Of a stretch of DNA of 54,083 bases, positions 1 to 54,083 are shown piece after piece. The translations under genes were made by a program, and so were the position numbers. The notes beneath the pieces were generated by a model. It searched no databases. It was not told where the DNA came from and saw nothing but the letters and a program-made list of their open reading frames with translations. This DNA is from Nitrospirota bacterium. GTDB taxonomy: Bacteria > Nitrospirota > Nitrospiria > Nitrospirales > Nitrospiraceae. Location of the stretch: positions 1 to 54,083 of the forward strand of contig VBOL01000043.1 of the NCBI GenBank assembly GCA_005887945.1. Reading direction: 5' to 3'. Positions within the stretch are counted from its first letter, which is position 1; each line of letters begins with the position of its first letter.

Positions 1-745
1 GGCGGGCAAAGAAAAATGCTGGGCGGTCCTGCAGAGGAAAGTATAACGTGGTCGGGGCAATGCGGACCACCGATTCGAAGAACGAGAGTTGGACCTGCGA
101 GAGGTCGTAGAAACCATAGTAGAACAGGCGTTGCAGCCCGTTGAGGAACGAGGAACCTGAGAGATCCCGGCCAAGTGAGGCCGCCAGGTCATCCGGAGAA
201 CCGACCTCGAGCGACCGGCCAGCTTCCATGATGGCCGCATGCAGGGTGAACATGGAACGCAGCCAGGTTCGGTCATCCTCCTCGAACACTCCTTCCGTGA
301 GGGCCTTCAATGCAGTCGTCGGCGCGACCACCGCGTCTTTCAAATCGCGCACCGTCGCCCACAGGCCTTTCCAAGTTCCTGGTGAGGCAAGCAAGCGCGC
401 AAGGGGTTCGAGCCCTGGAAGCTTGCGCCGAATTACCTGCCGCACCAATTGTTCGAAGAAAAAATCGTCTGCCAATTGCAGGGTCGGCTTCGGAGCGGCC
501 TCAGAGACCGCCTCGAGATCATCACGCAGACGTAGGGCCAACTGGTGGAAAGTCAGAAAGTATATGTTGAGGAAGGTGCGAGGCTCGTCACGGGTGAGTA
601 ACTCTTTCACGTGCTCGACCAGGGAGGCCGAGGGGACGATGACGGCCAGCGGAGCAAAGGGATCGTCGGTCTTGCAGGACCGGATGTCCTCGACCAGGGC
701 ACGATCAAGAGCTGGATGAAAAGGCCCGGTGACGATGCGAAGCAT
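1..745 (-). CDS. AddB-like / PD-(D/E)XK-family helicase-nuclease subunit, N-terminal part (3-prime end beyond window start)
   Basis: Own minus-strand translation from ATG at 745: MLRIVTGPFHPALDRALVEDIRSCKTDDPFAPLAVIVPSASLVEHVKELL... The frame is open to position 1, so it is absent from the ORF track. + ORFs 141..719 and 310..570 are antisense shadows. Family from recalled similarity only. Confidence 0.55.
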   Translation of the reverse strand, partial: MLRIVTGPFHPALDRALVEDIRSCKTDDPFAPLAVIVPSASLVEHVKELLTRDEPRTFLNIYFLTFHQLALRLRDDLEAVSEAAPKPTLQLADDFFFEQLVRQVIRRKLPGLEPLARLLASPGTWKGLWATVRDLKDAVVAPTTALKALTEGVFEEDDRTWLRSMFTLHAAIMEAGRSLEVGSPDDLAASLGRDLSGSSFLNGLQRLFYYGFYDLSQVQLSFFESVVRIAPTTLYFPLQDRPAFFFAR

Positions 746-750
746 CTAGT

Positions 751-825
751 ATCGAATGATGAATGTTAAATGATGAACGTTTAATGACAGACAATTCACC
801 ATTCGATATTCATAATTCAACATCG
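751..825. terminator. long imperfect hairpin built from AATGATGAATGTT / TTCAACAT words (same word family as 12240-12321)
   Basis: Left arm cgaatgatgaatgttaaatgatgaacg, right arm caccattcgatattcataattcaacatcg. Lies just downstream of the minus-strand gene ending at 832. Confidence 0.4.
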
Positions 826-831
826 CAGAAC

Positions 832-990
832 CTAGCCGGTTTCCGGCCCCAACAGCTCGCCGTTACAATCCACACAGCACCAGTCGCCATCGATGAATGC
901 CATCGGATCGCCACACATGGGGCACTCGGGCGGAGGTCCCTTGTCGATGACAGGGAGCTCAGGTAGTTCACAATCGTCGTCATCGGCCAT
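832..990 (-). CDS. small acidic zinc-ribbon protein (hypothetical)
   Basis: ORF 832..1017. Likely start MADDDD at 990 with GGGGAG upstream. Two CxxC pairs (CPMC, CVDC). Confidence 0.45.
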   Translation of the reverse strand: MADDDDCELPELPVIDKGPPPECPMCGDPMAFIDGDWCCVDCNGELLGPETG

Positions 991-1007
991 GGAGCAGTCT
1001 TTCTCCC

Positions 1008-1304
1008 CTACTCGCACGGTTTCATTTTGAGCAACAAGGCCTTCTCGGCGCTCTCTCGACTCGGCACACCGACGAACGTCAGTCGCCCATCGATAATGGT
1101 GGCAGGCACAGCCCTGACCGAATGCCGATCGGCGAGGGTCCGTCCATCCTCTGTGGTGATATCCACCTCATGGTAACTGAAGCTATATTTCACCCGCAAC
1201 TGCTTCCACAGACTCTTTGCCGACGGGCAGGCCCCACAGCTCGGCGAGACTAAAAGCAAAATGTTCGGCACCGACTCCCTCCAACAGCTGCGCGATCCTA
1301 ACAC
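1008..1304 (-). CDS. thioredoxin-fold / glutaredoxin-like protein
   Basis: ORF track 98 aa. CGAC (CxxC) motif after a beta-strand ILLLVSPS. VPATIIDG motif typical of the thioredoxin fold. Confidence 0.6.
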   Translation of the reverse strand: MLGSRSCWRESVPNILLLVSPSCGACPSAKSLWKQLRVKYSFSYHEVDITTEDGRTLADRHSVRAVPATIIDGRLTFVGVPSRESAEKALLLKMKPCE

Positions 1305-1561
1305 CCGGTCGAATGGGGTGGCAAGCGAAGGAAGCGGTGCTGGTCGGACGGCGTTGGTCTTGCAAACTGACCGTTACCATGCTAGCGTGCCAAGGCTGTA
1401 GCGTTCAGGAGACCGTCTCCTTCTCGTACAATCTCGTGCGTGGAGGATCAGTATCAAATTCATATCGACGTCACGGACGTCGCTCGACTTGAGAATAAGG
1501 GGGCCAACCCCCCTCGCCTGCGCTAATAGGTGATCTGCAAGTCTTGAGGGGAGGTGAAGGC

Positions 1562-2335
1562 ATGGGAGTGGTTTCGATCAAGGAATTGTTAGAAGCGGGT
1601 GTCCATTTCGGGCACCAGACGAATCGGTGGAACCCAAAGATGAAGAAGTTCCTCTTCGGAGAACGCAATGGCATCTACATCATCGATCTTCAGCAAACAC
1701 TGGCTCGGATGGAGCAAGCCTATGCCTTCGTCCGCGACACCGTTGCCGCCGGCCAATCGGTCCTGTTTGTCGGGACCAAGCGGCAGGCCGCTGAAATCCT
1801 TCAAAAAGAAGCCTTGCGCGCCAACATGTTCTTCGTCAACCAACGCTGGCTCGGCGGGATGCTGACGAACTTTCAGACCATCCGAAAGAGCATCGATAAA
1901 ATGAAAAAGCTGGGAGCTAAGCTGGCGGATCCCAGCCAATACGGGCTGAAGAAAAAAGAAATCCTGAAGATGCAGAAGGAGATCGTGAAGCTCCAAAAGT
2001 ATCTGAGCGGCATCAAGGACATGCGCGGCATTCCAGGAGCCGTATTCGTACTCGACACACGCATCGAGCATATTGCCGTGCAGGAAGCGAACCGGTTGGA
2101 GATCCCCGTGATCGCTATCCTGGACTCGAATTGCGATCCGGACCACGTCACCTACCCGATCCCTGGAAACGACGATGCCATTCGCTCCATCAAGCTCATC
2201 ACGTCTCGCATTGCCGACGCCTGCATTGAAGGAACCCATTTGCGGACACAGCGCGAAGAAGCGGATTTCAAACCCGTTCCTGCAGGGGGAGACAAGGCCG
2301 CGGCCATCAGCTTCGCGAGCGCACCGGCTTCATAG
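1562..2335 (+). CDS. rpsB: 30S ribosomal protein S2
   Basis: [27 protein letters not shown] matches the canonical S2 N-terminus. GGAGGTG RBS lies before the ATG at 1562 (the ORF track starts at 1544). Confidence 0.95.
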
Positions 2336-2394
2336 CGCCCAGCATTCATGCATCAACGACTACATTCACTGTTTACCGAGAAGGACCGTCACGT

Positions 2395-2991
2395 ATGGCT
2401 GGATCAAGTCATCTTGTCAAAGAACTGAGAGAAAAAACCGGTGCCGGCATCCTCGATTGCCAGAAAGCGCTCACCGAGAATAGCGACGATATTGAGAAGG
2501 CCATCGATTACCTGCGCCAGAAAGGCTTGGCCGCCGCACTCAAAAAATCGGGCCGTGAGACAAACCAAGGGCTCGTACACGCCTACATCCACATGGGCGG
2601 GAAAATCGGTGTACTCATCGAAGTCAACTGTGAAACCGACTTCGTTGCCCGGAACGAAGAGTTTAAGTCGTTTGTCAACGACCTGGCCCTCCAGATCGCT
2701 GCCGGGAAACCCTCCTACGTCAAACGGGAGGATATTCCCGCCTCGCTCATCGAGAAAGAACGATCGATTTATGAGGGACAGGCCAAAGAAATGGGAAAGC
2801 CAACGGCCGCATGGCCGAAGATCGTCGAAGGTAAGTTGGAAAAGTTCTTCCAGGAGAGCTGTCTGATCGAGCAGTCCTTCGTCAAGGACCCCGCCGTCAC
2901 AATTAAGGACCTCCTCGCACTGAAGATTGCCAAAATTGGCGAGAACATGAACATCCGCCGCTTCACACGGTACCAATTAGGCGAAGCATGA
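2395..2991 (+). CDS. tsf: translation elongation factor Ts
   Basis: [21 protein letters not shown]-terminal UBA-like signature. Follows rpsB as in most bacteria. Confidence 0.95.
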
Positions 2992-3713
2992 ACTCTGCCA
3001 ACTATCGGCGCATCCTCCTCAAAGTGAGCGGAGAGATGTTGGCCGGTGAGCAGGGCAACGGTATCCAACCCTCCATCCTTGAAGGCCTCGCCTCGGAAAT
3101 CGCCTCCGTCGTGGCTCTCGACATCGAAGTCGCCGTGGTCATCGGCGGCGGCAATATTTTCCGCGGTATTGCCGCCAGCGCGTCCGGTATGGAACGGGCC
3201 TCCGCCGACTACATGGGGATGCTTGCGACCGTGCTCAATGCATTGGCCCTGCAAAACGCGCTCGAGCACACCGGCATTATGACGCGGGTCCAGTCCGCGA
3301 TCGAAATGCGCCAGCTGGCAGAGGGGTATATCCGTCGACGAGCTATTCGCCATCTTGAGAAAAAGCGCGTGGTCATCTTCGCCGGCGGCACAGGGAATCC
3401 CTACTTCTCTACTGATACCGCGGCGGCGCTCAGGGCAATGGAGATCGGGGCCCAAGTCATCATGAAAGGGACCAAGGTCGACGGCATCTACGACGCCGAT
3501 CCCGTGAAGAACCCCTCTGCCAAGAAATATCAGACGATCTCCTTTCTTTCGATTTTGAATCAGAATTTGAAAGTGATGGATGCCACGGCCATCAGCCTCT
3601 GCATGGATAACAACCTCCCGCTCATCGTGTTCAACCTGAAGGAACAAGGCAACTTCAAACGCGTTGCCACGGGCGAAGCGATCGGAACCATCGTCACGCC
3701 TGATCGCCGCTAA
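2988..3713 (+). CDS. pyrH: UMP kinase
   Basis: [13 protein letters not shown] ... GGGNIFRG ... [23 protein letters not shown] motifs. 4-nt overlap with tsf. Confidence 0.95.
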
Positions 3714-3731
3714 CTTTCTGGGGAGTCTCTC

Positions 3732-4295
3732 ATGTCCAACCCTACCGCCATACGCCAAAGAGTCACGGAGAAGATGGAGTCCTCACTGGAGCATCTCAAG
3801 CGCGATTTGGCCGGTCTACGGACAGGGCGAGCATCGGTCGCCCTCTTCGACGGCGTTCGGGTCGACTACTATGGCACGATGACCCCGCTGAAGCAGGTGG
3901 CCAATATTTCGACCCCGGAAGCCCGCCTCATCACCATCCAGCCGTGGGAACCTGCCCTGATCAAGGAAATCGAAAAGGCCCTGGCGGGATCGGGCCTCGG
4001 CATCACACCGTCCAACGACGGAAAGATCGTTCGCGTTCCCCTTCCGCCGCTCACCGAAGAACGGCGCAAAGAACTCAGCAAGATCTGCAAAAAACACGGC
4101 GAAGACACCAAAGTCGTTGTACGAGGGTTTCGTCGAGATGCCAACGAAGAGTTGAAGAAACTGAAAAAGGATGCCAAGTTAACTGAAGACGAGCTGCGAA
4201 AGGCCGAAGCCGACACCCAGAAACTGACCGACCAGTACGTTCAAAAAATCGACGACGTTGTGAAGAAAAAAGAACAAGAAATCATGGAAGTGTGA
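3732..4295 (+). CDS. frr: ribosome recycling factor
   Basis: 187 aa with LAGLRTGRASVALFDGVRVDYYG and PLPPLTEERRKEL signatures. pyrH-frr synteny. Confidence 0.95.
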   Translation: MSNPTAIRQRVTEKMESSLEHLKRDLAGLRTGRASVALFDGVRVDYYGTMTPLKQVANISTPEARLITIQPWEPALIKEIEKALAGSGLGITPSNDGKIVRVPLPPLTEERRKELSKICKKHGEDTKVVVRGFRRDANEELKKLKKDAKLTEDELRKAEADTQKLTDQYVQKIDDVVKKKEQEIMEV

Positions 4296-4310
4296 TCTCA
4301 AAGTTCGACC

Positions 4311-5426
4311 TTGTTACCCACCTACGCCACCGTCAATCTCGCGGCACTTGCCCATAACCTCTCTCGCATCAAGCGATACCTGTCACCCGGCTGTGAGATC
4401 ATGGCGGTCGTCAAGGCCAATGCGTACGGGCATGGCGCTGTGGAGACCGCTCAGGCGCTTGCCCAGCAGGGCATCGGGCGGTTTGCCGTGGCCTCGCTCG
4501 ACGAAGGTATCGCACTCCGCCAGGCCGGTCTCTCAGCGTCTATCGTAGTTCTGGGAGCGCTCTTTGAGGAACAGGTGTTCGACCTGGTCGCTCACCAGCT
4601 AACCCCGGTCGTCAGCGATGGGCGCATCCTTCCCACCTTGGCCAAGGCCGCTCGTTCACATCCGGCCCCCTACCCGATTCACCTCAAGGTCGAAACCGGG
4701 ATGGGGCGGCTGGGGTTTTCTCCGGAAGAGCTGCTCTCATTACTCGACAACCCTATCTTGCGAAGTCCCCTCCAGGTCGAAGGCATGATGACCCATCTTG
4801 CGGACGCAGACGGAGCAGACAGTGGCTTCACGGAACGACAACTTGGCGCGTTTCGTACCATGCTGGAACAGATCCGACAATGTGGTCTCACCCTCCCGTT
4901 GATACATACGGCAAACAGTGCCGCCATCGTCAGGTTTCCCGAATCGCACTTTTCACTCGTGCGTCCCGGCATCATGCTCTACGGATACCACACCTTCCCC
5001 GCCACAATCCCCGCGCCTGATCTCAAACCCGTTCTCTCACTTCAAACCAGGATCGTCCATCTGCGGACAATTCCACGAGGGGGAACAGTCAGCTACAACG
5101 GGACATTTGTCGCGACACGACCCACGCGTATCGCGGTGCTGCCGATCGGGTATGCCGATGGCTATAGTCGGCGGCTCTCCTATCGCGGATCGGTCCTGAT
5201 TCAGGGGCGCCGCGCCCCGATCATCGGTTTGGTATGCATGGATATGATCATGGTGGATGTCACCGACCTCGCATCGGTACAAGTGGGTGAGATCGTCACA
5301 CTGATCGGTCACCAGGGACAGGAATCGATCTGGGCTGATGAAGTGGCCGACTGGATCGGCACGATCCCTTATGAAGTCCTCTGCGGGATAGGCTCCCGCG
5401 TTCCACGTCTTTACGAATCCGCCTGA
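4311..5426 (+). CDS. alr: alanine racemase
   Basis: 371 aa. AVVKANAYGHG PLP-lysine motif and the PIGYADGY motif. TTG start in the track. Confidence 0.9.
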   Translation: MLPTYATVNLAALAHNLSRIKRYLSPGCEIMAVVKANAYGHGAVETAQALAQQGIGRFAVASLDEGIALRQAGLSASIVVLGALFEEQVFDLVAHQLTPVVSDGRILPTLAKAARSHPAPYPIHLKVETGMGRLGFSPEELLSLLDNPILRSPLQVEGMMTHLADADGADSGFTERQLGAFRTMLEQIRQCGLTLPLIHTANSAAIVRFPESHFSLVRPGIMLYGYHTFPATIPAPDLKPVLSLQTRIVHLRTIPRGGTVSYNGTFVATRPTRIAVLPIGYADGYSRRLSYRGSVLIQGRRAPIIGLVCMDMIMVDVTDLASVQVGEIVTLIGHQGQESIWADEVADWIGTIPYEVLCGIGSRVPRLYESA

Positions 5427-5453
5427 CGCACGACCGACACACTGCGTATAACC

Positions 5454-5583
5454 GCGCGAGACGGGCGGGACAGGCGAGGGTTAGAGGTCCGAAGTTCGAG
5501 GTTTTCAGAACTTCGAACCCTGAACTTCGAACTTCGGATTGAACCTTTCTCGCCCGTCCCGCCCATCTTGCGTATCTCGCGCA
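5454..5583. terminator. long hairpin between convergent alr and the OMP gene (GGGCGGGACAGGCGAG ... CTCGCCCGTCCCGCCC outer stem, GAAGTTCGA-word interior)
   Basis: Inverted repeat read directly. The same word set recurs at 18700-18850. Confidence 0.6.
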
Positions 5584-5588
5584 TCCGG

Positions 5589-7007
5589 CTAGTAGATCAC
5601 TCGAATCGACCCACTACCGTTATACAGCGTGGTCCTGTAGGTTCCATCGACGGTCGGGTTACGATTGCCGAGCACCGTACGGTCCTCGTAGAGCGCCGCT
5701 TGAAGCGAGAGATCAACTCCGATCGCTTTGGGTTTCAGAGAGCCCACGCCGAGGTCTCCACATCGCATCAGGCCCAGAAACGATCCCTGCTCTTTGCACA
5801 ACAATCCAAGCCCTCCCCCCACGACGTGGAGGTCCGAAGAAGGAATCCCGGGGTCATAGGTCAAATCAGGCATTTGATTTTGCTGGTTGGTATAGCCGCC
5901 CAGCAGCGCCACCTCCCAGTTCGGGAGCGATTCAAGCGCCAGCCACTTGTATTCGGTTCCGAGCATCACCGCATAGGTACTACGCCAATTCTGCGGCTGC
6001 GCGATCGTCGCACCGTTGCCCAACGTAACATCGAGATTTCGAACAGACTTCCACCCCACGTAGTCGACGTCCATCTCCAATTTCCATTCCCGTTCACTCG
6101 TCCGGACAGGCCAGATCGCGATCGCCCCCGTAATGATTTGCGGTAAGACCAGCGTGGCTCGGGCATCGGACACTTTGGCTCCATTAGCCAATAATGCGCC
6201 GCTCAGGTGCAAGGTCGCTTGACTCCGGTAGACGATACCGATATTCGCCAGCGGCCTTCCATCCGCATTGCGCAACGCCGTATACAGCAGGCTGACGTTG
6301 AAACCAGCCGCAGTGTCTTTCCCAAAGAGTTCAGTTTTCACCCCGGCGGCAGGAATCGACTGTTTCTCAACATGACCTTCGCCGACGAGTCCGCTGAAGG
6401 TATATATATCCGCACCCAGCCCTAGAGAGAGGTTCTCCGTTGCCTTGTAAGCAAGGGTAGGCTTGATGTCCAGAAGCGGTAAGGTACTGAAGGTCGTGGC
6501 CGTTCTGAACGGTCCATCGTTCGGCCAGCGAGTCAGCGATCCGAATGGCACAGTCAGGCCAATTCCGGCAGAAAGGTCACCCAGGGCCTTCAACCCGAAA
6601 TCCTTCAAGTTCGCCGTGATGAACGTATGCGCGGGAGGGGGCCACGCCGCACTCCCGTTCCGATCGCCCCTTGCTGTCGCTCCCGTCGGACTGGTGAAAT
6701 CTGTTGACCCTCCGGAAATCAGTGCCCCTGCCATGAACTGAAGCCCCTGCAACTGCGTCATCCCTGCTGGATTGTAGTGCAGAGCCGAGGGGTCGTCGGC
6801 TTGGGCTGCAAATGCATTGCTCATTGCGGACGCAGCGGCTCCCTGCCCTTGAATACGGGGCACCTGTGCCGAAGCCATCCCAGGTAAGCACGCCAAGCAC
6901 AGCCCTATCATACACATCCTTGGTAGCCACATCCGAAGAACCGATCCAGTCCTGCGCCAACGCCTGCCCCAGACTCTCGTGGTCATACTCCTCCTCATCT
7001 CACTCAC
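5589..7007 (-). CDS. outer-membrane transport protein, OMPP1/FadL/TodX family
   Basis: 472 aa. Signal-like N-terminus ending MASAQ, LHYNPAGMTQL motif, alternating beta-barrel pattern, C-terminal ...IRVIY. ATGA overlap with the upstream kinase gene. Confidence 0.75.
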   Translation of the reverse strand: MSEMRRSMTTRVWGRRWRRTGSVLRMWLPRMCMIGLCLACLPGMASAQVPRIQGQGAAASAMSNAFAAQADDPSALHYNPAGMTQLQGLQFMAGALISGGSTDFTSPTGATARGDRNGSAAWPPPAHTFITANLKDFGLKALGDLSAGIGLTVPFGSLTRWPNDGPFRTATTFSTLPLLDIKPTLAYKATENLSLGLGADIYTFSGLVGEGHVEKQSIPAAGVKTELFGKDTAAGFNVSLLYTALRNADGRPLANIGIVYRSQATLHLSGALLANGAKVSDARATLVLPQIITGAIAIWPVRTSEREWKLEMDVDYVGWKSVRNLDVTLGNGATIAQPQNWRSTYAVMLGTEYKWLALESLPNWEVALLGGYTNQQNQMPDLTYDPGIPSSDLHVVGGGLGLLCKEQGSFLGLMRCGDLGVGSLKPKAIGVDLSLQAALYEDRTVLGNRNPTVDGTYRTTLYNGSGSIRVIY

Positions 7008-9943
7008 CTAGGCGTGCTCGACTCCCCCGCAGACTTCGAGGACGGTCGCTCAAAAGGCCGAAACCAATAGTCTGCAACCCGTTGCAGTTCGTCGACATCA
7101 AACGGCTTCAGCATATAGGCCTGCGCACCCATGCCGATCGCACGAACCGCCAATTCCTTGGAGCCTGACGTGGTGACCATCACAATCGGGATCTGCTGAT
7201 CCCATCTTCGTATTTGCCGAAGCACGTCCATCCCATCCATAGAGGGAATGTCAATGTCTAGAATCATGCCCTCGAACGTCTCGGACTGCACCGCTTCCAG
7301 CGCTCGGACTCCGTCAACCGCTGACTGGACACGATACCCCGTGGCCCGCAAACAATCCTGCAAGAGTTGACGAATATCCGGATCATAGTCGACAATCAGG
7401 ATGCGGGGCGCGTCAGCCGATGTACTACCAAGTGGCTCCGCTATCGTGGGAAGCAATGGAATCGTGAAGTACAGCTCCGCGCCCCGTCCCAGTTCACTCC
7501 GCACGGCGATCGTCCCACCTTGTAACTCCACCAACGTCCGCACGATCGACAGGCCCAATCCCAGCCCTTTTATTCCGCTCCGGACCTCCTTGACTCGAAA
7601 GAACGGATCGAATATCTGATCAAGAAACTCTGGCGGAATACCCGGCCCGGTATCGCGCACGGAGACTCCGGCGAGCGTCTGGTTCTCCTGCCTCACCGTC
7701 ACCATAATGCTGCCACCCTCCGGGGTAAACTTCACCGCATTCTGGACCAAATTCATCACGATCTGGATCAGGCGATCGCGATCCGCCCAGACCATCAGTG
7801 GGGCAGGAGGAGCGACCGCCTCCAATGTCTGCTGCTTGGCCTGGGCTAACAGGCGCAATTGCTCGACTGCATCCGCCACACAGTACCCTAGGTCGATCTC
7901 GCCGGGAACGAGATCCAACCTCCCGGATTGAATCCTCGTGCGATCCAACAAGGCCTCGATCATACGAATCAGCCGGTCGGAATTTTCCAACATCCGTGAC
8001 AAGTAACGCTGCTGTTTCTCATTGAGCGGCCCCGTTAATCCATCGAGCAGGTTCTGCACGAACCCCTTGATGGAGGTCAACGGCGTCTTCAGCTCGTGCG
8101 AAACATGCGAGAGGAATTGAGAGCGCAAGCGATCCCCCTGCTCCAGCTCAGCCGTGCGTTCACGCACTTTGGCTTCGAGTCCGATGTTCAGGTGTTCAAT
8201 TTGTTCATACGCAGAAGCATTATCCAGTGCGATCGCGACTTGATGGGCAACCGTCATCATTAACTCAAGATCATCCTGAGTCAGACTGTGTGCCTGTATC
8301 CGATCAACCGTCAGACTTCCCAGAATCCGATCTTTGGTTTTCAACGGAACGGCGATCAACGCCTTGCCCTGCGTCAGCGAGGCGAGCTGTTGGTTCAACG
8401 GATGCATGAGATCCCACACCGCATGCACATCTCCAACCAACAACGGCTGGCCCTGCAGCAGCACGATGCCTTCCGGGCTCAGGGGATCGGTGACGGGGAT
8501 CTCACGAGCGCGCGCAAACGCCTGGATCTCAGGCGAAACGCCGAGTAGCCGCGCATCCTTGACGACCTGACGGACTGGATCGTAGAACGAGACCATCGCC
8601 CGATCGTAGTGCAGATCACTGGTCAGAGCCTCCAAGACTTTCTGCATCAGAGCCTCTCGATCCAGCGTCGAGCTGAACAGTAATCCCGCACGATGGAGGG
8701 CTGTCAGCTGGACTACTTTTCGCCGCAATTCGACGCGCGTCTGCTCCTGCTCCAAATACGCTTCTCGCAATTCCTCATGCCGTGCCTCCATGAACGTAAT
8801 CTGCTCCTGAATCAACGCCTCGCGTTGCTGGCTCTGCAGATGAAGATGGCGATTGATCAGCATTCTTGCGACAAACATGGGCACCAATCCGAGAAGAATG
8901 ACTTCGCCCAAGCTTGTTGAGGGATCCATCACGCGGAGTCCCAAGGCCAAAGTCAGGCCGGTTAGCGCGCCGCATAACGACCACGTCACATGCCGCTGCG
9001 ATTGCATGGTGCCGGCCACTGCAAGGATTGGCGCTACCTCCTCTCCTCGGTCGGAGACAGTTCCTTTAGACGAAGTATCCTCAGCCGGTTCGTGCGAATG
9101 GGATACGTGCGGTCGAACCTGCGATGGCCGGTCCTCTCCTGGTCCTGACACCATCTGCCAGAACCTGTGGCGCCATGTGCCCTGTCTCTCTACTTGCCAT
9201 CGGATGGCCCATTGGCACCATTCGTCGTCATTCGCAATGCAGGAGAGTTCCGTCAAAGTGGCCGGTGGCAGGCCATGGACGCGAGCCGGTACCGCCGCCA
9301 TAATGCCTTGAGCAGCCTGACACATCAGCTGCGCGCACCGTCTTCGATACGGGCCAAACTGCCGAAGGGTACGGCCGGAAAACTTCATCGCAAGGGTCGC
9401 GGAGGTCGACGTCACCTCGACCACTCGAAATTCGACCGAACCGGACGCGAACTTGTTCCCGAAGTAGGGAAACATGCCGTAAATCTGCGCCAGCGAAAAC
9501 GGCCGGGCAAGCACCTGCATGATCGAAGACGCCTTCTCCATCCCACCCCGAAACACAAATCGAGGATCGCCGGACATGCGCTCGCAGAACTCATACAAAT
9601 AGGCCGTGAACTCATAGGAGTAGCTGTTCCATGCATTCATCAGAAAATCCGGCGTCACATGATAGACCGGATCTTTGATGCGCTGATTCAATAGGCGGCA
9701 GAGGTCCTCCACCGCCTGACTCCCGGCTGAAGCGCCCCGCTCACGCGCCAGCGACTTCTCGAGGTAGACGACGACAGCCCTGATACTCATCCCGCTCAGA
9801 TCTCTGATCGTATATCCCTGCTCATCCAATCCAAACGGACGGTATTCCATCACCTCCCGCTCAAGAATCGTGCGGTCCTTCGGCAAAAGCTCACGATCAG
9901 ATTGCGTTTTGAATTCGACCTCATCCGTCATACTGCTGTTCAT
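7004..9943 (-). CDS. hybrid sensor histidine kinase / response regulator with GAF domain
   Basis: 979 aa. HisKA H-box SHVSHELKTPL, HATPase N/G boxes (NLVQNAVKFTP, DTGPGIP, GLGLGLSIV), C-terminal REC (ILIVDYDPD ... DIDIPSMDG). Confidence 0.9.
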   Translation of the reverse strand: MNSSMTDEVEFKTQSDRELLPKDRTILEREVMEYRPFGLDEQGYTIRDLSGMSIRAVVVYLEKSLARERGASAGSQAVEDLCRLLNQRIKDPVYHVTPDFLMNAWNSYSYEFTAYLYEFCERMSGDPRFVFRGGMEKASSIMQVLARPFSLAQIYGMFPYFGNKFASGSVEFRVVEVTSTSATLAMKFSGRTLRQFGPYRRRCAQLMCQAAQGIMAAVPARVHGLPPATLTELSCIANDDEWCQWAIRWQVERQGTWRHRFWQMVSGPGEDRPSQVRPHVSHSHEPAEDTSSKGTVSDRGEEVAPILAVAGTMQSQRHVTWSLCGALTGLTLALGLRVMDPSTSLGEVILLGLVPMFVARMLINRHLHLQSQQREALIQEQITFMEARHEELREAYLEQEQTRVELRRKVVQLTALHRAGLLFSSTLDREALMQKVLEALTSDLHYDRAMVSFYDPVRQVVKDARLLGVSPEIQAFARAREIPVTDPLSPEGIVLLQGQPLLVGDVHAVWDLMHPLNQQLASLTQGKALIAVPLKTKDRILGSLTVDRIQAHSLTQDDLELMMTVAHQVAIALDNASAYEQIEHLNIGLEAKVRERTAELEQGDRLRSQFLSHVSHELKTPLTSIKGFVQNLLDGLTGPLNEKQQRYLSRMLENSDRLIRMIEALLDRTRIQSGRLDLVPGEIDLGYCVADAVEQLRLLAQAKQQTLEAVAPPAPLMVWADRDRLIQIVMNLVQNAVKFTPEGGSIMVTVRQENQTLAGVSVRDTGPGIPPEFLDQIFDPFFRVKEVRSGIKGLGLGLSIVRTLVELQGGTIAVRSELGRGAELYFTIPLLPTIAEPLGSTSADAPRILIVDYDPDIRQLLQDCLRATGYRVQSAVDGVRALEAVQSETFEGMILDIDIPSMDGMDVLRQIRRWDQQIPIVMVTTSGSKELAVRAIGMGAQAYMLKPFDVDELQRVADYWFRPFERPSSKSAGESSTPR

Positions 9944-10446
9944 GTGTCACTCTTTTTATTTATAACTCTGCGGATGGAGATGTACTTTGACGTTCGTCAT
10001 AGGCAGAAGGTTAGGTCAACCGCGGGCCATCAAATTTTCAGCCATTTGTCTCGCCGTAACCATGGCGATTCTGCCGACTCTGCTGAATACCATCGCATGA
10101 CACACCTCCGATCAAAACAATCAATAGTCTATTTGGGGGGCTAGTATATATAGGTTACCTATTACTTTCAAATACGAACAAAACATTCCCACCAATTCGT
10201 GAAATGTTGACATTTCGACTCCTCACCTTTAACAGGCAACCTCGTCGATTCGGATTTGTGTCCGTAAAATGTGTGGGTAGGCTCAACAGGAATGTTGTGT
10301 GACAGTGGGAGGAACGAACGAGAACTGCCTGAGCGAGTGAGCCCGCACCTTAAAACTTCGGGAGAATCCGGAACAGCTCATCCCTCTCGAGATTGAAGAA
10401 GATTACGTTTCAATGAGTAGGATGATGCTGCCTCTAGCCTTTGCAG

Positions 10447-10642
10447 TGCTCTAGCAGGGTGCGGAAAGACTCTTTTGGCCAGCTAGAACTTCGATGGTCC
10501 GCACGTGTGGGACAAGTCAGGTCTGTCTGGTTATCGGGTCTGTCTGGTCTATCTGGCTAGTCAAATTAACCAAACAAACCAGACAGACCGAACAGACCAA
10601 ATGAACAAGACTGGTTGGCGGCCTTTTTCGGCATCCTGCTAG
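10447..10642 (-). repeat. MITE-like element, subfamily 1B: TIRs CTAGCAGGGTGCGGAAAGA / TTTTTCGGCATCCTGCTAG enclosing a GT/AC word hairpin
   Basis: Terminal inverted repeats read directly. Core ggtctgtctggt...accagacagacc. The right-hand CTAG contains the TAG stop of the gene at 10639. Confidence 0.7.
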
Positions 10643-10947
10643 TGATTGATCGATCGCTTGAGTATCTTCTCGACGCTTGCAACCTTGCTCTGTAAACGCC
10701 CTGCGTGGCCTTTTCGATAGTCGACTTTGATCGTGCAGGAAATGCGGCCGCAATCTTTCTTCATCCGTTCATAGCACCTTTTGACGACAGCAAATACCTC
10801 ATCCCACTCCCCTTCGAGCACCGTCCCCATTGGGTTCAACCGGTAGTCCACTCCGCTCTTATCGATAATATCGAGCGAGCGCGCCACATACTTGCCAACG
10901 CTCTCCCCCTTGCCCAACGGCGACATACTGAATTCCAATAGCACCAT
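10639..10947 (-). CDS. MTH1187/YkoF-like (DUF77) thiamine-binding family protein
   Basis: MVLLEFSMSPLGKGESVGKYVARSLDIIDKSGVDYRLNPMGTVLEGEWDEV is a typical family signature. Start moved to the ATG at 10947. Confidence 0.75.
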   Translation of the reverse strand: MVLLEFSMSPLGKGESVGKYVARSLDIIDKSGVDYRLNPMGTVLEGEWDEVFAVVKRCYERMKKDCGRISCTIKVDYRKGHAGRLQSKVASVEKILKRSINH

Positions 10948-10980
10948 GTGTCCCTCTTGTACCTTCCCCGTACGTTTCAA

Positions 10981-11044
10981 ACCTCAGGCCTTACCCCTTA
11001 TACCCCTCTACCCCTTTATCCCCTTATCCCTTGCCCCACACGCC
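10981..11044 (-). repeat. C4-tract spacer (G-quadruplex motif on the minus/sense strand)
   Basis: + strand ttaCCCCttataCCCCtctaCCCCtttatCCCCttatCCCttgCCCC. Lies between the sirC-like stop and the MTH1187-like start. Confidence 0.6.
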
Positions 11045-11677
11045 TTACGCCTTCGCGGCACGCTCATCCAGCCAGACCTTTGGATACTGGACCTTGCCCA
11101 ACAAGCGAAACCCGTCCAACGCCTCACGCAACAACGCCCGGCGTTTTTCGAAGTCCGGCTCATTCGCCTTGGTGTGCTCCCGGAGTTGGCCGAGCCAGTC
11201 TACAAAAGCAGCAAACTCCTCACCGAAGATCTTCTCCATATCTTCCTTCATGAAGCCTGACAAGGCCGGAGCGACACCGCTCGTGCTGATGGCCACACGC
11301 AAATGGCCGCAAGCCACCACCGCCGGCATCGTGACCATTGAGGCTTCCGGCTGGTCAACCGACCACAATAAGACCTTCTTCTCACGCGCCTTGGCGAACA
11401 GCGCCCGGGAAAAATCCCGGTCCCCACGAACCATATTCAGCGCCAGAATCGCACTGTCTAAATCGCTATCGCGAAAATGGCGTCCACGGTGCACGACTTT
11501 CGCCGAGGCGGCCAAATCTTTTAGCGTGTCGTGCAGTGCCGGCGCCACAACGATCACTTTAGCCCCGGCCTCCAACAACCGCTGGGTCTTTTCTGCGGCC
11601 TCTTCGTCTCCCCCGAGTACAAGCACCGGGTACCCCTTCACATCTAGAGACAATGGAAAGCCAGAATTTGCAGCCAT
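11045..11677 (-). CDS. precorrin-2 dehydrogenase / sirohydrochlorin ferrochelatase (siroheme synthase N-terminal domain type)
   Basis: FPLSLDVKGYPVLVLGGDEEAAEKTQRLLEAGAKVIVVAP Rossmann signature. Start at MAANSG with a GGGAGGAA RBS. Confidence 0.8.
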   Translation of the reverse strand: MAANSGFPLSLDVKGYPVLVLGGDEEAAEKTQRLLEAGAKVIVVAPALHDTLKDLAASAKVVHRGRHFRDSDLDSAILALNMVRGDRDFSRALFAKAREKKVLLWSVDQPEASMVTMPAVVACGHLRVAISTSGVAPALSGFMKEDMEKIFGEEFAAFVDWLGQLREHTKANEPDFEKRRALLREALDGFRLLGKVQYPKVWLDERAAKA

Positions 11678-11829
11678 GATGGTTCCTCCCAATTCAAGCG
11701 CGCGGCGTATCATACAACACCCTGTTTTGCAGCGTAAACCGCGCCTTCCCCTTTTCTACCGGCCCCCGCTATAATGCCCCGGCGCTCAGAGGACAGTACG
11801 AGAGACGGTTGCGGCTGAGGTCAAGCAGG

Positions 11830-12085
11830 CTGCGGAAATACTATGGTGGCACGCTAGGACCTCAATGGTCTGCACGTGTGGGACCTCAGAAGAACAATCC
11901 AGCAGGATGCTCAAAAAGGCGGATTTCTCACCCGCCCAACCCCCGCGCGCCAAGACGCGCCTTGTCCCAGGCAAGGCCGCAGGCGAGTCCAAACCGGAGG
12001 CGTACTCTCGGGGGTACGTTGAGGATTTCGACGAGCCGAGAACGACGTCGGAGGGATTTTTCAGCATCCTGCCCGAGCTCTGAGT
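11830..12085. repeat. nested MITE-like elements: 1B-type left end, then an insert bounded by GCAGGATGCTCAAAAA / TTTTTCAGCATCCTGC
   Basis: ggcacgctaggacctcaatggtctgcacgtgtgggacctcag parallels 10482-10520. The 16-nt TIR pair lies at about 11897 and about 12076. Confidence 0.6.
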
Positions 12086-12239
12086 TGCGTGGAATGCTAG
12101 ATGTGATGGCCCAGTTAGATCGAGATGGGCAGGCAGGCCCGGCACAGCTGGCGACATCGAAGGCCGCTATGCGAAGAATCGACATTACCGGGAGGACGGG
12201 ATTTTGAGATTACACTGGAAAGGGTGCACTGACCAGGAA

Positions 12240-12321
12240 GCAATGTTGAATGATAACTGCTTAATGTTCGGTGAACACTGCGGGACATCAATTCAACTTT
12301 CAACATTGAAAATTGAACATC
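12240..12321. terminator. word hairpin (CAATGTTGAATGAT ... TCAACATTGAAAATTGAACA) downstream of the HNH gene
   Basis: Read directly. Same word family as 751-825. Confidence 0.4.
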
Positions 12322-12865
12322 AGGTATCGGCGGGGTCGGCATCGAGCTCCATATTCCAATAGAAATAGTCACGCCAGCTGTCCGGTGTGTTCCGAATCCC
12401 GATGGTAATGGTCACAACCGGATTCCAGCGAGGCTTCAGCGGCTTCTTCATGAGTCGCATGCCGGCTTCATCGGGCGTGCGACCACTTTTTTTGTTGTTA
12501 CAACGCCAGCAAGCCGTCACGATATTTTCCCAGGTCTTTCGCCCACCCTTGGCGATGGGGATGACATGATCGAACGTCAGCTCTTCGGTCCGGAACTTGT
12601 GACGACAGTACTGGCAGGCATAGCCATCTCGCGTAAAGATATTGATACGGGAGAATTTGACCGCCCGGTGGACCTCCTTGAGCCGGACCAACTTGAGGAG
12701 CCGCATGACGGAGGGAAGCTTAATGGAGATCGACACCGCGTGGACCTCTCGGTCGTAGACCTCGAGGACTTCAACTTTGCCCTGCCAGAGAAGCGAGATC
12801 GCCTTTTGCCAATTGACGACCCGCAGGGGTTCGTACGTCGCGTTGAGCAGAAGGGTCATTTCCAT
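12320..12865 (-). CDS. HNH endonuclease
   Basis: 181 aa. CQYCRHKF...LTFDHVIPIAKGG...NIVTACWRCNNKK is an HNH/zinc-finger signature. Confidence 0.85.
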   Translation of the reverse strand: MEMTLLLNATYEPLRVVNWQKAISLLWQGKVEVLEVYDREVHAVSISIKLPSVMRLLKLVRLKEVHRAVKFSRINIFTRDGYACQYCRHKFRTEELTFDHVIPIAKGGRKTWENIVTACWRCNNKKSGRTPDEAGMRLMKKPLKPRWNPVVTITIGIRNTPDSWRDYFYWNMELDADPADT

Positions 12866-13034
12866 GCAGCAACCTCATTCCCAACCGAGGCTCCTTGTAT
12901 GAGAGGGCCTTGGTGTAGTCGTGGAAGGCGTACCCTTCTCTATGCCATAAGCCTTGGTCGAAATCAAGTCACTGACGGGTCTGCGCCTTGTACCTGTTCC
13001 GTCGTCCGCTCAGCCAAGAAGAAGGATCAGCGTC

Positions 13035-13355
13035 ATGCCTGAATTTGTCACCGTCGCGACGGCAGAGGAAATTCCTCCGGGGACCGGACGGACCGTCGAA
13101 GTCCAAGGGGTCTGGATTGCCCTGTTTAATGTCGACGGATCCTTCTATGCCGTCGACAACACCTGTCCGCATGCGGGAGGACCGCTCGGAGAAGGGCATC
13201 TGGATGGCCACGTCGTCGAATGTCCGCGGCACGGATGGCGATTTAACGTACAAACCGGCGAACGACCGGAGAATCCGACCATCACCGTCGACTGCTGTCC
13301 CGTCCGGATCGAAGGAAATCAAGTTCAGGTGGCACTACCGGAGAACTTCTCCTAG
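13035..13355 (+). CDS. Rieske (2Fe-2S) domain protein, NirD-like small subunit type
   Basis: CPHAGGPL ... CPRHGWRF Rieske ligand boxes. Start at the ATG at 13035 with an AAGGA RBS. Confidence 0.85.
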   Translation: MPEFVTVATAEEIPPGTGRTVEVQGVWIALFNVDGSFYAVDNTCPHAGGPLGEGHLDGHVVECPRHGWRFNVQTGERPENPTITVDCCPVRIEGNQVQVALPENFS

Positions 13356-13589
13356 CCCATATTATTCATGAGCACTTCTGCTGCAATCGCCGATCCGCTG
13401 CTACGACGAGCCCATCGGCAGGCAAGCTCGGTATGTCTGGTCTATCTGGTCTGTCTCGTTTGTTTGGTTGAACGAAACTAACCAAATCAACCAGATGAAC
13501 CAGAAAGACGGGACAAACCGAACAGACCGAATAGACCGAACAGACCAAATGAACAAAACAGGTTGGCGAGCTTTTTCACCATCCTGCTA
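13353..13589 (-). repeat. composite repeat filling the whole convergent intergenic region: family-2 head (ATATTATTCATGAGCACTTCTGCTGCAATCGC) + GT/AC hairpin + 1B terminus (TTTTTCACCATCCTGCTA)
   Basis: Read directly. Both flanking stop codons (TAG at 13353-55 on +, TAG on - at 13587-89) sit inside the element termini. Confidence 0.7.
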
Positions 13590-14021
13590 AAGCCGAGGCG
13601 CCGGCGAGCCGGCAGGCTCAGGATCCAGCTCTTTGGGTGTCACGCCATCAGCAGGGAGGGACGCGGCATTGACCTTCTTCAACAAGAGATCGGCATGCCA
13701 AATGAACTCCCGCTCGAACCATTGGCCCGTCACCCCTTGATCCCGCAACTGAATCCGTATCTCATACAGATCCCCTTCCAACTGCTTCACCCGCCACTCA
13801 CCCAGTCGGGCGACCTGATTGCGTTCGCTCATAGAACGCACATGCTCAGTCATCGCCTGAAGAATTGTGGGATAGCCCTGAGCCTGATGGGTTTGCACCA
13901 GCGCGAGGGCTTCGGCAGCCCGACGATCGGTTATGGGATTCACCGACGGAGGCTTCATCCAGAGATAGTAGAGCAGGCCCAGCACGAGCACTGCCATGAC
14001 CGCATAGTGAATGATCTTCAC
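13587..14021 (-). CDS. hypothetical membrane-anchored protein
   Basis: 144 aa ORF with one N-terminal TM helix (AVMAVLVLGLLYYLW). No family recognised. Confidence 0.55.
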   Translation of the reverse strand: MKIIHYAVMAVLVLGLLYYLWMKPPSVNPITDRRAAEALALVQTHQAQGYPTILQAMTEHVRSMSERNQVARLGEWRVKQLEGDLYEIRIQLRDQGVTGQWFEREFIWHADLLLKKVNAASLPADGVTPKELDPEPAGSPAPRL

Positions 14022-14071
14022 AATCAGGGCGAATGTGCAGAACTGGCGGAGGAATGATTCTCTGGCATGGA

Positions 14072-14290
14072 CATCTAGCCCGCATTATTCATGGACGTTT
14101 CTGCTGCAATCGCGGATTCGCCGCTGCGACAAGCCTGGACGCGGTCGGCCCGGCGTCCAGCCAGGCGGGCTCGCCACTCGGTCGGTCAACATACTGTTTC
14201 AAGTATGCCTTCCTCCCTCGCGGCTCCGCGCGCCTGTCTCGCTTGGCGACTGCGCGATTTCGCGACGAACCGTCATGAACAGTGCGGGCC
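14072..14290. repeat. family-2 palindromic element (ATTATTCATGGACGTTTCTGCTGCAATCGCGGATTCGCC ... GGCGACTGCGCGATTTCGCGACGAACCGTCATGAACAGT)
   Basis: The ends are imperfect inverted repeats, read directly. The overlapping ORFs on both strands look like repeat artefacts. Confidence 0.55.
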
Positions 14291-14384
14291 AGCACACAGG
14301 GTTCGATGGGACGAGGCGAAACCGCACATGACCGCACTATGTCTATCTTAGGAAGAGCACCGACGCGATGTCAATCTGACCACA

Positions 14385-14575
14385 GCTAGTCCGGATTATT
14401 CATGAATGCCGTTGCGAGGCGTTCGAGCCCGAAGCCCGCCGGGCTTCTCGCAAGTAAGGCCGACGGGGGCGTACTGGCAGTCCGTTGAGGAGGCCGAACG
14501 AGAAAAGCCCCGCCGGGCGAGAGGATCGGACGACGTAACAGGTATTCATGAATAGTCCGGGCTAGTCCGATAAGC
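14385..14575. repeat. family-2-related palindromic element (AGTCCGGATTATTCATGAAT ... ATTCATGAATAGTCCGGGCT)
   Basis: About 20-nt terminal inverted repeats, and the interior is also self-complementary (gcccgccgggc / gccccgccgggc). Confidence 0.6.
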
Positions 14576-14666
14576 CGCGCGAGGCGCGTCTTGTGCGTGT
14601 GAAAGTGGTTATGTTACAAATAGCGATCTACTCGACAGACAGGGGCCCTGTGGCAGTGAATCACCC

Positions 14667-15110
14667 ATGAAGTTTTTTCTCTACGGGGACCATCTCAACC
14701 CCACGCAGCTGAAACGTCGTGCTCCGGAACATCAGTTCCTGATGCGGGCCACTCTTCCCGAACACACGATCAAATTCTGCCGATGGTCCTCGCAATGGCG
14801 ATGCGGCCTCGCGAGCGTGACCCCGTCACCGGGAGAACAGGTCTGGGGAGCGGTCTTCGAAGTGACCGACGAAGATCTCAAGCTGATGGATCTCTTCGAA
14901 GAGGATGTACCCCCAAGCGCTTTTCGCCAGGTCCAAGTCACCGTGCTGACGGAAGCCGGGGAGAAAATATCCGTCACTACCTATGCTGCCACCCCCATAG
15001 GCAAGTTCAAACCTAAAGCGCATTATCTCGATTGGGTGATGAAGGGCCTCAAGCATTGGAAGTTGCCCGAAGAGGCCATCGATATGTGGAAGTCGTTCGC
15101 GCCGCAGTGA
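14667..15110 (+). CDS. gamma-glutamylcyclotransferase (AIG2/GGCT-like) family protein
   Basis: MKFFLYGDHLNP...LPEHTIKF...VWGAVFEVTDEDLKLMD pattern of the GGCT fold. Confidence 0.7.
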   Translation: MKFFLYGDHLNPTQLKRRAPEHQFLMRATLPEHTIKFCRWSSQWRCGLASVTPSPGEQVWGAVFEVTDEDLKLMDLFEEDVPPSAFRQVQVTVLTEAGEKISVTTYAATPIGKFKPKAHYLDWVMKGLKHWKLPEEAIDMWKSFAPQ

Positions 15111-15214
15111 AACAGCCATCCGCTCAGAGCAATCAGCGCTCAGCTCTTTCTTAAAGATAACTGAACGCTGGCAGCAGAAAGCTGACCGCTTCATCGACCA
15201 TCAAAGGAGAACCC

Positions 15215-15541
15215 ATGCCGAAGCCGAAGTATCACATCGTCGTCTGTACCAACTCACGGCCCCCAGGCCATCCAAAACCCTCCTGCGGCAGTGCCGGAGC
15301 AGCCTCCCTCCTCATGGCCTTTAATATAGGCCTCATGCAGAAGGGCGTGCCCCCGGGCGACGTCCTCGTCAGCGGTTCCTCCTGCCTCGGCCCCTGCGAG
15401 CAGGGACCAACCGTCGTCGTCTATCCGGACGCCACCTGGTACTCCAAAGTGACGGAAGCCGACGTAGCGACCATCATCGATGAACACATCACTGGCGGAA
15501 AGCCGGTAGCAAAACTGAACCCAGACTCAGTTTGGAAATAG
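15215..15541 (+). CDS. thioredoxin-like (2Fe-2S) ferredoxin
   Basis: HIVVCTNSRPPGHPKPSCG ... SSCLGPCEQGPTVVVYPD cysteine pattern. Confidence 0.85.
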   Translation: MPKPKYHIVVCTNSRPPGHPKPSCGSAGAASLLMAFNIGLMQKGVPPGDVLVSGSSCLGPCEQGPTVVVYPDATWYSKVTEADVATIIDEHITGGKPVAKLNPDSVWK

Positions 15542-15557
15542 AGCTGTTTCCTCCTCC

Positions 15558-16070
15558 ATGAGTTCTGCCACACATCATGAGCATAAATCCCATGCACCCA
15601 AATCAATTGGGTGCATGGTCATTACCTGCAGCGACACGCGGACCCCCCACACCGATACCAGCGGCCAACTTATTCAGAAACTTCTCAAAGAGCAGGGCCA
15701 TACGGTGGCTGCCTATCATCTCGTCAAAGACGAACCATCCAAGATCAAAGCCAAGATCAAAGCCGCCGTGACCAACAAGAAGATTCACGCCATCATCATT
15801 AATGGCGGGACAGGCATCTCTCGGCGGGATTCGACGTTCGAAGCGGTGGATGCGATGCTGGAAAAACGACTGGTGGGATTCGGCGAAGTCTTTCGCTATC
15901 TCACGTATCAGGACGTCGGCTCTCCGGCGATCATGAGCCGAGCCACCGCCGGCATCATCAAAGGCCGCGTGCTCTTCTCAACCCCCGGCTCAGAAAACGC
16001 CGTCCGCCTCGCGATGGAAAAGCTCATCCTTCCGGAGCTCGGCCACCTCGTCAAAGAACTCACCAAGTAA
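15558..16070 (+). CDS. moaB: molybdenum cofactor biosynthesis protein B (MoaB/MogA fold)
   Basis: ITCSDTR ... IIINGGTGISRRDST ... FSTPGSENAV signatures. Confidence 0.8.
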   Translation: MSSATHHEHKSHAPKSIGCMVITCSDTRTPHTDTSGQLIQKLLKEQGHTVAAYHLVKDEPSKIKAKIKAAVTNKKIHAIIINGGTGISRRDSTFEAVDAMLEKRLVGFGEVFRYLTYQDVGSPAIMSRATAGIIKGRVLFSTPGSENAVRLAMEKLILPELGHLVKELTK

Positions 16071-16077
16071 TCGTGAA

Positions 16078-16183
16078 TCGTTAGACGTAAAAGGTGAAAC
16101 GTTCCCCTCAAAGCTGAGATGTAAACGCTAGGCATTCACCTTCCCGCATCTTACGTTTTACCTTTTACGTTTTACGTCCCACG
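16078..16183. terminator. word hairpin (ACGTAAAAGGTGAAACG ... CGTTTTACCTTTTACGT) between convergent moaB and the CBS gene
   Basis: Read directly. Same ACGTGAAACG/CGTTTCACGT word family as 19172-19345. Confidence 0.5.
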
Positions 16184-16188
16184 TCCCG

Positions 16189-16623
16189 TCAGTCTTGGAA
16201 AATCTTCGGTTCAGGATACAGCATCTCCGGCGAAATCTTCGATTGTGCATACCGCTTATAAAACAACAACAGGTCGCGCACCGAGATCACCCCGACAATC
16301 TCGCCCGCTTGCGTGACGCCAAGATGGCGCACGCCTAAGTCAGCCATCATATCCTGAGCGTCATCGACCGTCTGACTGCCTTCAATCGTGCAAATGGGAG
16401 TCGTCATGATTTTCTCGACGGTCATCTTGCCAAGACTCTTATTGGTCGAGACGGCGCGTCGAACAATATCCGTATCGGTGACGATCCCGACCAGCTTCTT
16501 CCCCTTCTTTACAAGCAGCGACCCCACGCGCCCAGTCCTCATTTTCTTGGCCGCGCTCACAATCGACACGCCAGGCCCTACGGTTTTGGGCTGCTTGCTC
16601 ATGATCATCGCCACTTTGGACAT
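16189..16623 (-). CDS. CBS domain pair protein
   Basis: 144 aa with two CBS-like repeats (VGIVTDTDIVRR, VGVISVRDLL). Confidence 0.85.
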   Translation of the reverse strand: MSKVAMIMSKQPKTVGPGVSIVSAAKKMRTGRVGSLLVKKGKKLVGIVTDTDIVRRAVSTNKSLGKMTVEKIMTTPICTIEGSQTVDDAQDMMADLGVRHLGVTQAGEIVGVISVRDLLLFYKRYAQSKISPEMLYPEPKIFQD

Positions 16624-16678
16624 ACTCCCCCCCTTTGTATTGCTGCTGAGCGTAATAAAAAAAAGCCCGCCTAGCTGC

Positions 16679-17707
16679 TCACACTGTCAGCAGTATCTTA
16701 CCGAAAAACTTTCGACTCAACATCAGTTGCTGCGCCGCACGAGCCTCCTGAAGTGGAAACGTGCGATCGATCACCGCGATCAGCCGACCCTGCCCCATCA
16801 GCTCCGCCGTCTTCACCAGTTCTGCGCGCGTTCCCATGTAGGACCCCTTGATCGTCAGCTGGCGAGAAAAGACGTAACGGAGATTGAGCTTCACTTCACC
16901 CCCGGTCGTTGCGCCACAAGTAACCAAGCGCCCACCTTTTCCCAATGAAAGTAGGCAGGTGTCCCACACCTCCGGACCGATATGCTCGATGACGACATCG
17001 ACGCCGCGCCCTTCGGTGAGCAACTTGACCCGCTCCGAGACCTTCTCCTTCGCGTGATTGATGACGGCATCGGCCCCCAGGATCACGGCTTTGGGAATCT
17101 TGTCGTCAAACCCGACGGTCGCCATCACGCGGGCCCCGGCGAGCTTGGCCATTTGAACCGCCATGCTCCCGACCCCACTCCCCGCCCCCATGATGAGCAC
17201 CGTTTCGCCATGTTGGAGTCCGGCTAGGGCGAACAGCATATGCGACGCAGTCACCGACACGAGCGGAAACGCCGCCGCCTGTTCAAACGAGAGGTTCTCT
17301 GGAATCGGCAGTACATTGCGGAATGGCACTTTCACATACTCCGCATAGCCGCCGTGCGTCATCGCACCGACCAGTCCATACGAGCGGCACATATTGTCTC
17401 GCCCCGCCAGACATTGTTCACACTTCCAGCAACTGATCCCCGGCGACACGAAGACACGCTGCCCCGCCGTGAGGCCTTCGACCCGATTGCCGACTTGCTC
17501 TACGATCCCGGCCGCATCCGACCCCAATACATGAGGAAGCTGCATAGGATAGGCGGGATTGCCCTGTCGTATCCAATTGTCGATGTGATTCAGCGCGCAA
17601 GCCTTGACGTGAACCAGAACATCCTCCGGACCGATCGTCGGCGTAGGCAGGTCTTCATAGGAAAGTTTGTCCGGTCCGCCATGCGCGCGAAAGAGTACGG
17701 CTTTCAT
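16679..17707 (-). CDS. zinc-binding alcohol dehydrogenase / quinone oxidoreductase family protein
   Basis: MKAVLFRAHGGPDKL..., GSDAAGIV, CWKCEQCLAGRDNMC structural-zinc loop, GAGSGVG NAD(P) motif. Confidence 0.85.
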   Translation of the reverse strand: MKAVLFRAHGGPDKLSYEDLPTPTIGPEDVLVHVKACALNHIDNWIRQGNPAYPMQLPHVLGSDAAGIVEQVGNRVEGLTAGQRVFVSPGISCWKCEQCLAGRDNMCRSYGLVGAMTHGGYAEYVKVPFRNVLPIPENLSFEQAAAFPLVSVTASHMLFALAGLQHGETVLIMGAGSGVGSMAVQMAKLAGARVMATVGFDDKIPKAVILGADAVINHAKEKVSERVKLLTEGRGVDVVIEHIGPEVWDTCLLSLGKGGRLVTCGATTGGEVKLNLRYVFSRQLTIKGSYMGTRAELVKTAELMGQGRLIAVIDRTFPLQEARAAQQLMLSRKFFGKILLTV

Positions 17708-17746
17708 CGCATCCCCCCTCACCCCTTACGCCTCACTCCTCACGGG

Positions 17747-18644
17747 TCAAAACTTTAACTTCCCTTCAACAACCATCACGCACTGTCCACCCACCTTCAC
17801 CTCTTGAATGGCATCGTCGTCGGATTCGATCTGGACAAGAATGCGCGCCGGACGCCCGATTTCATAGCCCTGCTCGACGATAAGTTCTGTCATGGGCCCC
17901 ACTTCAACCAGCCCATTGTGGACGAGATAGGCGCCCATGGCCCCGCTGGCACTCCCTGTGGCAGGATCTTCGAGGATGCCGATCGCGGGCGCAAACATTC
18001 TCGTATGCACCGTCGAATGGTCTTCCACTGTCATGGTCGTGAAGACCATGATGCCGTTGGTGCCGACCCGCTCGCACACCTCAACAATCGCGGCAGCATC
18101 CGGCACAATCGACCGCACAGCCGTGAGGGTCCGCACCGGCACAATCACCACCGGCAACCCAGTCGACACTACCATCACCGGTTTCTTGGTGTCGGCAATC
18201 TGGTGTATCGACAGCCCCAGAGCCTTCGCAATGTCGAACAGATCCTCCGGCTCATCCAACGAACCGAGGAACAGCGGTTTCGGCTGTGTCATCACTACAT
18301 GGGTGACCTGCCCCTCCCGTGCATGGAGTTCGACAGGAAAAAGGCCGATGTTGCATTCCTGCATCAAACGGGTGGGCCAACACATAAAATGTCCCCAGCA
18401 CCGGATGTCCGGCAAACGGAATCTCCTGTATTGGAGTAAAAATCCTGAGGCGAACGACTGCAGCCGGGTCTGTCGGAGGCAGCACGAACACGGTCTCGGA
18501 GAGATTCATCTCCCGGGCAATCTGCTGCAGTTGATAGTCGGTGAGACCTTGCGCATCGGGAAACACGGCGACCGGGTTGCCGCCGAACGGCTGCCCGGTG
18601 AACACATCGGCTTGATAAAATTTAAGCATGTGGCGGTCTGTCAA
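17747..18644 (-). pseudogene. PhzF-family isomerase, frameshifted
   Basis: N-terminal ORF 18252..18644 ([22 protein letters not shown]...FAGHPVLGT) and C-terminal ORF 17747..18415 are consecutive parts of one PhzF-type protein in different frames. The shift plausibly lies in the A5 run at 18338-18342. Confidence 0.7.
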
Positions 18645-18664
18645 AATACCTCACTACCAGGATG

Positions 18665-18885
18665 TCTAACCCGCATTATGCATGAAGGTCCTGCTGCAAG
18701 CGTGTATGCGCGGCTCTTGCGCGTGAAACGTGAGCGAGACGAGCAAGCCGTGCGCGACAGGCGTGACGCGAAGTTCGAAGTTCCGAAAACCTCGAACCTC
18801 GAACTCTTCCCCGTCTCGCCCGTCCCGCTTTTCGCGCAACTCCTGCGAGGGAAAAGCCGGCGGCATTATTCACCATCCTATTAGA
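18665..18885. repeat. composite intergenic repeat: family-2 motif GCATTATGCATGAAGGTCCTGCTGCAAGCG, ACGTGAAACG words, GAAGTTCGA words, second GCATTATTCA motif
   Basis: Read directly. Shares segments with 5454-5583, 13357-13425 and 14072-14135. Confidence 0.5.
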
Positions 18886-18924
18886 TGATTGACAGGCTTA
18901 CGTCGGCCTTGTCAGACTCGCCCC

Positions 18925-19218
18925 ATGACCGATGTGAACCAAGAAGATGTGCACCATGCACTGGAGGTACTGGGACTTACCCTCCCCGTCACCTCCGAAA
19001 CCCTCGCTCGGACCCGACGAGTGCTGCTGTACACCTGGAACCCCGCCCGCTACTCGAATCTGACCAACAATCCCACGAAATACATGCAGGCCTACAAGAA
19101 GGCCGAAGAGATGACCAAACTCATTGAAGCCGCGTACACTCTTCTCTCCGCCGTGCTCACCCCCGACGAGGCGTCTAGCGTGAAACGTGAAACGTTAGAC
19201 GTTAAACGTGAGAAGTAA
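18925..19218 (+). CDS. hypothetical protein, J-domain-like helix pattern without HPD
   Basis: MTDVNQEDVHHALEVLGLTLPVTSETLARTRRVLLYTWNPARY. The C-terminal SSVKRETLDVKREK is encoded by the left arm of the following hairpin. Confidence 0.45.
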   Translation: MTDVNQEDVHHALEVLGLTLPVTSETLARTRRVLLYTWNPARYSNLTNNPTKYMQAYKKAEEMTKLIEAAYTLLSAVLTPDEASSVKRETLDVKREK

Positions 19219-19345
19219 AACGTAGAAACGAGAACGAGCCTAGCTCCGTCTGTGCAGCGATTTGACGTTTCACGTCTCCCATCCCACGTCTCACCTTTCA
19301 CGTTCTGCGTCTCACCCATCCCCACGTTTCACGTCTCACGCCTCA
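19172..19345. terminator. very long word hairpin (GTGAAACGTGAAACGTTAGACGTTAAACGTGAG ... CGTTTCACGTCTC x3) between convergent genes
   Basis: Read directly. Overlaps the 3-prime ends of both flanking ORFs. Confidence 0.55.
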
Positions 19346-21295
19346 CCCCACTCCGTGGCTGACCACGCGAGACATCCCTTCCTTACCGTCCTCGCCTTCG
19401 CTCATCGCGACCGGCCAGGTGACCAACCCTGACACACCCTGCGCCGATCCGACGGCCTGCGTCTGCTGCGCATAGATCTGCGGCAACTTGTTCGTCCCGA
19501 ACTTCGAGATGTAGAGAAAGACATGTTCCCGCGCGTTCACGCGCACAGCCCAGGGATGAAAATCGTTTTTGTAGAATTCTTCGCAGAGCTGCATCGCGTC
19601 CAGGCACGAGAGGGTACTCGGATCGTTCAACGTGTAGTAATAGTCCAGGGGCAGATCGTAGTCCTCTTGCTTGTGGATCGTAATGCCAAACTTGTCCGGG
19701 TTGCGCACCATCGGCGTATGACGATAGGCCACAAAGTAGAACAGCTCCACCGAGTGAATCACCGGCTGGTTGTCAATGACGAATTGGCGGGTCTCCAGCG
19801 CTTCATCGCGCGTCTCGCCAGGAAAGCCATAGAACGCCATCACGTGGTTCCAGATCCCCGCCTTCGCCGCCCGATGCAGGTTGTTCTGGATCACGCTCTT
19901 CTTGGCGTGCTTGTCCATGAGGTTCAACACCCGCTCGCTCGCCGACTCCATCCCATAATAGAGAGTGCAGCAGCCGGCTTTCGCCGCCAGGTTCCAGATC
20001 TCCTGGTCTTGCAGGGTTTCTTCAAACCGGATCAACGTCGTCCACTTGATCCCGACGTGTTGATCAACCAGCAACTGCGACACCTTCTTGAACAACGCCG
20101 GCGGATAGGATTCATCGGAGAAGAGAAAATGGCGGCAGTGATACTTGTCCCGCAGCGCTTTGATCTGTTCGACCACTTGCGAGGCCGGCACCCCACGATA
20201 TTGGTCGAAGTAGCCTTGGCCATGGTCACAGAACGTGCAGCGGCCCCAATAGCATCCGCGCGTCGCGAGGTAGGGAATGATCAGCTCCGGCACGAAGTAG
20301 CGCTCCAGCGGCAGCCCCTCGAAATCCGGCAAGGGCAGCGCGGTCGTCTTCTCGGTATAGACTTCGGGATTCTCATGCACGCCTGAGGCATCGCGATACA
20401 TCAAGTTGGGCACGGAGGTGATGGCCCGCTCGCCGTTCAACGCCTCGATGAGCCAGAGCAGCGCATGCTCCCCTTCATAGAGGATCGCCGAGTCAAAGAT
20501 CTCGGTGAAAAATCGCTCCTGTTTCGGCAGCTCTTCCTGCAACCTCGTGATGACATTGCCGCCCACCACTACATGGATATGCGGGAACGTCTCCTTGATC
20601 ATCTTGCAAAACGTGAGGCCCGCGAGCAGCTGCATCTGCGTCCCGATCGAGAGCCCGACGACATCCGGCTTCTCTTTCGTCACCGCCGGCATGACCAACT
20701 GATTGCAGACATCCCGATAGACGTTCACCTGTTCATCGCCCAAACAATCGAAGACTTCTTTCGATACACCTGGGCGATAGCCTAGATTGCTTTCCATCGG
20801 ATAGAACACGAGCGACGAAGGATAGTAGGCGGTGGAAATGTAGTGCATCACCTCGCGGAAGGTATTCAACGATGTTTCGAGCTTCTCCGCTTCATAGAAT
20901 TGTGGGCCCCGGACCACGCGCTTCGACTCTTCCGCCCGCTCTGCCAGATCGAACAGGTCCACGTCCGCCGCCTGCTCCAGCGCCGCCTGCTGGTCCATCT
21001 CCTTGTCTGTCAGTTCCTCTCGCAGTTCCTTCGCCTCCAGGGCCTTCAACTGCATGGTCTGGCGGGCCTTGATCCAGATCAGGAACTCCATGCTGAAGAA
21101 GCGATCGTACATCTCGATGTTGATGTCGCGCTGCACGACTTGATGCCCCGCTTCGCGGAGGACGGCGGTCAAAGAGGGCAAGGCCAGATAGGGAGCAGTC
21201 GGCACCCATTCAGGCGGAAAGAGCAACATGACCTTGCTCGTTTTCCGCGCCCCCTGCACAGGAGCCAGTGCATTAATATGAATCAGCTCACTCAT
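19343..21295 (-). CDS. B12-binding domain radical SAM protein (paralog 1)
   Basis: 650 aa. N-terminal KVMLLFPPEW...LPSLTAVLREAGH (B12-binding-like). Cluster motif ATRGCYWGRCTFCDH. Confidence 0.85.
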   Translation of the reverse strand: MSELIHINALAPVQGARKTSKVMLLFPPEWVPTAPYLALPSLTAVLREAGHQVVQRDINIEMYDRFFSMEFLIWIKARQTMQLKALEAKELREELTDKEMDQQAALEQAADVDLFDLAERAEESKRVVRGPQFYEAEKLETSLNTFREVMHYISTAYYPSSLVFYPMESNLGYRPGVSKEVFDCLGDEQVNVYRDVCNQLVMPAVTKEKPDVVGLSIGTQMQLLAGLTFCKMIKETFPHIHVVVGGNVITRLQEELPKQERFFTEIFDSAILYEGEHALLWLIEALNGERAITSVPNLMYRDASGVHENPEVYTEKTTALPLPDFEGLPLERYFVPELIIPYLATRGCYWGRCTFCDHGQGYFDQYRGVPASQVVEQIKALRDKYHCRHFLFSDESYPPALFKKVSQLLVDQHVGIKWTTLIRFEETLQDQEIWNLAAKAGCCTLYYGMESASERVLNLMDKHAKKSVIQNNLHRAAKAGIWNHVMAFYGFPGETRDEALETRQFVIDNQPVIHSVELFYFVAYRHTPMVRNPDKFGITIHKQEDYDLPLDYYYTLNDPSTLSCLDAMQLCEEFYKNDFHPWAVRVNAREHVFLYISKFGTNKLPQIYAQQTQAVGSAQGVSGLVTWPVAMSEGEDGKEGMSRVVSHGVG

Positions 21296-21397
21296 CGTCT
21301 TCTATCCCCTTTACCCCAACTATCCCACTATCCCACTATCCCCTTACCCCGCTACCCCTTTACCCCTACCCCAACCCGATCCGGATTGAATTGCAAG
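21296..21397 (-). repeat. C4-tract intercistronic spacer (G-quadruplex motif on the sense strand between the two rSAM genes)
   Basis: + strand CCCCttaCCCCgctaCCCCtttaCCCCtaCCCC, i.e. minus strand GGGGtaGGGGtaaaGGGGtagcGGGGtaaGGGG. Confidence 0.65.
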
Positions 21398-23167
21398 TCA
21401 GATAACTTCCGGAGGCCGAACCGAGCGATGCTCGAACACCCGCTCCGCCTCTTCGATGCTCATTCCGTTATTCACCGTGTAGTAGTAGTCGAGGGCCAGG
21501 TCCCATTCGGGATTCTTATAGACCGTCACACCCCAGCGCTCCGGCTGCTTGGCCACCGGCGTGTGCTTGCTCAGGTCAAACGTGCCGAAGCCGAGCGAAT
21601 GTACGTGTTCTTTGTTTTGCTCCAGAAACTGCACCGACGACCAGGCTTCTTCTTTCGTTTCGCCAGGAAATCCAAAAAAGCCCATGCAGTGGTTCCAGAT
21701 GCCGACGTTGGCCGACATTTGCAGATGCTGCGTGATGACCTCCGTCGTCGTCGCCTTGTCCATTAGCTTCAGCACCCGCTCGTTCCCCGACTCGTAGCCG
21801 AAGTGGAGATAGCGGCAGCCGGAGTCTTTCGCATCCTGCCAGACCGTTTCATCCAGCAGGCTTTTCTCGAATCGCATATGGGTCGTCCAGATAATGTCCA
21901 TCTTCGAATCAATCAACCCGCGAGCCAGCTTGCGGAACAAGGCCGGCGGATAGGATTCGTCGGTAAAGTGGAAATGCTTGGCGCCGTACTTATTCTTCAA
22001 ATACCCGATCTCGTCAATGATTTCCTGGATCTTCTTCGTCCGGTAGCCCGCCGTATAGCCCTCGCCATGGTCGCAGAACTCGCAGCGGCCCCAGTAACAG
22101 CCTCTCGTCGCCAGATAGGGCAAGACTTTTATCGGCACGAAATACTTCTCTAGCGGCAGGCCGTCGAAGTCTGGCGGTGGCAGAGAGGCCATGTCTTCCG
22201 AGTAGCTGGTTGGCGACGTATGCACGCCGGTTTCGTCCTTATATATGGTGTTGGGCACGTCGGCGAGACTCCGCCTCGCCCCCACCGCAGACACCAGCTG
22301 CACAAACGCCGTCTCCCCTTCATAGACCACCGCACTGTCGAAGTATCGGAATAGTGGCGACTGAGGTAGCACATCGCGCAGGCGCGTGACCGTGTTGCCG
22401 CCGATCGTGACGTGAATGTGGGGGAAGTGCTGCTTGATGAGGGCACAGAAGGTCATAGAGGAGAACAGCTGCTGCTGCAAGACGATCGAGATGCCGATCA
22501 CGTCCGGCTGCTCCTTCTCGATCACCGGCTTCACCAGATGCTCGAACACGTCGCGATACACGTTCACCTGCGTATCGTGAATGGCATCCATCACCTCGGA
22601 CGAGGAAAAGACTTTGTACGACAGATCGGTTTCCATCGGCGGCATACAGACCCGGGCCGGGGCATAGACCATCGAGATCACGGAAGTGACCTCACGTAAT
22701 ACATTGATTGCCCACTCTAACTGATCGATATCGTAGAATGTTTCCCCTCTGATAATCGCCTTCGCCTTCTCCGCCTGCTTGATCAACTCATCGATCCGCT
22801 GCCTGGTCAGGTCGCAGAGCGCCAGCTGCAGATCCATCTCGTCGGCGCTCAGATCGCGCTTCTTCGACAGTTTGCGGAGCCGATCGAGCTGCTGCGGCAC
22901 CCGGCGCAGGACCTTCTTCAGGAAATCCTCGCTGAAGTACCAGTCGTACATTTCAAGGTTGATGTCTTTTTGGATGATCGTATGGCCGGCCTGCCGAAGG
23001 ACGGCGGTGAGGGAGGGAAGGCTGAGATACGGTTCGGAGGGATACCAGTCCGGCGGGAAGATCAGCATGACTTTCATCTTCTGGCCGCTGGTGGCTTCGG
23101 AAGTCTGGCGATGGAGCAGGATCAGTTCCTTGGAAGCCAGTTCGCCCTTCGAATACTCAATCCGCAT
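21398..23167 (-). CDS. B12-binding domain radical SAM protein (paralog 2)
   Basis: ORF 21398..23206. Start placed at MRIEYSKGE (23167) because this ATG and its 30 codons are conserved in the two upstream remnant copies. Alternative start MKVMLIFPP at 23077. Motif ATRGCYWGRCEFCDH. Confidence 0.85.
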   Translation of the reverse strand: MRIEYSKGELASKELILLHRQTSEATSGQKMKVMLIFPPDWYPSEPYLSLPSLTAVLRQAGHTIIQKDINLEMYDWYFSEDFLKKVLRRVPQQLDRLRKLSKKRDLSADEMDLQLALCDLTRQRIDELIKQAEKAKAIIRGETFYDIDQLEWAINVLREVTSVISMVYAPARVCMPPMETDLSYKVFSSSEVMDAIHDTQVNVYRDVFEHLVKPVIEKEQPDVIGISIVLQQQLFSSMTFCALIKQHFPHIHVTIGGNTVTRLRDVLPQSPLFRYFDSAVVYEGETAFVQLVSAVGARRSLADVPNTIYKDETGVHTSPTSYSEDMASLPPPDFDGLPLEKYFVPIKVLPYLATRGCYWGRCEFCDHGEGYTAGYRTKKIQEIIDEIGYLKNKYGAKHFHFTDESYPPALFRKLARGLIDSKMDIIWTTHMRFEKSLLDETVWQDAKDSGCRYLHFGYESGNERVLKLMDKATTTEVITQHLQMSANVGIWNHCMGFFGFPGETKEEAWSSVQFLEQNKEHVHSLGFGTFDLSKHTPVAKQPERWGVTVYKNPEWDLALDYYYTVNNGMSIEEAERVFEHRSVRPPEVI

Positions 23168-23295
23168 GAACCACGGCTCCTCTATCGACCGGCACCCTGA
23201 AACCATCAGAATGCCAAGGGGTTAGGCTAGCGAACGGTGTATTGTACGGGGGTGGAAGAAGGATATTCAAGGGCGGAAAAAGGTTAGGACACCCC
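23076..23295 (-). repeat. copy A (attached to the intact gene) of the triplicated block: rSAM codons 1-31 plus about 130 nt upstream
   Basis: Aligns by eye with 23916-24141 and 25425-25635. Similarity ends at ATCTTC(T/C)GGCC on the gene side. Confidence 0.8.
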
Positions 23296-23343
23296 ATGAA
23301 GCCGGTTTAGCCGGTATTCACGGCACAAGGGATGTGCCGTGTG

Positions 23344-23647
23344 TTATGAAAGGTCTGGCGAGGCACCACGCTTCGTATGCCAGAGGGCAAGTATTTCGAC
23401 CGTCATAGGATCGGAAATCACACGGTAGTACAAATAGTAATGGACGCGGTGAAGATGAATACGGCGGACATCGGCAAGCTTGACGTTCCGAGCCTGTGCC
23501 CCGATCGATGGTTGCGATGCAAGGAGTTGGAGTGCGCGCTCAAGCTCTACGGCAAATGCATCTGGAGCCTTCTATCCACCACTCGGCGGCTTCGACAATA
23601 GCTCGTGCGGCGCTGCTGACGATGCGGACGGGGAAGGGACCGTTCAC
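23344..23647 (-). pseudogene. ParE/RelE-type toxin, frameshifted
   Basis: Own translation: VNGPFPVRIVSSAARAIVEAAEWWIEGS, then a +1 shift near 23560-23575 into DAFAVELERALQLLASQPSIGAQARNVKLADVRRIHLHRVHYYLYYRVISDPMTVEILALWHTKRG. The GTG start overlaps the antitoxin stop (GTGA). Confidence 0.6.
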
Positions 23648-23861
23648 GATCGGCGAATCTGCTGCAGGACTTGTGACGCGCTTGTCGTCTCTCCTCGCTC
23701 GGCCTCCGCGATAGCTGCGAGGAGCTGGCCTCCTCCTCAGGTTTGAGTTCGAAGGTTTCATTACCTTCCGGGGCCAACACCGTCACAATAGCTCCTTCAG
23801 GGAGGCCCGTCGCATCAACCTTGATCGTCCCGCCGAGGACCTTTCCAGTGGTAATCAGCAT
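23644..23861 (-). pseudogene. cognate antitoxin, frameshifted
   Basis: MLITTGKVLGGTIKVDATGLPEGAIVTVLAPEGNETFELKPEEEA, then after a 1-nt shift near 23724-23730 the expected ending LLAAIAEAERGETTSASQVLQQIRRS-stop. Confidence 0.55.
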
Positions 23862-23878
23862 GACGGCATCCTAGCACT

Positions 23879-24013
23879 TCATAGAGAAGCCGTCCAACGT
23901 CCCATGCGATCTGCAACCTTTATCTTCCGGCCGCTGGTGGCTTCGGAGGTCTGGCGATGGAGCAGGATAAGTTCTTTGGAGGCCCGTTCGCCCTTCGAAT
24001 ACTCTATCCTCAT
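23879..24013 (-). pseudogene. 5-prime remnant of the rSAM gene (copy B): 30 conserved codons + 14 unrelated codons
   Basis: Own translation: MRIEYSKGERASKELILLHRQTSEATSGRKIKVADRMGRWTASL-stop. Confidence 0.7.
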
Positions 24014-24141
24014 GAAGCGCGGCTCCTCTATCGGACCGGCACCCTGAAATCATCAGAATGCCAAGGGGTTAGGCTAGCGAACGGTATATTGTACGGGCGC
24101 AGAAGAACGGGGGTCAAGGGCGGGAGAGCGGCAGGACACCC
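23916..24141 (-). repeat. copy B of the triplicated rSAM 5-prime/upstream block
   Basis: Near-identical to copy A over about 215 nt, including ccatcagaatgccaaggggttaggctagcgaacgg. Confidence 0.8.
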
Positions 24142-24225
24142 ACGTTGCTCCCGTGCTCCCGGAACGCGCACCCTCCGAAGGGCCTCGTTCGACGGCCGCA
24201 ATTGGAGCAACATGGGTGCCCTGCC
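24130..24225. repeat. rod hairpin 1 (GGCAGGACACCCACGTTGCTCC ... GGAGCAACATGGGTGCCCTGCC)
   Basis: 22-nt outer stem with 2 mismatches. The interior is also self-complementary (CCGGAACGCGCACCCT / AGGGCCTCGTTCGACGG). Confidence 0.65.
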
Positions 24226-24321
24226 TCGATGAAATTAAAATCGTACAAAAAGAGGGGGAAGAGAAAGGAAAGCAGCCAGGGTGCCCTCTTTGCTCGCAGG
24301 ACGCGCACGATGAAAGGGGGA

Positions 24322-24417
24322 GGAATGACACCCGTGCAGATCCCTTGCTCCCGGAGCGCGCACGATCAGAATGTGCTCGCTCGACGGCCGCAGTGGGACC
24401 AACACGGGTGCCATTCC
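24322..24417. repeat. rod hairpin 2 (GGAATGACACCCGTG ... CACGGGTGCCATTCC)
   Basis: Shares the internal motif TTGCTCCCGGA(A/G)CGCGCAC...CTCG(T)TCGACGGCCGCA with rod 1. Partial units lie at 24276-24320 and 24440-24545. Confidence 0.6.
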
Positions 24418-24685
24418 ATGAGAGGAGAAGCGAGCGAGCTTGGAAGGATCATTGATGCGCGCAGCCGAGGGCAGCCTTGGCCACTCCCCTGAAGAGAGGT
24501 AGAGCGAGGACGACCCTCGTTGGAGACGCGCACGATGGAGACCACCTAGTCGCCCCATGAGCGCATCGCGAACAGACGCGACGAAAATTTCTTATTGACA
24601 GGGCTGGGCGCGATCCGCAATCGTGCTGGCGTGCTGATTCTCCCCAGTGCGTAGATACCGGTAGACTGGAGTTTGTTGGGCGGGG

Positions 24686-25036
24686 ATGATGGAAATCAAA
24701 ATACTTCGGGATGCCGTGACCAGGCACGAGCTGAACGAAATGGCGAAGCAGCAGTTCGGAGATATGGTCAAGGCTGTCGTCGATGTGGAACAGGGTATTA
24801 TGGCGATCGGCGGAGAACTCCATTCGGACGAGGAGGCGATTCTCCTAGATCAGGGGTCTGTGCAAAAAAACTTATGGGGAATCAACCTCTACCCGGAGCG
24901 TCCGGTTCCGGAATGGATCGAGTTCGATTCCTTGATTAATGTGCGCCCGTCTGGAGGGAATCGTTCCCGCTACGTCGAAAGCGCCAAGATCCGTGACGCA
25001 GTCACCACAATTGTCAATCGATTGGTCGAGGGGTAG
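24686..25036 (+). CDS. conserved small protein (resembles DUF5674-type proteins)
   Basis: 116 aa ORF: MMEIKILRDAVTRHELNEMAKQQFGDMVKAVVDVEQGIMAIGGELHSDEE. Family recalled, not verified. Confidence 0.6.
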   Translation: MMEIKILRDAVTRHELNEMAKQQFGDMVKAVVDVEQGIMAIGGELHSDEEAILLDQGSVQKNLWGINLYPERPVPEWIEFDSLINVRPSGGNRSRYVESAKIRDAVTTIVNRLVEG

Positions 25037-25041
25037 GCGGC

Positions 25042-25371
25042 ATGTCACACGTCCATGCGGATCTCGCCGCCGGTCGATGGCAGACCTTGCCGCTCGTGGA
25101 ACAGCTGGCTAATGTCGGGAGCGATGTGGCGCGCGCGCATCGTTGGCATGGGAAAGATCCACTTCTTTCTGAAAAAGCGTTTATCCGCGCATTAGAGCTG
25201 CTCGACCTGACTATAGGGGATGATCGCTGGAAAGGTCGCAGGAAAGAACTCACACGTGTACGCGAGCTGCTCTGTGATGCGATGTTCGGGGGCTCCGCAT
25301 ACGGTAGCGATCTGGCCAGCCTGGATCGCTACTTCTACCATTTCGCCGTTGCGGCACGGGCCGGACGCTAA
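25042..25371 (+). CDS. hypothetical protein, partner of the preceding gene
   Basis: 109 aa ORF 6 nt downstream of the previous stop. All-helical pattern (LVEQLANVGSDVARA...RALELLDLTIGDDRW). Confidence 0.55.
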   Translation: MSHVHADLAAGRWQTLPLVEQLANVGSDVARAHRWHGKDPLLSEKAFIRALELLDLTIGDDRWKGRRKELTRVRELLCDAMFGGSAYGSDLASLDRYFYHFAVAARAGR

Positions 25372-25402
25372 CCCGCCAGGTCTCAGCAACACCCGTAGAG
25401 TT

Positions 25403-25516
25403 TCACCGTCTATTTTGTTTCCTGATCTTCCGGCCGCTGGTGGCTTCCCAGGTCTGGCGATGGAGCAGGATCAGTTCTTTGGAGGCCCGTTCGCCCTTGG
25501 AATACTCAACCCGCAT
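25403..25516 (-). pseudogene. 5-prime remnant of the rSAM gene (copy C): 30 conserved codons + 7 unrelated codons
   Basis: Own translation: MRVEYSKGERASKELILLHRQTWEATSGRKIRKQNRR-stop. Confidence 0.7.
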
Positions 25517-25635
25517 ACCGGCCTGCTCTCATATCCGCTGACTGACAAGAAACAGTCAGAAAGCCATGGGGTTACGGGGGCATTGTACGGGGCAGGGAGA
25601 AGGAGATGCAAGGGCGGGAAGGGAGTGGCCAGGAA
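25425..25635 (-). repeat. copy C of the triplicated rSAM 5-prime/upstream block (most diverged)
   Basis: The coding part is well conserved and the upstream part only partly (ccatggggttacggggg...caagggcgggaaggg). Confidence 0.7.
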
Positions 25636-25713
25636 CCTCCTTGCTCGCAGAACGCGCGGCCTAGGAAGGCCCTCGTTCGATGCGCGCAGTTGAGGGCAAC
25701 TTTGGCCACCCCC
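25621..25713. repeat. rod hairpin 3 (GTGGCCAGG ... TTTGGCCAC; core TTGCTCGCAGAACGCGCGGCCTAGGAAGGCCCTCGTTCGATGCGCGCA)
   Basis: Read directly. Preceded by the purine tract gggagaaggagatgcaagggcgggaaggg. Confidence 0.55.
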
Positions 25714-25756
25714 TCCAAATACTGGGGAGAGGAATAGAGAGAAGAGAGAAGAAATA

Positions 25757-25842
25757 CGGCCTGATGATTCCCTTTGCTCGCGCAACGCGCGGCCTCAGAA
25801 GGCCCTCGTTGAACGCGCGCACGATGGGAAAACGCCAGGCCG
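25757..25842. repeat. rod hairpin 4 (CGGCCTG ... CCAGGCCG; core TTTGCTCGCGCAACGCGCGGCCTCAGAAGGCCCTCGTTGAACGCGCGCA)
   Basis: Read directly. Preceded by the purine tract ggggagaggaatagagagaagagagaagaaa. Confidence 0.55.
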
Positions 25843-25965
25843 CCCTTTCCAACACCGGGAGGGGGATGAAGAGAAGATAGGGCTACATCGCTCGCCAGCC
25901 CTCACCTACTCGTACCCCGCCCGGTGCGCCGTGGAAACTTTGAGGCGGCAACTGCTCGGCAGGGC

Positions 25966-25994
25966 TTGACTTCCACGCGATATTCCACTATTCT
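25966..25994 (+). promoter_or_regulatory. candidate sigma70 promoter of the 4-gene operon (TTGACT-N17-TATTCT)
   Basis: TTGACT at 25966-71, 17-nt spacer, TATTCT at 25989-94. An AAGGA RBS precedes the ATG at 26024. Confidence 0.4.
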
Positions 25995-26023
25995 GAAATC
26001 CAATCAATAAGGAATAATGGAAT

Positions 26024-26380
26024 ATGGCAAAAGCGCATGTAACAACGACCCACGGGGCAAAGGTCACGATCGAAGGGACTCCGGAAGAGGTTGCTTTTCT
26101 GGTCTCACGACTTGAAGGGGGACCGCCGCCTTCTCATAGAAAGACCAAGTTCTCAGCTAATAAAAAAAGTCCACGACCTACTCCGACAGGTTTGATATCG
26201 GATCTTATCGACGGCGGCTTCTTCAAAAAGCCAAAAGAGCTAAGCGGGATAAAGCTTGCCATTGAAGAGCAAGGCCACTACTACCCGATAACGTCCTTAT
26301 CGCCGACGTTGCTGCGTCTTGTCAGGAAACGTCAGCTACGACGGATAAAAGAGCAGAAGCGTTGGCTCTACGTTAACTGA
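26024..26380 (+). CDS. orphan protein P1: small N-domain + basic linker + C-terminal winged-helix-like module
   Basis: 118 aa. C-terminus LISDLIDGGFFKKPKELSGIKLAIEEQGHYYPITSLSPTLLRLVRKRQLRRIKEQKRWLYV. The stop overlaps the next start (TGATG). Confidence 0.7.
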   Translation: MAKAHVTTTHGAKVTIEGTPEEVAFLVSRLEGGPPPSHRKTKFSANKKSPRPTPTGLISDLIDGGFFKKPKELSGIKLAIEEQGHYYPITSLSPTLLRLVRKRQLRRIKEQKRWLYVN

Positions 26381-26709
26381 TGGCAATGGATATCAACAAG
26401 ATTCTCAAGGACCTCGAGTCCCGAATTGAAAAACTAGAACTGGCGGTTCTAGACAAACGTCAGAGAAATTTCAGGAAGGCTGATTCCAGTAACTTCAAGG
26501 GTGCGACCGGAGGATTACGACTTTTGGCAACCAAGGGATTTTTTGATCGAAGACGCACATTTGGAGAGATCAAGGAGGCACTTGCGAGTCACGGCTATCA
26601 TTACAGCAAGCAGGCTGTCCAAACCCCACTGAACACACTCTCCAAACCTGACTCAGTATTGGTGAGCTTTCGTGAGGGAGGAAGAAAAGTTTATGCGAGG
26701 CGCAAATAA
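26380..26709 (+). CDS. orphan protein P2: coiled-coil N-terminus + winged-helix-like module (paralogous in pattern to P1)
   Basis: 109 aa. LRLLATKGFFDRRRTFGEIKEALASHGYHYSKQAVQTPLNTLSKPDSVLVSFREGGRKVY. Confidence 0.7.
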   Translation: MAMDINKILKDLESRIEKLELAVLDKRQRNFRKADSSNFKGATGGLRLLATKGFFDRRRTFGEIKEALASHGYHYSKQAVQTPLNTLSKPDSVLVSFREGGRKVYARRK

Positions 26710-27154
26710 TAAGATGAATGAAGAACTGGTCAAGCACCTGGTGCGGATTAAGGAGATGATAGAAACCACTATCGAAATAGTGCGCGCAGATGGGCAAGAA
26801 ACTCTCGCACCGAGAAAAATAGAGAACCATTCCAAGATCAAGAAAGTCAGCACGCACATCGATTTTTCAAAGCCGATTCGACCATTCGTCAAACAACATG
26901 CAGTAGGAATGAATGGTTCGAAGAAATTCACTCTGCTTCTTGCACATCTAGCGGGTGGTGACCACAAAAAGAACGTGCCTCTAGACGAGATCCAAAAATG
27001 TTGGACAAGGATGACCGCTAAGAGTTTGCTCGGAATGAAGTTTAATCGATTCTACTCAGCCGAGGCCAAGAATAACGACTGGGTGAATACTGAGAAGAGC
27101 GGCCTTTATCACTTGAGGCCTTCATGGAAGGAAATCTTCGATGAAGGGCGCTAG
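26693..27154 (+). CDS. orphan protein P3: helical N-terminus + winged-helix-like C-terminus
   Basis: ORF 26672..27154. ATG at 26693 (alternative 26714). C-terminus KKFTLLLAHLAGGDHKKNVPLDEIQKCW...DWVNTEKSGLYHLRPSWKEIF. Overlaps P2 and P4. Confidence 0.65.
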   Translation: MRGANNKMNEELVKHLVRIKEMIETTIEIVRADGQETLAPRKIENHSKIKKVSTHIDFSKPIRPFVKQHAVGMNGSKKFTLLLAHLAGGDHKKNVPLDEIQKCWTRMTAKSLLGMKFNRFYSAEAKNNDWVNTEKSGLYHLRPSWKEIFDEGR

Positions 27155-27911
27155 TCAAGTTAATGCCCTGCTGGTTCAAAAGTTCGACTCTCGCCACATA
27201 CATGCGTCTTTAAATCATTTTTCTGCCGCTGTAGAGAAGTACGTTCTGCGCGATTGGGACGGAGTTTCGCTTAAAGCCGGAAAATTTGTCGAGTCGATTA
27301 CTAAAACTTTGATGGTTTTTTGCGGAAAAACCGTTGGCAACCCAAGGCAATTCAAGGCAGGCAATGAGCTTAGGCAGCTTGAGCATTTAAGCGCTGCTGC
27401 TTTCCCGGATGTCGTTCGGATTGTAATTCCCAAAGCTTGCATTTTTGTTTATGAGGTTGTCAATAATCGTGGAGGCAGACATGACGCTCATGATATCGAT
27501 GCCAACGAGATGGATGCGAAGGCAGTTGTCCCGATTATTTCATGGGTGCTCGCTGAAATGGTGCGCTTTTGCAGTACGGATGCCAATACAGAGACTGCTG
27601 CTGCTTTGATAGATGAACTTACAAATAAGAAATACCCGTTTTTTGAGAATGTAGACGGCCGTCCGTATGTGAACATTAAGGGGTTACGGCCTAGACAGGT
27701 TGCATTACTGCTTCTCTATTATCTGTATCCCAGCAGATTGAACCGCCAGGATCTTGTTGATGCGATTGCAAGACATGGAGTCTCCAGCAGTGCCGCGAAT
27801 ACTGCCGTTCATCGTTTGAAGCATGTAATAGACGATGATAACGGAGCTTGGAAGCTGAGAGGCATTGGCAGTCAGGAAGCAGACGAAACTCTAAAATCTC
27901 TCCACAACTGA
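27141..27911 (+). CDS. orphan protein P4: helical N-domain with HEPN-like R..H motif + C-terminal winged-helix-like module
   Basis: 256 aa. VVNNRGGRHDAHDIDANEMDA fits Rx4-6H loosely. C-terminus RPRQVALLLLYYLYPSRLNRQDLVDAIARHGVSSSAANTAVHRLKHVIDDDNGAWKLRGIG. Confidence 0.7.
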   Translation: MKGASQVNALLVQKFDSRHIHASLNHFSAAVEKYVLRDWDGVSLKAGKFVESITKTLMVFCGKTVGNPRQFKAGNELRQLEHLSAAAFPDVVRIVIPKACIFVYEVVNNRGGRHDAHDIDANEMDAKAVVPIISWVLAEMVRFCSTDANTETAAALIDELTNKKYPFFENVDGRPYVNIKGLRPRQVALLLLYYLYPSRLNRQDLVDAIARHGVSSSAANTAVHRLKHVIDDDNGAWKLRGIGSQEADETLKSLHN

Positions 27912-27913
27912 AA

Positions 27914-28067
27914 GAAAACGGCGTCAGGAAATATCTCACGGCGCCTGGCGGGGAGCTGGTGCATCTGGTTTCTTCGGTCTGTCTCGTGTGTGTGGTTCGA
28001 CGAACGAAATAGGCAAGACAGACCCGAGCACCAGATAGACTGCCTCTGAACCGCCCTCATCTCACAC
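27914..28067 (+). repeat. HHT repeat (head-hairpin-tail), followed by extended tail type 1 to about 28190
   Basis: gaaaacggcgtcaggaaatatctcacggcgcctggcgggg + GT/AC hairpin + ctgcctctgaaccgccc..ctcacac. Starts 3 nt after the P4 stop. Confidence 0.85.
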
Positions 28068-28212
28068 CACACTCCCCCATCGCTTCCGGAGTGATGGATA
28101 CATCTACGATTTTACAGTAGACTTGCCCACAACAGATTGTTAAGCCTGCCTTGTTAAGTTGCAGGGTTAGACACAGCAGACTTATTAATTAGCCACGTCG
28201 CGAACCATACCG

Positions 28213-29577
28213 GTGAGGCTTCGGATGCCGAAGATTGACCCTGAGACGTTCCGAGGGAAGCTCTACCTTCTGGCGGTCGACAAGCTCGTGATCGGCGCTC
28301 TGATGGCCATTGCATTCCTTCTCTATGATCGGTGGAAGACGCAAGAACTGCACAGCTACACTGACGCGCAGGAAGAAGTGCAGCTCGGGTTCAAGCGCGC
28401 GGAGTATATCAAACAGCTGGTCCCTATCGTCCTTGACAGTAAGCAAGACGTCCGGTACAGGGCGCATGCTTTTGGCGCCTTGGTGGAGACGAAGTCGATC
28501 GACGCGAACGCAGCCATCAACTTTGCTCAGAAGCTCTTGGACTCCAACGTTTTGGAGAGTGATGCGAGTGGGTTTGCGACGCCAACTGCGGAGGACTACT
28601 TCCTCAAAGTTATGCTCAAGACTATGCCTTTGGGTCTACCAGCGTTGCTCTATGAGTATCAACACATTCGTTATTCACGACCCACCAGCCATAGCCGAGT
28701 AGAACGTTCACCTCAGGACAACGTCGTAGTCTTCTGGAAAAGACCGTTTTGGGAGACGATACAAGGTTACGAAGACTCAAAGCTTCGCTACCAAGACTCA
28801 GAGCTTGAAGGAAAGTTGCTGGACTCAGACACATTCTTGTTCAAGAGTCTAGGTACCCTCCGCGATATCGTACTACCCATCACACGCGATGAGGCTGACA
28901 AGTTGGCGAGGCGCAAAGTAAAAGGTCTTCGGATCTTAGGCAGCATCGGTCTGCTTAACACCTCAAGTGACCCACGCGCGGTGACGCAGTTGATGACTGA
29001 AATCGACCCCACCAGTGAGGACCCGCGTGCTCTCGAAGTCGCCGCAATGATCATCCTTCTACTCCCCTACGACGACGATGGGTATGCGTGCACTGGCTTG
29101 AGCGATCGGCTCCTGGCAATCGTTTTGCGGCGCCAAGACTTGGCCTCGCGCCGCGAACACGTCGAGAATGAACGCATTCAGGTGCTAAACGCCGCAACGT
29201 CTTACCTCCTGCATTGTGCCAAATTTCAGAGGGTTGCAGAACGGCTCGAACCCACCATTCTCCCCGTCGTCCAAGAGTTCTCCGAGCGCTTGAAGCGGAC
29301 GCCGCCAGGTTCACGGGTTGCGTCGAACTATCCCGTGGGCGGACAATCCACGGTCGAGGACGCACTCATCCTATTTCTCGTGCGGGCGAATCGCGCCCCG
29401 AATCCATCCCAAGGTTCGAAGACCGAAGGTCTGCTTTCGGTGATATTCTCCTTGCCTGAGGAGAGGCTAGCGCAACAGAGTAGTATCTTGCAGGATCTCG
29501 CCCAAGAATGGAAATCCGAACGGATTAGTGGTGCAACTGGAACGCGGCCTAACCAAGGAATGCAGCCGATGCGCTGA
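28213..29577 (+). CDS. hypothetical protein, N-terminal TM helix + long all-helical (HEAT/ARM-like?) region
   Basis: 454 aa ORF. TM LYLLAVDKLVIGALMAIAFLLY. No family recognised. Confidence 0.65.
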   Translation: MRLRMPKIDPETFRGKLYLLAVDKLVIGALMAIAFLLYDRWKTQELHSYTDAQEEVQLGFKRAEYIKQLVPIVLDSKQDVRYRAHAFGALVETKSIDANAAINFAQKLLDSNVLESDASGFATPTAEDYFLKVMLKTMPLGLPALLYEYQHIRYSRPTSHSRVERSPQDNVVVFWKRPFWETIQGYEDSKLRYQDSELEGKLLDSDTFLFKSLGTLRDIVLPITRDEADKLARRKVKGLRILGSIGLLNTSSDPRAVTQLMTEIDPTSEDPRALEVAAMIILLLPYDDDGYACTGLSDRLLAIVLRRQDLASRREHVENERIQVLNAATSYLLHCAKFQRVAERLEPTILPVVQEFSERLKRTPPGSRVASNYPVGGQSTVEDALILFLVRANRAPNPSQGSKTEGLLSVIFSLPEERLAQQSSILQDLAQEWKSERISGATGTRPNQGMQPMR

Positions 29578-29630
29578 GTATGAAAAAAACTTTGCGAGCA
29601 GGCATAGTATTGACTTATGAAGACCACTGG

Positions 29631-29663
29631 GAAATAAAGAAACCATTTCGCGGCGCGTGGCGG
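29631..29663 (+). repeat. solo HHT head
   Basis: gaaataaagaaaccatttcgcggcgcgtggcgg with no hairpin after it. Confidence 0.7.
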
Positions 29664-29725
29664 ATATCATTTGAAGAGGCTGACACCGGCTGTCCAGGCT
29701 GGTATACTTGCGAGCAAGGTGGTCC

Positions 29726-29926
29726 ATGAGCAAAGTCGAAGCAATCGAACAGCAGATTGAGAAGCTTTCTCCCGCAGAACTTACGGCGTTCCGTTCCTGG
29801 TACGCTGCGTTCGATGCCGAGGCCTGGGATCGCCAGTTTGAGGCCGATGTCCAGGCGGGCAAACTCGATGCGATGGCTGACAAGGCGCTGCGTGGCCACA
29901 CCTCCGGCCAGTCCACGAAGCTTTGA
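29726..29926 (+). CDS. putative antitoxin (small helical protein)
   Basis: MSKVEAIEQQIEKLSPAELTAFRSWYAAFDAEAWDRQFEADVQAGKLD. AAGGTGG RBS. 4-nt overlap with the next gene. Confidence 0.6.
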   Translation: MSKVEAIEQQIEKLSPAELTAFRSWYAAFDAEAWDRQFEADVQAGKLDAMADKALRGHTSGQSTKL

Positions 29927-30177
29927 TTCATCATGCCTCACCAGAGTTTTGGTCCTGCTACAATGCCCTCCCCGCTCCAATCCGTGAACAGGCCGACAAA
30001 GCTTTTGCACTCCTGAAGGCGACCCCGCAACATCCGTCCTTGCATTTCAAAAAGGTAGGGCGATACTACTCCGCCCGTGTGAGCCTCAATTATCGAGCGG
30101 TGGGAGTTGAAGCCACGGACGGAATCGTGTGGTTCTGGATTGGCACACACGCAGACTACGACAAGTTAATTCGCTAG
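29923..30177 (+). CDS. putative ParE/RelE-like toxin
   Basis: 84 aa. HPSLHFKKVGRYYSARVSLNYRAVGVEATDGIVWFWIGTHADYDKLI pattern recalled from TA-type pairs. TTG start. Confidence 0.6.
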   Translation: MIHHASPEFWSCYNALPAPIREQADKAFALLKATPQHPSLHFKKVGRYYSARVSLNYRAVGVEATDGIVWFWIGTHADYDKLIR

Positions 30178-30314
30178 CCCATTTCCGGCGCGTGGCGGAG
30201 ATCTGGTTCATCTGGTTTCTTCGGTCTGTCTCGTTTGTGTGGTTCGACGAACGAGCGAGACAGGACAGACCCGCGCCCCAGATAGACTGCCTCTGAATCG
30301 CCCTCTCCTCACAC
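30178..30314 (+). repeat. HHT repeat (head 5-prime-truncated; begins directly after the toxin stop codon)
   Basis: cccatttccggcgcgtggcggagatctggttcatctggt...ccagatagactgcctctgaatcgccctctcctcacac. Confidence 0.85.
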
Positions 30315-30422
30315 AAGACTGCTACATCGTACGTTTACACTCTGCTCTTGTCCATAGTGCTAGGCAGCTCATTGCCGGTCTGGCGGAATGTTTGATCTGG
30401 GCGTTGCCCCTGCCTGGCTGAC

Positions 30423-31175
30423 TTACTTCCGAGGCATGGAGCTGAGCCAGCCTTCGAAACCCGTCGGGCCGATTCGCGCGTTCTTGCCGGGGGTGAGCGA
30501 TTGATCGTTCACCTCTATGCCGAAGTAGCGTGCGTGGGCATCCGTGACCACCTCGCGTGGATCATGGGTTGCGGTCAAGAATCGTCCGACGAGTTTGTCG
30601 AGAGGTACCCGATCAGGACCGGCTATCTCGATCGTGCCGTTCACCGGCGGCCCGACTGCGACGTCGGCCATTGCGGCAGCCACGTCATCGGACCCGATGG
30701 GCTGCGCAAGGGCGGGTGGCAGGTGAACCGTTTGCCCGACGGTGCTGAATTGGGCGATGGCGCCCACGAATTCGTAGAACTGCGTTGACTGGACGATCGT
30801 ATAGGGAATCTTTGAGGCCTTGATCAGATTTTCCTGGGCCATCTTCGCGCGGAAGTAACCACTCTCGAGAAGGCGGTCGGTGCCGACGACCGACAGCGCG
30901 ACGTGATGCCTCACGCCAGCGGCTTTTTCTGCAGCAAGGAGGTTACGGCCTGACGTCTCGAAGAATTTCAACACGGCCTTGTCCTCCCACGAAGGCGCGT
31001 TCGCCACATCGACGACAACCTGAGCGCCGGCGAGCGCTTCAGTCAGCCCCTCACCGGTGATGGTGTTGACGCCCGATTTAGGTGACGCCGCCACCACTTC
31101 ATGCCCTTGCTTGCGCAGCCTGTTCACGAGTTTTGTCCCAATAAGCCCGCTGCCGCCAATCACAACGATCTTCAT
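30423..31175 (-). CDS. NmrA-like / SDR-family NAD(P)-binding oxidoreductase
   Basis: MKIVVIGGSGLIGTKLVNRLRKQGHEVVA Rossmann N-terminus. 250 aa. Confidence 0.85.
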   Translation of the reverse strand: MKIVVIGGSGLIGTKLVNRLRKQGHEVVAASPKSGVNTITGEGLTEALAGAQVVVDVANAPSWEDKAVLKFFETSGRNLLAAEKAAGVRHHVALSVVGTDRLLESGYFRAKMAQENLIKASKIPYTIVQSTQFYEFVGAIAQFSTVGQTVHLPPALAQPIGSDDVAAAMADVAVGPPVNGTIEIAGPDRVPLDKLVGRFLTATHDPREVVTDAHARYFGIEVNDQSLTPGKNARIGPTGFEGWLSSMPRK

Positions 31176-31287
31176 AAATTATCCTTTCGTTTGTCGCCCG
31201 TAACCGGGCGAGTACCGCCCGAGATCATCTTCGGAGCGGTAGTGAACTGCCGCTCACGCTCAAGCTCGCTTATCGGTCATTCCGCAG

Positions 31288-31722
31288 TCACTTCACTGGC
31301 ACTACTACTGGAGCGCCCTTGTCTTTGACCAGAACCACAAGGAATTTTGCCGGCGCGGTAGTGCTTGCGTTCCGGCTCACGACATGAACATCGTTGGGGC
31401 TTTCATAGTAGGTCTGTCCTGGTGTAAGAGTGACTTCTTTTCCGCCCTTCACCTGCATCACGATGGAGCCCTCCAGCACGTAGACAAATGCATGTGCATT
31501 GTGACGATGGATCGGGCTCGACCCGCCGGGCGCATACTCTACGGTGATCATCAGGCCTTCCTTGCCGGAGATGTCTGTCAGAACTTCCGACATGAGCGGC
31601 GTGACCTTACCCTCCTGAGCCATCAGCGTGCCGGATAGGAGACAGAGACCGACAGTCAGGAGCAGGGTTACTCCGAGATACTGAACTCTCATGGACCGAC
31701 GATGGGTGGCTTGCTTCATCAT
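31288..31722 (-). CDS. secreted cupin-domain protein
   Basis: Start at MMKQATHRR (GGAGG RBS). Signal peptide ...SGTLMAQ. Cupin motif GGSSPIHRHNAHAFVYVLEG. Confidence 0.8.
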   Translation of the reverse strand: MMKQATHRRSMRVQYLGVTLLLTVGLCLLSGTLMAQEGKVTPLMSEVLTDISGKEGLMITVEYAPGGSSPIHRHNAHAFVYVLEGSIVMQVKGGKEVTLTPGQTYYESPNDVHVVSRNASTTAPAKFLVVLVKDKGAPVVVPVK

Positions 31723-31851
31723 AGCGCCTCCTTCTCGGTATTGATGAATATGTGGTGGACGAGGAACAAGAATCGGAGACCAATGCGATCTGAGTCTGCT
31801 ACTCAGGTTTTGATGGTACGCTCCCCCAATACTGTGGTCAATCGAGCAACT

Positions 31852-31952
31852 GGGCAAGTCCTGCAATCCAAAATTTCGGCACAAAACGGGGACAGGCTAC
31901 TTTTCCGGAAAGAAAACGGTGTCAGGAACCATTTCGCGGTACGTGGCGGGCC
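31852..31952 (+). repeat. three tandem HHT head variants, no hairpin
   Basis: gggcaagtcctgcaatccaaaatttcggc / aaaacggggacaggctacttttccgg / aaagaaaacggtgtcaggaaccatttcgcggtacgtggcgggcc. Confidence 0.7.
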
Positions 31953-32045
31953 GGTTTCGTCCAATATACTAGGACATTTCCTTTACTTAGGGCTTGCTGC
32001 GACGTCTCTACTGAGCCTACAATATATCCCCTAGGAGTCAGGCCA

Positions 32046-32381
32046 ATGCGCTACAGTCGCTTTGTCAGGCGCATCGCCATCACGGGGGAAGCCTCTGTCA
32101 GGTTGTTTTCGACTGAGGACTCCGACGACGGAACCTTACTTGATGTTTCACGTAAGGGGGCCCGGCTCTGTATCAATCGCTTGTTTCGGCCTGGCCAGAA
32201 GCTCATGCTCATGCTGGATCTTCCCTGGGACGAGCCGCCCGTGGAAGTGCGTCTCGCTACGGTCAAGTGGGTGCACGAAGGCACTGTCGGCGTTGAATTT
32301 CTCAAAGTCGAAAACGACGATCGTGTCTCGCTCGACGTCTTTCTCGCCTCTCGATCTAAACTACCAGCGGGGGAGACATAA
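32046..32381 (+). CDS. PilZ domain protein
   Basis: RYSRFVRR (RxxxR) and DVSRKG (D/NxSxxG) c-di-GMP-binding motifs. 111 aa. Confidence 0.8.
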   Translation: MRYSRFVRRIAITGEASVRLFSTEDSDDGTLLDVSRKGARLCINRLFRPGQKLMLMLDLPWDEPPVEVRLATVKWVHEGTVGVEFLKVENDDRVSLDVFLASRSKLPAGET

Positions 32382-32460
32382 AGGTGTCGGAAACCGTTTC
32401 GGGGCGCGTGATGGGGGAAAGAAAACGGGGACATTCTGAATTTTGCGGCGCGTGGCGGGC
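32382..32460 (+). repeat. two tandem HHT heads starting at the PilZ stop codon
   Basis: aaggtgtcggaaaccgtttcggggcgcgtgatggggg / aaagaaaacggggacattctgaattttgcggcgcgtggcgggc. Confidence 0.7.
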
Positions 32461-32487
32461 CACTCACTTTCCAGCGCACTGAAGCGA

Positions 32488-33279
32488 TTACGCCAGGCCG
32501 CGTGGCAGCAACATGGCCAAATGCGATGATTGCTGCTGGTAATATTTCTTGAATTTGAGATCCCCAGCGGCTTCTGGGTCAAGAATCACGACGGCATTTG
32601 GATGCAATTGAATGGAAGAGGCGGGAATTGCCGCAGTTAATGGTCCTTCTACGGCTTTGGCGATAGCCTTTGCCTTTTCTTTACCGAATGCCAGCATCAA
32701 CAGAGCCCGAGCCTCGGCAATCGTACCGAGACCTATAGTTACGGCCCATTCAGGCACCGCTGTTTCATTGAAAGTCGGGGAAAGTGTTTCTCTTGTCTCA
32801 GCGCTCAGCAGGCTCACCCTTGTGCGAGATCTGAAACTTGACATTGGTTCATTGAATGCCAGATGGCCATTGATCCCGATGCCAAGCAACTGAACATCGA
32901 TACCGCCGCGATCATGAATCAGCCGCTCATAGGAGTGACAATAAGAGACCATGTCTCCTGGAGGCTCTCCCGTTAACAGATGGATATGAGCAGGATCAGC
33001 ATTAATATGTCGGAACAAATGTTGATGAAAGAAGGCGTCATAACTTTTCGAGCTCGTGGAGGGTAGCCCAAGGAATTCATCAAGACTGAAGAACTCCACG
33101 CCCGAGAAATCAAGATGCGTCGATCGGTGCAGATCTACCAAGCTCTGATAGACACCAATTGGTGTATTGCCTGCAGCTAACCCGATTCGTAAGGTCGGAT
33201 TCTTCTTGATCGACTGACCGAGCAGGGACGCAGCTGTTCGATGACCCTGCTCAATCGTCTCGGTGATCACTACGAGCAT
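32488..33279 (-). CDS. nagB: glucosamine-6-phosphate deaminase / 6-phosphogluconolactonase family
   Basis: 263 aa. GLAAGNTPIGVY and LGIGINGHLAFNEP signatures. Confidence 0.8.
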   Translation of the reverse strand: MLVVITETIEQGHRTAASLLGQSIKKNPTLRIGLAAGNTPIGVYQSLVDLHRSTHLDFSGVEFFSLDEFLGLPSTSSKSYDAFFHQHLFRHINADPAHIHLLTGEPPGDMVSYCHSYERLIHDRGGIDVQLLGIGINGHLAFNEPMSSFRSRTRVSLLSAETRETLSPTFNETAVPEWAVTIGLGTIAEARALLMLAFGKEKAKAIAKAVEGPLTAAIPASSIQLHPNAVVILDPEAAGDLKFKKYYQQQSSHLAMLLPRGLA

Positions 33280-33427
33280 TAGAGAGCTCCTCGAAAAGAC
33301 GAACCCACCATCGCCTATTCAGCGATCAATTATAATATGGTCTGAATTTCGCTGAACAATCTAACTGACTTTACGCAAATCTTCGACAGCGAGGGCTGTC
33401 AGACCCTCTTTAGTTTCGAACATCCAA

Positions 33428-33504
33428 GAAGGGGTCAGGTCTTGCAATCCAACATTTCGCAATTTGCGGAACGGTGTCAGGCCCCCATGTCCCGGCGCGT
33501 TACG
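33428..33504 (+). repeat. two degenerate tandem HHT heads
   Basis: gaaggggtcaggtcttgcaatccaacatttcgcaatttgcgg / aacggtgtcaggcccccatgtcccggcgcgttacg. Confidence 0.6.
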
Positions 33505-33564
33505 AATCGGCTCCCATTCACTATTCGGTACCCGCCAGAACCTAGGCTGCACCTTTGAGAAGCC

Positions 33565-33721
33565 AAAGGTGCCAGGAACCATTTCGCGGCGCGGGGCGGG
33601 GAGCTGGTCTATCTGGTTTCTTTGGTCTGTCACGTTTGTTTGGTTCGAAGAACGAGAGAGACAAGACAGACCCGCGCTTTAGATAGACTGCATCTGAATC
33701 TCCCCTCCCCTCCCCTCACAC
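33565..33721 (+). repeat. HHT repeat, followed by extended tail type 1 to about 33850
   Basis: aaaggtgccaggaaccatttcgcggcgcggggcgggg + hairpin + tail. Tail 1: agagtgatggatacgtctccgactttgcaatagacttgcccacaacggattgctgagactgcc. Confidence 0.85.
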
Positions 33722-33904
33722 TAGGCTCCCACGTCCTCTACAGAGTGATGGATACGTCTCCGACTTTGCAATAGACTTGCCCACAACGGATTGCTGAGAC
33801 TGCCTTGCTATGCTGTATGGGTAACCCGCAGCAGATTTATTAGTGAAGCGGCAGTGCGCCGCTAATCTTACGATGGGCCACGTTATGGCAAAAGGAGAAG
33901 CACC

Positions 33905-34051
33905 ATGCTCGAGACCATTGCAATCGTCATGGTTGTCCTCTGGCTTCTGGGTATTGTCACCTCGAACACCATGGGCGGATTCATTCATGCCCTCTTGGTC
34001 ATCGCGGTCGTGGTAATTTTTGTTCGTGTCATTCGAGGTCGACGCATATAA
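33905..34051 (+). CDS. lmo0937-family small membrane protein (48 aa)
   Basis: Not in the ORF track (<60 aa). Own translation: MLETIAIVMVVLWLLGIVTSNTMGGFIHALLVIAVVVIFVRVIRGRRI. AAGGAG RBS. Confidence 0.7.
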   Translation: MLETIAIVMVVLWLLGIVTSNTMGGFIHALLVIAVVVIFVRVIRGRRI

Positions 34052-34064
34052 GGACCATTGAAAT

Positions 34065-34278
34065 GAAAAGATGTCAGGAACCCATTTCGCGGCGTGTGGC
34101 GGGGATCTGGTCTATCTGGTCTATCAGGTCTGTCTGGTCTGTCTCGTTTGTTTGGTTCGACGAACGAGAGAGGCAAGCCAGACCCGCGCACCAGTTAGAC
34201 CGCCTCTGAATCGCTCCCTCCTCCCCTCACACAGCGATAGACCTGGTCGCCTCACGAAGTAGGATGTCCCGGTTTCTC
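34065..34278 (+). repeat. full-length HHT element with tail type 2 and an inverted terminal motif
   Basis: Head gaaaagatgtcaggaacccatttcgcggcgtgtggcgggg. The end aggatgtcccggtttctc is an approximate inverted repeat of the head start gaaaacgg(t/g)g(t/a)c. Confidence 0.8.
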
Positions 34279-34299
34279 AGGCTCAGTTGAGAAAGCCCT

Positions 34300-34614
34300 T
34301 CAGGTTCCCTTCATGGCGTGTGTGCCGTGGGTGATTGCCGCACCCGCGCGCAACGCCGCAGCGACGAGTACGGATTCGGCGATCTCCGGTTCCGAAGCGC
34401 CTATCTCTCGCGCCTTGTTCGAGTGGATCTCGATGCAATACGGGCACTGTGTAGTAAACGCGACTGCGAGTGCCATCAGCTCTTTATACTTTCCCGGAAT
34501 AGCTCCTCCAGCCAAGGCTGCCTTGTCGAAGGCCACAAACGCTTTCATCGCCTCGGGCGCATGAGCCTCTAGATTCTTCATCTTGCTAAGATTCTTCATA
34601 TTGTACATGACCAC
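34300..34614 (-). CDS. carboxymuconolactone decarboxylase (AhpD-like) family protein
   Basis: 104 aa. CPYCIEIH CxxC motif in the AhpD-like helix context. Confidence 0.85.
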   Translation of the reverse strand: MVMYNMKNLSKMKNLEAHAPEAMKAFVAFDKAALAGGAIPGKYKELMALAVAFTTQCPYCIEIHSNKAREIGASEPEIAESVLVAAALRAGAAITHGTHAMKGT

Positions 34615-34673
34615 CTCCTGATGATAGTCGGTTGTTGAACGAGATTTGTCATGCCATTCCTCCTATGGACAGT

Positions 34674-34905
34674 TCAAGCTCGAATGCCAATCACTTCCAG
34701 ATATTCGGCGAAGACCGTGGTGCAGTCCATCCCCGCGCGATTGTGAGAAGACCATAGGCCATCGAGTTCCTGGCGAAGACTCTCACTGCCGCCGATGTCA
34801 AAGGATGCAAGCGCCTGATTGGTTGGTCCGTAGTAGAGGCGGAAGAACTCCACCACCTCCGAGGGAAGAAAGGGATAACTGACCGCATAGTGGCGCATGA
34901 CCAGG
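34674..34905 (-). pseudogene. C-terminal fragment (about 75 aa) of a SAM-dependent methyltransferase
   Basis: SEVVEFFRLYYGPTNQALASFD...EYLEVIGIRA matches recalled C-termini of about 260-aa methyltransferases. The 5-prime part is missing, cut at the repeat boundary at about 34904. Confidence 0.45.
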
Positions 34906-35488
34906 AACAAAAAGGGGACAAGCTACTTTTCTGGAGTTCAGTCGCATGGGCGCAAGGTGGACAAGATATCGGAAACCGATGCGATCTGGGCCTGCCACTC
35001 TGGTGAGCCAATCGCACGTGAGGAGCGGCACGCACTGGTTATCGTCCACTCGCTGACAACGAATCCCTACTGCGCATAATTCTCGACGACCTGCAGCGTG
35101 CGAACTTGCGCCTCGTCTGGGTCAAGCCCGACATCGCGAAGGGCACGTCGCTGGCGCATGAGGTCCCAGCACTGATCCAGTTCGACCTGGACTTGCGCGA
35201 GCCGCTTACGATCGGCTTGTACGATCGGCTTGGTGGAGTGCCCTCTGCTCGTACAATCGGTGTTCCTCTGCGACAAGGTGCTGAATATGATTGAGGACCG
35301 GCTGATCTTCGCCTTGATTCTCCACGAGAGCCTCCTCCAACGCGGATGTGATCGGAACGGTCAGGCTTAGATGTTACGCCCACCCGAAACCGCGGTCAAC
35401 CGATGCTCTGGCCAACATGATGACCCCGGCGTAGGTTGCCAGAAGAAAGAGAATGTGCCCGAAACTATTTCGCGGCGCGTGGCAGGCC
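34904..35488 (+). repeat. segmental duplicate 1 of the DUF2630 cassette (alt head ... solo head)
   Basis: Aligns by eye end to end with 38501-39080. Starts ggaacaaaaaggggacaagctacttttctggag and ends gaatgtgcccgaaactatttcgcggcgcgtggcaggcc. Confidence 0.8.
35067..35325 (-). pseudogene. DUF2630-family gene inactivated by a 13-bp tandem duplication
   Basis: VENQGEDQPVLNHIQHLVAEEHRLYEQRALHQADRTSRS-stop. + strand cttACGATCGGCTTGTACGATCGGCTTGg versus a single copy in the paralog. The downstream frame matches the DUF2630 C-terminus. Confidence 0.75.
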
Positions 35489-35638
35489 GGCTTGCCTGTC
35501 CAGGGCCCAGCCGAGGATTCGTCGCCGCCCTCACCCCTTGCCCTCATTCGACGCACTAAAGACTTGGACCCGCCAGGCCCAAAGTCATAGAATGCCCCTG
35601 TCTCTGTTTGAAATGTTTTTCTCGGGAACCGGACAGCG

Positions 35639-35872
35639 CTAGCGACGAAGCAGGCCGCCGATCGAGATTCGATATTCACAGGGGCGCACGGGAGTCAACG
35701 AGACCTTTCCAATCCGGCTGAGACGGTCCATTGACATGAACACCTGCGCCCAGCCGATCCCCGTCAGTGTGCTGAGGTCTTCCATGGATTGTGCGCCCTT
35801 TTTCTTGAGCACACCGAGCATTCTTCGATCGAACGTTTGCGAAGTGGTGGGTGGTTGGCTGTGAGTTGTCAT
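35639..35872 (-). CDS. small winged-helix-like protein (77 aa, hypothetical)
   Basis: Start at MTTHSQPP with a GGAGGGG RBS. RMLGVLKKKGAQSMEDLSTLTGIGWAQVFMSMDRLSRIGKVSL. Confidence 0.55.
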   Translation of the reverse strand: MTTHSQPPTTSQTFDRRMLGVLKKKGAQSMEDLSTLTGIGWAQVFMSMDRLSRIGKVSLTPVRPCEYRISIGGLLRR

Positions 35873-36008
35873 GGTCCCCTCCGTGGAAACAGAAAGATGA
35901 GAAGCAATGTGGGCGATACGTATGTACTTGCATGTAAGTATGCGCCCCTCGTTCCAGCTTGCAACGAATTCGTGAAAATCTGCACAAGAAGAATGACGGT
36001 CAGCGGCA

Positions 36009-36049
36009 GAAAAAATTGGGACATTCTGAATTTTGCGGCGCGTTGCGGG
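36009..36049 (+). repeat. solo HHT head (alt type)
   Basis: gaaaaaattgggacattctgaattttgcggcgcgttgcggg. Confidence 0.65.
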
Positions 36050-36147
36050 TCGGCTCTTTTCACCTGAATGGTGAAGTAGCCGGCAGATGAAATTTGTTAT
36101 GTTAGCGGGTGCGGAGGTATGTAAGCCATTCGACTGGAGAGGGCGAG

Positions 36148-36612
36148 ATGGATATTGTTTCCCACGGCCTCTGGGGTTCGATTGCCTTCGGTCGAAAGAG
36201 TCGATCGAGTTTTTGGCTGGCATTCGTGATCGGCATGGCTCCCGATGTCTTTTCGTTCGGGATTCTGTGGCTGGCAGCCGTGCTCGGGTTGTCAGAAAAG
36301 CCCGATTTTAGTAACGGCACACCTCCGGAATCTATGATCCCTCAATATGTGCATTATCTCTACAATGTCACTCATAGCTTCATCGTATTCCTCGCCGTGT
36401 TTTTCTTAATTTGGCTCCTCCTGAAGCGGCCACTCTGGGAACTCGCAGCCTGGGGCCTGCATGTGCTGGTTGACGGGCCCACGCATTCGTATAAGTTCTT
36501 CCCGACCCCCATACTGTGGCCTCTCTTCGATTGGAAGTTCAACGGCTGGCAATGGACGACACCAACCATTCTCATTCCCAACTTTGTGCTTCTGTCGCTG
36601 CTCTATGCTTAG
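36148..36612 (+). CDS. membrane-bound metal-dependent hydrolase (YdjM/DUF457-like)
   Basis: MDIVSHGLWGS N-terminus, several TM helices, conserved HS/DGPTH histidines. Start at 36148. Confidence 0.6.
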   Translation: MDIVSHGLWGSIAFGRKSRSSFWLAFVIGMAPDVFSFGILWLAAVLGLSEKPDFSNGTPPESMIPQYVHYLYNVTHSFIVFLAVFFLIWLLLKRPLWELAAWGLHVLVDGPTHSYKFFPTPILWPLFDWKFNGWQWTTPTILIPNFVLLSLLYA

Positions 36613-36700
36613 TACTTATCACAGCCTTATAGGACGAAGAGGAAACGGGCTTCGCGAAAGCTGGCTTCTGGCCACAACTGAGGCGTCGGTCAGTCGTTAC

Positions 36701-36864
36701 AAAAAGAAACAAGTATCCGGTGCAGCACTTGGCGGGGAGCTGGTTCATCTGGTCTATCTGGTTTGTCTGGTTTTTCTGGTCTGACTCGTTTGTTTGGTTC
36801 GAAGAACGAGAGAGACAAGACAGACCCGCGCACCAGATAGACTACCCGGAATTCGCCGTCCTCC
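36701..36864 (+). repeat. HHT repeat (degenerate head)
   Basis: aaaaagaaacaagtatccggtgcagcacttggcggggagctggttcatctggtctatctggt...caccagatagactacccggaattcgcc. Confidence 0.8.
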
Positions 36865-37050
36865 GATTCGCCATTCGTGATGCTGATGCCATCTTATAGT
36901 TTCCCTTATCTTCTTCCCCTTTGACTCCTCCCACGCCACTCAAGAGAACGCCTGCACATCGCATAATGGGCTCGCTTTTTCATTGACTTAGGATCTAATC
37001 ATCGAGTGCTAAGGTTCATATGGATCTGGACCACTCCAGTCATGTGAACG

Positions 37051-38277
37051 ATGCACACATTTTGGAAATTGCCCCTGGTACTTTTGCTGGCTCTGCCTGC
37101 TCCTCTCGCCTGGGGAGGCGATGGATCGGTTTCAGACTACACGGCTCAACGCTGGTCTGGATTATTCTCCGATCTCCCTCCCGAAACCGATTCGAAACAG
37201 GCCGCCCCTCCCCTCTTCCACACTAGCCTCACACCAACCTTCTTTGCTCCACCCCTGGCCTCACCCCGCCTGCGCGAGCTCGCTCCGGAGACCGATCAAC
37301 CCCGCACGCAAGGCCTCCTGTCTTCGACCACATGGCTGAACGGAACCCTTGTCACTGAAACGGAAGTGGCCCGGAGTCTGGGAGGAACCGGCTGGCTTCA
37401 AAGCAGGATTCCCGGCGATACACGCAGCGATACAGCCCAACGCATGGTCCGACTCGGTCTGACGGGCACAGCAGGATCGATCCGTTACGGGATGCTGTCG
37501 CGATCATCAGGGCAGGCGTTCTTGAATGGGTCGGACCAGACGCTGCGTGAGGTGTGGGGAGAATGGAAGACCGGATGGATCACGCTACGGAACGCGATCG
37601 GAGAACAGTGGAACAATGTGGCCGGAGACTCCACCCGCTCTCGGCTGGAACAGACTTATGGACGAGTTGGTCTCGCATGGCAGCGTCCAACCTGGCCTGA
37701 CATCACGCTGACCTACGCACACAATTCCCTGAGTAGCGCGCTTGAACCACTCGGCATCGCTCCCCAGCGGAGCCACAACCACACCCTGGAAAGCGCGCTC
37801 GCCTATAACGGTATGGGCTGGAATGCCCGTCTCGCATCGAGTTATATCCTCGGGAGCGATCTCCTTCGTGGCGGAGCGGAGACCACTGTGAGGATGCAGA
37901 TGCTCACGGCGGCCTTTCACCCTTTGAGCACCCTGGCCATTTCCCCGACATTGGGGTATCGGGAGGAGGTACAGAATTGGTCAGGCGTTCGAATCAATTC
38001 GCCCTCGGCGTCTGTCGTCCTGCAGTACAGGCAAAGTCAACAGTTACTAATCAGTGCCATGGGCAACTACGCCGGCACACGCTCGAGCGATAGGCTGGTT
38101 GATACGGAACTAATGGGCGGGAAAGGATTACTCGCGTGGGATCTTCAGCGATCACAGGCATGGACGACGTTGATCTCCCTCGAGGCCGGCTATAACCGGA
38201 TGACCAACCATGTGGTGTCCTCCGCCAATACAGAAGATATCTCCGGACTGATACGCGTCGTTCTTGCCGCCCTCTAA
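37051..38277 (+). CDS. hypothetical secreted protein, possible outer-membrane beta-barrel
   Basis: 408 aa. Signal peptide LLLALPAPLAWG. Alternating hydrophobic pattern with many Y/W/G-rich strands. Confidence 0.6.
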   Translation: MHTFWKLPLVLLLALPAPLAWGGDGSVSDYTAQRWSGLFSDLPPETDSKQAAPPLFHTSLTPTFFAPPLASPRLRELAPETDQPRTQGLLSSTTWLNGTLVTETEVARSLGGTGWLQSRIPGDTRSDTAQRMVRLGLTGTAGSIRYGMLSRSSGQAFLNGSDQTLREVWGEWKTGWITLRNAIGEQWNNVAGDSTRSRLEQTYGRVGLAWQRPTWPDITLTYAHNSLSSALEPLGIAPQRSHNHTLESALAYNGMGWNARLASSYILGSDLLRGGAETTVRMQMLTAAFHPLSTLAISPTLGYREEVQNWSGVRINSPSASVVLQYRQSQQLLISAMGNYAGTRSSDRLVDTELMGGKGLLAWDLQRSQAWTTLISLEAGYNRMTNHVVSSANTEDISGLIRVVLAAL

Positions 38278-38325
38278 CTAACCACCATCGGCCCTCTACT
38301 TCGCCGGGCATTGTCGTACTGAATT

Positions 38326-38478
38326 GAAAAGGTGCCTAGAAGAATTTCGCGGCTGGTGGCGGGGAGTTGGTTCATCTGGTCTCGTTGGTCTGTCTTGTTT
38401 GTTTGGTTTGACGAACGAGAGAGACAAGACAGACCCGCGCACCAGATAGACTGCCCCTGAATCGCCCTCCCCTCACAC
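38326..38478 (+). repeat. HHT repeat
   Basis: gaaaaggtgcctagaagaatttcgcggctggtggcgggg + ggtctgtcttgt...acaagacagacc stem + ctgcccctgaatcgccctcccctcacac. Confidence 0.85.
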
Positions 38479-38500
38479 AAGACGGCCACAACAACATCGA

Positions 38501-39080
38501 GAAACAAAAATGGGACTGGCTACTTTTCTGGAGTGTTTCGTGGTCGGCCGCGTGGGCTCAAGGTGGGCAAGATGTTGGAAACCGATGCGATCAGGGCCTG
38601 CCACTCTGGTGAGCCAATCGCACGTTAGGGGCGGCACGCACTGGCTATCGTCCGCTCGCTGACGACCAATCCCTACTGCTCATAATTCTCGACGACCTGC
38701 GGCGGGCGAACTTGCGCATCGTCCGGGTCAAGCCCGACGTCGCGAAGGGCACGTCGCTGGCGCAAGAGGTCCCAACACTGATCCAGTTCCACCTGGACTT
38801 GCACGAGTCGTTCACGATCGGCTTGGGGGTGTGCCCTTTGCTCGTGCAATCGGTGTTCCTCTGCGACAAGGCGCTGAATATGATTGAGGACCGGCTGATC
38901 TTCCACTTGATTCTCCATGAGAGCCTCCTCCCACGCGGATGTGATGGGAACGGTCAGGCTTTGATGTTACGCCCACCCTAAACTGAGGTCAATCGATGTT
39001 CTGCCAACATGATGACCTCGACGTAGGTTGTCAGAAGAAAGAAAATGTGCCAGAAACCATTTCGCGGCGAGTGGCGGGCC
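38501..39080 (+). repeat. segmental duplicate 2 of the DUF2630 cassette (intact gene)
   Basis: See 34904-35488. Confidence 0.8.
38673..38918 (-). CDS. DUF2630 family protein
   Basis: 81 aa. LVAEEHRLHEQ...VELDQCWDLLRQRRALRDVGLDPDDAQVRPPQVVENY is a typical family pattern. Confidence 0.8.
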   Translation of the reverse strand: MENQVEDQPVLNHIQRLVAEEHRLHEQRAHPQADRERLVQVQVELDQCWDLLRQRRALRDVGLDPDDAQVRPPQVVENYEQ

Positions 39081-39212
39081 TGCTCAGTTCGTCATTCCTC
39101 GCTCGCTTCTTCTGCCGGCGTTGATCTCATTCGCACGCGCATGCCTCCGGTAACCGCCTGACTCCACACCCCCTCTGTTCTTGCTATAATCCCGCCCCTG
39201 TGAGGACCACTG

Positions 39213-39746
39213 ATGCGGAGACGTTACGATCACGTTGACCTGAGGGTGCGCAGTCTGGCCGAGGCGCAACCCCTCTACGAAACACTTCTGCCTGCACTGG
39301 GGTTCACACTCGACGTGGGGATCGAAGGCTGGCTGCAGTTTGAAGCGGCCGGAGAGAACAGCGTTAGTGAGTTTTTTGGCGTCACTGAGTCGTCGCGGCA
39401 TGTCGCCAACGAGTGCCGGATCGCCTTCTGGGCAGACAGCACCAGAGAGGTGGATAGGCTGGCTGAGATCGTCGTCCGGGCGGGAGCTCGGAATGTCGAA
39501 GGCCCTGGATATCACGAAGGGCCGGGCTACTACGCTGTCTTTTTCGAGGATCCCAGTGGCAATCGTTTGGAAATCTGCCACCGAGCCGAAGGGGCCAGAT
39601 GGATCAAGACAGGAAAAGATGCCAGAACCCATTTCCCGGCGCATGGTGCGGAGCTGGTTCATCTGGTTTCCTTGGTCTGTCTCGTTTGTTTGGTTCGACG
39701 AACGAGAGAGACACGACAGACCCGCCACCAGATAGACCGCCTTTGA
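39213..39746 (+). CDS. VOC/glyoxalase-family protein whose reading frame runs into the following HHT repeat
   Basis: YDHVDLRVRSLAEAQPLYETLL...YYAVFFEDPSGNRLEICH is a VOC fold. The last about 45 codons (KDARTHFPAHGAELVHLVSLVCLVCLVRRTRETRQTRHQIDRL) are repeat-encoded. Confidence 0.75.
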   Translation: MRRRYDHVDLRVRSLAEAQPLYETLLPALGFTLDVGIEGWLQFEAAGENSVSEFFGVTESSRHVANECRIAFWADSTREVDRLAEIVVRAGARNVEGPGYHEGPGYYAVFFEDPSGNRLEICHRAEGARWIKTGKDARTHFPAHGAELVHLVSLVCLVCLVRRTRETRQTRHQIDRL

Positions 39747-39768
39747 ATCGCACCGGTCCACCCCACCC
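39612..39768 (+). repeat. HHT repeat overlapping the 3-prime end of the VOC ORF
   Basis: ggaaaagatgccagaacccatttcccggcgcatggtgcggagctggttcatctggt...ccaccagatagaccgcctttgaatcgc. Confidence 0.85.
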
Positions 39769-39832
39769 GCAGTATCAGCGCTATGCGCTTCCTCCACCAC
39801 CATACCTGCTCTGTCCTAGTTGACGCTTATAC

Positions 39833-40186
39833 ATGATTTTGTATACACTGCAGGCCGTGAAACGGCTCGTCTGGTTAGGAGCGTCCCTGGAAGATCTTCG
39901 CAGCTGGCCGGCAGAGGCTCAGCGAAATACGGGGTACCAGCTCTACAAGATCCAGTCAGGGATGGACCCATCGGACTGGAAGCCCATGCCCAGTGTAGGC
40001 GGAGGCGTTCAGGAGATACGGATTCACTGTGACAACGAGTATCGGGTCATCTATCTGGCCAAGTTGGCAGAGGCGGTCTATGTGCTGCACGCCTTTGAGA
40101 AAAAGACGCGCAAGACCCCGCAAACGGCGATCGAGGTTGCGTGTCGACGGCTTCATTTGTTACTGAGCCAGAGGAGGAGAACATGA
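39833..40186 (+). CDS. higB: HigB-like toxin (phage Gp49-like / RelE-ParE superfamily)
   Basis: 117 aa. IRIHCDNEYRVIYLAKLAEAVYVLHAFEKKTRKTPQ signature. Overlaps the next gene by 4 nt. Confidence 0.75.
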   Translation: MILYTLQAVKRLVWLGASLEDLRSWPAEAQRNTGYQLYKIQSGMDPSDWKPMPSVGGGVQEIRIHCDNEYRVIYLAKLAEAVYVLHAFEKKTRKTPQTAIEVACRRLHLLLSQRRRT

Positions 40187-40473
40187 AGAAACGTGTGTCG
40201 ACGAGCAATGTCTTTCGGGACTTGGGATTTGGCGCTGAAGAGGCCGTGAACTTGAAAGTGCGGGCAATGCTTATGGTCGAGCTCGAGAAGTACATTCAGG
40301 AGAAGCACTTGACCCAGAAACGGGCCGCTGAGCGTCTCGGCGTGACCCAGCCCCGGATCAGCGACCTCACGCGTGGCAAGATCGAACTCTTCAGTGTGGA
40401 TACCCTCATCACCATGCTGACGCATGCTGGCCTGAAGGTCGATGTGCGAGTCAGACGATCCGTCGCTGCCTGA
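40183..40473 (+). CDS. higA: HigA-like XRE-family antitoxin
   Basis: MKKRVSTSNVFRDLGF...HLTQKRAAERLGVTQPRISDLTRGKIELFSVDTLITML HTH pattern. Confidence 0.8.
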   Translation: MKKRVSTSNVFRDLGFGAEEAVNLKVRAMLMVELEKYIQEKHLTQKRAAERLGVTQPRISDLTRGKIELFSVDTLITMLTHAGLKVDVRVRRSVAA

Positions 40474-40483
40474 AGGGGGCGCG

Positions 40484-40518
40484 CAAAGACGCCAGGAACC
40501 ATTTCGCGGCGCGTGCGG
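40484..40518 (+). repeat. solo HHT head
   Basis: caaagacgccaggaaccatttcgcggcgcgtgcgg, 11 nt after the higA stop. Confidence 0.7.
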
Positions 40519-40582
40519 ACAGGTACGTTGGTCGCCTCCCCGCCCCTCGTTAGGCCGCTCTCACACTCCCTCGTGAACCACC

Positions 40583-40983
40583 ATGCTGATTCATCTTCGA
40601 ATCGCCAGACCAGTCAGCGATCTTGCAAGATCGACTGACATGTACTGTCGTGGCCTCGGCCTTCGTGTCGTTGGAAGCTTTGAGAACCACGAAGGATTCG
40701 ACGCGTCATGCTCGGCATCGCGAGTTCGAGCTATCACTTCGAGTTCACCCACTGCCGTACTCGCCCTGTCGCACCGGCGCCGACGCCAGAAGACTTGGTG
40801 ATTCTCTACATCCCGGCGGAAGCCGAGTGGAAAGCCAGGTGCGCCAGCATGATGGCGGCGGGGTTCAAACAGGTTGCGTCGTTCAATCCGTACTGGGAAA
40901 TTTGCGGGCGAACGTACGAAGACCCCCATGGCTATCGCGTCGTCTTACAGCAAGCGGAGTGGAGCATTGTCGAGCGTCTTTGA
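40583..40983 (+). pseudogene. VOC-family protein, frameshifted
   Basis: ORF 40583..40801 (MLIHLRIARPVSDLARSTDMYCRGLGLRVVGSFENHEGFD) continues in ORF 40708..40983 (MLGIASSSYHFEFTH...YRVVLQQAEW). A 1-nt indel lies near 40703-40707. Confidence 0.7.
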
Positions 40984-41048
40984 TTCAGTGGCGCACTCGA
41001 CGTTTCATCGCTTGCTGCCTAACTACAGGCGGTCTAACTCAACCTCGT

Positions 41049-41133
41049 GAGGGTCAGGTCTTTCAATCCAACATTTCGCGGCGCGTGGCGGGGATCTGGT
41101 CTATTTGGTTTCTTATCGTCTGCTTGGTTCGAT
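41049..41133 (+). repeat. HHT repeat, 3-prime truncated
   Basis: gagggtcaggtctttcaatccaacatttcgcggcgcgtggcggggatctggtctatttggtttc... No AC arm or tail. Confidence 0.75.
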
Positions 41134-41347
41134 GACAGGAGCATGCGCCGCCGCGACTGCTTGACTGAGCGGTCTCTGGGCGCGTAGTATCACGGTCAAG
41201 ACGTTTCAGCCACGTCGACTGTCTCATCTCTCGCGCTTCTTCGCCCTTCCCAACGCGACCGATCCTCCAGTCTCCGCCGCTCCAACGCCGTTATCACACT
41301 CCGTACACTTTCCCGAGACGATCACATCGCGGCAGAGAGGTATCCAC

Positions 41348-41557
41348 ATGTCACCGCAGAGGCCCAGTACTGACCGCATCCTTGAACTACTCCAAGGCTC
41401 CCAGGATTGCGCTTTCGAGGCCTTGGTGGCGCGCTATCCGGAGTTCACCTCTAGCGAGATCTATCAGGAGATCTCTCGCTTAAGCCGGGCGGGGAAGGTG
41501 ATCATCACAAGGGACGTGGGGATCTTCACCATCAGACAAGCTGCAGTTGTCAGCTAA
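41348..41557 (+). CDS. small hypothetical protein (winged-helix-like pattern)
   Basis: 69 aa ORF. ILELLQGSQDCAFEALVARYPEFTSSEIYQEISRLSRAGKVII. Confidence 0.5.
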   Translation: MSPQRPSTDRILELLQGSQDCAFEALVARYPEFTSSEIYQEISRLSRAGKVIITRDVGIFTIRQAAVVS

Positions 41558-41585
41558 GCGCCGGGAATGAACATGGCCGCGCCCA

Positions 41586-41777
41586 GAAAATGGGTTCAAG
41601 TCTTGTAATCACACATGCTCCGGCCCGTGGCGGGGATCTGGTCCATGTGGTTTCTTTGGTTTATTTAGTTTGTTTGGTTCGTTTGGTTGGGAACGAAACA
41701 AACCAGATAAACCAAACCTACCAGATAAACCAAACCAACCAGATAAACTGTCTGCGAGTCGCCCCTCACCTCGCACA
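41586..41777 (+). repeat. HHT repeat with a long hairpin, followed by extended tail type 1 to about 41900
   Basis: Head gaaaatgggttcaagtcttgtaatcacacatgctccggcccgtggcgggg. Arms ggtttctttggtttatttagtttgtttggttcgtttggtt / aaccagataaaccaaacctaccagataaaccaaaccaacc. Confidence 0.85.
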
Positions 41778-41916
41778 ACGTTCCCTTCCCCTCCAGAGTG
41801 ATGGATACGCCATCGACTTTGCAGTAGACTCGCGCATCACAGTTTGCTGAGACTGTTTGGCCTATCAACGGCTGACAGAAGCAGCCTCACTAGTGATTTC
41901 TACGAAAAGGAAGCGC

Positions 41917-42369
41917 ATGGCACATACCGTCCGACAAGCCACCATTCGCGATCTGGAGCAACTCGTCCCGCTGTTTGACGGCTATCGTCAGTTCTACGGT
42001 CGCGTAAGTGATCTTCGCGCGGCAAGAGAGTTCTTGCTGGCTCGCTTTACCAACGACGAGTCCACCGTGTTCCTCGCACATGAGGACGAGAGGGCTATTG
42101 GTTTCACGCAGCTGTATCCGAGCTTTTCATCGATCTCACTCGCTCGTATCTTCATACTCAATGATCTATTCGTCTACGAGCAGGCGCGCAGAAAAGGAGT
42201 GGCCTCTGCTCTGATGTCTGCTGCCGTGAAGTTTGCAACTGCTTTGGGTGCGGCTCGCCTCTCACTGTCAACGGCCATCACAAACGACGCTGCTCAGGCG
42301 CTATACCACTCAGCTGGTTGGAAGCGTGATGACCAGTTCTTCGTCTATGATCTTGAAGTCCCGACGTGA
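41917..42369 (+). CDS. GNAT family N-acetyltransferase
   Basis: Start at MAHTVRQATIRD. Acetyl-CoA motif RRKGVASALMSAAVKFA. 150 aa. Confidence 0.85.
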   Translation: MAHTVRQATIRDLEQLVPLFDGYRQFYGRVSDLRAAREFLLARFTNDESTVFLAHEDERAIGFTQLYPSFSSISLARIFILNDLFVYEQARRKGVASALMSAAVKFATALGAARLSLSTAITNDAAQALYHSAGWKRDDQFFVYDLEVPT

Positions 42370-42372
42370 CCT

Positions 42373-42500
42373 GAAGGAGATAAGGGACCAAAATTTATTT
42401 CGTGGCCTGTGGCGGGGATCTGGTTCATCTGGTTTCTTTGGTCTATCTCGTTTGTTTGACTCGACGAACGAGAGAGACAAGACTGTCCCGCGCGTCGCTT
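42373..42500 (+). repeat. HHT repeat, 3-prime degenerate
   Basis: gaaggagataagggaccaaaatttatttcgtggcctgtggcggggatctggttcatctggt... Starts 4 nt after the GNAT stop. Confidence 0.8.
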
Positions 42501-42579
42501 CCCGCATTTTCAATTGGACTTCCAAATGTCTTGGCGCTTACCGTAAAATAGTTTTTGCCGTCACATTGGGAAAGGAGAG

Positions 42580-43179
42580 ATGCCTATGACACTATTCAGG
42601 AAATTAATGGCCGTCGTGCTGACAGGGGTTCTGGTCATAGCAGTAGCCGTCGCACTGCCTCTCCTACCGGTGTTTGGCGAAGGTGGTGCGCGGCGAGACG
42701 TTGTGCTTCATGAGGCTGAGCTCGCGCGCGCAGAAGGTGCAGGGCCTTCCTCACTTTCCAAAAACGCAACGATCATGGATTGGGATGGGAAAGTGCTTCG
42801 CAAGGGCACGAATGGTTGGACGTGCATGCCCGACAATCCCAACACTCCAGGCAGGGACCCAATGTGCATGAACGAACCGTGGCTCAATTTTAGGGACGCT
42901 GTGAAGAACAAAAAGAAGCCGACTTACACACAAGTCGGTATTGCATACATGCTACAAGGCGACACCCCGGTGAGCAATACGGATCCATATGCGAACGCGC
43001 CAAAGCCGGGAGATGATTGGGTAGAAGGACTCGGCGCACACATCATGATTCTCGTACCTAACGTGGAGGCGCTGAAAAACGTGTCAACCAATTCGAAAAA
43101 CGGCGGACCCTGGATCATGTGGCCTGACACACCCTATGCGCACCTGATGCTCCCGATCGATAGTTACCCATCACACTAG
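42580..43179 (+). CDS. hypothetical secreted protein
   Basis: 199 aa. N-terminal TM/signal LMAVVLTGVLVIAVAVALPLL. Conserved-looking core WTCMPDNPNTPGRDPMCMNEPW. Confidence 0.65.
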   Translation: MPMTLFRKLMAVVLTGVLVIAVAVALPLLPVFGEGGARRDVVLHEAELARAEGAGPSSLSKNATIMDWDGKVLRKGTNGWTCMPDNPNTPGRDPMCMNEPWLNFRDAVKNKKKPTYTQVGIAYMLQGDTPVSNTDPYANAPKPGDDWVEGLGAHIMILVPNVEALKNVSTNSKNGGPWIMWPDTPYAHLMLPIDSYPSH

Positions 43180-43360
43180 GCTGACGCCAGCAGATTTTGT
43201 TAGAAAGGATGGGCCAGCGGAATACGGACTGGCCCTTCCTGTTGCATCACAGGTAGTGGATATTGGGAATACAGCCGCGCAGAATCAGGTGCAGGTTGAG
43301 GTGGCCCGGATTTGACAGACACCTTTGAAAGGGGACAGGATTTTCCGAGGAGGTGTCTGA

Positions 43361-43459
43361 TGGGTTCACGCCAAGGTGTTCTACAACCGCCAGCGGCTCC
43401 ACCAGGCACTGAACTATCGCAGCCCAGAGGAGTTTGAGCGACAGACCGGTGATTCTTAA
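43361..43459 (+). mobile_element. IS3-family transposase C-terminal remnant (32 codons)
   Basis: Own translation: WVHAKVFYNRQRLHQALNYRSPEEFERQTGDS-stop, the characteristic end of DDE IS3 OrfB. Stop codons lie immediately upstream in frame. Confidence 0.6.
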
Positions 43460-43467
43460 TCCACCTG

Positions 43468-43653
43468 TTTTTTGGGGCCACCTCAAGTCTTGCAATCACA
43501 CATTCCGCGGCGCGTGGCGGGAATCTCGTCCATCTGGTTTCTCTGGTTTATTTAGTTTTTTTGGTTCGTTTGGTTGGGAACGTGACAAACCAGATAAACC
43601 AAGCCAACCAGATAAACTGTCTGCGAATCGCCCTCGCCTTCCACAAGGCTCCC
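43468..43653 (+). repeat. HHT repeat with a long hairpin
   Basis: cctcaagtcttgcaatcacacattccgcggcgcgtggcggg + arms + ctgtctgcgaatcgccc. Begins 9 nt after the IS3 remnant. Confidence 0.85.
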
Positions 43654-43843
43654 ACAAGACGACTGTCGTCGTTCGATGCAGGACAAAGACATGGCCCAGG
43701 CCGCCCTCCCTGATAACGTTGAATGTGTTCGCTCAGAATGCCCTTGTTGCTTTGTTCAGAAACCACTCTATTTCTAGGTCAATTGACTTCTCCTCGCTAT
43801 ACTCTTCCTCAGAATGCTGTAGGGTCATCCAGATATCGATGGA

Positions 43844-44632
43844 ATGCCTATGGAAACTATGACCAGTATCGTCCTGCCAGATTTCCTCCCCTACTTACTG
43901 GCAATTTTCGGATTGCTCATCCTGTGGCAAAGCTATCAACTCCGCGTGATGAAGGGGCGAATCCTGGCCATCGATATTTTCGACCGATCGGGCATCCGCA
44001 TGTATCTCTATGCCGTGGCCGACGATCTACAGGCGTGCGAAGTGTGCCGCTTAGCTCATGGAACGGTTTTCCCTCCCAGCGAAGTGATGAAGCGCCAGTT
44101 CTCGCCGATCAAGGGAATATGCAAGAGCCCCGCCCGTTGCGCCGGCTTTCTCGTCGGCTTATACGGCGCATGGCCCGAAGCGAACCAGATCGTCGTGCGA
44201 TTACGATTGTCCCGCAAGCGCGAACCGATACAGTTGGACCAGGATGAATTGAGGGAGCTGATTCTTGGTCCCTGGGAGCGGAGCATCAGCGCCAACACCG
44301 ACCGGTTCGGTATCTCCGTGCTGGAAGCGGTCTTGGGAGATAGCACGAATCCAAGTCCCGCAATGGAAAAATACCGCGATACGATTGAATCTGCTAAGGA
44401 GGTTCGACATATGCCTCTGATCGTGCCAGCGTATTTTCGCCTCGTGGAACTCTTAACTAGGCAGGGACAAACAGCTGTAGCGCTCCATTTCATCGAGCAA
44501 TTTGAGAAACGTTACAAGGGGAAAACATCGGGACCCTATGCGCCTACCGAAAAGGAGTTAGGTCTCATGAAGCTCAAGAAGTCCCACCTGAAAACCGCTG
44601 CACGAACGACCACGCCCGCGCCAACGACTTGA
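43844..44632 (+). CDS. hypothetical protein with N-terminal TM helix
   Basis: 262 aa ORF. LPYLLAIFGLLILW TM. No family recognised. Confidence 0.55.
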   Translation: MPMETMTSIVLPDFLPYLLAIFGLLILWQSYQLRVMKGRILAIDIFDRSGIRMYLYAVADDLQACEVCRLAHGTVFPPSEVMKRQFSPIKGICKSPARCAGFLVGLYGAWPEANQIVVRLRLSRKREPIQLDQDELRELILGPWERSISANTDRFGISVLEAVLGDSTNPSPAMEKYRDTIESAKEVRHMPLIVPAYFRLVELLTRQGQTAVALHFIEQFEKRYKGKTSGPYAPTEKELGLMKLKKSHLKTAARTTTPAPTT

Positions 44633-44686
44633 AATATTTCTCGGGTAATTTAGTCATAACTTGGGGGCAAGCAACTGTCTTGACTG

Positions 44687-44809
44687 TCAAGTGTGCTGAG
44701 GCTGTTCCGTCCGCCAGTGCGTCCGATGCGTGAGCATCGCGTTGAGTGTCATCAGCCGTTTACGCATACAGGCGACGAGCGCCACCTTCGTGGATTTTCT
44801 CGAAGAATG
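44687..44809 (-). mobile_element. IS110-family transposase C-terminal remnant (about 40 codons)
   Basis: Own translation: HSSRKSTKVALVACMRKRLMTLNAMLTHRTHWRTEQPQHT-stop (ALVA.MRK.L..LNAML...W is the IS110 C-terminal signature). Its upstream part is replaced by the HHT head at 44802. Confidence 0.65.
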
Positions 44810-44986
44810 AATGTCAGGTCTTACAATCAAACATTTCGCGGCGCGTGGCGGGGATCTGGTCCATCTGGTCTGTTTGGTTCGTTTGGTTTGTCTGGTTTGT
44901 CTGGTTCAGAGAACGAAATAAACTAGATAAACCAGATAGACCAAACAAACTAGATAGACTGCCTCTGAATCACCCTCCCCTCACAC
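44802..44986 (+). repeat. HHT repeat with a long hairpin (tail type 2 remnant to about 45030)
   Basis: gaagaatgaatgtcaggtcttacaatcaaacatttcgcggcgcgtggcgggg + arms + gactgcctctgaatcaccctcccctcacac. Confidence 0.9.
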
Positions 44987-45175
44987 AACGAGGGACCAGC
45001 CCGATCCTGAAAAAGTAGAATCTCTCCGCGTGTTCATGTGAGAGGTATGTCATGAGCAGATTTCAAAACCAATTTACGAAGAGTTCCCACAGGAATGGTC
45101 ATCACAGCAATCAGTACGGTATTGAAACTATTCCCCCAGCACTGAAAACGATATGCCGCTGTCATGTTTTGCCAA

Positions 45176-45204
45176 TTGACAGGTCACACTCCTCAGATGA
45201 GAAT
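45176..45204 (+). promoter_or_regulatory. candidate sigma70 promoter (TTGACA-N17-GAGAAT) upstream of the DUF1111 gene
   Basis: TTGACA at 45176-81, 17-nt spacer, GAGAAT at 45199-204. Sequence match only. Confidence 0.3.
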
Positions 45205-45266
45205 ACAAGACACAGGTCGCGCGAGCATCGCGCCGGGTTCGGTTGACTGGCGAGGAGGGAGTGGCT

Positions 45267-46661
45267 ATGAAAACGATTGTTGTTCCTTTGCTTCTAACGC
45301 TGGCGGTCGTTGGTTTTTTCTTTTCCTGCGCTGAAATTCCGCCCCCGGTTGATTCGTCGTCCACGGCCCGGGATCCAGGGGTGCGCGGCGGAGCCGCGGG
45401 TGCAGGCGCACCCCTCGCGGGACTGACCAAGACAGAGCTTGTTTTCTTCAACGCCGGCACGGATGAGTTCGTGGAAGAGGAAGATGTCGCCGACGGCCTG
45501 GGACCGACGATGAACCTTGGCAGCTGCGCCGGCTGCCACTTACAGCCGGCGGTCGGCGGAACGAGCCCACCGGTGAATCCCCAGGTTGCATTCGCTACCC
45601 TGAATGGCGCGGCCAACTCCGTTCCATCATTCATCACGGCAAACGGGCCGGTGCGCGAGGCAAGGTTTGTGAAAAACCCTGACGGAACGCCGGACGGCGG
45701 CGTCCACGATCTGTTCACCATCACTGGCCGCTCGGACGCGCCGGGATGCATGCTCGTGCAGCCGGACTTCGAGAAGGAGATCGCGCACCGCAACGTGATC
45801 TTCCGGATTCCCACCCCGGTGTTTGGCGCGGGCCTGATCGAACAGATCCCGGACCAGGCGATCCTCGCGAACCAGGCCAACGACATACCTAAAAAGAAAG
45901 CGCTCAAGATTGCCGGCCGGCCCAATATCGTCCTCGCCGGCCATGCGATCTCCGGCCAGGCGAACAACAACGGCAATGACGGCACGGTTGCGCGGTTCGG
46001 ATGGAAAGCCCAGAACAAATCGCTCCTGTTGTTCTCCGGCGAGGCGTACAACGTCGAAATGGGGATCACCAACGAGCTGTTTCAGACCGAGCGCGATGAA
46101 ACCCCGACATGCCAGGTTGCGACCGTTCCCAACACCATCACAGACACCGCAGGCAAGAAGCCTGTTGATGCCGTCAGTCCGATCGAAAAGTTTGCACTCT
46201 TCATGCGTTTCCTGGCCCCACCGGCGCCTTCGTTCGATACGCCGGGCGGGGCCGATTCAATCGCAAGAGGCCGAAACCTGTTCAGCGATACCGGGTGCGC
46301 TCTCTGCGATACGCCCACGCTCAACACCGGCAATGCCGCGGTCGCCGCCTTGCGCAATCAGTCTGCGAATCTCTTCTCCGACCTGTTGGTCCATGACATG
46401 GGCCCAGGGCTCGCCGACGGAGTCACGCAGGGACAGGCGGGCCCCAGAGATTTTCGCACCGCCCCGCTGTGGGGTCTGGGAAAGCGGCTGTTCTTCCTGC
46501 ATGACGGACGAACGTCGGACTTGCGAGAGGCGATTCGGGCGCATCGCAGCGGGAGTTTCTTTACCTTCAACGCATCCGAAGCGAACGAAGTGATCAAGAA
46601 CTTCAGTGCGCTCAGGGACAATGAGAAGCAGGACGTTCTCAACTTTCTGCGTTCCCTGTAG
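45267..46661 (+). CDS. DUF1111-type di-heme cytochrome c peroxidase-like lipoprotein (second heme motif degenerate)
   Basis: Start MKTIVVPLLLTLAVVGFFFSC (lipobox). First motif CAGCH is intact. The second position reads CALCD instead of CxxCH. Confidence 0.75.
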   Translation: MKTIVVPLLLTLAVVGFFFSCAEIPPPVDSSSTARDPGVRGGAAGAGAPLAGLTKTELVFFNAGTDEFVEEEDVADGLGPTMNLGSCAGCHLQPAVGGTSPPVNPQVAFATLNGAANSVPSFITANGPVREARFVKNPDGTPDGGVHDLFTITGRSDAPGCMLVQPDFEKEIAHRNVIFRIPTPVFGAGLIEQIPDQAILANQANDIPKKKALKIAGRPNIVLAGHAISGQANNNGNDGTVARFGWKAQNKSLLLFSGEAYNVEMGITNELFQTERDETPTCQVATVPNTITDTAGKKPVDAVSPIEKFALFMRFLAPPAPSFDTPGGADSIARGRNLFSDTGCALCDTPTLNTGNAAVAALRNQSANLFSDLLVHDMGPGLADGVTQGQAGPRDFRTAPLWGLGKRLFFLHDGRTSDLREAIRAHRSGSFFTFNASEANEVIKNFSALRDNEKQDVLNFLRSL

Positions 46662-46740
46662 CCGACGTGCGACACGGACACCTGTGGGAGAGATGGGGCC
46701 ATTGCTTGACTTTACACCTCGGCTAGAACCACAAGATATG

Positions 46741-46835
46741 GACAGACGCCCGTAACCATTTCGCGGCGCGTGGCGGGGATCTGCTTCCTCTGGTTCATCT
46801 GGTCTTTCTGGTTTATTTGGTTTATTTGGCGAGGT
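46741..46835 (+). repeat. HHT repeat, 3-prime truncated
   Basis: gacagacgcccgtaaccatttcgcggcgcgtggcggggatctgcttcctctggttcatctggtctttctggtttatttggtttatttgg. Confidence 0.8.
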
Positions 46836-46899
46836 TTCTAAGTACGTGCACCTGTCCATTTCTGTTGGGGAAAAGAGAAAGAATCCTGCAAGACAATGC

Positions 46900-47808
46900 A
46901 TGCTAACGCTAAGCGTACTACTTCTTTTCGGACTAGTTTGTTCAAAAGCTTTTGGCGAATCACCCGCTCCCTCCGTGCACTGGGGAAGCCTAGCGTTCCC
47001 GGATCAGTATTCAACCCTCAACACAGGGCTTACGCTCGACCGATTCACGCCAATAGATGGAGCTGGAGCCAAATATGATTCCACCGTGACCAATACGCTG
47101 GGCTTCAATTTAATTACATTCAGTTGGACGCAACACGGCCATGACCGTTTCGAAGGGTGGAGCATCAATGTCACGGGAGGTATTAGCCCCACAGCCAATC
47201 AGCCCAGCGAGTTCTTTCAAAACAAGGTCATTCACCAACTGCGCCACCTCCCGCCGGTGCCATCCTTCCAGCCGCGTCAGGATACGGATGCCATGTTCGA
47301 TGGATCGGTAACCAAGTGGTTTTTCAAAAACAAGACAGGGTTTTGGGGTGGTGGATTCTCCGCAGGCACCATCTATCAAGAGCAGTTTCTCAGGGCGGGC
47401 ATCCGACGGCTTCAAGTCACGCCGGATCTTTATCATGGAGACTGGGGAGCTGTGAGTGTGCGTTTGTCTGGGCTCGGACGTGTAAGCGTCCAGGAAAATG
47501 GAGCCGTGTTACATCAGACTAAACCAACGTCACATATATTCCAGCCTGCCCTCGCAATCGGGCAATACAATACGAACGAACGAGGTGAACAATATCCAAC
47601 ATGGGAGGTCGAAGTTTCAGCCACATGGGATTCCGGAATTTTTGTTAATGGGGTTGGGCAAAGCCGGAAACAGTTCTTTTGGTCCGCGGCTTTCATTTGC
47701 GGCCCGGTCCGTTTTGAGACATGGAACGATAGTCTGGGAAACCTGAGTAAGTCTGATTTTGGCCCAACCTACGGCGCAACCATCACGATTGACGTTTTTC
47801 GGCTATAG
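46900..47808 (+). CDS. hypothetical secreted protein (possible beta-barrel)
   Basis: Start MLTLSVLLLFGLVCSKAFG (signal peptide). 302 aa. No family recognised. Confidence 0.6.
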   Translation: MLTLSVLLLFGLVCSKAFGESPAPSVHWGSLAFPDQYSTLNTGLTLDRFTPIDGAGAKYDSTVTNTLGFNLITFSWTQHGHDRFEGWSINVTGGISPTANQPSEFFQNKVIHQLRHLPPVPSFQPRQDTDAMFDGSVTKWFFKNKTGFWGGGFSAGTIYQEQFLRAGIRRLQVTPDLYHGDWGAVSVRLSGLGRVSVQENGAVLHQTKPTSHIFQPALAIGQYNTNERGEQYPTWEVEVSATWDSGIFVNGVGQSRKQFFWSAAFICGPVRFETWNDSLGNLSKSDFGPTYGATITIDVFRL

Positions 47809-47851
47809 ACCATAGGTGCCCACGGGGCGCTCACTAGAAGTCCCCCTCTCC

Positions 47852-48010
47852 AAGAATGAGATTAGCCTTGCACTCAATCATTTCGCAGCGCGTAGCGGGA
47901 ATCTGGTTGAACTGGTCTTGCTGGTCTATCTTGTTTCTCTGGTTGGTCTTGTCAGAGAACCCAATACACAAGGCAGACCCGCGCACCAGCTCAACTAGTC
48001 TGGAGGTGCC
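47852..48010 (+). repeat. HHT repeat (diverged)
   Basis: aagaatgagattagccttgcactcaatcatttcgcagcgcgtagcgggaatctggttgaactggtcttgctggt...gcagacccgcgcaccagctcaac. Confidence 0.75.
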
Positions 48011-48122
48011 GTCCGCTCATTTAGCACGAAGCCCTCTCTCAAGGAACCAAATCATTCGACACGCGATTCCCAACTTTGCCACACCTATGTGTCTTTTGTG
48101 TGTGAACTCCATCCATTACCCA

Positions 48123-48533
48123 TTACCGAACTTCAGGCTCTCCTTGAGTGGTTCCCTCATCGGAGGGATTGATATTCTTCTGTGCGGGAGGCGCCGCGTC
48201 AGGATTCTTCGATATGCCCGGATCGATGTCGGGCGGGTTAATGGTGGCATGGGGATCTCCACGTTGCACCGGCACGTGTTGGATGCCCGGATCTATCGTG
48301 GACGGAGGAGTGGATGGAACACCAGACTCCCTCTCCTCGGGGATAGGGACAGGAGGAGGCGCGCCACCGCCCTCAGGCGGGGCAGGCGGGAGCCTATCGG
48401 CGGAGATGGCCAGTGCCGGAAGGAGGCTCAGAATGGCTATGGCCACAAATCCAGAAGCCTCCCTGGATCCTCTTCTGGTAGAGAATACGCGAAGAACCCT
48501 ACCATATTCATGTTTTGACCACGACATATTCAC
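48123..48533 (-). CDS. hypothetical proline-rich secreted protein
   Basis: 136 aa ORF. Signal-like FVAIAILSLLPALAISA, then low-complexity P-rich repeats (DPGI.. x3). Confidence 0.45.
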   Translation of the reverse strand: MNMSWSKHEYGRVLRVFSTRRGSREASGFVAIAILSLLPALAISADRLPPAPPEGGGAPPPVPIPEERESGVPSTPPSTIDPGIQHVPVQRGDPHATINPPDIDPGISKNPDAAPPAQKNINPSDEGTTQGEPEVR

Positions 48534-48565
48534 CCATCGTCTGTGATGACATTTGAGGGCTCGAC

Positions 48566-48709
48566 CTACTGAGGCTTACCTCCGCATCCCTTATAGGCAC
48601 AGGAACAGGGGTCGCCGGTTCTTGCATCTCGGCATTTTAACGAACAAAATTCTTTCCCCGGATCGGTCGGACACTTACAGCTCGGGTGCGCGCATTGTTT
48701 TTCTACCAC
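48566..48709 (-). CDS. cysteine-rich mini-protein (47 aa), metallothionein-like pattern
   Basis: Not in the ORF track. Own translation from GTG (GGAGGGA RBS): VVEKQCAHPSCKCPTDPGKEFCSLKCRDARTGDPCSCAYKGCGGKPQ-stop. 8 Cys + 1 His. Confidence 0.45.
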   Translation of the reverse strand: MVEKQCAHPSCKCPTDPGKEFCSLKCRDARTGDPCSCAYKGCGGKPQ

Positions 48710-49059
48710 GGTCTCCCTCCTTCTTTCGGTTGAGGGTAAGGAGAGTGCAGGGGGTCGGACAAGCCCTGTTCCCTGTCGCTCAGTGGTGTACTCGGTATAG
48801 CCAGATTGGCACCCGGGTCCATGATCTGAGGAGCCATATCACCTGCCTTTTCGACATCCCTACATCCCGAGGTGCTTCTTGAGAATCGATGAATCCGTGA
48901 TAGCGGGATTCTCGGGAGCCAGTGCTGCCGCCTGTTTGAAGGCATCAGTGGCCTCTTCATGATTTCTCATCTTGTCGAGACTGCGGCCCACGGTATAGTT
49001 GGCTTCGGCCAGCTTCGCGTCGGCCTTGAGTGCCCCAGCGGAGCATAGTCCGCAATTTA

Positions 49060-49233
49060 TTATTCTGCAGGCACCTTTGCCCCTTTGCGCCTCGCTTCCG
49101 AAAGTCCAATGGCAATGGCTTGCTGCCTGCCTTTGACTCGGGTGCCGCTCTTCCCGCTTATTAAAGTACCTTCTTTCAATTTATGCATCGCCCGCTTTAC
49201 CGACCGCTGTACGCTCTTGCCATACTTGGCCAT
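49060..49233 (-). CDS. DUF6496-family small basic protein
   Basis: MAKYGKSVQRSVKRAMHKLKEGTLISGKSGTRVKGRQQAIAIGLSEARRKGAKVP. Start moved to 49233. Confidence 0.7.
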   Translation of the reverse strand: MAKYGKSVQRSVKRAMHKLKEGTLISGKSGTRVKGRQQAIAIGLSEARRKGAKVPAE

Positions 49234-49248
49234 CATGCACCCCTTTCT

Positions 49249-49474
49249 GAAACGAAGAACGAGGGTCAGGTCTTGCAATCCAATATTTCGCGGTGCGTGG
49301 CGAGGATCTGGTTCATCTGGTCTCGTTGGTCTATCTCGTTTGTTTGGTTCATTTGGTTGGGGAACGAAACAAACCAGATAAACGAGACAAACCAGATAAA
49401 CTTCACTGACCTCCCCTCACACAACGATGGACCAGGCCGAACCATAGAAGAAGGGAGAATGTCCCGGTTTTCTC
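49249..49474 (+). repeat. full-length HHT element (head, long hairpin, tail type 2, inverted terminal motif)
   Basis: gaaacgaagaacgagggtcaggtcttgcaatccaatatttcgcggtgcgtggcgagg ... cccctcacacaacgatggaccaggccg ... gagaatgtcccggttttctc. Ends 5 nt from the stop of the gene at 49479. Confidence 0.9.
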
Positions 49475-49478
49475 ATAC

Positions 49479-49724
49479 TCATCCTGAGCGGGGCACACAA
49501 CGGCGGAGCGACAGTATCTGTGCACGATCAGGGGACCGAGGGAGACCCTGGCGGCGGCGCTTCATCAGAGCGAGCGCCGTCAGTTGATTTTCGCGGATGA
49601 CGTCATCGCTGATCATGCCGCAGTTGACACACCGCCACCCATGAAAGCTGGATGACAGACTGGCCTGCTGATCGGTGCTGTAATCACTGACAGCAAGGCC
49701 GGCGCATCGTGGACAGTTCATCAT
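49479..49724 (-). CDS. hypothetical zinc-ribbon protein
   Basis: 81 aa ORF. CPRC ... CVNC pairs. Confidence 0.45.
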   Translation of the reverse strand: MMNCPRCAGLAVSDYSTDQQASLSSSFHGWRCVNCGMISDDVIRENQLTALALMKRRRQGLPRSPDRAQILSLRRCVPRSG

Positions 49725-49802
49725 TCATCTCCGAAAAGGCCAACCTCGAGACACGAATGAAGCACCACTCGGCCCCAATAGCTCTACGGTATGGAACCAG
49801 TA

Positions 49803-50078
49803 TCAAACATGTGTCCTATGGGCGGGGGTTGCAAAATGTTGGTCCACCACTGCAGCGTGAATCAACGCTTGCCCGTCCTGGAAACCCATCACATACCGCT
49901 TGAACACACCGGGCGGACAATACTGATACTGGTCCTTGTGATTTCTATTGAGGAGAGCGTCCCGGAGCCCCTCTTCTTCAGCTTGCCATCCTTCACGGTC
50001 AAGCTGCGTACACGCCTGCGTTTTCTGCAGTCGACACCATTCAATGCGAGATGCGATGGATTTGGTCTTATATTCCAT
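49803..50078 (-). CDS. hypothetical protein
   Basis: 91 aa ORF with no family recognised. Coding status based only on length and codon look. Confidence 0.4.
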   Translation of the reverse strand: MEYKTKSIASRIEWCRLQKTQACTQLDREGWQAEEEGLRDALLNRNHKDQYQYCPPGVFKRYVMGFQDGQALIHAAVVDQHFATPAHRTHV

Positions 50079-50411
50079 GGCTCTCCTCCATTGCTGGATC
50101 GTACAAGCGCTGACTGTGTGGCCCGTCTGCCTCGTCGCCCGCTAATTTAATAGGGGGAAAGGCTACCGTCACTTTTCAGCATCACTCGCGGTTAAAGCGC
50201 AAAGAGGATGCCAGGGGATCAAAGCATCGGACCTTTCTCTTTTTTTTTCTTACTGAGTGCCAGTTATCCTATATGTTCCAGTCAGTTGCAGTGGTTCGAT
50301 GGCTGATCCCAAAGACTACTATCGGATGCGGGATGGAGGCAGGTTGGGGGAATCTGCAGGATATAGTATCCATCCCAAGACAAACTTTCCTGCTCGGCAG
50401 GATTGGTGATT

Positions 50412-50527
50412 GAAGGTCGGGCATAGCATTCCAATGTTTCCCGGCGCGTGGCGGAATCTGGTTCATCTGGTCTCCTTCGTCTATCTCGCACCAGATAGAC
50501 TGCCTCTGAATCGCCCTCCACTCACAC
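50412..50527 (+). repeat. HHT repeat with the hairpin apex deleted (tail type 2 to about 50607)
   Basis: gaaggtcgggcatagcattccaatgtttcccggcgcgtggcggaatctggttcatctggtctccttcgtctatctcgcaccagatagactgcctctgaatcgccctccactcacac. Confidence 0.85.
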
Positions 50528-50621
50528 AAGGCTCCGACCATACAGCAGTCCGCTGCACAACGAAGGCATGGACTAGGCCGCCCCTGAGAAAGTAGAATGT
50601 CCTTGTGTCGTCACCCCTTGC

Positions 50622-50945
50622 GTGAGAGCGATGAGCGTCAAGCGTTACACAAATATGCTCGAAGCCATAGAGGAGTTGAAGAAAAGAGGGTTCACCGGAA
50701 ACTTCGAGTTTCTTGATCAAACGTTCCGAGATCTGGACAGCGGCATAACCTTCAAGGCTGACCAACTCACCATCGTGGAACACGATCGGTTCGAGGGAGC
50801 AAGCGATCCGGATGACATGTCTGTCGTCTATGCCATGGAGAGTGATGATGGACTCAAAGGGGTCATTGCTGATGCCTTTGGTCTCTATGCCAATCCAGAC
50901 CTTGGCGGGTTTCTAGAGAAAGTGAAAATTCGAGAAGGGAAATGA
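50622..50945 (+). CDS. conserved hypothetical small protein
   Basis: 107 aa. YTNMLEAIEELKKRGFTGNFEF...FEGASDPDDMSVVYAMES pattern recalled from a widespread uncharacterised family. Alternative start at 50631. Confidence 0.6.
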   Translation: MRAMSVKRYTNMLEAIEELKKRGFTGNFEFLDQTFRDLDSGITFKADQLTIVEHDRFEGASDPDDMSVVYAMESDDGLKGVIADAFGLYANPDLGGFLEKVKIREGK

Positions 50946-50982
50946 TTAGTTGCCTGCCCCCATTTCGTAACGCGTGACAGGC
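50946..50982 (+). repeat. solo HHT head (degenerate), starting right after the stop codon
   Basis: ttagttgcctgcccccatttcgtaacgcgtgacaggcc. Confidence 0.55.
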
Positions 50983-51334
50983 CGACTCCATCAACTGCCT
51001 GCCGAGTTCCTCCGCAACGAGTCGACCGTCGGACTTATTCTCCCTCCCCCATCGGCCCTTCGGGCTCCACCGACTGGCGGCAGCCCTAGCGCATGCGGAT
51101 GGTGAGTAGTTTCTAAGCTCGGCCTAATGCCCGGCTAATTTTGCATGGTTAAGCTTAAGACATACTGGAGCTTAACCATGCATCACATCGGAATGCGGGT
51201 CTATTTGACAGCGATCGCATTGTTTATCTCCTCCCTCCTCGCACGATCCACTGTGTCTCGAGATAAAGTGCGGCCAAAGAAGACTCCACTGTAATTCGAG
51301 GTATTCCTTTCTCTCGGGAAAGCCGTAATTTTCA

Positions 51335-51475
51335 GAAATTGGAAGGTGTCAGACCCCATTCGCGGCGCGTGGCTGGGATCTTGTCCATCTGGTTTCATCG
51401 GTCTATCTCGTTTGTTTGGTTCGACGAACCAGAGAGACGAAACAGACCCGCACAGCAGATAGACTGCCTCTGCGG
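51335..51475 (+). repeat. HHT repeat
   Basis: gaaattggaaggtgtcagaccccattcgcggcgcgtggctgggatcttgtccatctggtttcatcggtctatctcgtttgtttggttcgacgaacc...cagcagatagactgcctctgcggggg. Confidence 0.85.
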
Positions 51476-51521
51476 GGGACAGGAAAATGGGATAGGCTGA
51501 GCTAGTCCGGGATGTTGATAA

Positions 51522-52961
51522 CTAGAACTGATTCCAGAGCATTTGGTTTGTTACTTCGTGGTGAAAAAGCACTTCCGAAGCCTTCACTATCGTGCCGAGC
51601 TCTTTCGGAGAACGATCTGCCACCAACTGTTTGAAGCTCGCATACTTTTGCTTGCTGTCCTCGCCGAGGATCTCGCCAATAAACTTCGACGAGTTAAATA
51701 GCGCGATCGCATCATTGATGTAACTCGGAAGGAATCGCACGCGGTCGCGTGCCGTCTCATCCTTTTCCAGGCGCTCCCCTTCTAAGCCGGTCTTGAGCAT
51801 CGTGTACAGCACGAGGTAGGGGTTGGCATCAGGGGCGACTGAGCGCAGCTCGATGCGCGCAGTCTTTTCGTTGGCCATCGGAATGCGGATCATAGAACCG
51901 CGATCGATCGCCGAGACCTTGACCTGGTTCGGTGCCTCAAAATGCGGATCCAGACGGCGATACGCATTCACCGACGAATTAAACACTAGACAAATCTCGG
52001 ACGCATGATTCAGGAGTTTGAGAATGAAGTCCCACGCCACATCAGAAAGGCCATCTTTACCCTTCGCATCGTAGAAGATATTCTTGCCATTTTTGCTCAA
52101 GGAGAAGTTGGTGTGCATGCCGGAACCATTGATCCCAACGAATGGCTTCGGAAGGAACGTGGCCGTGTGCCCCATGGATCGAGCCACTTGGCGACAGATC
52201 AGTTTGTACAGCTGCACATGGTCTGCCGCACGAACAACTTCCGCATAGGAAAAGTTCATTTCGAACTGCGAGGGCGCGACCTCTGGATGATCTTTTTCGT
52301 TTTTGAAGCCCAGTGCACGCTGTGCCTCCGCCGACTTATCAATGAACTGGCGAAGCATGTCCATCGGAAGCGAGTGATAGTAACCGCCCGTTGAGATGAG
52401 TTTAAACCCGTTCTCGCGGTAGCGTTGCTCGGCGTTCTGCCCTTCCTCGAGGAAGCCTTCTATTTCGCTGGCAGCATACGCGGTCATACCCTGCTTTTTC
52501 TTGAGATTCTTCGTATACGACTTCAGCACGCCGCGGAAGTCGCTATGATACGGCGTACGATCACCGTTTAAAACGGACGCAAAGAAGATCACCTTCCCTG
52601 CCCCAATAACGTCGGCCGGAAAGTAGCGGATGGACGGCCAGTCAACTTCAAGACGCAGGTCCGACTCATGTTGCGGCGTGAACCCGCGGATGGACGACCC
52701 GTCAAATGTTAGATTCCCCAGCGACTCCAAAAGGAACTTCTTGTCGTAATCGAGCATGTGAAGACGTCCTTCAATATCCGAAAAACACAACGTCACGGCC
52801 TTGATCTGCTTCTCCTTTTTAAGCCACGCTGTATATTCCAGCTCCAGCTCTTTTGCGCTGACCCTCTCGGCACGCTGCGCCGCCTTGAGATTCATTTCTT
52901 CAAGTTCGTCATACGGTATCTCGAGGAAGGACTTCAGGTCAGCAGATTTATCCTCAGCCAT
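51522..52961 (-). CDS. glnA: glutamine synthetase family protein
   Basis: Start at MAEDKSADLK (52961). FDGSSIRGF, GSGMHTNFSL and NAYRRL signatures. 479 aa. Confidence 0.8.
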   Translation of the reverse strand: MAEDKSADLKSFLEIPYDELEEMNLKAAQRAERVSAKELELEYTAWLKKEKQIKAVTLCFSDIEGRLHMLDYDKKFLLESLGNLTFDGSSIRGFTPQHESDLRLEVDWPSIRYFPADVIGAGKVIFFASVLNGDRTPYHSDFRGVLKSYTKNLKKKQGMTAYAASEIEGFLEEGQNAEQRYRENGFKLISTGGYYHSLPMDMLRQFIDKSAEAQRALGFKNEKDHPEVAPSQFEMNFSYAEVVRAADHVQLYKLICRQVARSMGHTATFLPKPFVGINGSGMHTNFSLSKNGKNIFYDAKGKDGLSDVAWDFILKLLNHASEICLVFNSSVNAYRRLDPHFEAPNQVKVSAIDRGSMIRIPMANEKTARIELRSVAPDANPYLVLYTMLKTGLEGERLEKDETARDRVRFLPSYINDAIALFNSSKFIGEILGEDSKQKYASFKQLVADRSPKELGTIVKASEVLFHHEVTNQMLWNQF

Positions 52962-53293
52962 GGTTCCTTTATTAGTCTCTTGGCGCGAAAGTGTGGGCCT
53001 GGATACAAAACGAAGCAGCCGATAGTGTAGGCTTCTTGGGTTCGCGATCACCCCTGATCAGAGAATCCCCCAGGAGCAGCTACCGGGTGAAGACTTAGTC
53101 TGTCACGTCTCTTCTGGGCATGCAAGGGGTTGCCATCACGCGCGTCGAGCACACTCACGGAAAGGCCGAAGCGCCGTGATCGTGCACTTGGGATGGGCGG
53201 GCAGGGGATACCGGTGCAGGGCTGTAGCCAGAGGGTGCAGCCCTCGACGGTGACTACAACGGAAGTGGAATGCGAGTCAGCAAAGGATTTCGG

Positions 53294-53338
53294 GAAGAAA
53301 CAGGGTCTTGCAATCCAACATTTCGCGGCGCGCGGTGG
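53294..53338 (+). repeat. solo HHT head
   Basis: gaagaaacagggtcttgcaatccaacatttcgcggcgcgcggtgg. Confidence 0.7.
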
Positions 53339-53463
53339 ACCTGCGTCCTACCCAATATCGTACCAACGTCAGAAGCCAGAAGTCCTCCATTGAAACTGTC
53401 TCCTTTACGGGGAAGTTTGTGACTGCTCACTGGAAGGTGCTCCAACGACAGACGGTACGAGGG

Positions 53464-54012
53464 TTACAACCCGGAAGTCTTGCTTGTGGGTGGTGTGGGT
53501 GGACTGAGAATATCAATATCTTGCTTCGCTCGAGCTGCTCGTTCACGGTAGCTCCGCTCGGTATCACCGGTGTAAGTGCCGATGACTCGCTCGTACGCTG
53601 CACGGGCCTGATCGTATTTTTTCGTGAGTGTAAGATGTTGTCCCAGAGTCAGCCAGTTTTTCACCGCAGCTTCGACGGCGGTCTTAAGCAACTTCAATTC
53701 ATAGTCCACTCGATTGCTCCCTAAGGGCTGGTCGCGTTTCCTGATCGACTCCGCCACCTGGCTGGCCATTTCTTCGATTTCTTCATTTTCGAGTATGGCA
53801 GCTTCCATACGGTTTGCCTTCATGTTCGCATTAAACGCTGCGACACGCGCTTTAATTATGTCCGCCCGCTGCTGATAAAAGTCGTGCGCGCAACCAGCGA
53901 ACAAAAAACAACAGATCACGATGGAGATGATTCGTCGATACACCTTGATCTGGTTAGCTAGCATCTTGATTCCCCGTTCGTATGAGCTGGTCTGCCCTTC
54001 TTGTGTCTTCAT
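53464..54012 (-). CDS. hypothetical lipoprotein with helical (TPR-like) region
   Basis: 182 aa ORF. Lipobox-like CCFLFAGC. The start may be MLANQ at 53964. Confidence 0.55.
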   Translation of the reverse strand: MKTQEGQTSSYERGIKMLANQIKVYRRIISIVICCFLFAGCAHDFYQQRADIIKARVAAFNANMKANRMEAAILENEEIEEMASQVAESIRKRDQPLGSNRVDYELKLLKTAVEAAVKNWLTLGQHLTLTKKYDQARAAYERVIGTYTGDTERSYRERAARAKQDIDILSPPTPPTSKTSGL

Positions 54013-54083
54013 CCCTTGCCCGCTGCACGGGGCATTGAGAACTAAACCGTCGTAGAAAGGTGCAAAAACCCTGCCGATCTGTT

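Follow-up and report, generated by a model that had tools for sequence, protein, structure and literature searches.

Elements of the dusA/prfC type leave the displaced original 5′ end of their target gene behind as a direct repeat (PMC8409611). The dusA-specific elements, as well as SXT at prfC, integrate inside a conserved gene at its 5′ end, as do the modules described here, and in our case too the inserts are flanked by direct repeats of the target-gene 5′ end. However, dusA/prfC elements are 10–100 kb long, have short cores and carry their own tyrosine integrase and a directionality factor beside the attachment site, whereas the inserts studied here measure 0.6 and 1.3 kb, encode no mobility gene, lie between repeats that are much longer than usual (220–540 bp) and have no nearby recombinase that we could find. 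A tyrosine integrase encoded beside the attachment site is absent from both modules, which contain ParDE remnants in one case and a DUF5674 gene with a 109-aa ORF in the other.

SCC elements at orfX/rlmH and islands at tRNA genes accrete in tandem at one attachment site. There, as here, repeats of the gene end separate successive modules at an accessory border and some modules lack a recombinase; at these sites, however, the 3′ end of the gene is the target, the repeats are short and the recombinase (Ccr or a tyrosine integrase) is known. Direct repeats also support Campbell-type homologous integration and excision, together with gene conversion. The locus described here shares with that process the long direct repeats that flank the insert, copies that are homogenised or form mosaics, with differences confined to the edge of homology, and the recurrent loss of the insert or of one repeat. 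Integrons, finally, insert cassettes at attI with no 220-bp duplication. Like integron and CALIN arrays, the present locus has small modules, toxin–antitoxin (TA) pairs among them, heading a long series of shuffled cassettes that are separated by structured repeats in the same orientation, but its modules carry promoters of their own and do not all point the same way. Only two CALIN have been reported in Nitrospira, both in Ca. N. inopinata (PMC9024848).

Three copies of the 5′ end of a radical SAM gene

The window, i.e. the whole 54,083-nt stretch of DNA analysed, contains a B12-binding radical SAM gene (rSAM1) and three direct copies of its 5′ module, separated by two small modules (Table 1). 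A first reading made from the sequence only had placed three copies at these positions. Repeat search and blastn recover exactly these three, with no fourth copy of the 5′ module and no further occurrence of the repeat core in the 54-kb window. The first reading gave the limits 23076–23295 (A), 23916–24141 (B) and 25425–25635 (C); the aligned spans are 23070–23295, 23908–24141 and 25425–25620. Copy B is 86% identical to copy A (E=2e-76) and copy C 76% (E=2e-38; blastn).

Table 1. Features at the rSAM1 border of the window
Feature	Position	Strand	Basis
rSAM1, B12-binding radical SAM gene, start MRIEYSK	21398–23167	−	Pfam Radical_SAM + B12-binding
Inverted repeat GGCCAGAAGAT-N13-ATCTTCCCGCC, codons 28–39	23052–23086	.	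8–10 of 11 positions match in 77 genes
Copy A, complete 5′ module on rSAM1 itself	about 23070–23295	−	Repeat search, blastn
Decayed ParDE-type toxin–antitoxin module	23347–23861	−	tblastn with intact L059 pair
Copy B, complete 5′ module, cut after codon 30–32, reads into TA module	about 23908–24141	−	Repeat search, blastn
Three pal hairpin elements (~95 nt each) upstream of copy B	24130–24225, 24322–24417, about 24426–24545	−	
Module 2: DUF5674 protein (24686–25036) and 109-aa ORF (25042–25371)	24686–25371	+	Pfam
Copy C, complete 5′ module, cut after codon 30	25425 to about 25635	−	Repeat search, blastn
Two pal hairpin elements upstream of copy C	25622–25715, 25765–25840	−	

Each copy consists of a sigma70-like promoter, a 5′UTR of ~75 nt, a ribosome-binding site and 30 codons. 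The promoter-like sites are TTGAAT-18-TACAAT in copy A (23270–23241), TTGACC-18-TACAAT in copy B (24117–24088) and, as read from the sequence, TTGCAT-18-TACAAT in copy C; that of copy B is directed into the TA pair and that of copy C is antisense into module 2. The 30-codon peptide is MRIEYSKGERASKELILLHRQTSEATSGRK in copy B, inside a 44-aa ORF (23879–24013), and MRVEYSKGERASKELILLHRQTWEATSGRK in copy C, inside a 37-aa ORF (25403–25516), while that of copy A has GELASK and SGQK. Our translations agree with the peptides and ORF lengths of the sequence-only reading, as does the shared end GGCC(A/G)GAAGAT, at which all three copies stop. In B-type copies of relatives, the similarity extends 5 nt more, to GATGAAGG. 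Differences between copies had been described as synonymous in several positions. Over the 30 codons, A and B have 6 synonymous and 2 non-synonymous codon differences, and A and C have 4 and 4. Since the A–B differences are mostly synonymous (6 of 8 codons) and both B and C have the genus-consensus residues, functional gene starts must have given rise to the spare copies or converted them. At the sequence level, copy A has a promoter-like site and a ribosome-binding site ahead of 30 in-frame start codons of the gene; it is probably the working copy, B and C being presumed relics in this genome.

An apparent triplication could also arise from collapsed or mis-joined strain variants of one 5′ region, and the copies do resemble gene-attached copies of other strains, as a chimeric assembly could give. 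Such an artefact is extremely unlikely. A MEGAHIT contig from a separate ENA analysis (L081) spans C, B and A and is 100% identical, over 4397 nt and with no gaps, to positions 25827–21431 of the window, showing that the triplication is real and not an artefact of this record. A contig from another sample (L082) is 99.96% identical over copy A and part of the TA module, and the same junctions were seen again in many genomes and samples.

rSAM1 borders a hypervariable region in Nitrospira

The homologues of rSAM1 are 625–635 aa long and all have the start MR[IV]EY; in the window, the C-terminus is cut short by a 68-bp deletion at 21430/21431 (comparison with L081). Homology of the rSAM2 paralogue to rSAM1 begins at codon 31. 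Codons 1–30 show coding periodicity across 77 genes (entropy by codon position 0.46/0.22/1.02) and are coding and conserved across Nitrospira; they constitute an N-terminal extension ahead of the enzyme core. In 80 genomes, the 357 ORFs found within 10 kb upstream of rSAM1 fall into 283 clusters, whereas the downstream side is syntenic. Across Nitrospira, a hypervariable region thus has rSAM1 as its constant boundary, and the proposal that it marks the left edge of accessory DNA was borne out.

The inserted modules and the hairpin elements

The two intervals had been read as a decayed ParE-type TA pair and a two-gene module on the plus strand, and we recovered both. Relative to the intact pair of L059, the antitoxin remnant (about 23861–23647) has a frameshift near 23727 and the ParE remnant (about 23647–23347) a frameshift near 23575. 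The L059 orthologue of the toxin matches PF05016 (E=9e-13), indicating a ParDE type II pair with a small antitoxin upstream. This module has a promoter-like sequence of its own (TTGGAC-17-TAGGAT) and is identical in L081 and in the window. Module 2 likewise has its own promoter-like sequence, read directly from the sequence; at 89–96% identity it adjoins the rSAM gene in L002, L004, L005, L009, L011 and L087, and both of its genes were also called beside the rSAM gene in L088.

Covarying pal hairpins of ~95 nt precede the rSAM gene start genus-wide; upstream of copy A, only the last ~12 nt of such an element are left. The pal elements have an inner AAC/GTT pairing and variable outer stems, and neither they nor the ~130-nt repeats have outer RYYYAAC/GTTRRRY boxes, as judged by eye. 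No intI turned up among those window ORFs that were scanned or in the 10 kb examined in relatives, and the position beside the array is held by the radical SAM gene. The gene start, the pal hairpins and the array repeats of the same orientation might form a Nitrospira cassette-capture platform served by a recombinase encoded elsewhere, in which the inverted repeat at codons 28–39 would act as attachment site and each capture would bring a spare promoter and N-terminus; we regard this as rather improbable.

Distribution, age and decay of the copies

Extra truncated copies are present in about 16 of 75 loci in the 80 related genomes examined. Many genomes have single-copy loci and the TA module is missing in L087 and L088, so that the inserts are polymorphic among relatives, as an insertional origin had led the first reading to expect. 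The insertion events are old, and not a recent series of integrations into this genome, because the junction between copy B and the TA module occurs in at least seven genomes spanning the genus, and that between copy C and module 2 in at least six loci (window/L081, L002, L009, L084, L087 and L088). At the TA junction, what remains of the copy tail differs in length among L051, L058, L024 and L061, and L036 has no such remnant.

The copies recombine with one another, through conversion, formation of mosaics and loss of a copy or of a module. The single copy of L087 is a mosaic with a B-like promoter, a C-like UTR and an A-like coding sequence, and in L084 a C-type junction is joined to a B-like copy. 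Copy C is internally deleted in L011, with both ends kept, and cleanly absent in L004. The duplication extends over 226 bp here as against 539 bp in L059, where the repeats are 98% identical and all 11 differences lie within the last 38 nt.

The spare copies could be functional, as a leader or micro-ORF peptide, as a RiPP-like precursor, with a constant 30-aa leader and a tail that varies, for the adjoining radical SAM enzymes, or as portable promoters for the cargo. The ORFs of B and C are intact and differ mostly at synonymous sites, both copies have kept a ribosome-binding site and promoter-like elements, and copy B is directed into the TA operon. Nevertheless, a function of this kind is very unlikely. 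In other genomes the spare copies decay, through insertion of a repeat element at codon 13 (8–9 genomes), a stop codon (L061), Y5F/Y5S changes, and deletion of part or all of a copy, which contradicts the maintained micro-ORF or leader that the sequence-only reading had offered as its alternative. Moreover, the tails are not conserved peptides but result from reading on into filler or into the promoter region of the TA pair, copy C is antisense to its own cargo, and both the TA pair and module 2 have promoter-like sequences of their own. The nature of the tails and the decay of the spare copies also led us to reject a RiPP precursor beside a radical SAM maturase.

The break site and a possible site-specific origin

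The truncated copies stop in the left arm or the spacer of an inverted repeat, the TA junction lying after GATGAAGG and the module-2 junction after GAAGAT. In all 77 genes, 8–10 of 11 positions of this repeat are paired, and in three of the four genes checked it is the sole 10/11 inverted repeat of the 1.9-kb gene. Synonymous sites near the break (CGG AAG ATG, ATC TTC) are unusually conserved. The modules could therefore be integrase-less cassettes inserted site-specifically at a core in codons 28–39 (GGCCGGAAGAT-N13-ATCTTCCCGCC) by a recombinase encoded elsewhere, each bringing a replacement promoter and N-terminus as dusA/prfC elements do. Two independent junctions that fall within 5 nt of each other at an inverted repeat that is conserved, the conservation of synonymous sites in its arms and the single-copy "empty" sites in relatives all point in this direction, and the idea that each insert brings a replacement 5′ end is coherent, since the repeat holds a promoter-like site and 30 coding codons.

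This origin is nonetheless doubtful. The search for a recombinase proposed in the first reading gave none: Pfam found no recombinase or integrase domain in the modules or in the part of the window ORFs that was scanned, and a motif screen found no tyrosine or serine recombinase motif in the 357 ORFs of the upstream 10 kb in 80 relatives. Among >90 loci, the break site carries just two types of cargo, and scanning a metagenome for GAAGAT with a base other than G after it gave no new type. The cargo sides of the TA and module-2 junctions have no homology to each other and show no arm-like similarity. The inverted repeat shows no covariation or compensatory change among the 77 genes and is disrupted by F-to-Y codons in 16 of them. 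Copies are also broken at codons 13, 23 and 60, and the repeat varies in its 5′ limit. These additional breaks, the varying 5′ extent and the unrelated cargo sides count against a single integration core. Of the successive site-specific integrations with replacement ends, what stands is that the repeat is a real 5′ module and that the inserts are polymorphic; the events are not recent and no recombinase was found.

Alternatively, the truncated copies could be leftovers of a further copy of the locus, whole or incomplete, produced by tandem duplication or imported as a homologous segment ending in the gene, and trimmed by deletions favoured at the palindrome near codon 30–32; the cargo would then be the native upstream neighbourhood. 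This fits with the TA pair being an ordinary first cassette upstream of a hairpin element and promoter in L024, L036 and L051, with the variable breakpoints, including a 60-codon gene fragment with almost no cargo in L028, and with documented deletions of many sizes. However, no second cargo copy lies upstream of any spare copy, where simple tandem duplication would have placed one, self-comparison of L059 gives the 539-bp repeat only, and an extra loss step is needed in every lineage, which makes this origin unlikely.

Proposed old duplicative insertion followed by homologous recombination

As recombination scars go, this repeat bordering a highly variable region is real but rather ordinary. 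Starting from what is observed, namely the anatomy of the locus, the coding status of the 30 codons, how old and how widespread the junctions are, and the recombination between copies, we give roughly an even chance to old duplicative insertions that brought a spare 5′ module, with homologous recombination reshaping them later. At least twice, long ago, a segment with its own copy of the 5′ module would have recombined into the resident one; the ParDE pair would have come with one such segment and the DUF5674 pair with another. A Campbell-type single crossover of a circular segment, through 220–540 bp of homology and by the general recombination of the host, would be the likeliest route; both the circular intermediate and a primary insertion that was homologous rather than site-specific are steps that we infer. 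The product would have the order truncated promoter-bearing copy upstream (broken at codon 30–32), cargo, and complete copy on the gene. Afterwards, the direct repeats have recombined with one another, with the gene conversion, mosaics, loss of cargo and loss or decay of spare copies that the relatives display.

Several points count against old duplicative insertion. A Campbell-type model accounts for spread and loss, but not for how a truncated gene start first became joined to cargo; this primary joining still requires one illegitimate step leaving no testable trace, and neither a circular form nor a donor arrangement for the first step was observed. Nor does the model explain the spacing of only 5 nt between two junctions whose cargo sides are unrelated; the inverted repeat at which they lie and the conserved synonymous sites resemble a site-specific core.

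The 5′ end of this B12-radical-SAM gene anchors a genus-wide recombination hot spot in Nitrospira, which includes the main nitrite oxidisers and the complete ammonia oxidisers. Retaining or gaining a spare promoter and N-terminus lets the border gene survive repeated insertion. With its pal hairpins, array repeats and inverted repeat at the break, the locus is a candidate place to look for a mechanism of cassette exchange that has yet to be characterised. Should general recombination alone be responsible, it would be a clear example of direct repeats letting small modules such as TA pairs come and go between strains.

Three copies of a radical SAM gene start

The sequence-only reading had placed the beginning of a radical SAM gene three times, in direct orientation, at the left edge of the accessory region. 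A repeat search, blastn and a three-way alignment recovered exactly three copies in the window and no others, all of them direct and minus-strand, and re-translation gave the same ORFs and peptides. Copies A, B and C end alike, in GGCC(A/G)GAAGAT; the core GGCCRGAAGAT was not found elsewhere in the window except as its inverted partner. The interval between A and B holds, as had been read, a decayed ParDE-type pair (the TA pair), with one frameshift per gene compared with the intact pair of a related Nitrospira locus, L059, whose toxin matches PF05016 (E=9e-13). The interval between B and C is a two-gene module (module 2), made of a DUF5674 gene and a 109-aa ORF.

Features of the repeated region and of the adjoining variable region
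Feature	Position in the window	Strand	Evidence or remark
Copy A	23070-23295	minus	repeat search/blastn
Copy B	23908-24141	minus	86% identity to A, E=2e-76 (blastn)
Copy C	25425-25620	minus	76% identity, E=2e-38 (blastn)
Inverted repeat GGCCAGAAGAT-N13-ATCTTCCCGCC	23052-23086		codons 28-39 of the gene
'pal' elements	24130-24545 and 25622-25840
Array repeat starts	~27911, 30178, 33565, 34066, 36757, 38327, 39611, 43498, 44832, 47879, 49285, 51343
Motif AAAA(G/T)GGGACNNGCTACTTTT	31889-31904, 34915-34930, 38512-38527
125-nt hairpin repeat	11971-12071

Window positions 25827-21431 are matched at 100% identity by an ENA contig, L081, which thus reproduces the triplication across C, B and A, and a contig from a different sample, L082, agrees at 99.96% identity along copy A and a portion of the TA module. 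The triplication is therefore no quirk of this assembly. The feature is real, was correctly described, and is a genuine border marker.

The repeated block is a complete gene start

Copy A belongs to a Nitrospira gene for a B12-binding radical SAM protein, the homologues of which are all 625-635 aa long with the N-terminus MR[IV]EY[ST]KGERASKELILLHRQTSEATSGRKMKV. The first 30 codons have coding periodicity (entropy 0.46/0.22/1.02 by codon position, 77 genes), and homology with the adjacent paralogue starts exactly at codon 31, so these codons form an N-terminal extension that is translated and specific to the lineage. At codon 31, 75 genes have ATG and 2 have GTG; an internal start there, or a DNA-level site at the inverted repeat across codons 28-39, is possible. 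Every copy carries a sigma70-like promoter, partly read from the sequence (TTGAAT, TTGACC or TTGCAT, 18 nt, TACAAT), followed by a conserved UTR and a GAGGAG ribosome-binding site. The repeated block thus consists of promoter, UTR, ribosome-binding site and extension. Copies B and C keep the genus-consensus residues, and it is A that is derived (R10L, R29Q). Rfam gave no relevant riboswitch or leader, either over the whole window at the gathering threshold or over 22900-26100 at E<=1, and no tRNA genes were found in the window.

The window lacks 68 bp at 21430/21431 (region 21377-21431) that are present in the otherwise identical L081, so that its radical SAM protein is cut short: counted from the MRIEY start of the homologues it has 589 aa instead of 634 and finishes in ...VFEHRSVRPPEVI. 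The spacer between this gene and the second radical SAM gene is also unlike that of L081. Strain variation or pseudogene formation may lie behind the shortening.

Junction classes in related genomes

A block profile search detected extra upstream copies in ∼16 of 75 loci and, beyond these, in L081, L084, L087 and L088. Four classes can be told apart. At the B-type junction, the copy extends to GATGAAGG and is followed by the promoter region of the ParDE pair. A recognisable spare copy of this type is found at five loci (the window, L007, L059, L002 and L061) and a remnant of the copy tail only at L051, L058 and L024, while at L036 the hairpin element directly abuts the TA pair. The genomes concerned span 83-95% protein identity. 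The B-type junction is read as a single old event followed by differing 5' deletions. At the C-type junction, the copy extends to GAAGAT, then come a 19-nt filler and the inverted module 2; this arrangement is present in the window/L081, L002, L009 (with a secondary deletion to codon 23), L084, L087 and L088. L011 has an internally deleted copy C with both ends kept, and in L004 copy C is cleanly absent. A further class, a 60-codon fragment, is found in L028. Derivation of either junction from the other was rejected, the cargo flanks having no significant similarity (1372 of 2000 shuffles scored no worse).

A 125-nt hairpin repeat interrupts some copies at codon 13, most of them B-type derivatives. 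This long hairpin ends in inverted repeats (CAGGATGCTGAAAAAG...CTTTTTGAGCATCCTG); it is common between Nitrospira genes (for example L002 9251-9376, L017 3270-3394 and many other loci) and sits at codon 13 of spare copies in 8-9 genomes. In L002 and L007, a ParE-like pair beside the radical SAM gene takes the place of most of the first TA module; it aligns at 75-79%, inverted, to window ∼29715-30181, where it adjoins an array repeat.

In search of new cargo, metagenome contigs were scanned for GAAGAT preceding a base other than G. No new type came up; the yield was a further C-type contig and an exact 24-nt match to the copy tail (GAAGCCACCAGCGGCCGGAAGAT). Both contigs with this match are acidobacterial and have it between genes (L083 6910-6933 and L085 1206-1229), and it is probably a coincidence; the chance expectation is ∼0.1, a rough estimate that assumes ∼10^12 bases in the collection.

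An old recombination scar

Successive site-specific integrations into the gene start had been proposed. Both junctions are located at GGCCGGAAGAT-N13-ATCTTCCCGCC, only 5 nt apart and with unrelated cargo sides. In 3 of the 4 genes checked this is the sole 10/11 inverted repeat of the gene; 8-10 of its 11 positions are conserved among 77 genes, and the neighbouring synonymous sites are conserved as well. Such spacing at an inverted repeat counts against pure chance and makes integration by a recombinase encoded elsewhere a serious rival, if an unlikely one: neither the modules nor the scanned window ORFs yielded a recombinase domain, 357 upstream ORFs of relatives contained no Tyr/Ser recombinase motif, and the inverted repeat shows no covariation (RNAalifold, 77 genes, -1.8 kcal/mol). 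A selected RNA hairpin at the break is not claimed. The locus also differs from the integrative elements that target gene 5' ends (dusA/prfC type), since their defining integrase was not found in the window ORFs scanned or, by motif, upstream in relatives.

The extent of the duplication speaks against site-specific integration too, its 5' limit varying from 226 bp in the window to 539 bp in L059, and the 3' flank of the TA pair likewise. Moreover, only two cargo types occupy the codon 30-32 site in >90 loci, the metagenome scan adding none. With evenly balanced confidence, we favour general homologous recombination. Incoming segments would have carried their own 5' module and recombined inside the resident one; conversion and deletion would have followed, and the break position would have been biased by the palindrome or by selection against longer fragments. 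A third route, in which a second copy, duplicated or imported, was trimmed back, seems improbable. Overall, the feature is an old recombination scar and not an active integration site.

The copies recombine with one another, as several relatives show. In L059, 11 of 11 differences within the 539-bp duplication fall in the last 38 nt, as expected of gene conversion unable to reach the homology edge. At L087, where the gene product is 97% identical to that of the window, copy C and module 2 are present along with one gene-attached copy, a mosaic of B-like promoter, C-like UTR and A-like coding sequence; no TA pair is present at this locus. In L084, a C-type junction is joined to a B-like copy. 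That copies B and C look 'selected', with mostly synonymous differences, is explained by this recombination: functional gene starts are their ancestors or the source that renews them. Spare copies decay in other genomes, which argues against a maintained micro-ORF, the alternative that had been raised, and against a RiPP-type leader.

Hairpin elements, cassette-like array and the genus-wide border

Throughout the genus, the radical SAM promoter is directly preceded by a hairpin element of ∼95 nt, here named 'pal', which in most genomes occupies positions -110 to -200 relative to the ATG. Its orientation is constant, and it is frequently in tandem (102 matches upstream versus 6 downstream). Compensatory changes support 11 of its 19 predicted pairs; the inner core ACTGCGCGCRTCSAACGAGG ... 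CGCGCGTTSYGCGAGCA is conserved and the outer stems covary. It has no match in Rfam. Upstream of both copy B and copy C there are 'pal' elements, and A retains just the final ∼12 nt of one.

Further into the variable region (27911-51472), short gene modules, including GNAT, cupin, CMD and a second ParE-like pair, among others, are separated by a composite imperfect palindrome of ∼130-150 nt that is present at least 12 times, each time in the same orientation. These modules occur reordered in close relatives (L002, L003, L004, L010 and L011). The arrangement resembles a cassette array, but on inspection the repeats do not fit integron attC sites; with no intI and no canonical attC boxes here, this is not an integron. 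Only two CALIN elements have been reported in Nitrospira, both in Ca. N. inopinata (PMC9024848). The left motif of the array repeat, CATTTCGCGGCGCGTGGCGG, is in addition found by itself where modules end (near 35486 and 39078). The motif AAAA(G/T)GGGACNNGCTACTTTT is confined to the variable region (3 in the window versus 0.26 expected; 21 upstream versus 0 downstream across loci). As a junction signature it was discarded, as it directly follows a truncated copy, the 60-codon one, in L028 only.

The context was compared across 80 Nitrospira loci. The neighbours downstream of the radical SAM gene keep a conserved order (second radical SAM gene, PhzF-like, zinc-type alcohol dehydrogenase, CBS, MoCF), whereas the upstream side is hypervariable, with 357 ORFs of >=150 aa in 283 clusters. 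The start of the radical SAM gene, proposed as a left edge from the window, is therefore the fixed border of the variable region across the genus. The 'pal' hairpins and the adjoining cassette-like array are the parts most worth following.

Follow-up and report, generated by a model that had tools for sequence, protein, structure and literature searches.

Is a region that is divided into small gene units by one repeated, strictly co-oriented motif an integron, or something else that behaves like one? The question is raised by a 25-kb stretch of a Nitrospira chromosome contained in contig VBOL01000043.1 (assembly GCA_005887945.1), which we analysed over positions 1 to 54,083 of the forward strand (54,083 nt, hereafter the window). 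A preliminary description, based on the sequence alone, had proposed an integron-like cassette array delimited by about 28 co-oriented head-hairpin-tail (HHT) repeat sites, without a recognisable integrase or canonical attC. We confirm the observation, and those of the proposed tests that we could run came out in favour of this interpretation.

We first examined the distribution of the repeat. Searching for the 19-mer ATTTCGCGGCGCGTGGCGG with up to 3 mismatches gave 21 matches, all of them on the + strand and within positions 27933-53338, against 0.02 expected by chance. A profile search of the head (nhmmer) found 27 sites with E<0.02 plus one partial site at 36722, all on the + strand and all within 27908-53341, and nothing credible in positions 1-27900 or on the - strand. 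Inspection of each site reproduced the split previously reported. Seventeen sites have a 9-mer arm or hairpin (27934, 30181, 33582, 34085, 36728, 38345, 39632, 41074, 41615, 42398, 43503, 44834, 46759, 47881, 49286, 50437 and 51358), and eleven are solo or tandem heads (29646, 31932, 32397, 32441, 33447, 35468, 36031, 39060, 40502, 50963 and 53321). Two 9-mer palindromes without a head do exist in the core region, at 10510-10612 and 13430-13560, but they belong to a different family.

HHT sites are found at 27908-28079 (starting at the stop codon of ORF 27141-27911), 30155-30326, 33557-33727, 34057-34239, 38318-38490 (whose hairpin folds better than shuffled sequence, z = -3.3), 39604-39777 and 51333-51472 (on the 3' side of the glutamine synthetase gene), with long 9-mer hairpins at 41590-41780, 43482-43667, 44808-45009 (z = -3.6) and 49260-49430, and an HHT variant at 47854-48021. 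A partial head with hairpin and tail lies at 36722-36868, a head and hairpin that has lost its tail at 42373-42512, a head with short hairpin and tail at 50417-50550, a head with a decayed left arm at 41050-41135, and a head with left-arm 9-mers only, preceded by a decayed second head, at 46732-46838. Solo heads occupy 29637-29668, 31905-31953, 35443-35486, 36009-36050 (of the GGGACATTCTGAA type), 39035-39081, 40482-40515 (after HigA) and 53295-53341 (upstream of glutamine synthetase). A degenerate solo head at 32374-32411 is the first of a tandem pair, and the second, at 32417-32460 and of the GGGGACATTCTGAA type, abuts it, so that it is a head-only mini-cassette of about 44 nt. At 33427-33460 the head is decayed, with the pre-head GGGTCAGGTCTTGCAATCCAAC kept and the core lost, and a degenerate solo head at 50936-50979 directly follows the stop of ORF 50622-50945. 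A further degenerate head, at 53160-53185, lies at the conserved end of the glutamine synthetase upstream region, where two of the loci fetched from related genomes (denoted here by L and a number), L083 and L030, have an intact head at the equivalent position. The array probably continues past 53341, because L030 and L083 carry further cassettes beyond the glutamine synthetase gene.

Pfam searches confirmed the gene content: a ParE-like toxin pair (29708-30177), NmrA/NAD-binding and cupin, PilZ, NagB/6PGL-family, CMD, DUF2630, YdjM, Glyoxalase/VOC and a YycE-like VOC, HigB(Gp49)/HigA(HTH_37), GNAT, di-haem DHOR, DUF6496, and glutamine synthetase (51522-52961, - strand). DUF2630 gave one Pfam match, at 35067-35276; the second copy, at 38544-39003, is inferred from a cassette duplication that had been noted previously and that is real (34938-35410 against 38544-39003, 90-92% identical). 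The gene at 34674-34910 is a truncated copy of a longer gene that is intact in L006. Stop codons of + strand genes lie 2-96 nt before the core, so the pre-head begins 0-40 nt after the stop.

We next asked whether the motif is peculiar to this locus. The same motif forms co-oriented clusters in about 31 Nitrospira species genomes and in 73 metagenome contigs. Multi-copy clusters occur only in Nitrospira, Nitrospiraceae or Nitrospirota records, and hits in other phyla are single. Of 470 copies, 469 are co-oriented within their sequence: 46 Nitrospira sequences hold 206 heads with none mixed in orientation, and the 73 metagenome contigs hold 264 heads, with one contig mixed. Blocks with exact matches cluster within 58-88 kb of large contigs (CAWKPI010000004 at 712-776 kb, CAWGQP010000010 at 272-360 kb, and CAVSTP010000004 at 792-856 kb). 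In the sequence available, and without a whole-replicon census relative to ori/ter, the motif is restricted to arrays: there are 28 copies in 25 kb of array, against 2 copies in about 108 kb of non-array Nitrospira DNA (window 1-27900, L001, L002, L128 and L130). In the window and 7 other genomes the variable region and array begin after the same pair of B12-binding radical-SAM genes (19343-23206, - strand, in the window), always in the same relative orientation.

Comparison with other genomes shows that the cassettes are shuffled. Window cassettes recur at 81-97% identity in a different order, for example in L095, L083 and L030, and the ends of shared blocks peak at -40..-1 (5' ends) and 0..+19 (3' ends) relative to the end of the core. 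The ParE-like toxin-antitoxin cassette is bounded in the window by the solo head at 29637-29668 on its 5' side and by the HHT at 30155-30326, whose core starts 2 nt after the stop of the ParE-like gene, on its 3' side; in N. defluvii (L051) it is also bounded by heads on both sides, with unrelated flanks. Eight genomes share the 41074 cassette, each with a different upstream neighbour joined at the core, and the decayed arm at this site travels with the downstream cassette. The DUF2630 unit has identical ends in four contexts: copy 1 (34903-35486, + strand, ended by the solo head at 35443-35486) shares its left end (AACAAAAA..) and right end (..GTGGCGGG) with copy 2 (38499-39078, + strand, ended by the solo head at 39035-39081), L030 and L044. 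Presence/absence differences are likewise bounded by cores. Two cassettes (46777-49303, + strand; 2.6 kb) that are present in the window are absent in L067, where the flanking cassettes are joined through a single head.

The only universal part of the repeat is a sharply bounded, asymmetric core of 20-21 nt, CATTTCGCGGCGCGTGGCGG(G), preceded by a loosely conserved pre-head of about 25 nt. In 179 copies the information content is 1.1-1.8 bits per position over exactly 20-21 nt and falls to 0.3-0.5 within one or two positions beyond. The hairpin built of 9-mers and the C-rich tail are optional, being found in 17 of 28 sites in the window and in about half of 201 sites across genomes; 97 of the 201 have no arm and no tail. 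The functional unit is the core, rather than the whole head-hairpin-tail element. Across 160 intervals the median cassette is 855 bp, 50% hold one gene, and 133 genes (69%) are co-oriented with the site against 59 opposite, statistics that look like those of an integron.

The sites themselves, however, fail as integron sites. No RYYYAAC...GTTRRRY complementary pair within 50-160 nt exists on either strand of the array (0 observed, 1.2 expected by chance), there is no inverted copy of the head in the window, and the hairpin has no covariation support. No integrase or recombinase domain was found anywhere in the window, and no IntI/Xer-like gene or other recombinase, nickase or transposase candidate was detected in about 1.5 Mb of fetched DNA, about 1 Mb of which is array DNA, apart from one ordinary IS3 transposase, although these searches used few queries and would miss novel families.

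Several explanations might account for such an array. It is possible, although we think it unlikely, that the repeat is a REP/MITE-like selfish or structural element that has colonised one flexible region, with cassette shuffling, loss and duplication resulting from RecA-dependent homologous recombination and gene conversion between direct repeats, without a dedicated enzyme. Indeed, full HHT copies are 120-190 nt long and 70-90% alike, which is enough for homologous exchange; hairpins and pre-heads at orthologous junctions are sometimes replaced, as expected under conversion or concerted evolution; related 9-mer palindromes exist outside the array; and no recombinase was found in the DNA searched. 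Yet half of the junctions share only the head of about 45 nt, of which only 20-21 are well conserved, a poor substrate for homologous recombination. Conservation is also sharply bounded rather than decaying evenly, nearly all copies are co-oriented although 31% of the genes run the other way, there are no terminal inverted repeats or target duplications, and this model does not explain how new genes come to lie between repeats.

More doubtful is a true integron cassette array (a CALIN in IntegronFinder terms) whose attC sites have diverged beyond recognition and are served by an IntI encoded elsewhere in the genome. The array architecture, cassette size, gene orientation bias and toxin-antitoxin content match sedentary chromosomal integrons, some pre-heads contain ATCCAAC, which fits RYYYAAC, followed by a 5-nt spacer as in the R''-L'' half of attC, and IntegronFinder 2.0 reported two CALINs in Ca. 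Nitrospira inopinata (PMC9024848), though it found nothing in other Nitrospira genomes. Against this reading, in addition to the absence of paired boxes, inverted heads, covariation and any IntI/Xer-like hit in about 1.5 Mb, half of the sites have no palindrome at all, and the conserved core lies outside the palindrome, whereas attC conservation lies in the R and L boxes at its base. We consider it least likely that the head is a host cis-element, such as a terminator or RNA-stability element, a protein-binding insulator, or a polar replication or segregation signal, that happens to sit between genes. It is intergenic and lies shortly after stop codons, polar, asymmetric motifs such as Ter and KOPS are co-oriented, and a head upstream of glutamine synthetase is kept even in relatives without an array (L001, L130). 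But its orientation ignores gene direction, there is no T-run and no Rfam match, its density is about 1 per kb in the array against the 2 copies in about 108 kb elsewhere, tandem heads with nothing between them exist, and cassette boundaries between genomes coincide with the motif.

Among known systems, sedentary chromosomal integrons and CALINs, for example the Vibrio cholerae superintegron with its VCR-type attC repeats, share with this locus tens of co-oriented, array-homogeneous repeats of 120-190 nt separating mostly single-gene cassettes of about 0.5-1 kb, with most genes pointing toward the downstream site, toxin-antitoxin, empty, fused or decayed cassettes, duplications, a fixed chromosomal position and an order shuffled between related genomes. 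Here, however, there are no R''/R' or L''/L' boxes, the conserved element lies at the 5' edge of, and outside, an optional palindrome, the inferred crossover lies upstream of the palindrome and not at its 3' base, and no intI, attI or Pc was found next to the array, including at the conserved rSAM-proximal end seen in 8 genomes. Xer-dependent dif modules (pdif modules of Acinetobacter plasmids) and IMEX arrays at dif similarly comprise small gene modules, often toxin-antitoxin or accessory genes, that are bounded by short recombination sites, served by a recombinase encoded elsewhere and found in different contexts; but pdif sites are 28 bp with an 11-6-11 dyad structure and alternate in orientation around modules, whereas the core described here has no dyad symmetry and no resemblance to the conserved XerD arm. 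REP/BIME elements with RAYT, and IS200/IS605-type palindrome-associated elements (HUH Y1 enzymes), also have a conserved linear motif next to an imperfect hairpin, an asymmetric, strand-specific site as expected for single-strand recognition, and uniform orientation. REPs, though, are spread genome-wide, often as inverted pairs, and do not delimit mobile gene units; no RAYT or TnpA(Y1) homologue was detected in our searches, and half of the sites lack a hairpin. In Neisseria minimal mobile elements, Correia elements and dRS3 repeat arrays, variable gene units sit between conserved flanks with short repeats at the junctions, but those units are exchanged by transformation and homologous recombination in the conserved flanking genes and are not built as long co-oriented arrays around a single conserved core.

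We favour, as somewhat more likely than not, an undescribed, integron-like chromosomal cassette platform of a kind specific to Nitrospira, in which units are exchanged, lost and gained at or immediately 3' of the core. Each unit ends on the + strand in a head of about 45 nt, whose last 20-21 nt form the core, so that a linear cassette reads as an optional GGAKCTGG 9-mer hairpin plus C-rich tail, the gene or genes, and the pre-head and core. This mechanism is inferred from comparative footprints and not demonstrated, as are the site-specific rather than homologous nature of the exchange, the position of the crossover to within about 10 nt, and the existence and location of the enzyme; no circular or excised form has been observed. 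Against this reading, the core lacks the dyad symmetry of the core sites of most tyrosine and serine recombinases, the replacement of pre-heads and hairpins at orthologous junctions means that the repeats also evolve by conversion or turnover that a simple cut-and-paste model does not require, and a housekeeping-type gene, glutamine synthetase, lies between heads. We propose that a site- and strand-specific recombinase or nickase, encoded outside the array, recognises the core. It would excise cassettes, which on circularisation would rebuild a complete head-hairpin-tail site, and re-insert them at other cores, occasionally at pseudo-sites, which would produce truncated genes. Toxin-antitoxin cassettes (ParE-like, HigBA) would help to stabilise the array.

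The window begins with 23 kb of core genes, namely rpsB, tsf, pyrH, frr, alr, a FadL-type porin, a hybrid histidine kinase, and two B12-binding radical-SAM (rSAM) genes at 19343-23206. Near its other end lies a glutamine synthetase gene (GS; 51522-52961, - strand), whose product is up to 93% identical to proteins from Nitrospira metagenome-assembled genomes. We found no tRNA or tmRNA gene, which excludes a tRNA-linked island. Rfam searches in both gathering and E-value modes returned no family, and the only hits were spurious miRNA-hairpin matches on the 9-mer palindromes.

The 19-mer ATTTCGCGGCGCGTGGCGG, allowing up to 3 mismatches, occurs 21 times, with all copies on the + strand between 27933 and 53338, as compared to 0.02 copies expected by chance. 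A profile of the head detected 27 sites with E<0.02 plus a partial one, all on the + strand within 27908-53341 and none in the first 27.9 kb. Reading of each individual site reproduced the count of 17 sites with a 9-mer arm or hairpin and 11 solo or tandem heads given in the preliminary description, and Pfam confirmed the gene content listed there. We also confirmed that one cassette is duplicated (34938-35410 against 38544-39003), and that one gene (34674-34910) is a truncated copy of a gene that is intact in L006, one of the fetched loci. Stop codons of + strand genes lie 2-96 nt before the core.

To define the anatomy of the repeat, we aligned 179 copies from the window and from other genomes on the core. 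A block of 20-21 positions, CATTTCGCGGCGCGTGGCGG(G), carries 1.1-1.8 bits per position, and the information drops to 0.3-0.5 bits within one or two positions beyond it. Upstream lies a loosely conserved pre-head of about 25 nt with an A-rich start, GAAAGAAAA, which comes in three variants: GGTGYCAGGAACC, GGGTCAGGTCTTGCAATCCAAC and GGGGACATTCTGAA. By eye, neither a sigma-54 or sigma-70 promoter reading of the pre-head nor a dif/XerD-arm resemblance was convincing, as the spacing does not fit or the similarity is limited to 7 of 11 positions in one subtype. We also asked whether GAATGTCCCGGTTTTC could be a terminal inverted repeat of cassettes; however, there are only 6 copies (4 on + and 2 on -), so that it represents a minor subtype and is not general.

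Downstream of the core there are two alternatives: either GGAKCTGG leading into an imperfect palindrome made of 9-mers (GGTCTRTCT...AGAYAGACC) and followed by a C-rich tail, or a GCCGGC-like sequence with no palindrome. Of 201 copies, 97 have neither arm nor tail and 49 have both. The C-rich tail is not an obligatory second half-site, since it is present after only 13-18% of solo heads and about 38% of full sites. The palindrome is not well supported as a conserved structure: single-strand fold z-scores were -3.6, -3.3, -0.9 and +0.4, and the consensus fold of 25 full sites was weak (-10 kcal/mol) with essentially no covariation (covariation term +0.09, with 2 of 19 pairs showing compensatory change). 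Tandem heads with nothing between them exist, for example at 32374 and 32417. Conversely, palindromes built from the same 9-mers (GGTCTGTCT / AGACAGACC) but without a head sit in core intergenic regions at 10510-10612 and 13430-13560, both followed by GGTTGGCG..CTTTTTC..CATCCTGCTA, and form a second repeat family that shares the hairpin module. The hairpin is therefore a separable module. A conserved extension of 70-116 nt (..GAGTGATGGATACGTCT..GACTTTGCAGTAGACTTGCCCACAAC..) follows three of the tails (28054-28169, 33708-33823 and 41787-41855) and lies upstream of three unrelated genes; it also follows head-hairpin-tail sites in other genomes, and may be a shared promoter, a 5' leader or a small RNA.

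Multi-copy clusters of the motif occur only in records named Nitrospira, Nitrospiraceae, Nitrospirota or Nitrospirae, representing about 31 different genomes, while hits in other phyla are single and look like chance. Viral contigs likewise gave only three single, core-only matches that look like chance. Forty-six sequences with two or more heads hold 206 heads, and none of these sequences has mixed orientation. Among metagenome contigs, 73 have two or more heads, 264 in total, and one of them (L177) is mixed; in this contig (1819-3344) one intact head faces three heads on the other strand across about 400 nt, which may reflect an inversion or a point where two arrays meet. On large contigs the matching 8-kb blocks fall close together, at 712-776 kb of a 994-kb contig, 272-360 kb of a 442-kb contig, and 792-856 kb of a 1.8-Mb contig. 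Non-array Nitrospira DNA is almost free of heads: window 1-27900 together with four GS loci from relatives, about 108 kb in all, holds two copies. The GS neighbourhoods of five relatives have no arrays, or a single head, and provided a useful negative control although they did not reveal an array end.

In the window and in seven other genomes the variable region starts right after the same rSAM pair, and heads always have the same orientation relative to that pair and to GS. The 5' end of the rSAM gene plus about 85 nt upstream is present three times in the window (23070-23290, 23908-24126 and 25425-25633; 79-90% identical), with unrelated small units between the copies, namely a 104-aa antitoxin-like ORF, and DUF5674 plus a 109-aa ORF. 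This looks like serial insertions at one site next to the gene, each bringing or duplicating the target, and the same boundary (ATTGTACGGGGG..CAAGGGCGG) is where seven other genomes diverge. Between the rSAM gene and the array there is also a separate 54-nt repeat family (CCTTGCTCSCRGAACGCGC..CTCGYTCGA..CGCAG; 24151-24204, 24343-24396, 25639-25692 and 25772-25825) that has no Rfam match. A low-GC (0.47) island of four co-directional ORFs (118, 109, 160 and 256 aa) with no Pfam or NCBIfam match, at 26024-27911, ends exactly at the first head-hairpin-tail site and is absent from the closest relative, L015. Short tandem runs of a C-rich 8-mer (TTACCCCT / TATCCCAC type) lie in two further intergenic regions (10983-11038 and 21303-21350). 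The GS gene lies between heads at 51333, 53160 and 53295; relatives without an array (L001 and L130) still keep one head 25-60 nt upstream of this gene.

Many window cassettes recur at 81-97% identity in other genomes, in a different order. For example, the locus L095 carries homologues of window segments 46983, 36756, 33565, 41600, 50960, 35567 and 41073, in that order. In two other genomes, L030 and L083, further cassettes follow on the far side of GS, those of L083 being from 41081, 46835, 41899, 48560 and 39209. Across all pairs of array sequences, the ends of shared blocks of at least 350 bp pile up at the core, with the 5' ends peaking at -40..-1 and the 3' ends at 0..+19 relative to the last G of GGCGG.

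Individual cases show the same thing. The ParE-type toxin-antitoxin cassette is bounded by a head on each side both here and in Ca. N. defluvii, with unrelated flanks. The cassette at 41074 is joined through the core to eight different upstream neighbours, and its decayed hairpin arm travels with it. The DUF2630 unit has the same left end and the same right end (..GTGGCGGG) in four contexts; two of the four left neighbours are not heads, and one is a truncated gene. The locus L067 joins the DHOR cassette to the 49286 cassette through one head, whereas the window has two extra cassettes (2.6 kb) at that point, separated by heads 46776, 47898 and 49303. Finally, L030 has a 4.2-kb block including GS between two cassettes that are adjacent in the window. 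We note in addition that an intergenic segment of the core region, 14385-14565, is 87% identical to 3588-3769 of the N. defluvii locus L051, where it lies next to a GNAT cassette homologous to window 41917-42353.

The pre-head and core usually stay with the upstream cassette, while what follows the core stays with the downstream cassette, from which we infer that the exchange lies at or within about 10 nt 3' of GTGGCGG. We infer that a circularised cassette would therefore rebuild a full head-hairpin-tail site. At some orthologous junctions the pre-head or hairpin has been replaced, so conversion or turnover among repeats also occurs.

The architecture works like a sedentary chromosomal integron, or a CALIN, in that co-oriented sites separate short, mostly single-gene cassettes that differ between strains. 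Over 160 head-to-head intervals the median is 855 bp, half hold one gene, and 133 genes are co-oriented with the site against 59 opposite, resembling integron cassettes. However, the sites lack the features that define an integron. No pair of inverse-complementary RYYYAAC and GTTRRRY boxes, as expected of attC (57-141 nt apart), was found on either strand of 27801-53400 when up to 1 mismatch in complementarity and distances of 50-160 nt were allowed (0 observed, as compared to 1.2 +/- 1.6 in first-order, dinucleotide-frequency-preserving shuffles). ATCCAAC is present in some pre-heads, but no partner GTTGGAT lies downstream. No inverted head copy exists, only about half of the 201 sites have any palindrome, and conservation lies in a linear core outside the palindrome rather than in paired boxes at its base; here the sequence is conserved and the structure is not.

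We also searched for an enzyme that could serve these sites. No recombinase domain was found in the window, and tblastn and phmmer searches with IntI1 and XerD gave no hit in 124 genome loci plus 120 metagenome contigs, about 1.5 Mb in all; this set includes eight views of the rSAM-proximal array end, but neither the distal end nor the rest of the genome. Searches with IS608 TnpA, gamma-delta resolvase and a Nitrospira large serine recombinase also found nothing, although only one query represented the HUH Y1 enzymes, and the gamma-delta query failed to detect the known large serine recombinase in L002, indicating poor sensitivity for distant serine recombinases. L002 belongs to a more distant Nitrospira lineage (L002-L004; GS 86% identical), in which the region downstream of GS (about 13.8-21 kb) holds a mobile island with no heads, carrying a 548-aa large serine recombinase, a PLD-family protein, a TraG/TrwB-like ATPase, DUF2130 and BrxL. 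Pfam analysis of recurrent and large ORFs from array loci showed only cargo-type proteins, small HNH endonucleases and one IS3 transposase. The latter is an ordinary IS3-family transposase (HTH_21 + rve) inserted in another genome's array (L012, 5699-6562), and was the only transposase seen in the array DNA that was examined.

IntegronFinder 2.0 reported only two CALINs in the whole phylum, both in N. inopinata (PMC9024848), and we found no paper that describes the motif or these arrays. Xer/dif modules do not fit, because by inspection the core has no dyad symmetry beyond the internal CGCG-G-CGCG and the sites do not alternate in orientation. MITEs do not fit, because the only inverted repeats found are the internal 9-mer arms and no target duplication was seen at the junctions that were aligned. 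REP/RAYT or IS200/IS605-type single-strand systems share the pairing of a linear motif with a hairpin, as well as strand specificity; however, no such enzyme was detected with the single query used on the fetched loci, and the elements described here delimit mobile gene units inside arrays and are clustered, not dispersed, in the data at hand.

These results support the preliminary description of the region as an integron-like array without canonical attC or a visible integrase, and extend it to a conserved feature of many Nitrospira species. We consider it somewhat more likely than not that the cassettes undergo site-specific, orientation-dependent exchange at the 20-21-nt asymmetric core, by an enzyme encoded elsewhere, although this mechanism is inferred and no such enzyme was detected in the DNA searched. 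Homologous recombination among REP-like repeats is an alternative that we consider unlikely, and a highly derived integron served by a distant IntI seems more doubtful still. It is possible, although less likely than not, that Nitrospira carry a second, evolutionarily independent kind of gene-cassette platform, in which arrays of 60-90 kb or more are anchored at a fixed chromosomal locus and their cassettes are mobilised through the core by an enzyme that is not an integron integrase. Such an enzyme may be a strand-specific nickase or HUH-type protein, or an entirely new recombinase, and would be encoded away from the array.

Integrons are so far the only well-established system in which bacteria stockpile and shuffle single-gene cassettes at a dedicated chromosomal platform. 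A functionally analogous array built on a different site, without a linked IntI, would show that this strategy evolved more than once, and would also point to an unknown recombination enzyme. The core is short, defined, and present in dozens of public genomes. Nitrospira are the main nitrite oxidisers and complete ammonia oxidisers in soils, freshwater and wastewater plants, and the cargo seen here includes detoxification, redox, regulatory, toxin-antitoxin and cell-surface genes. An array of 60-90 kb holding accessory genes would be a major, overlooked source of strain-level variation in these organisms.
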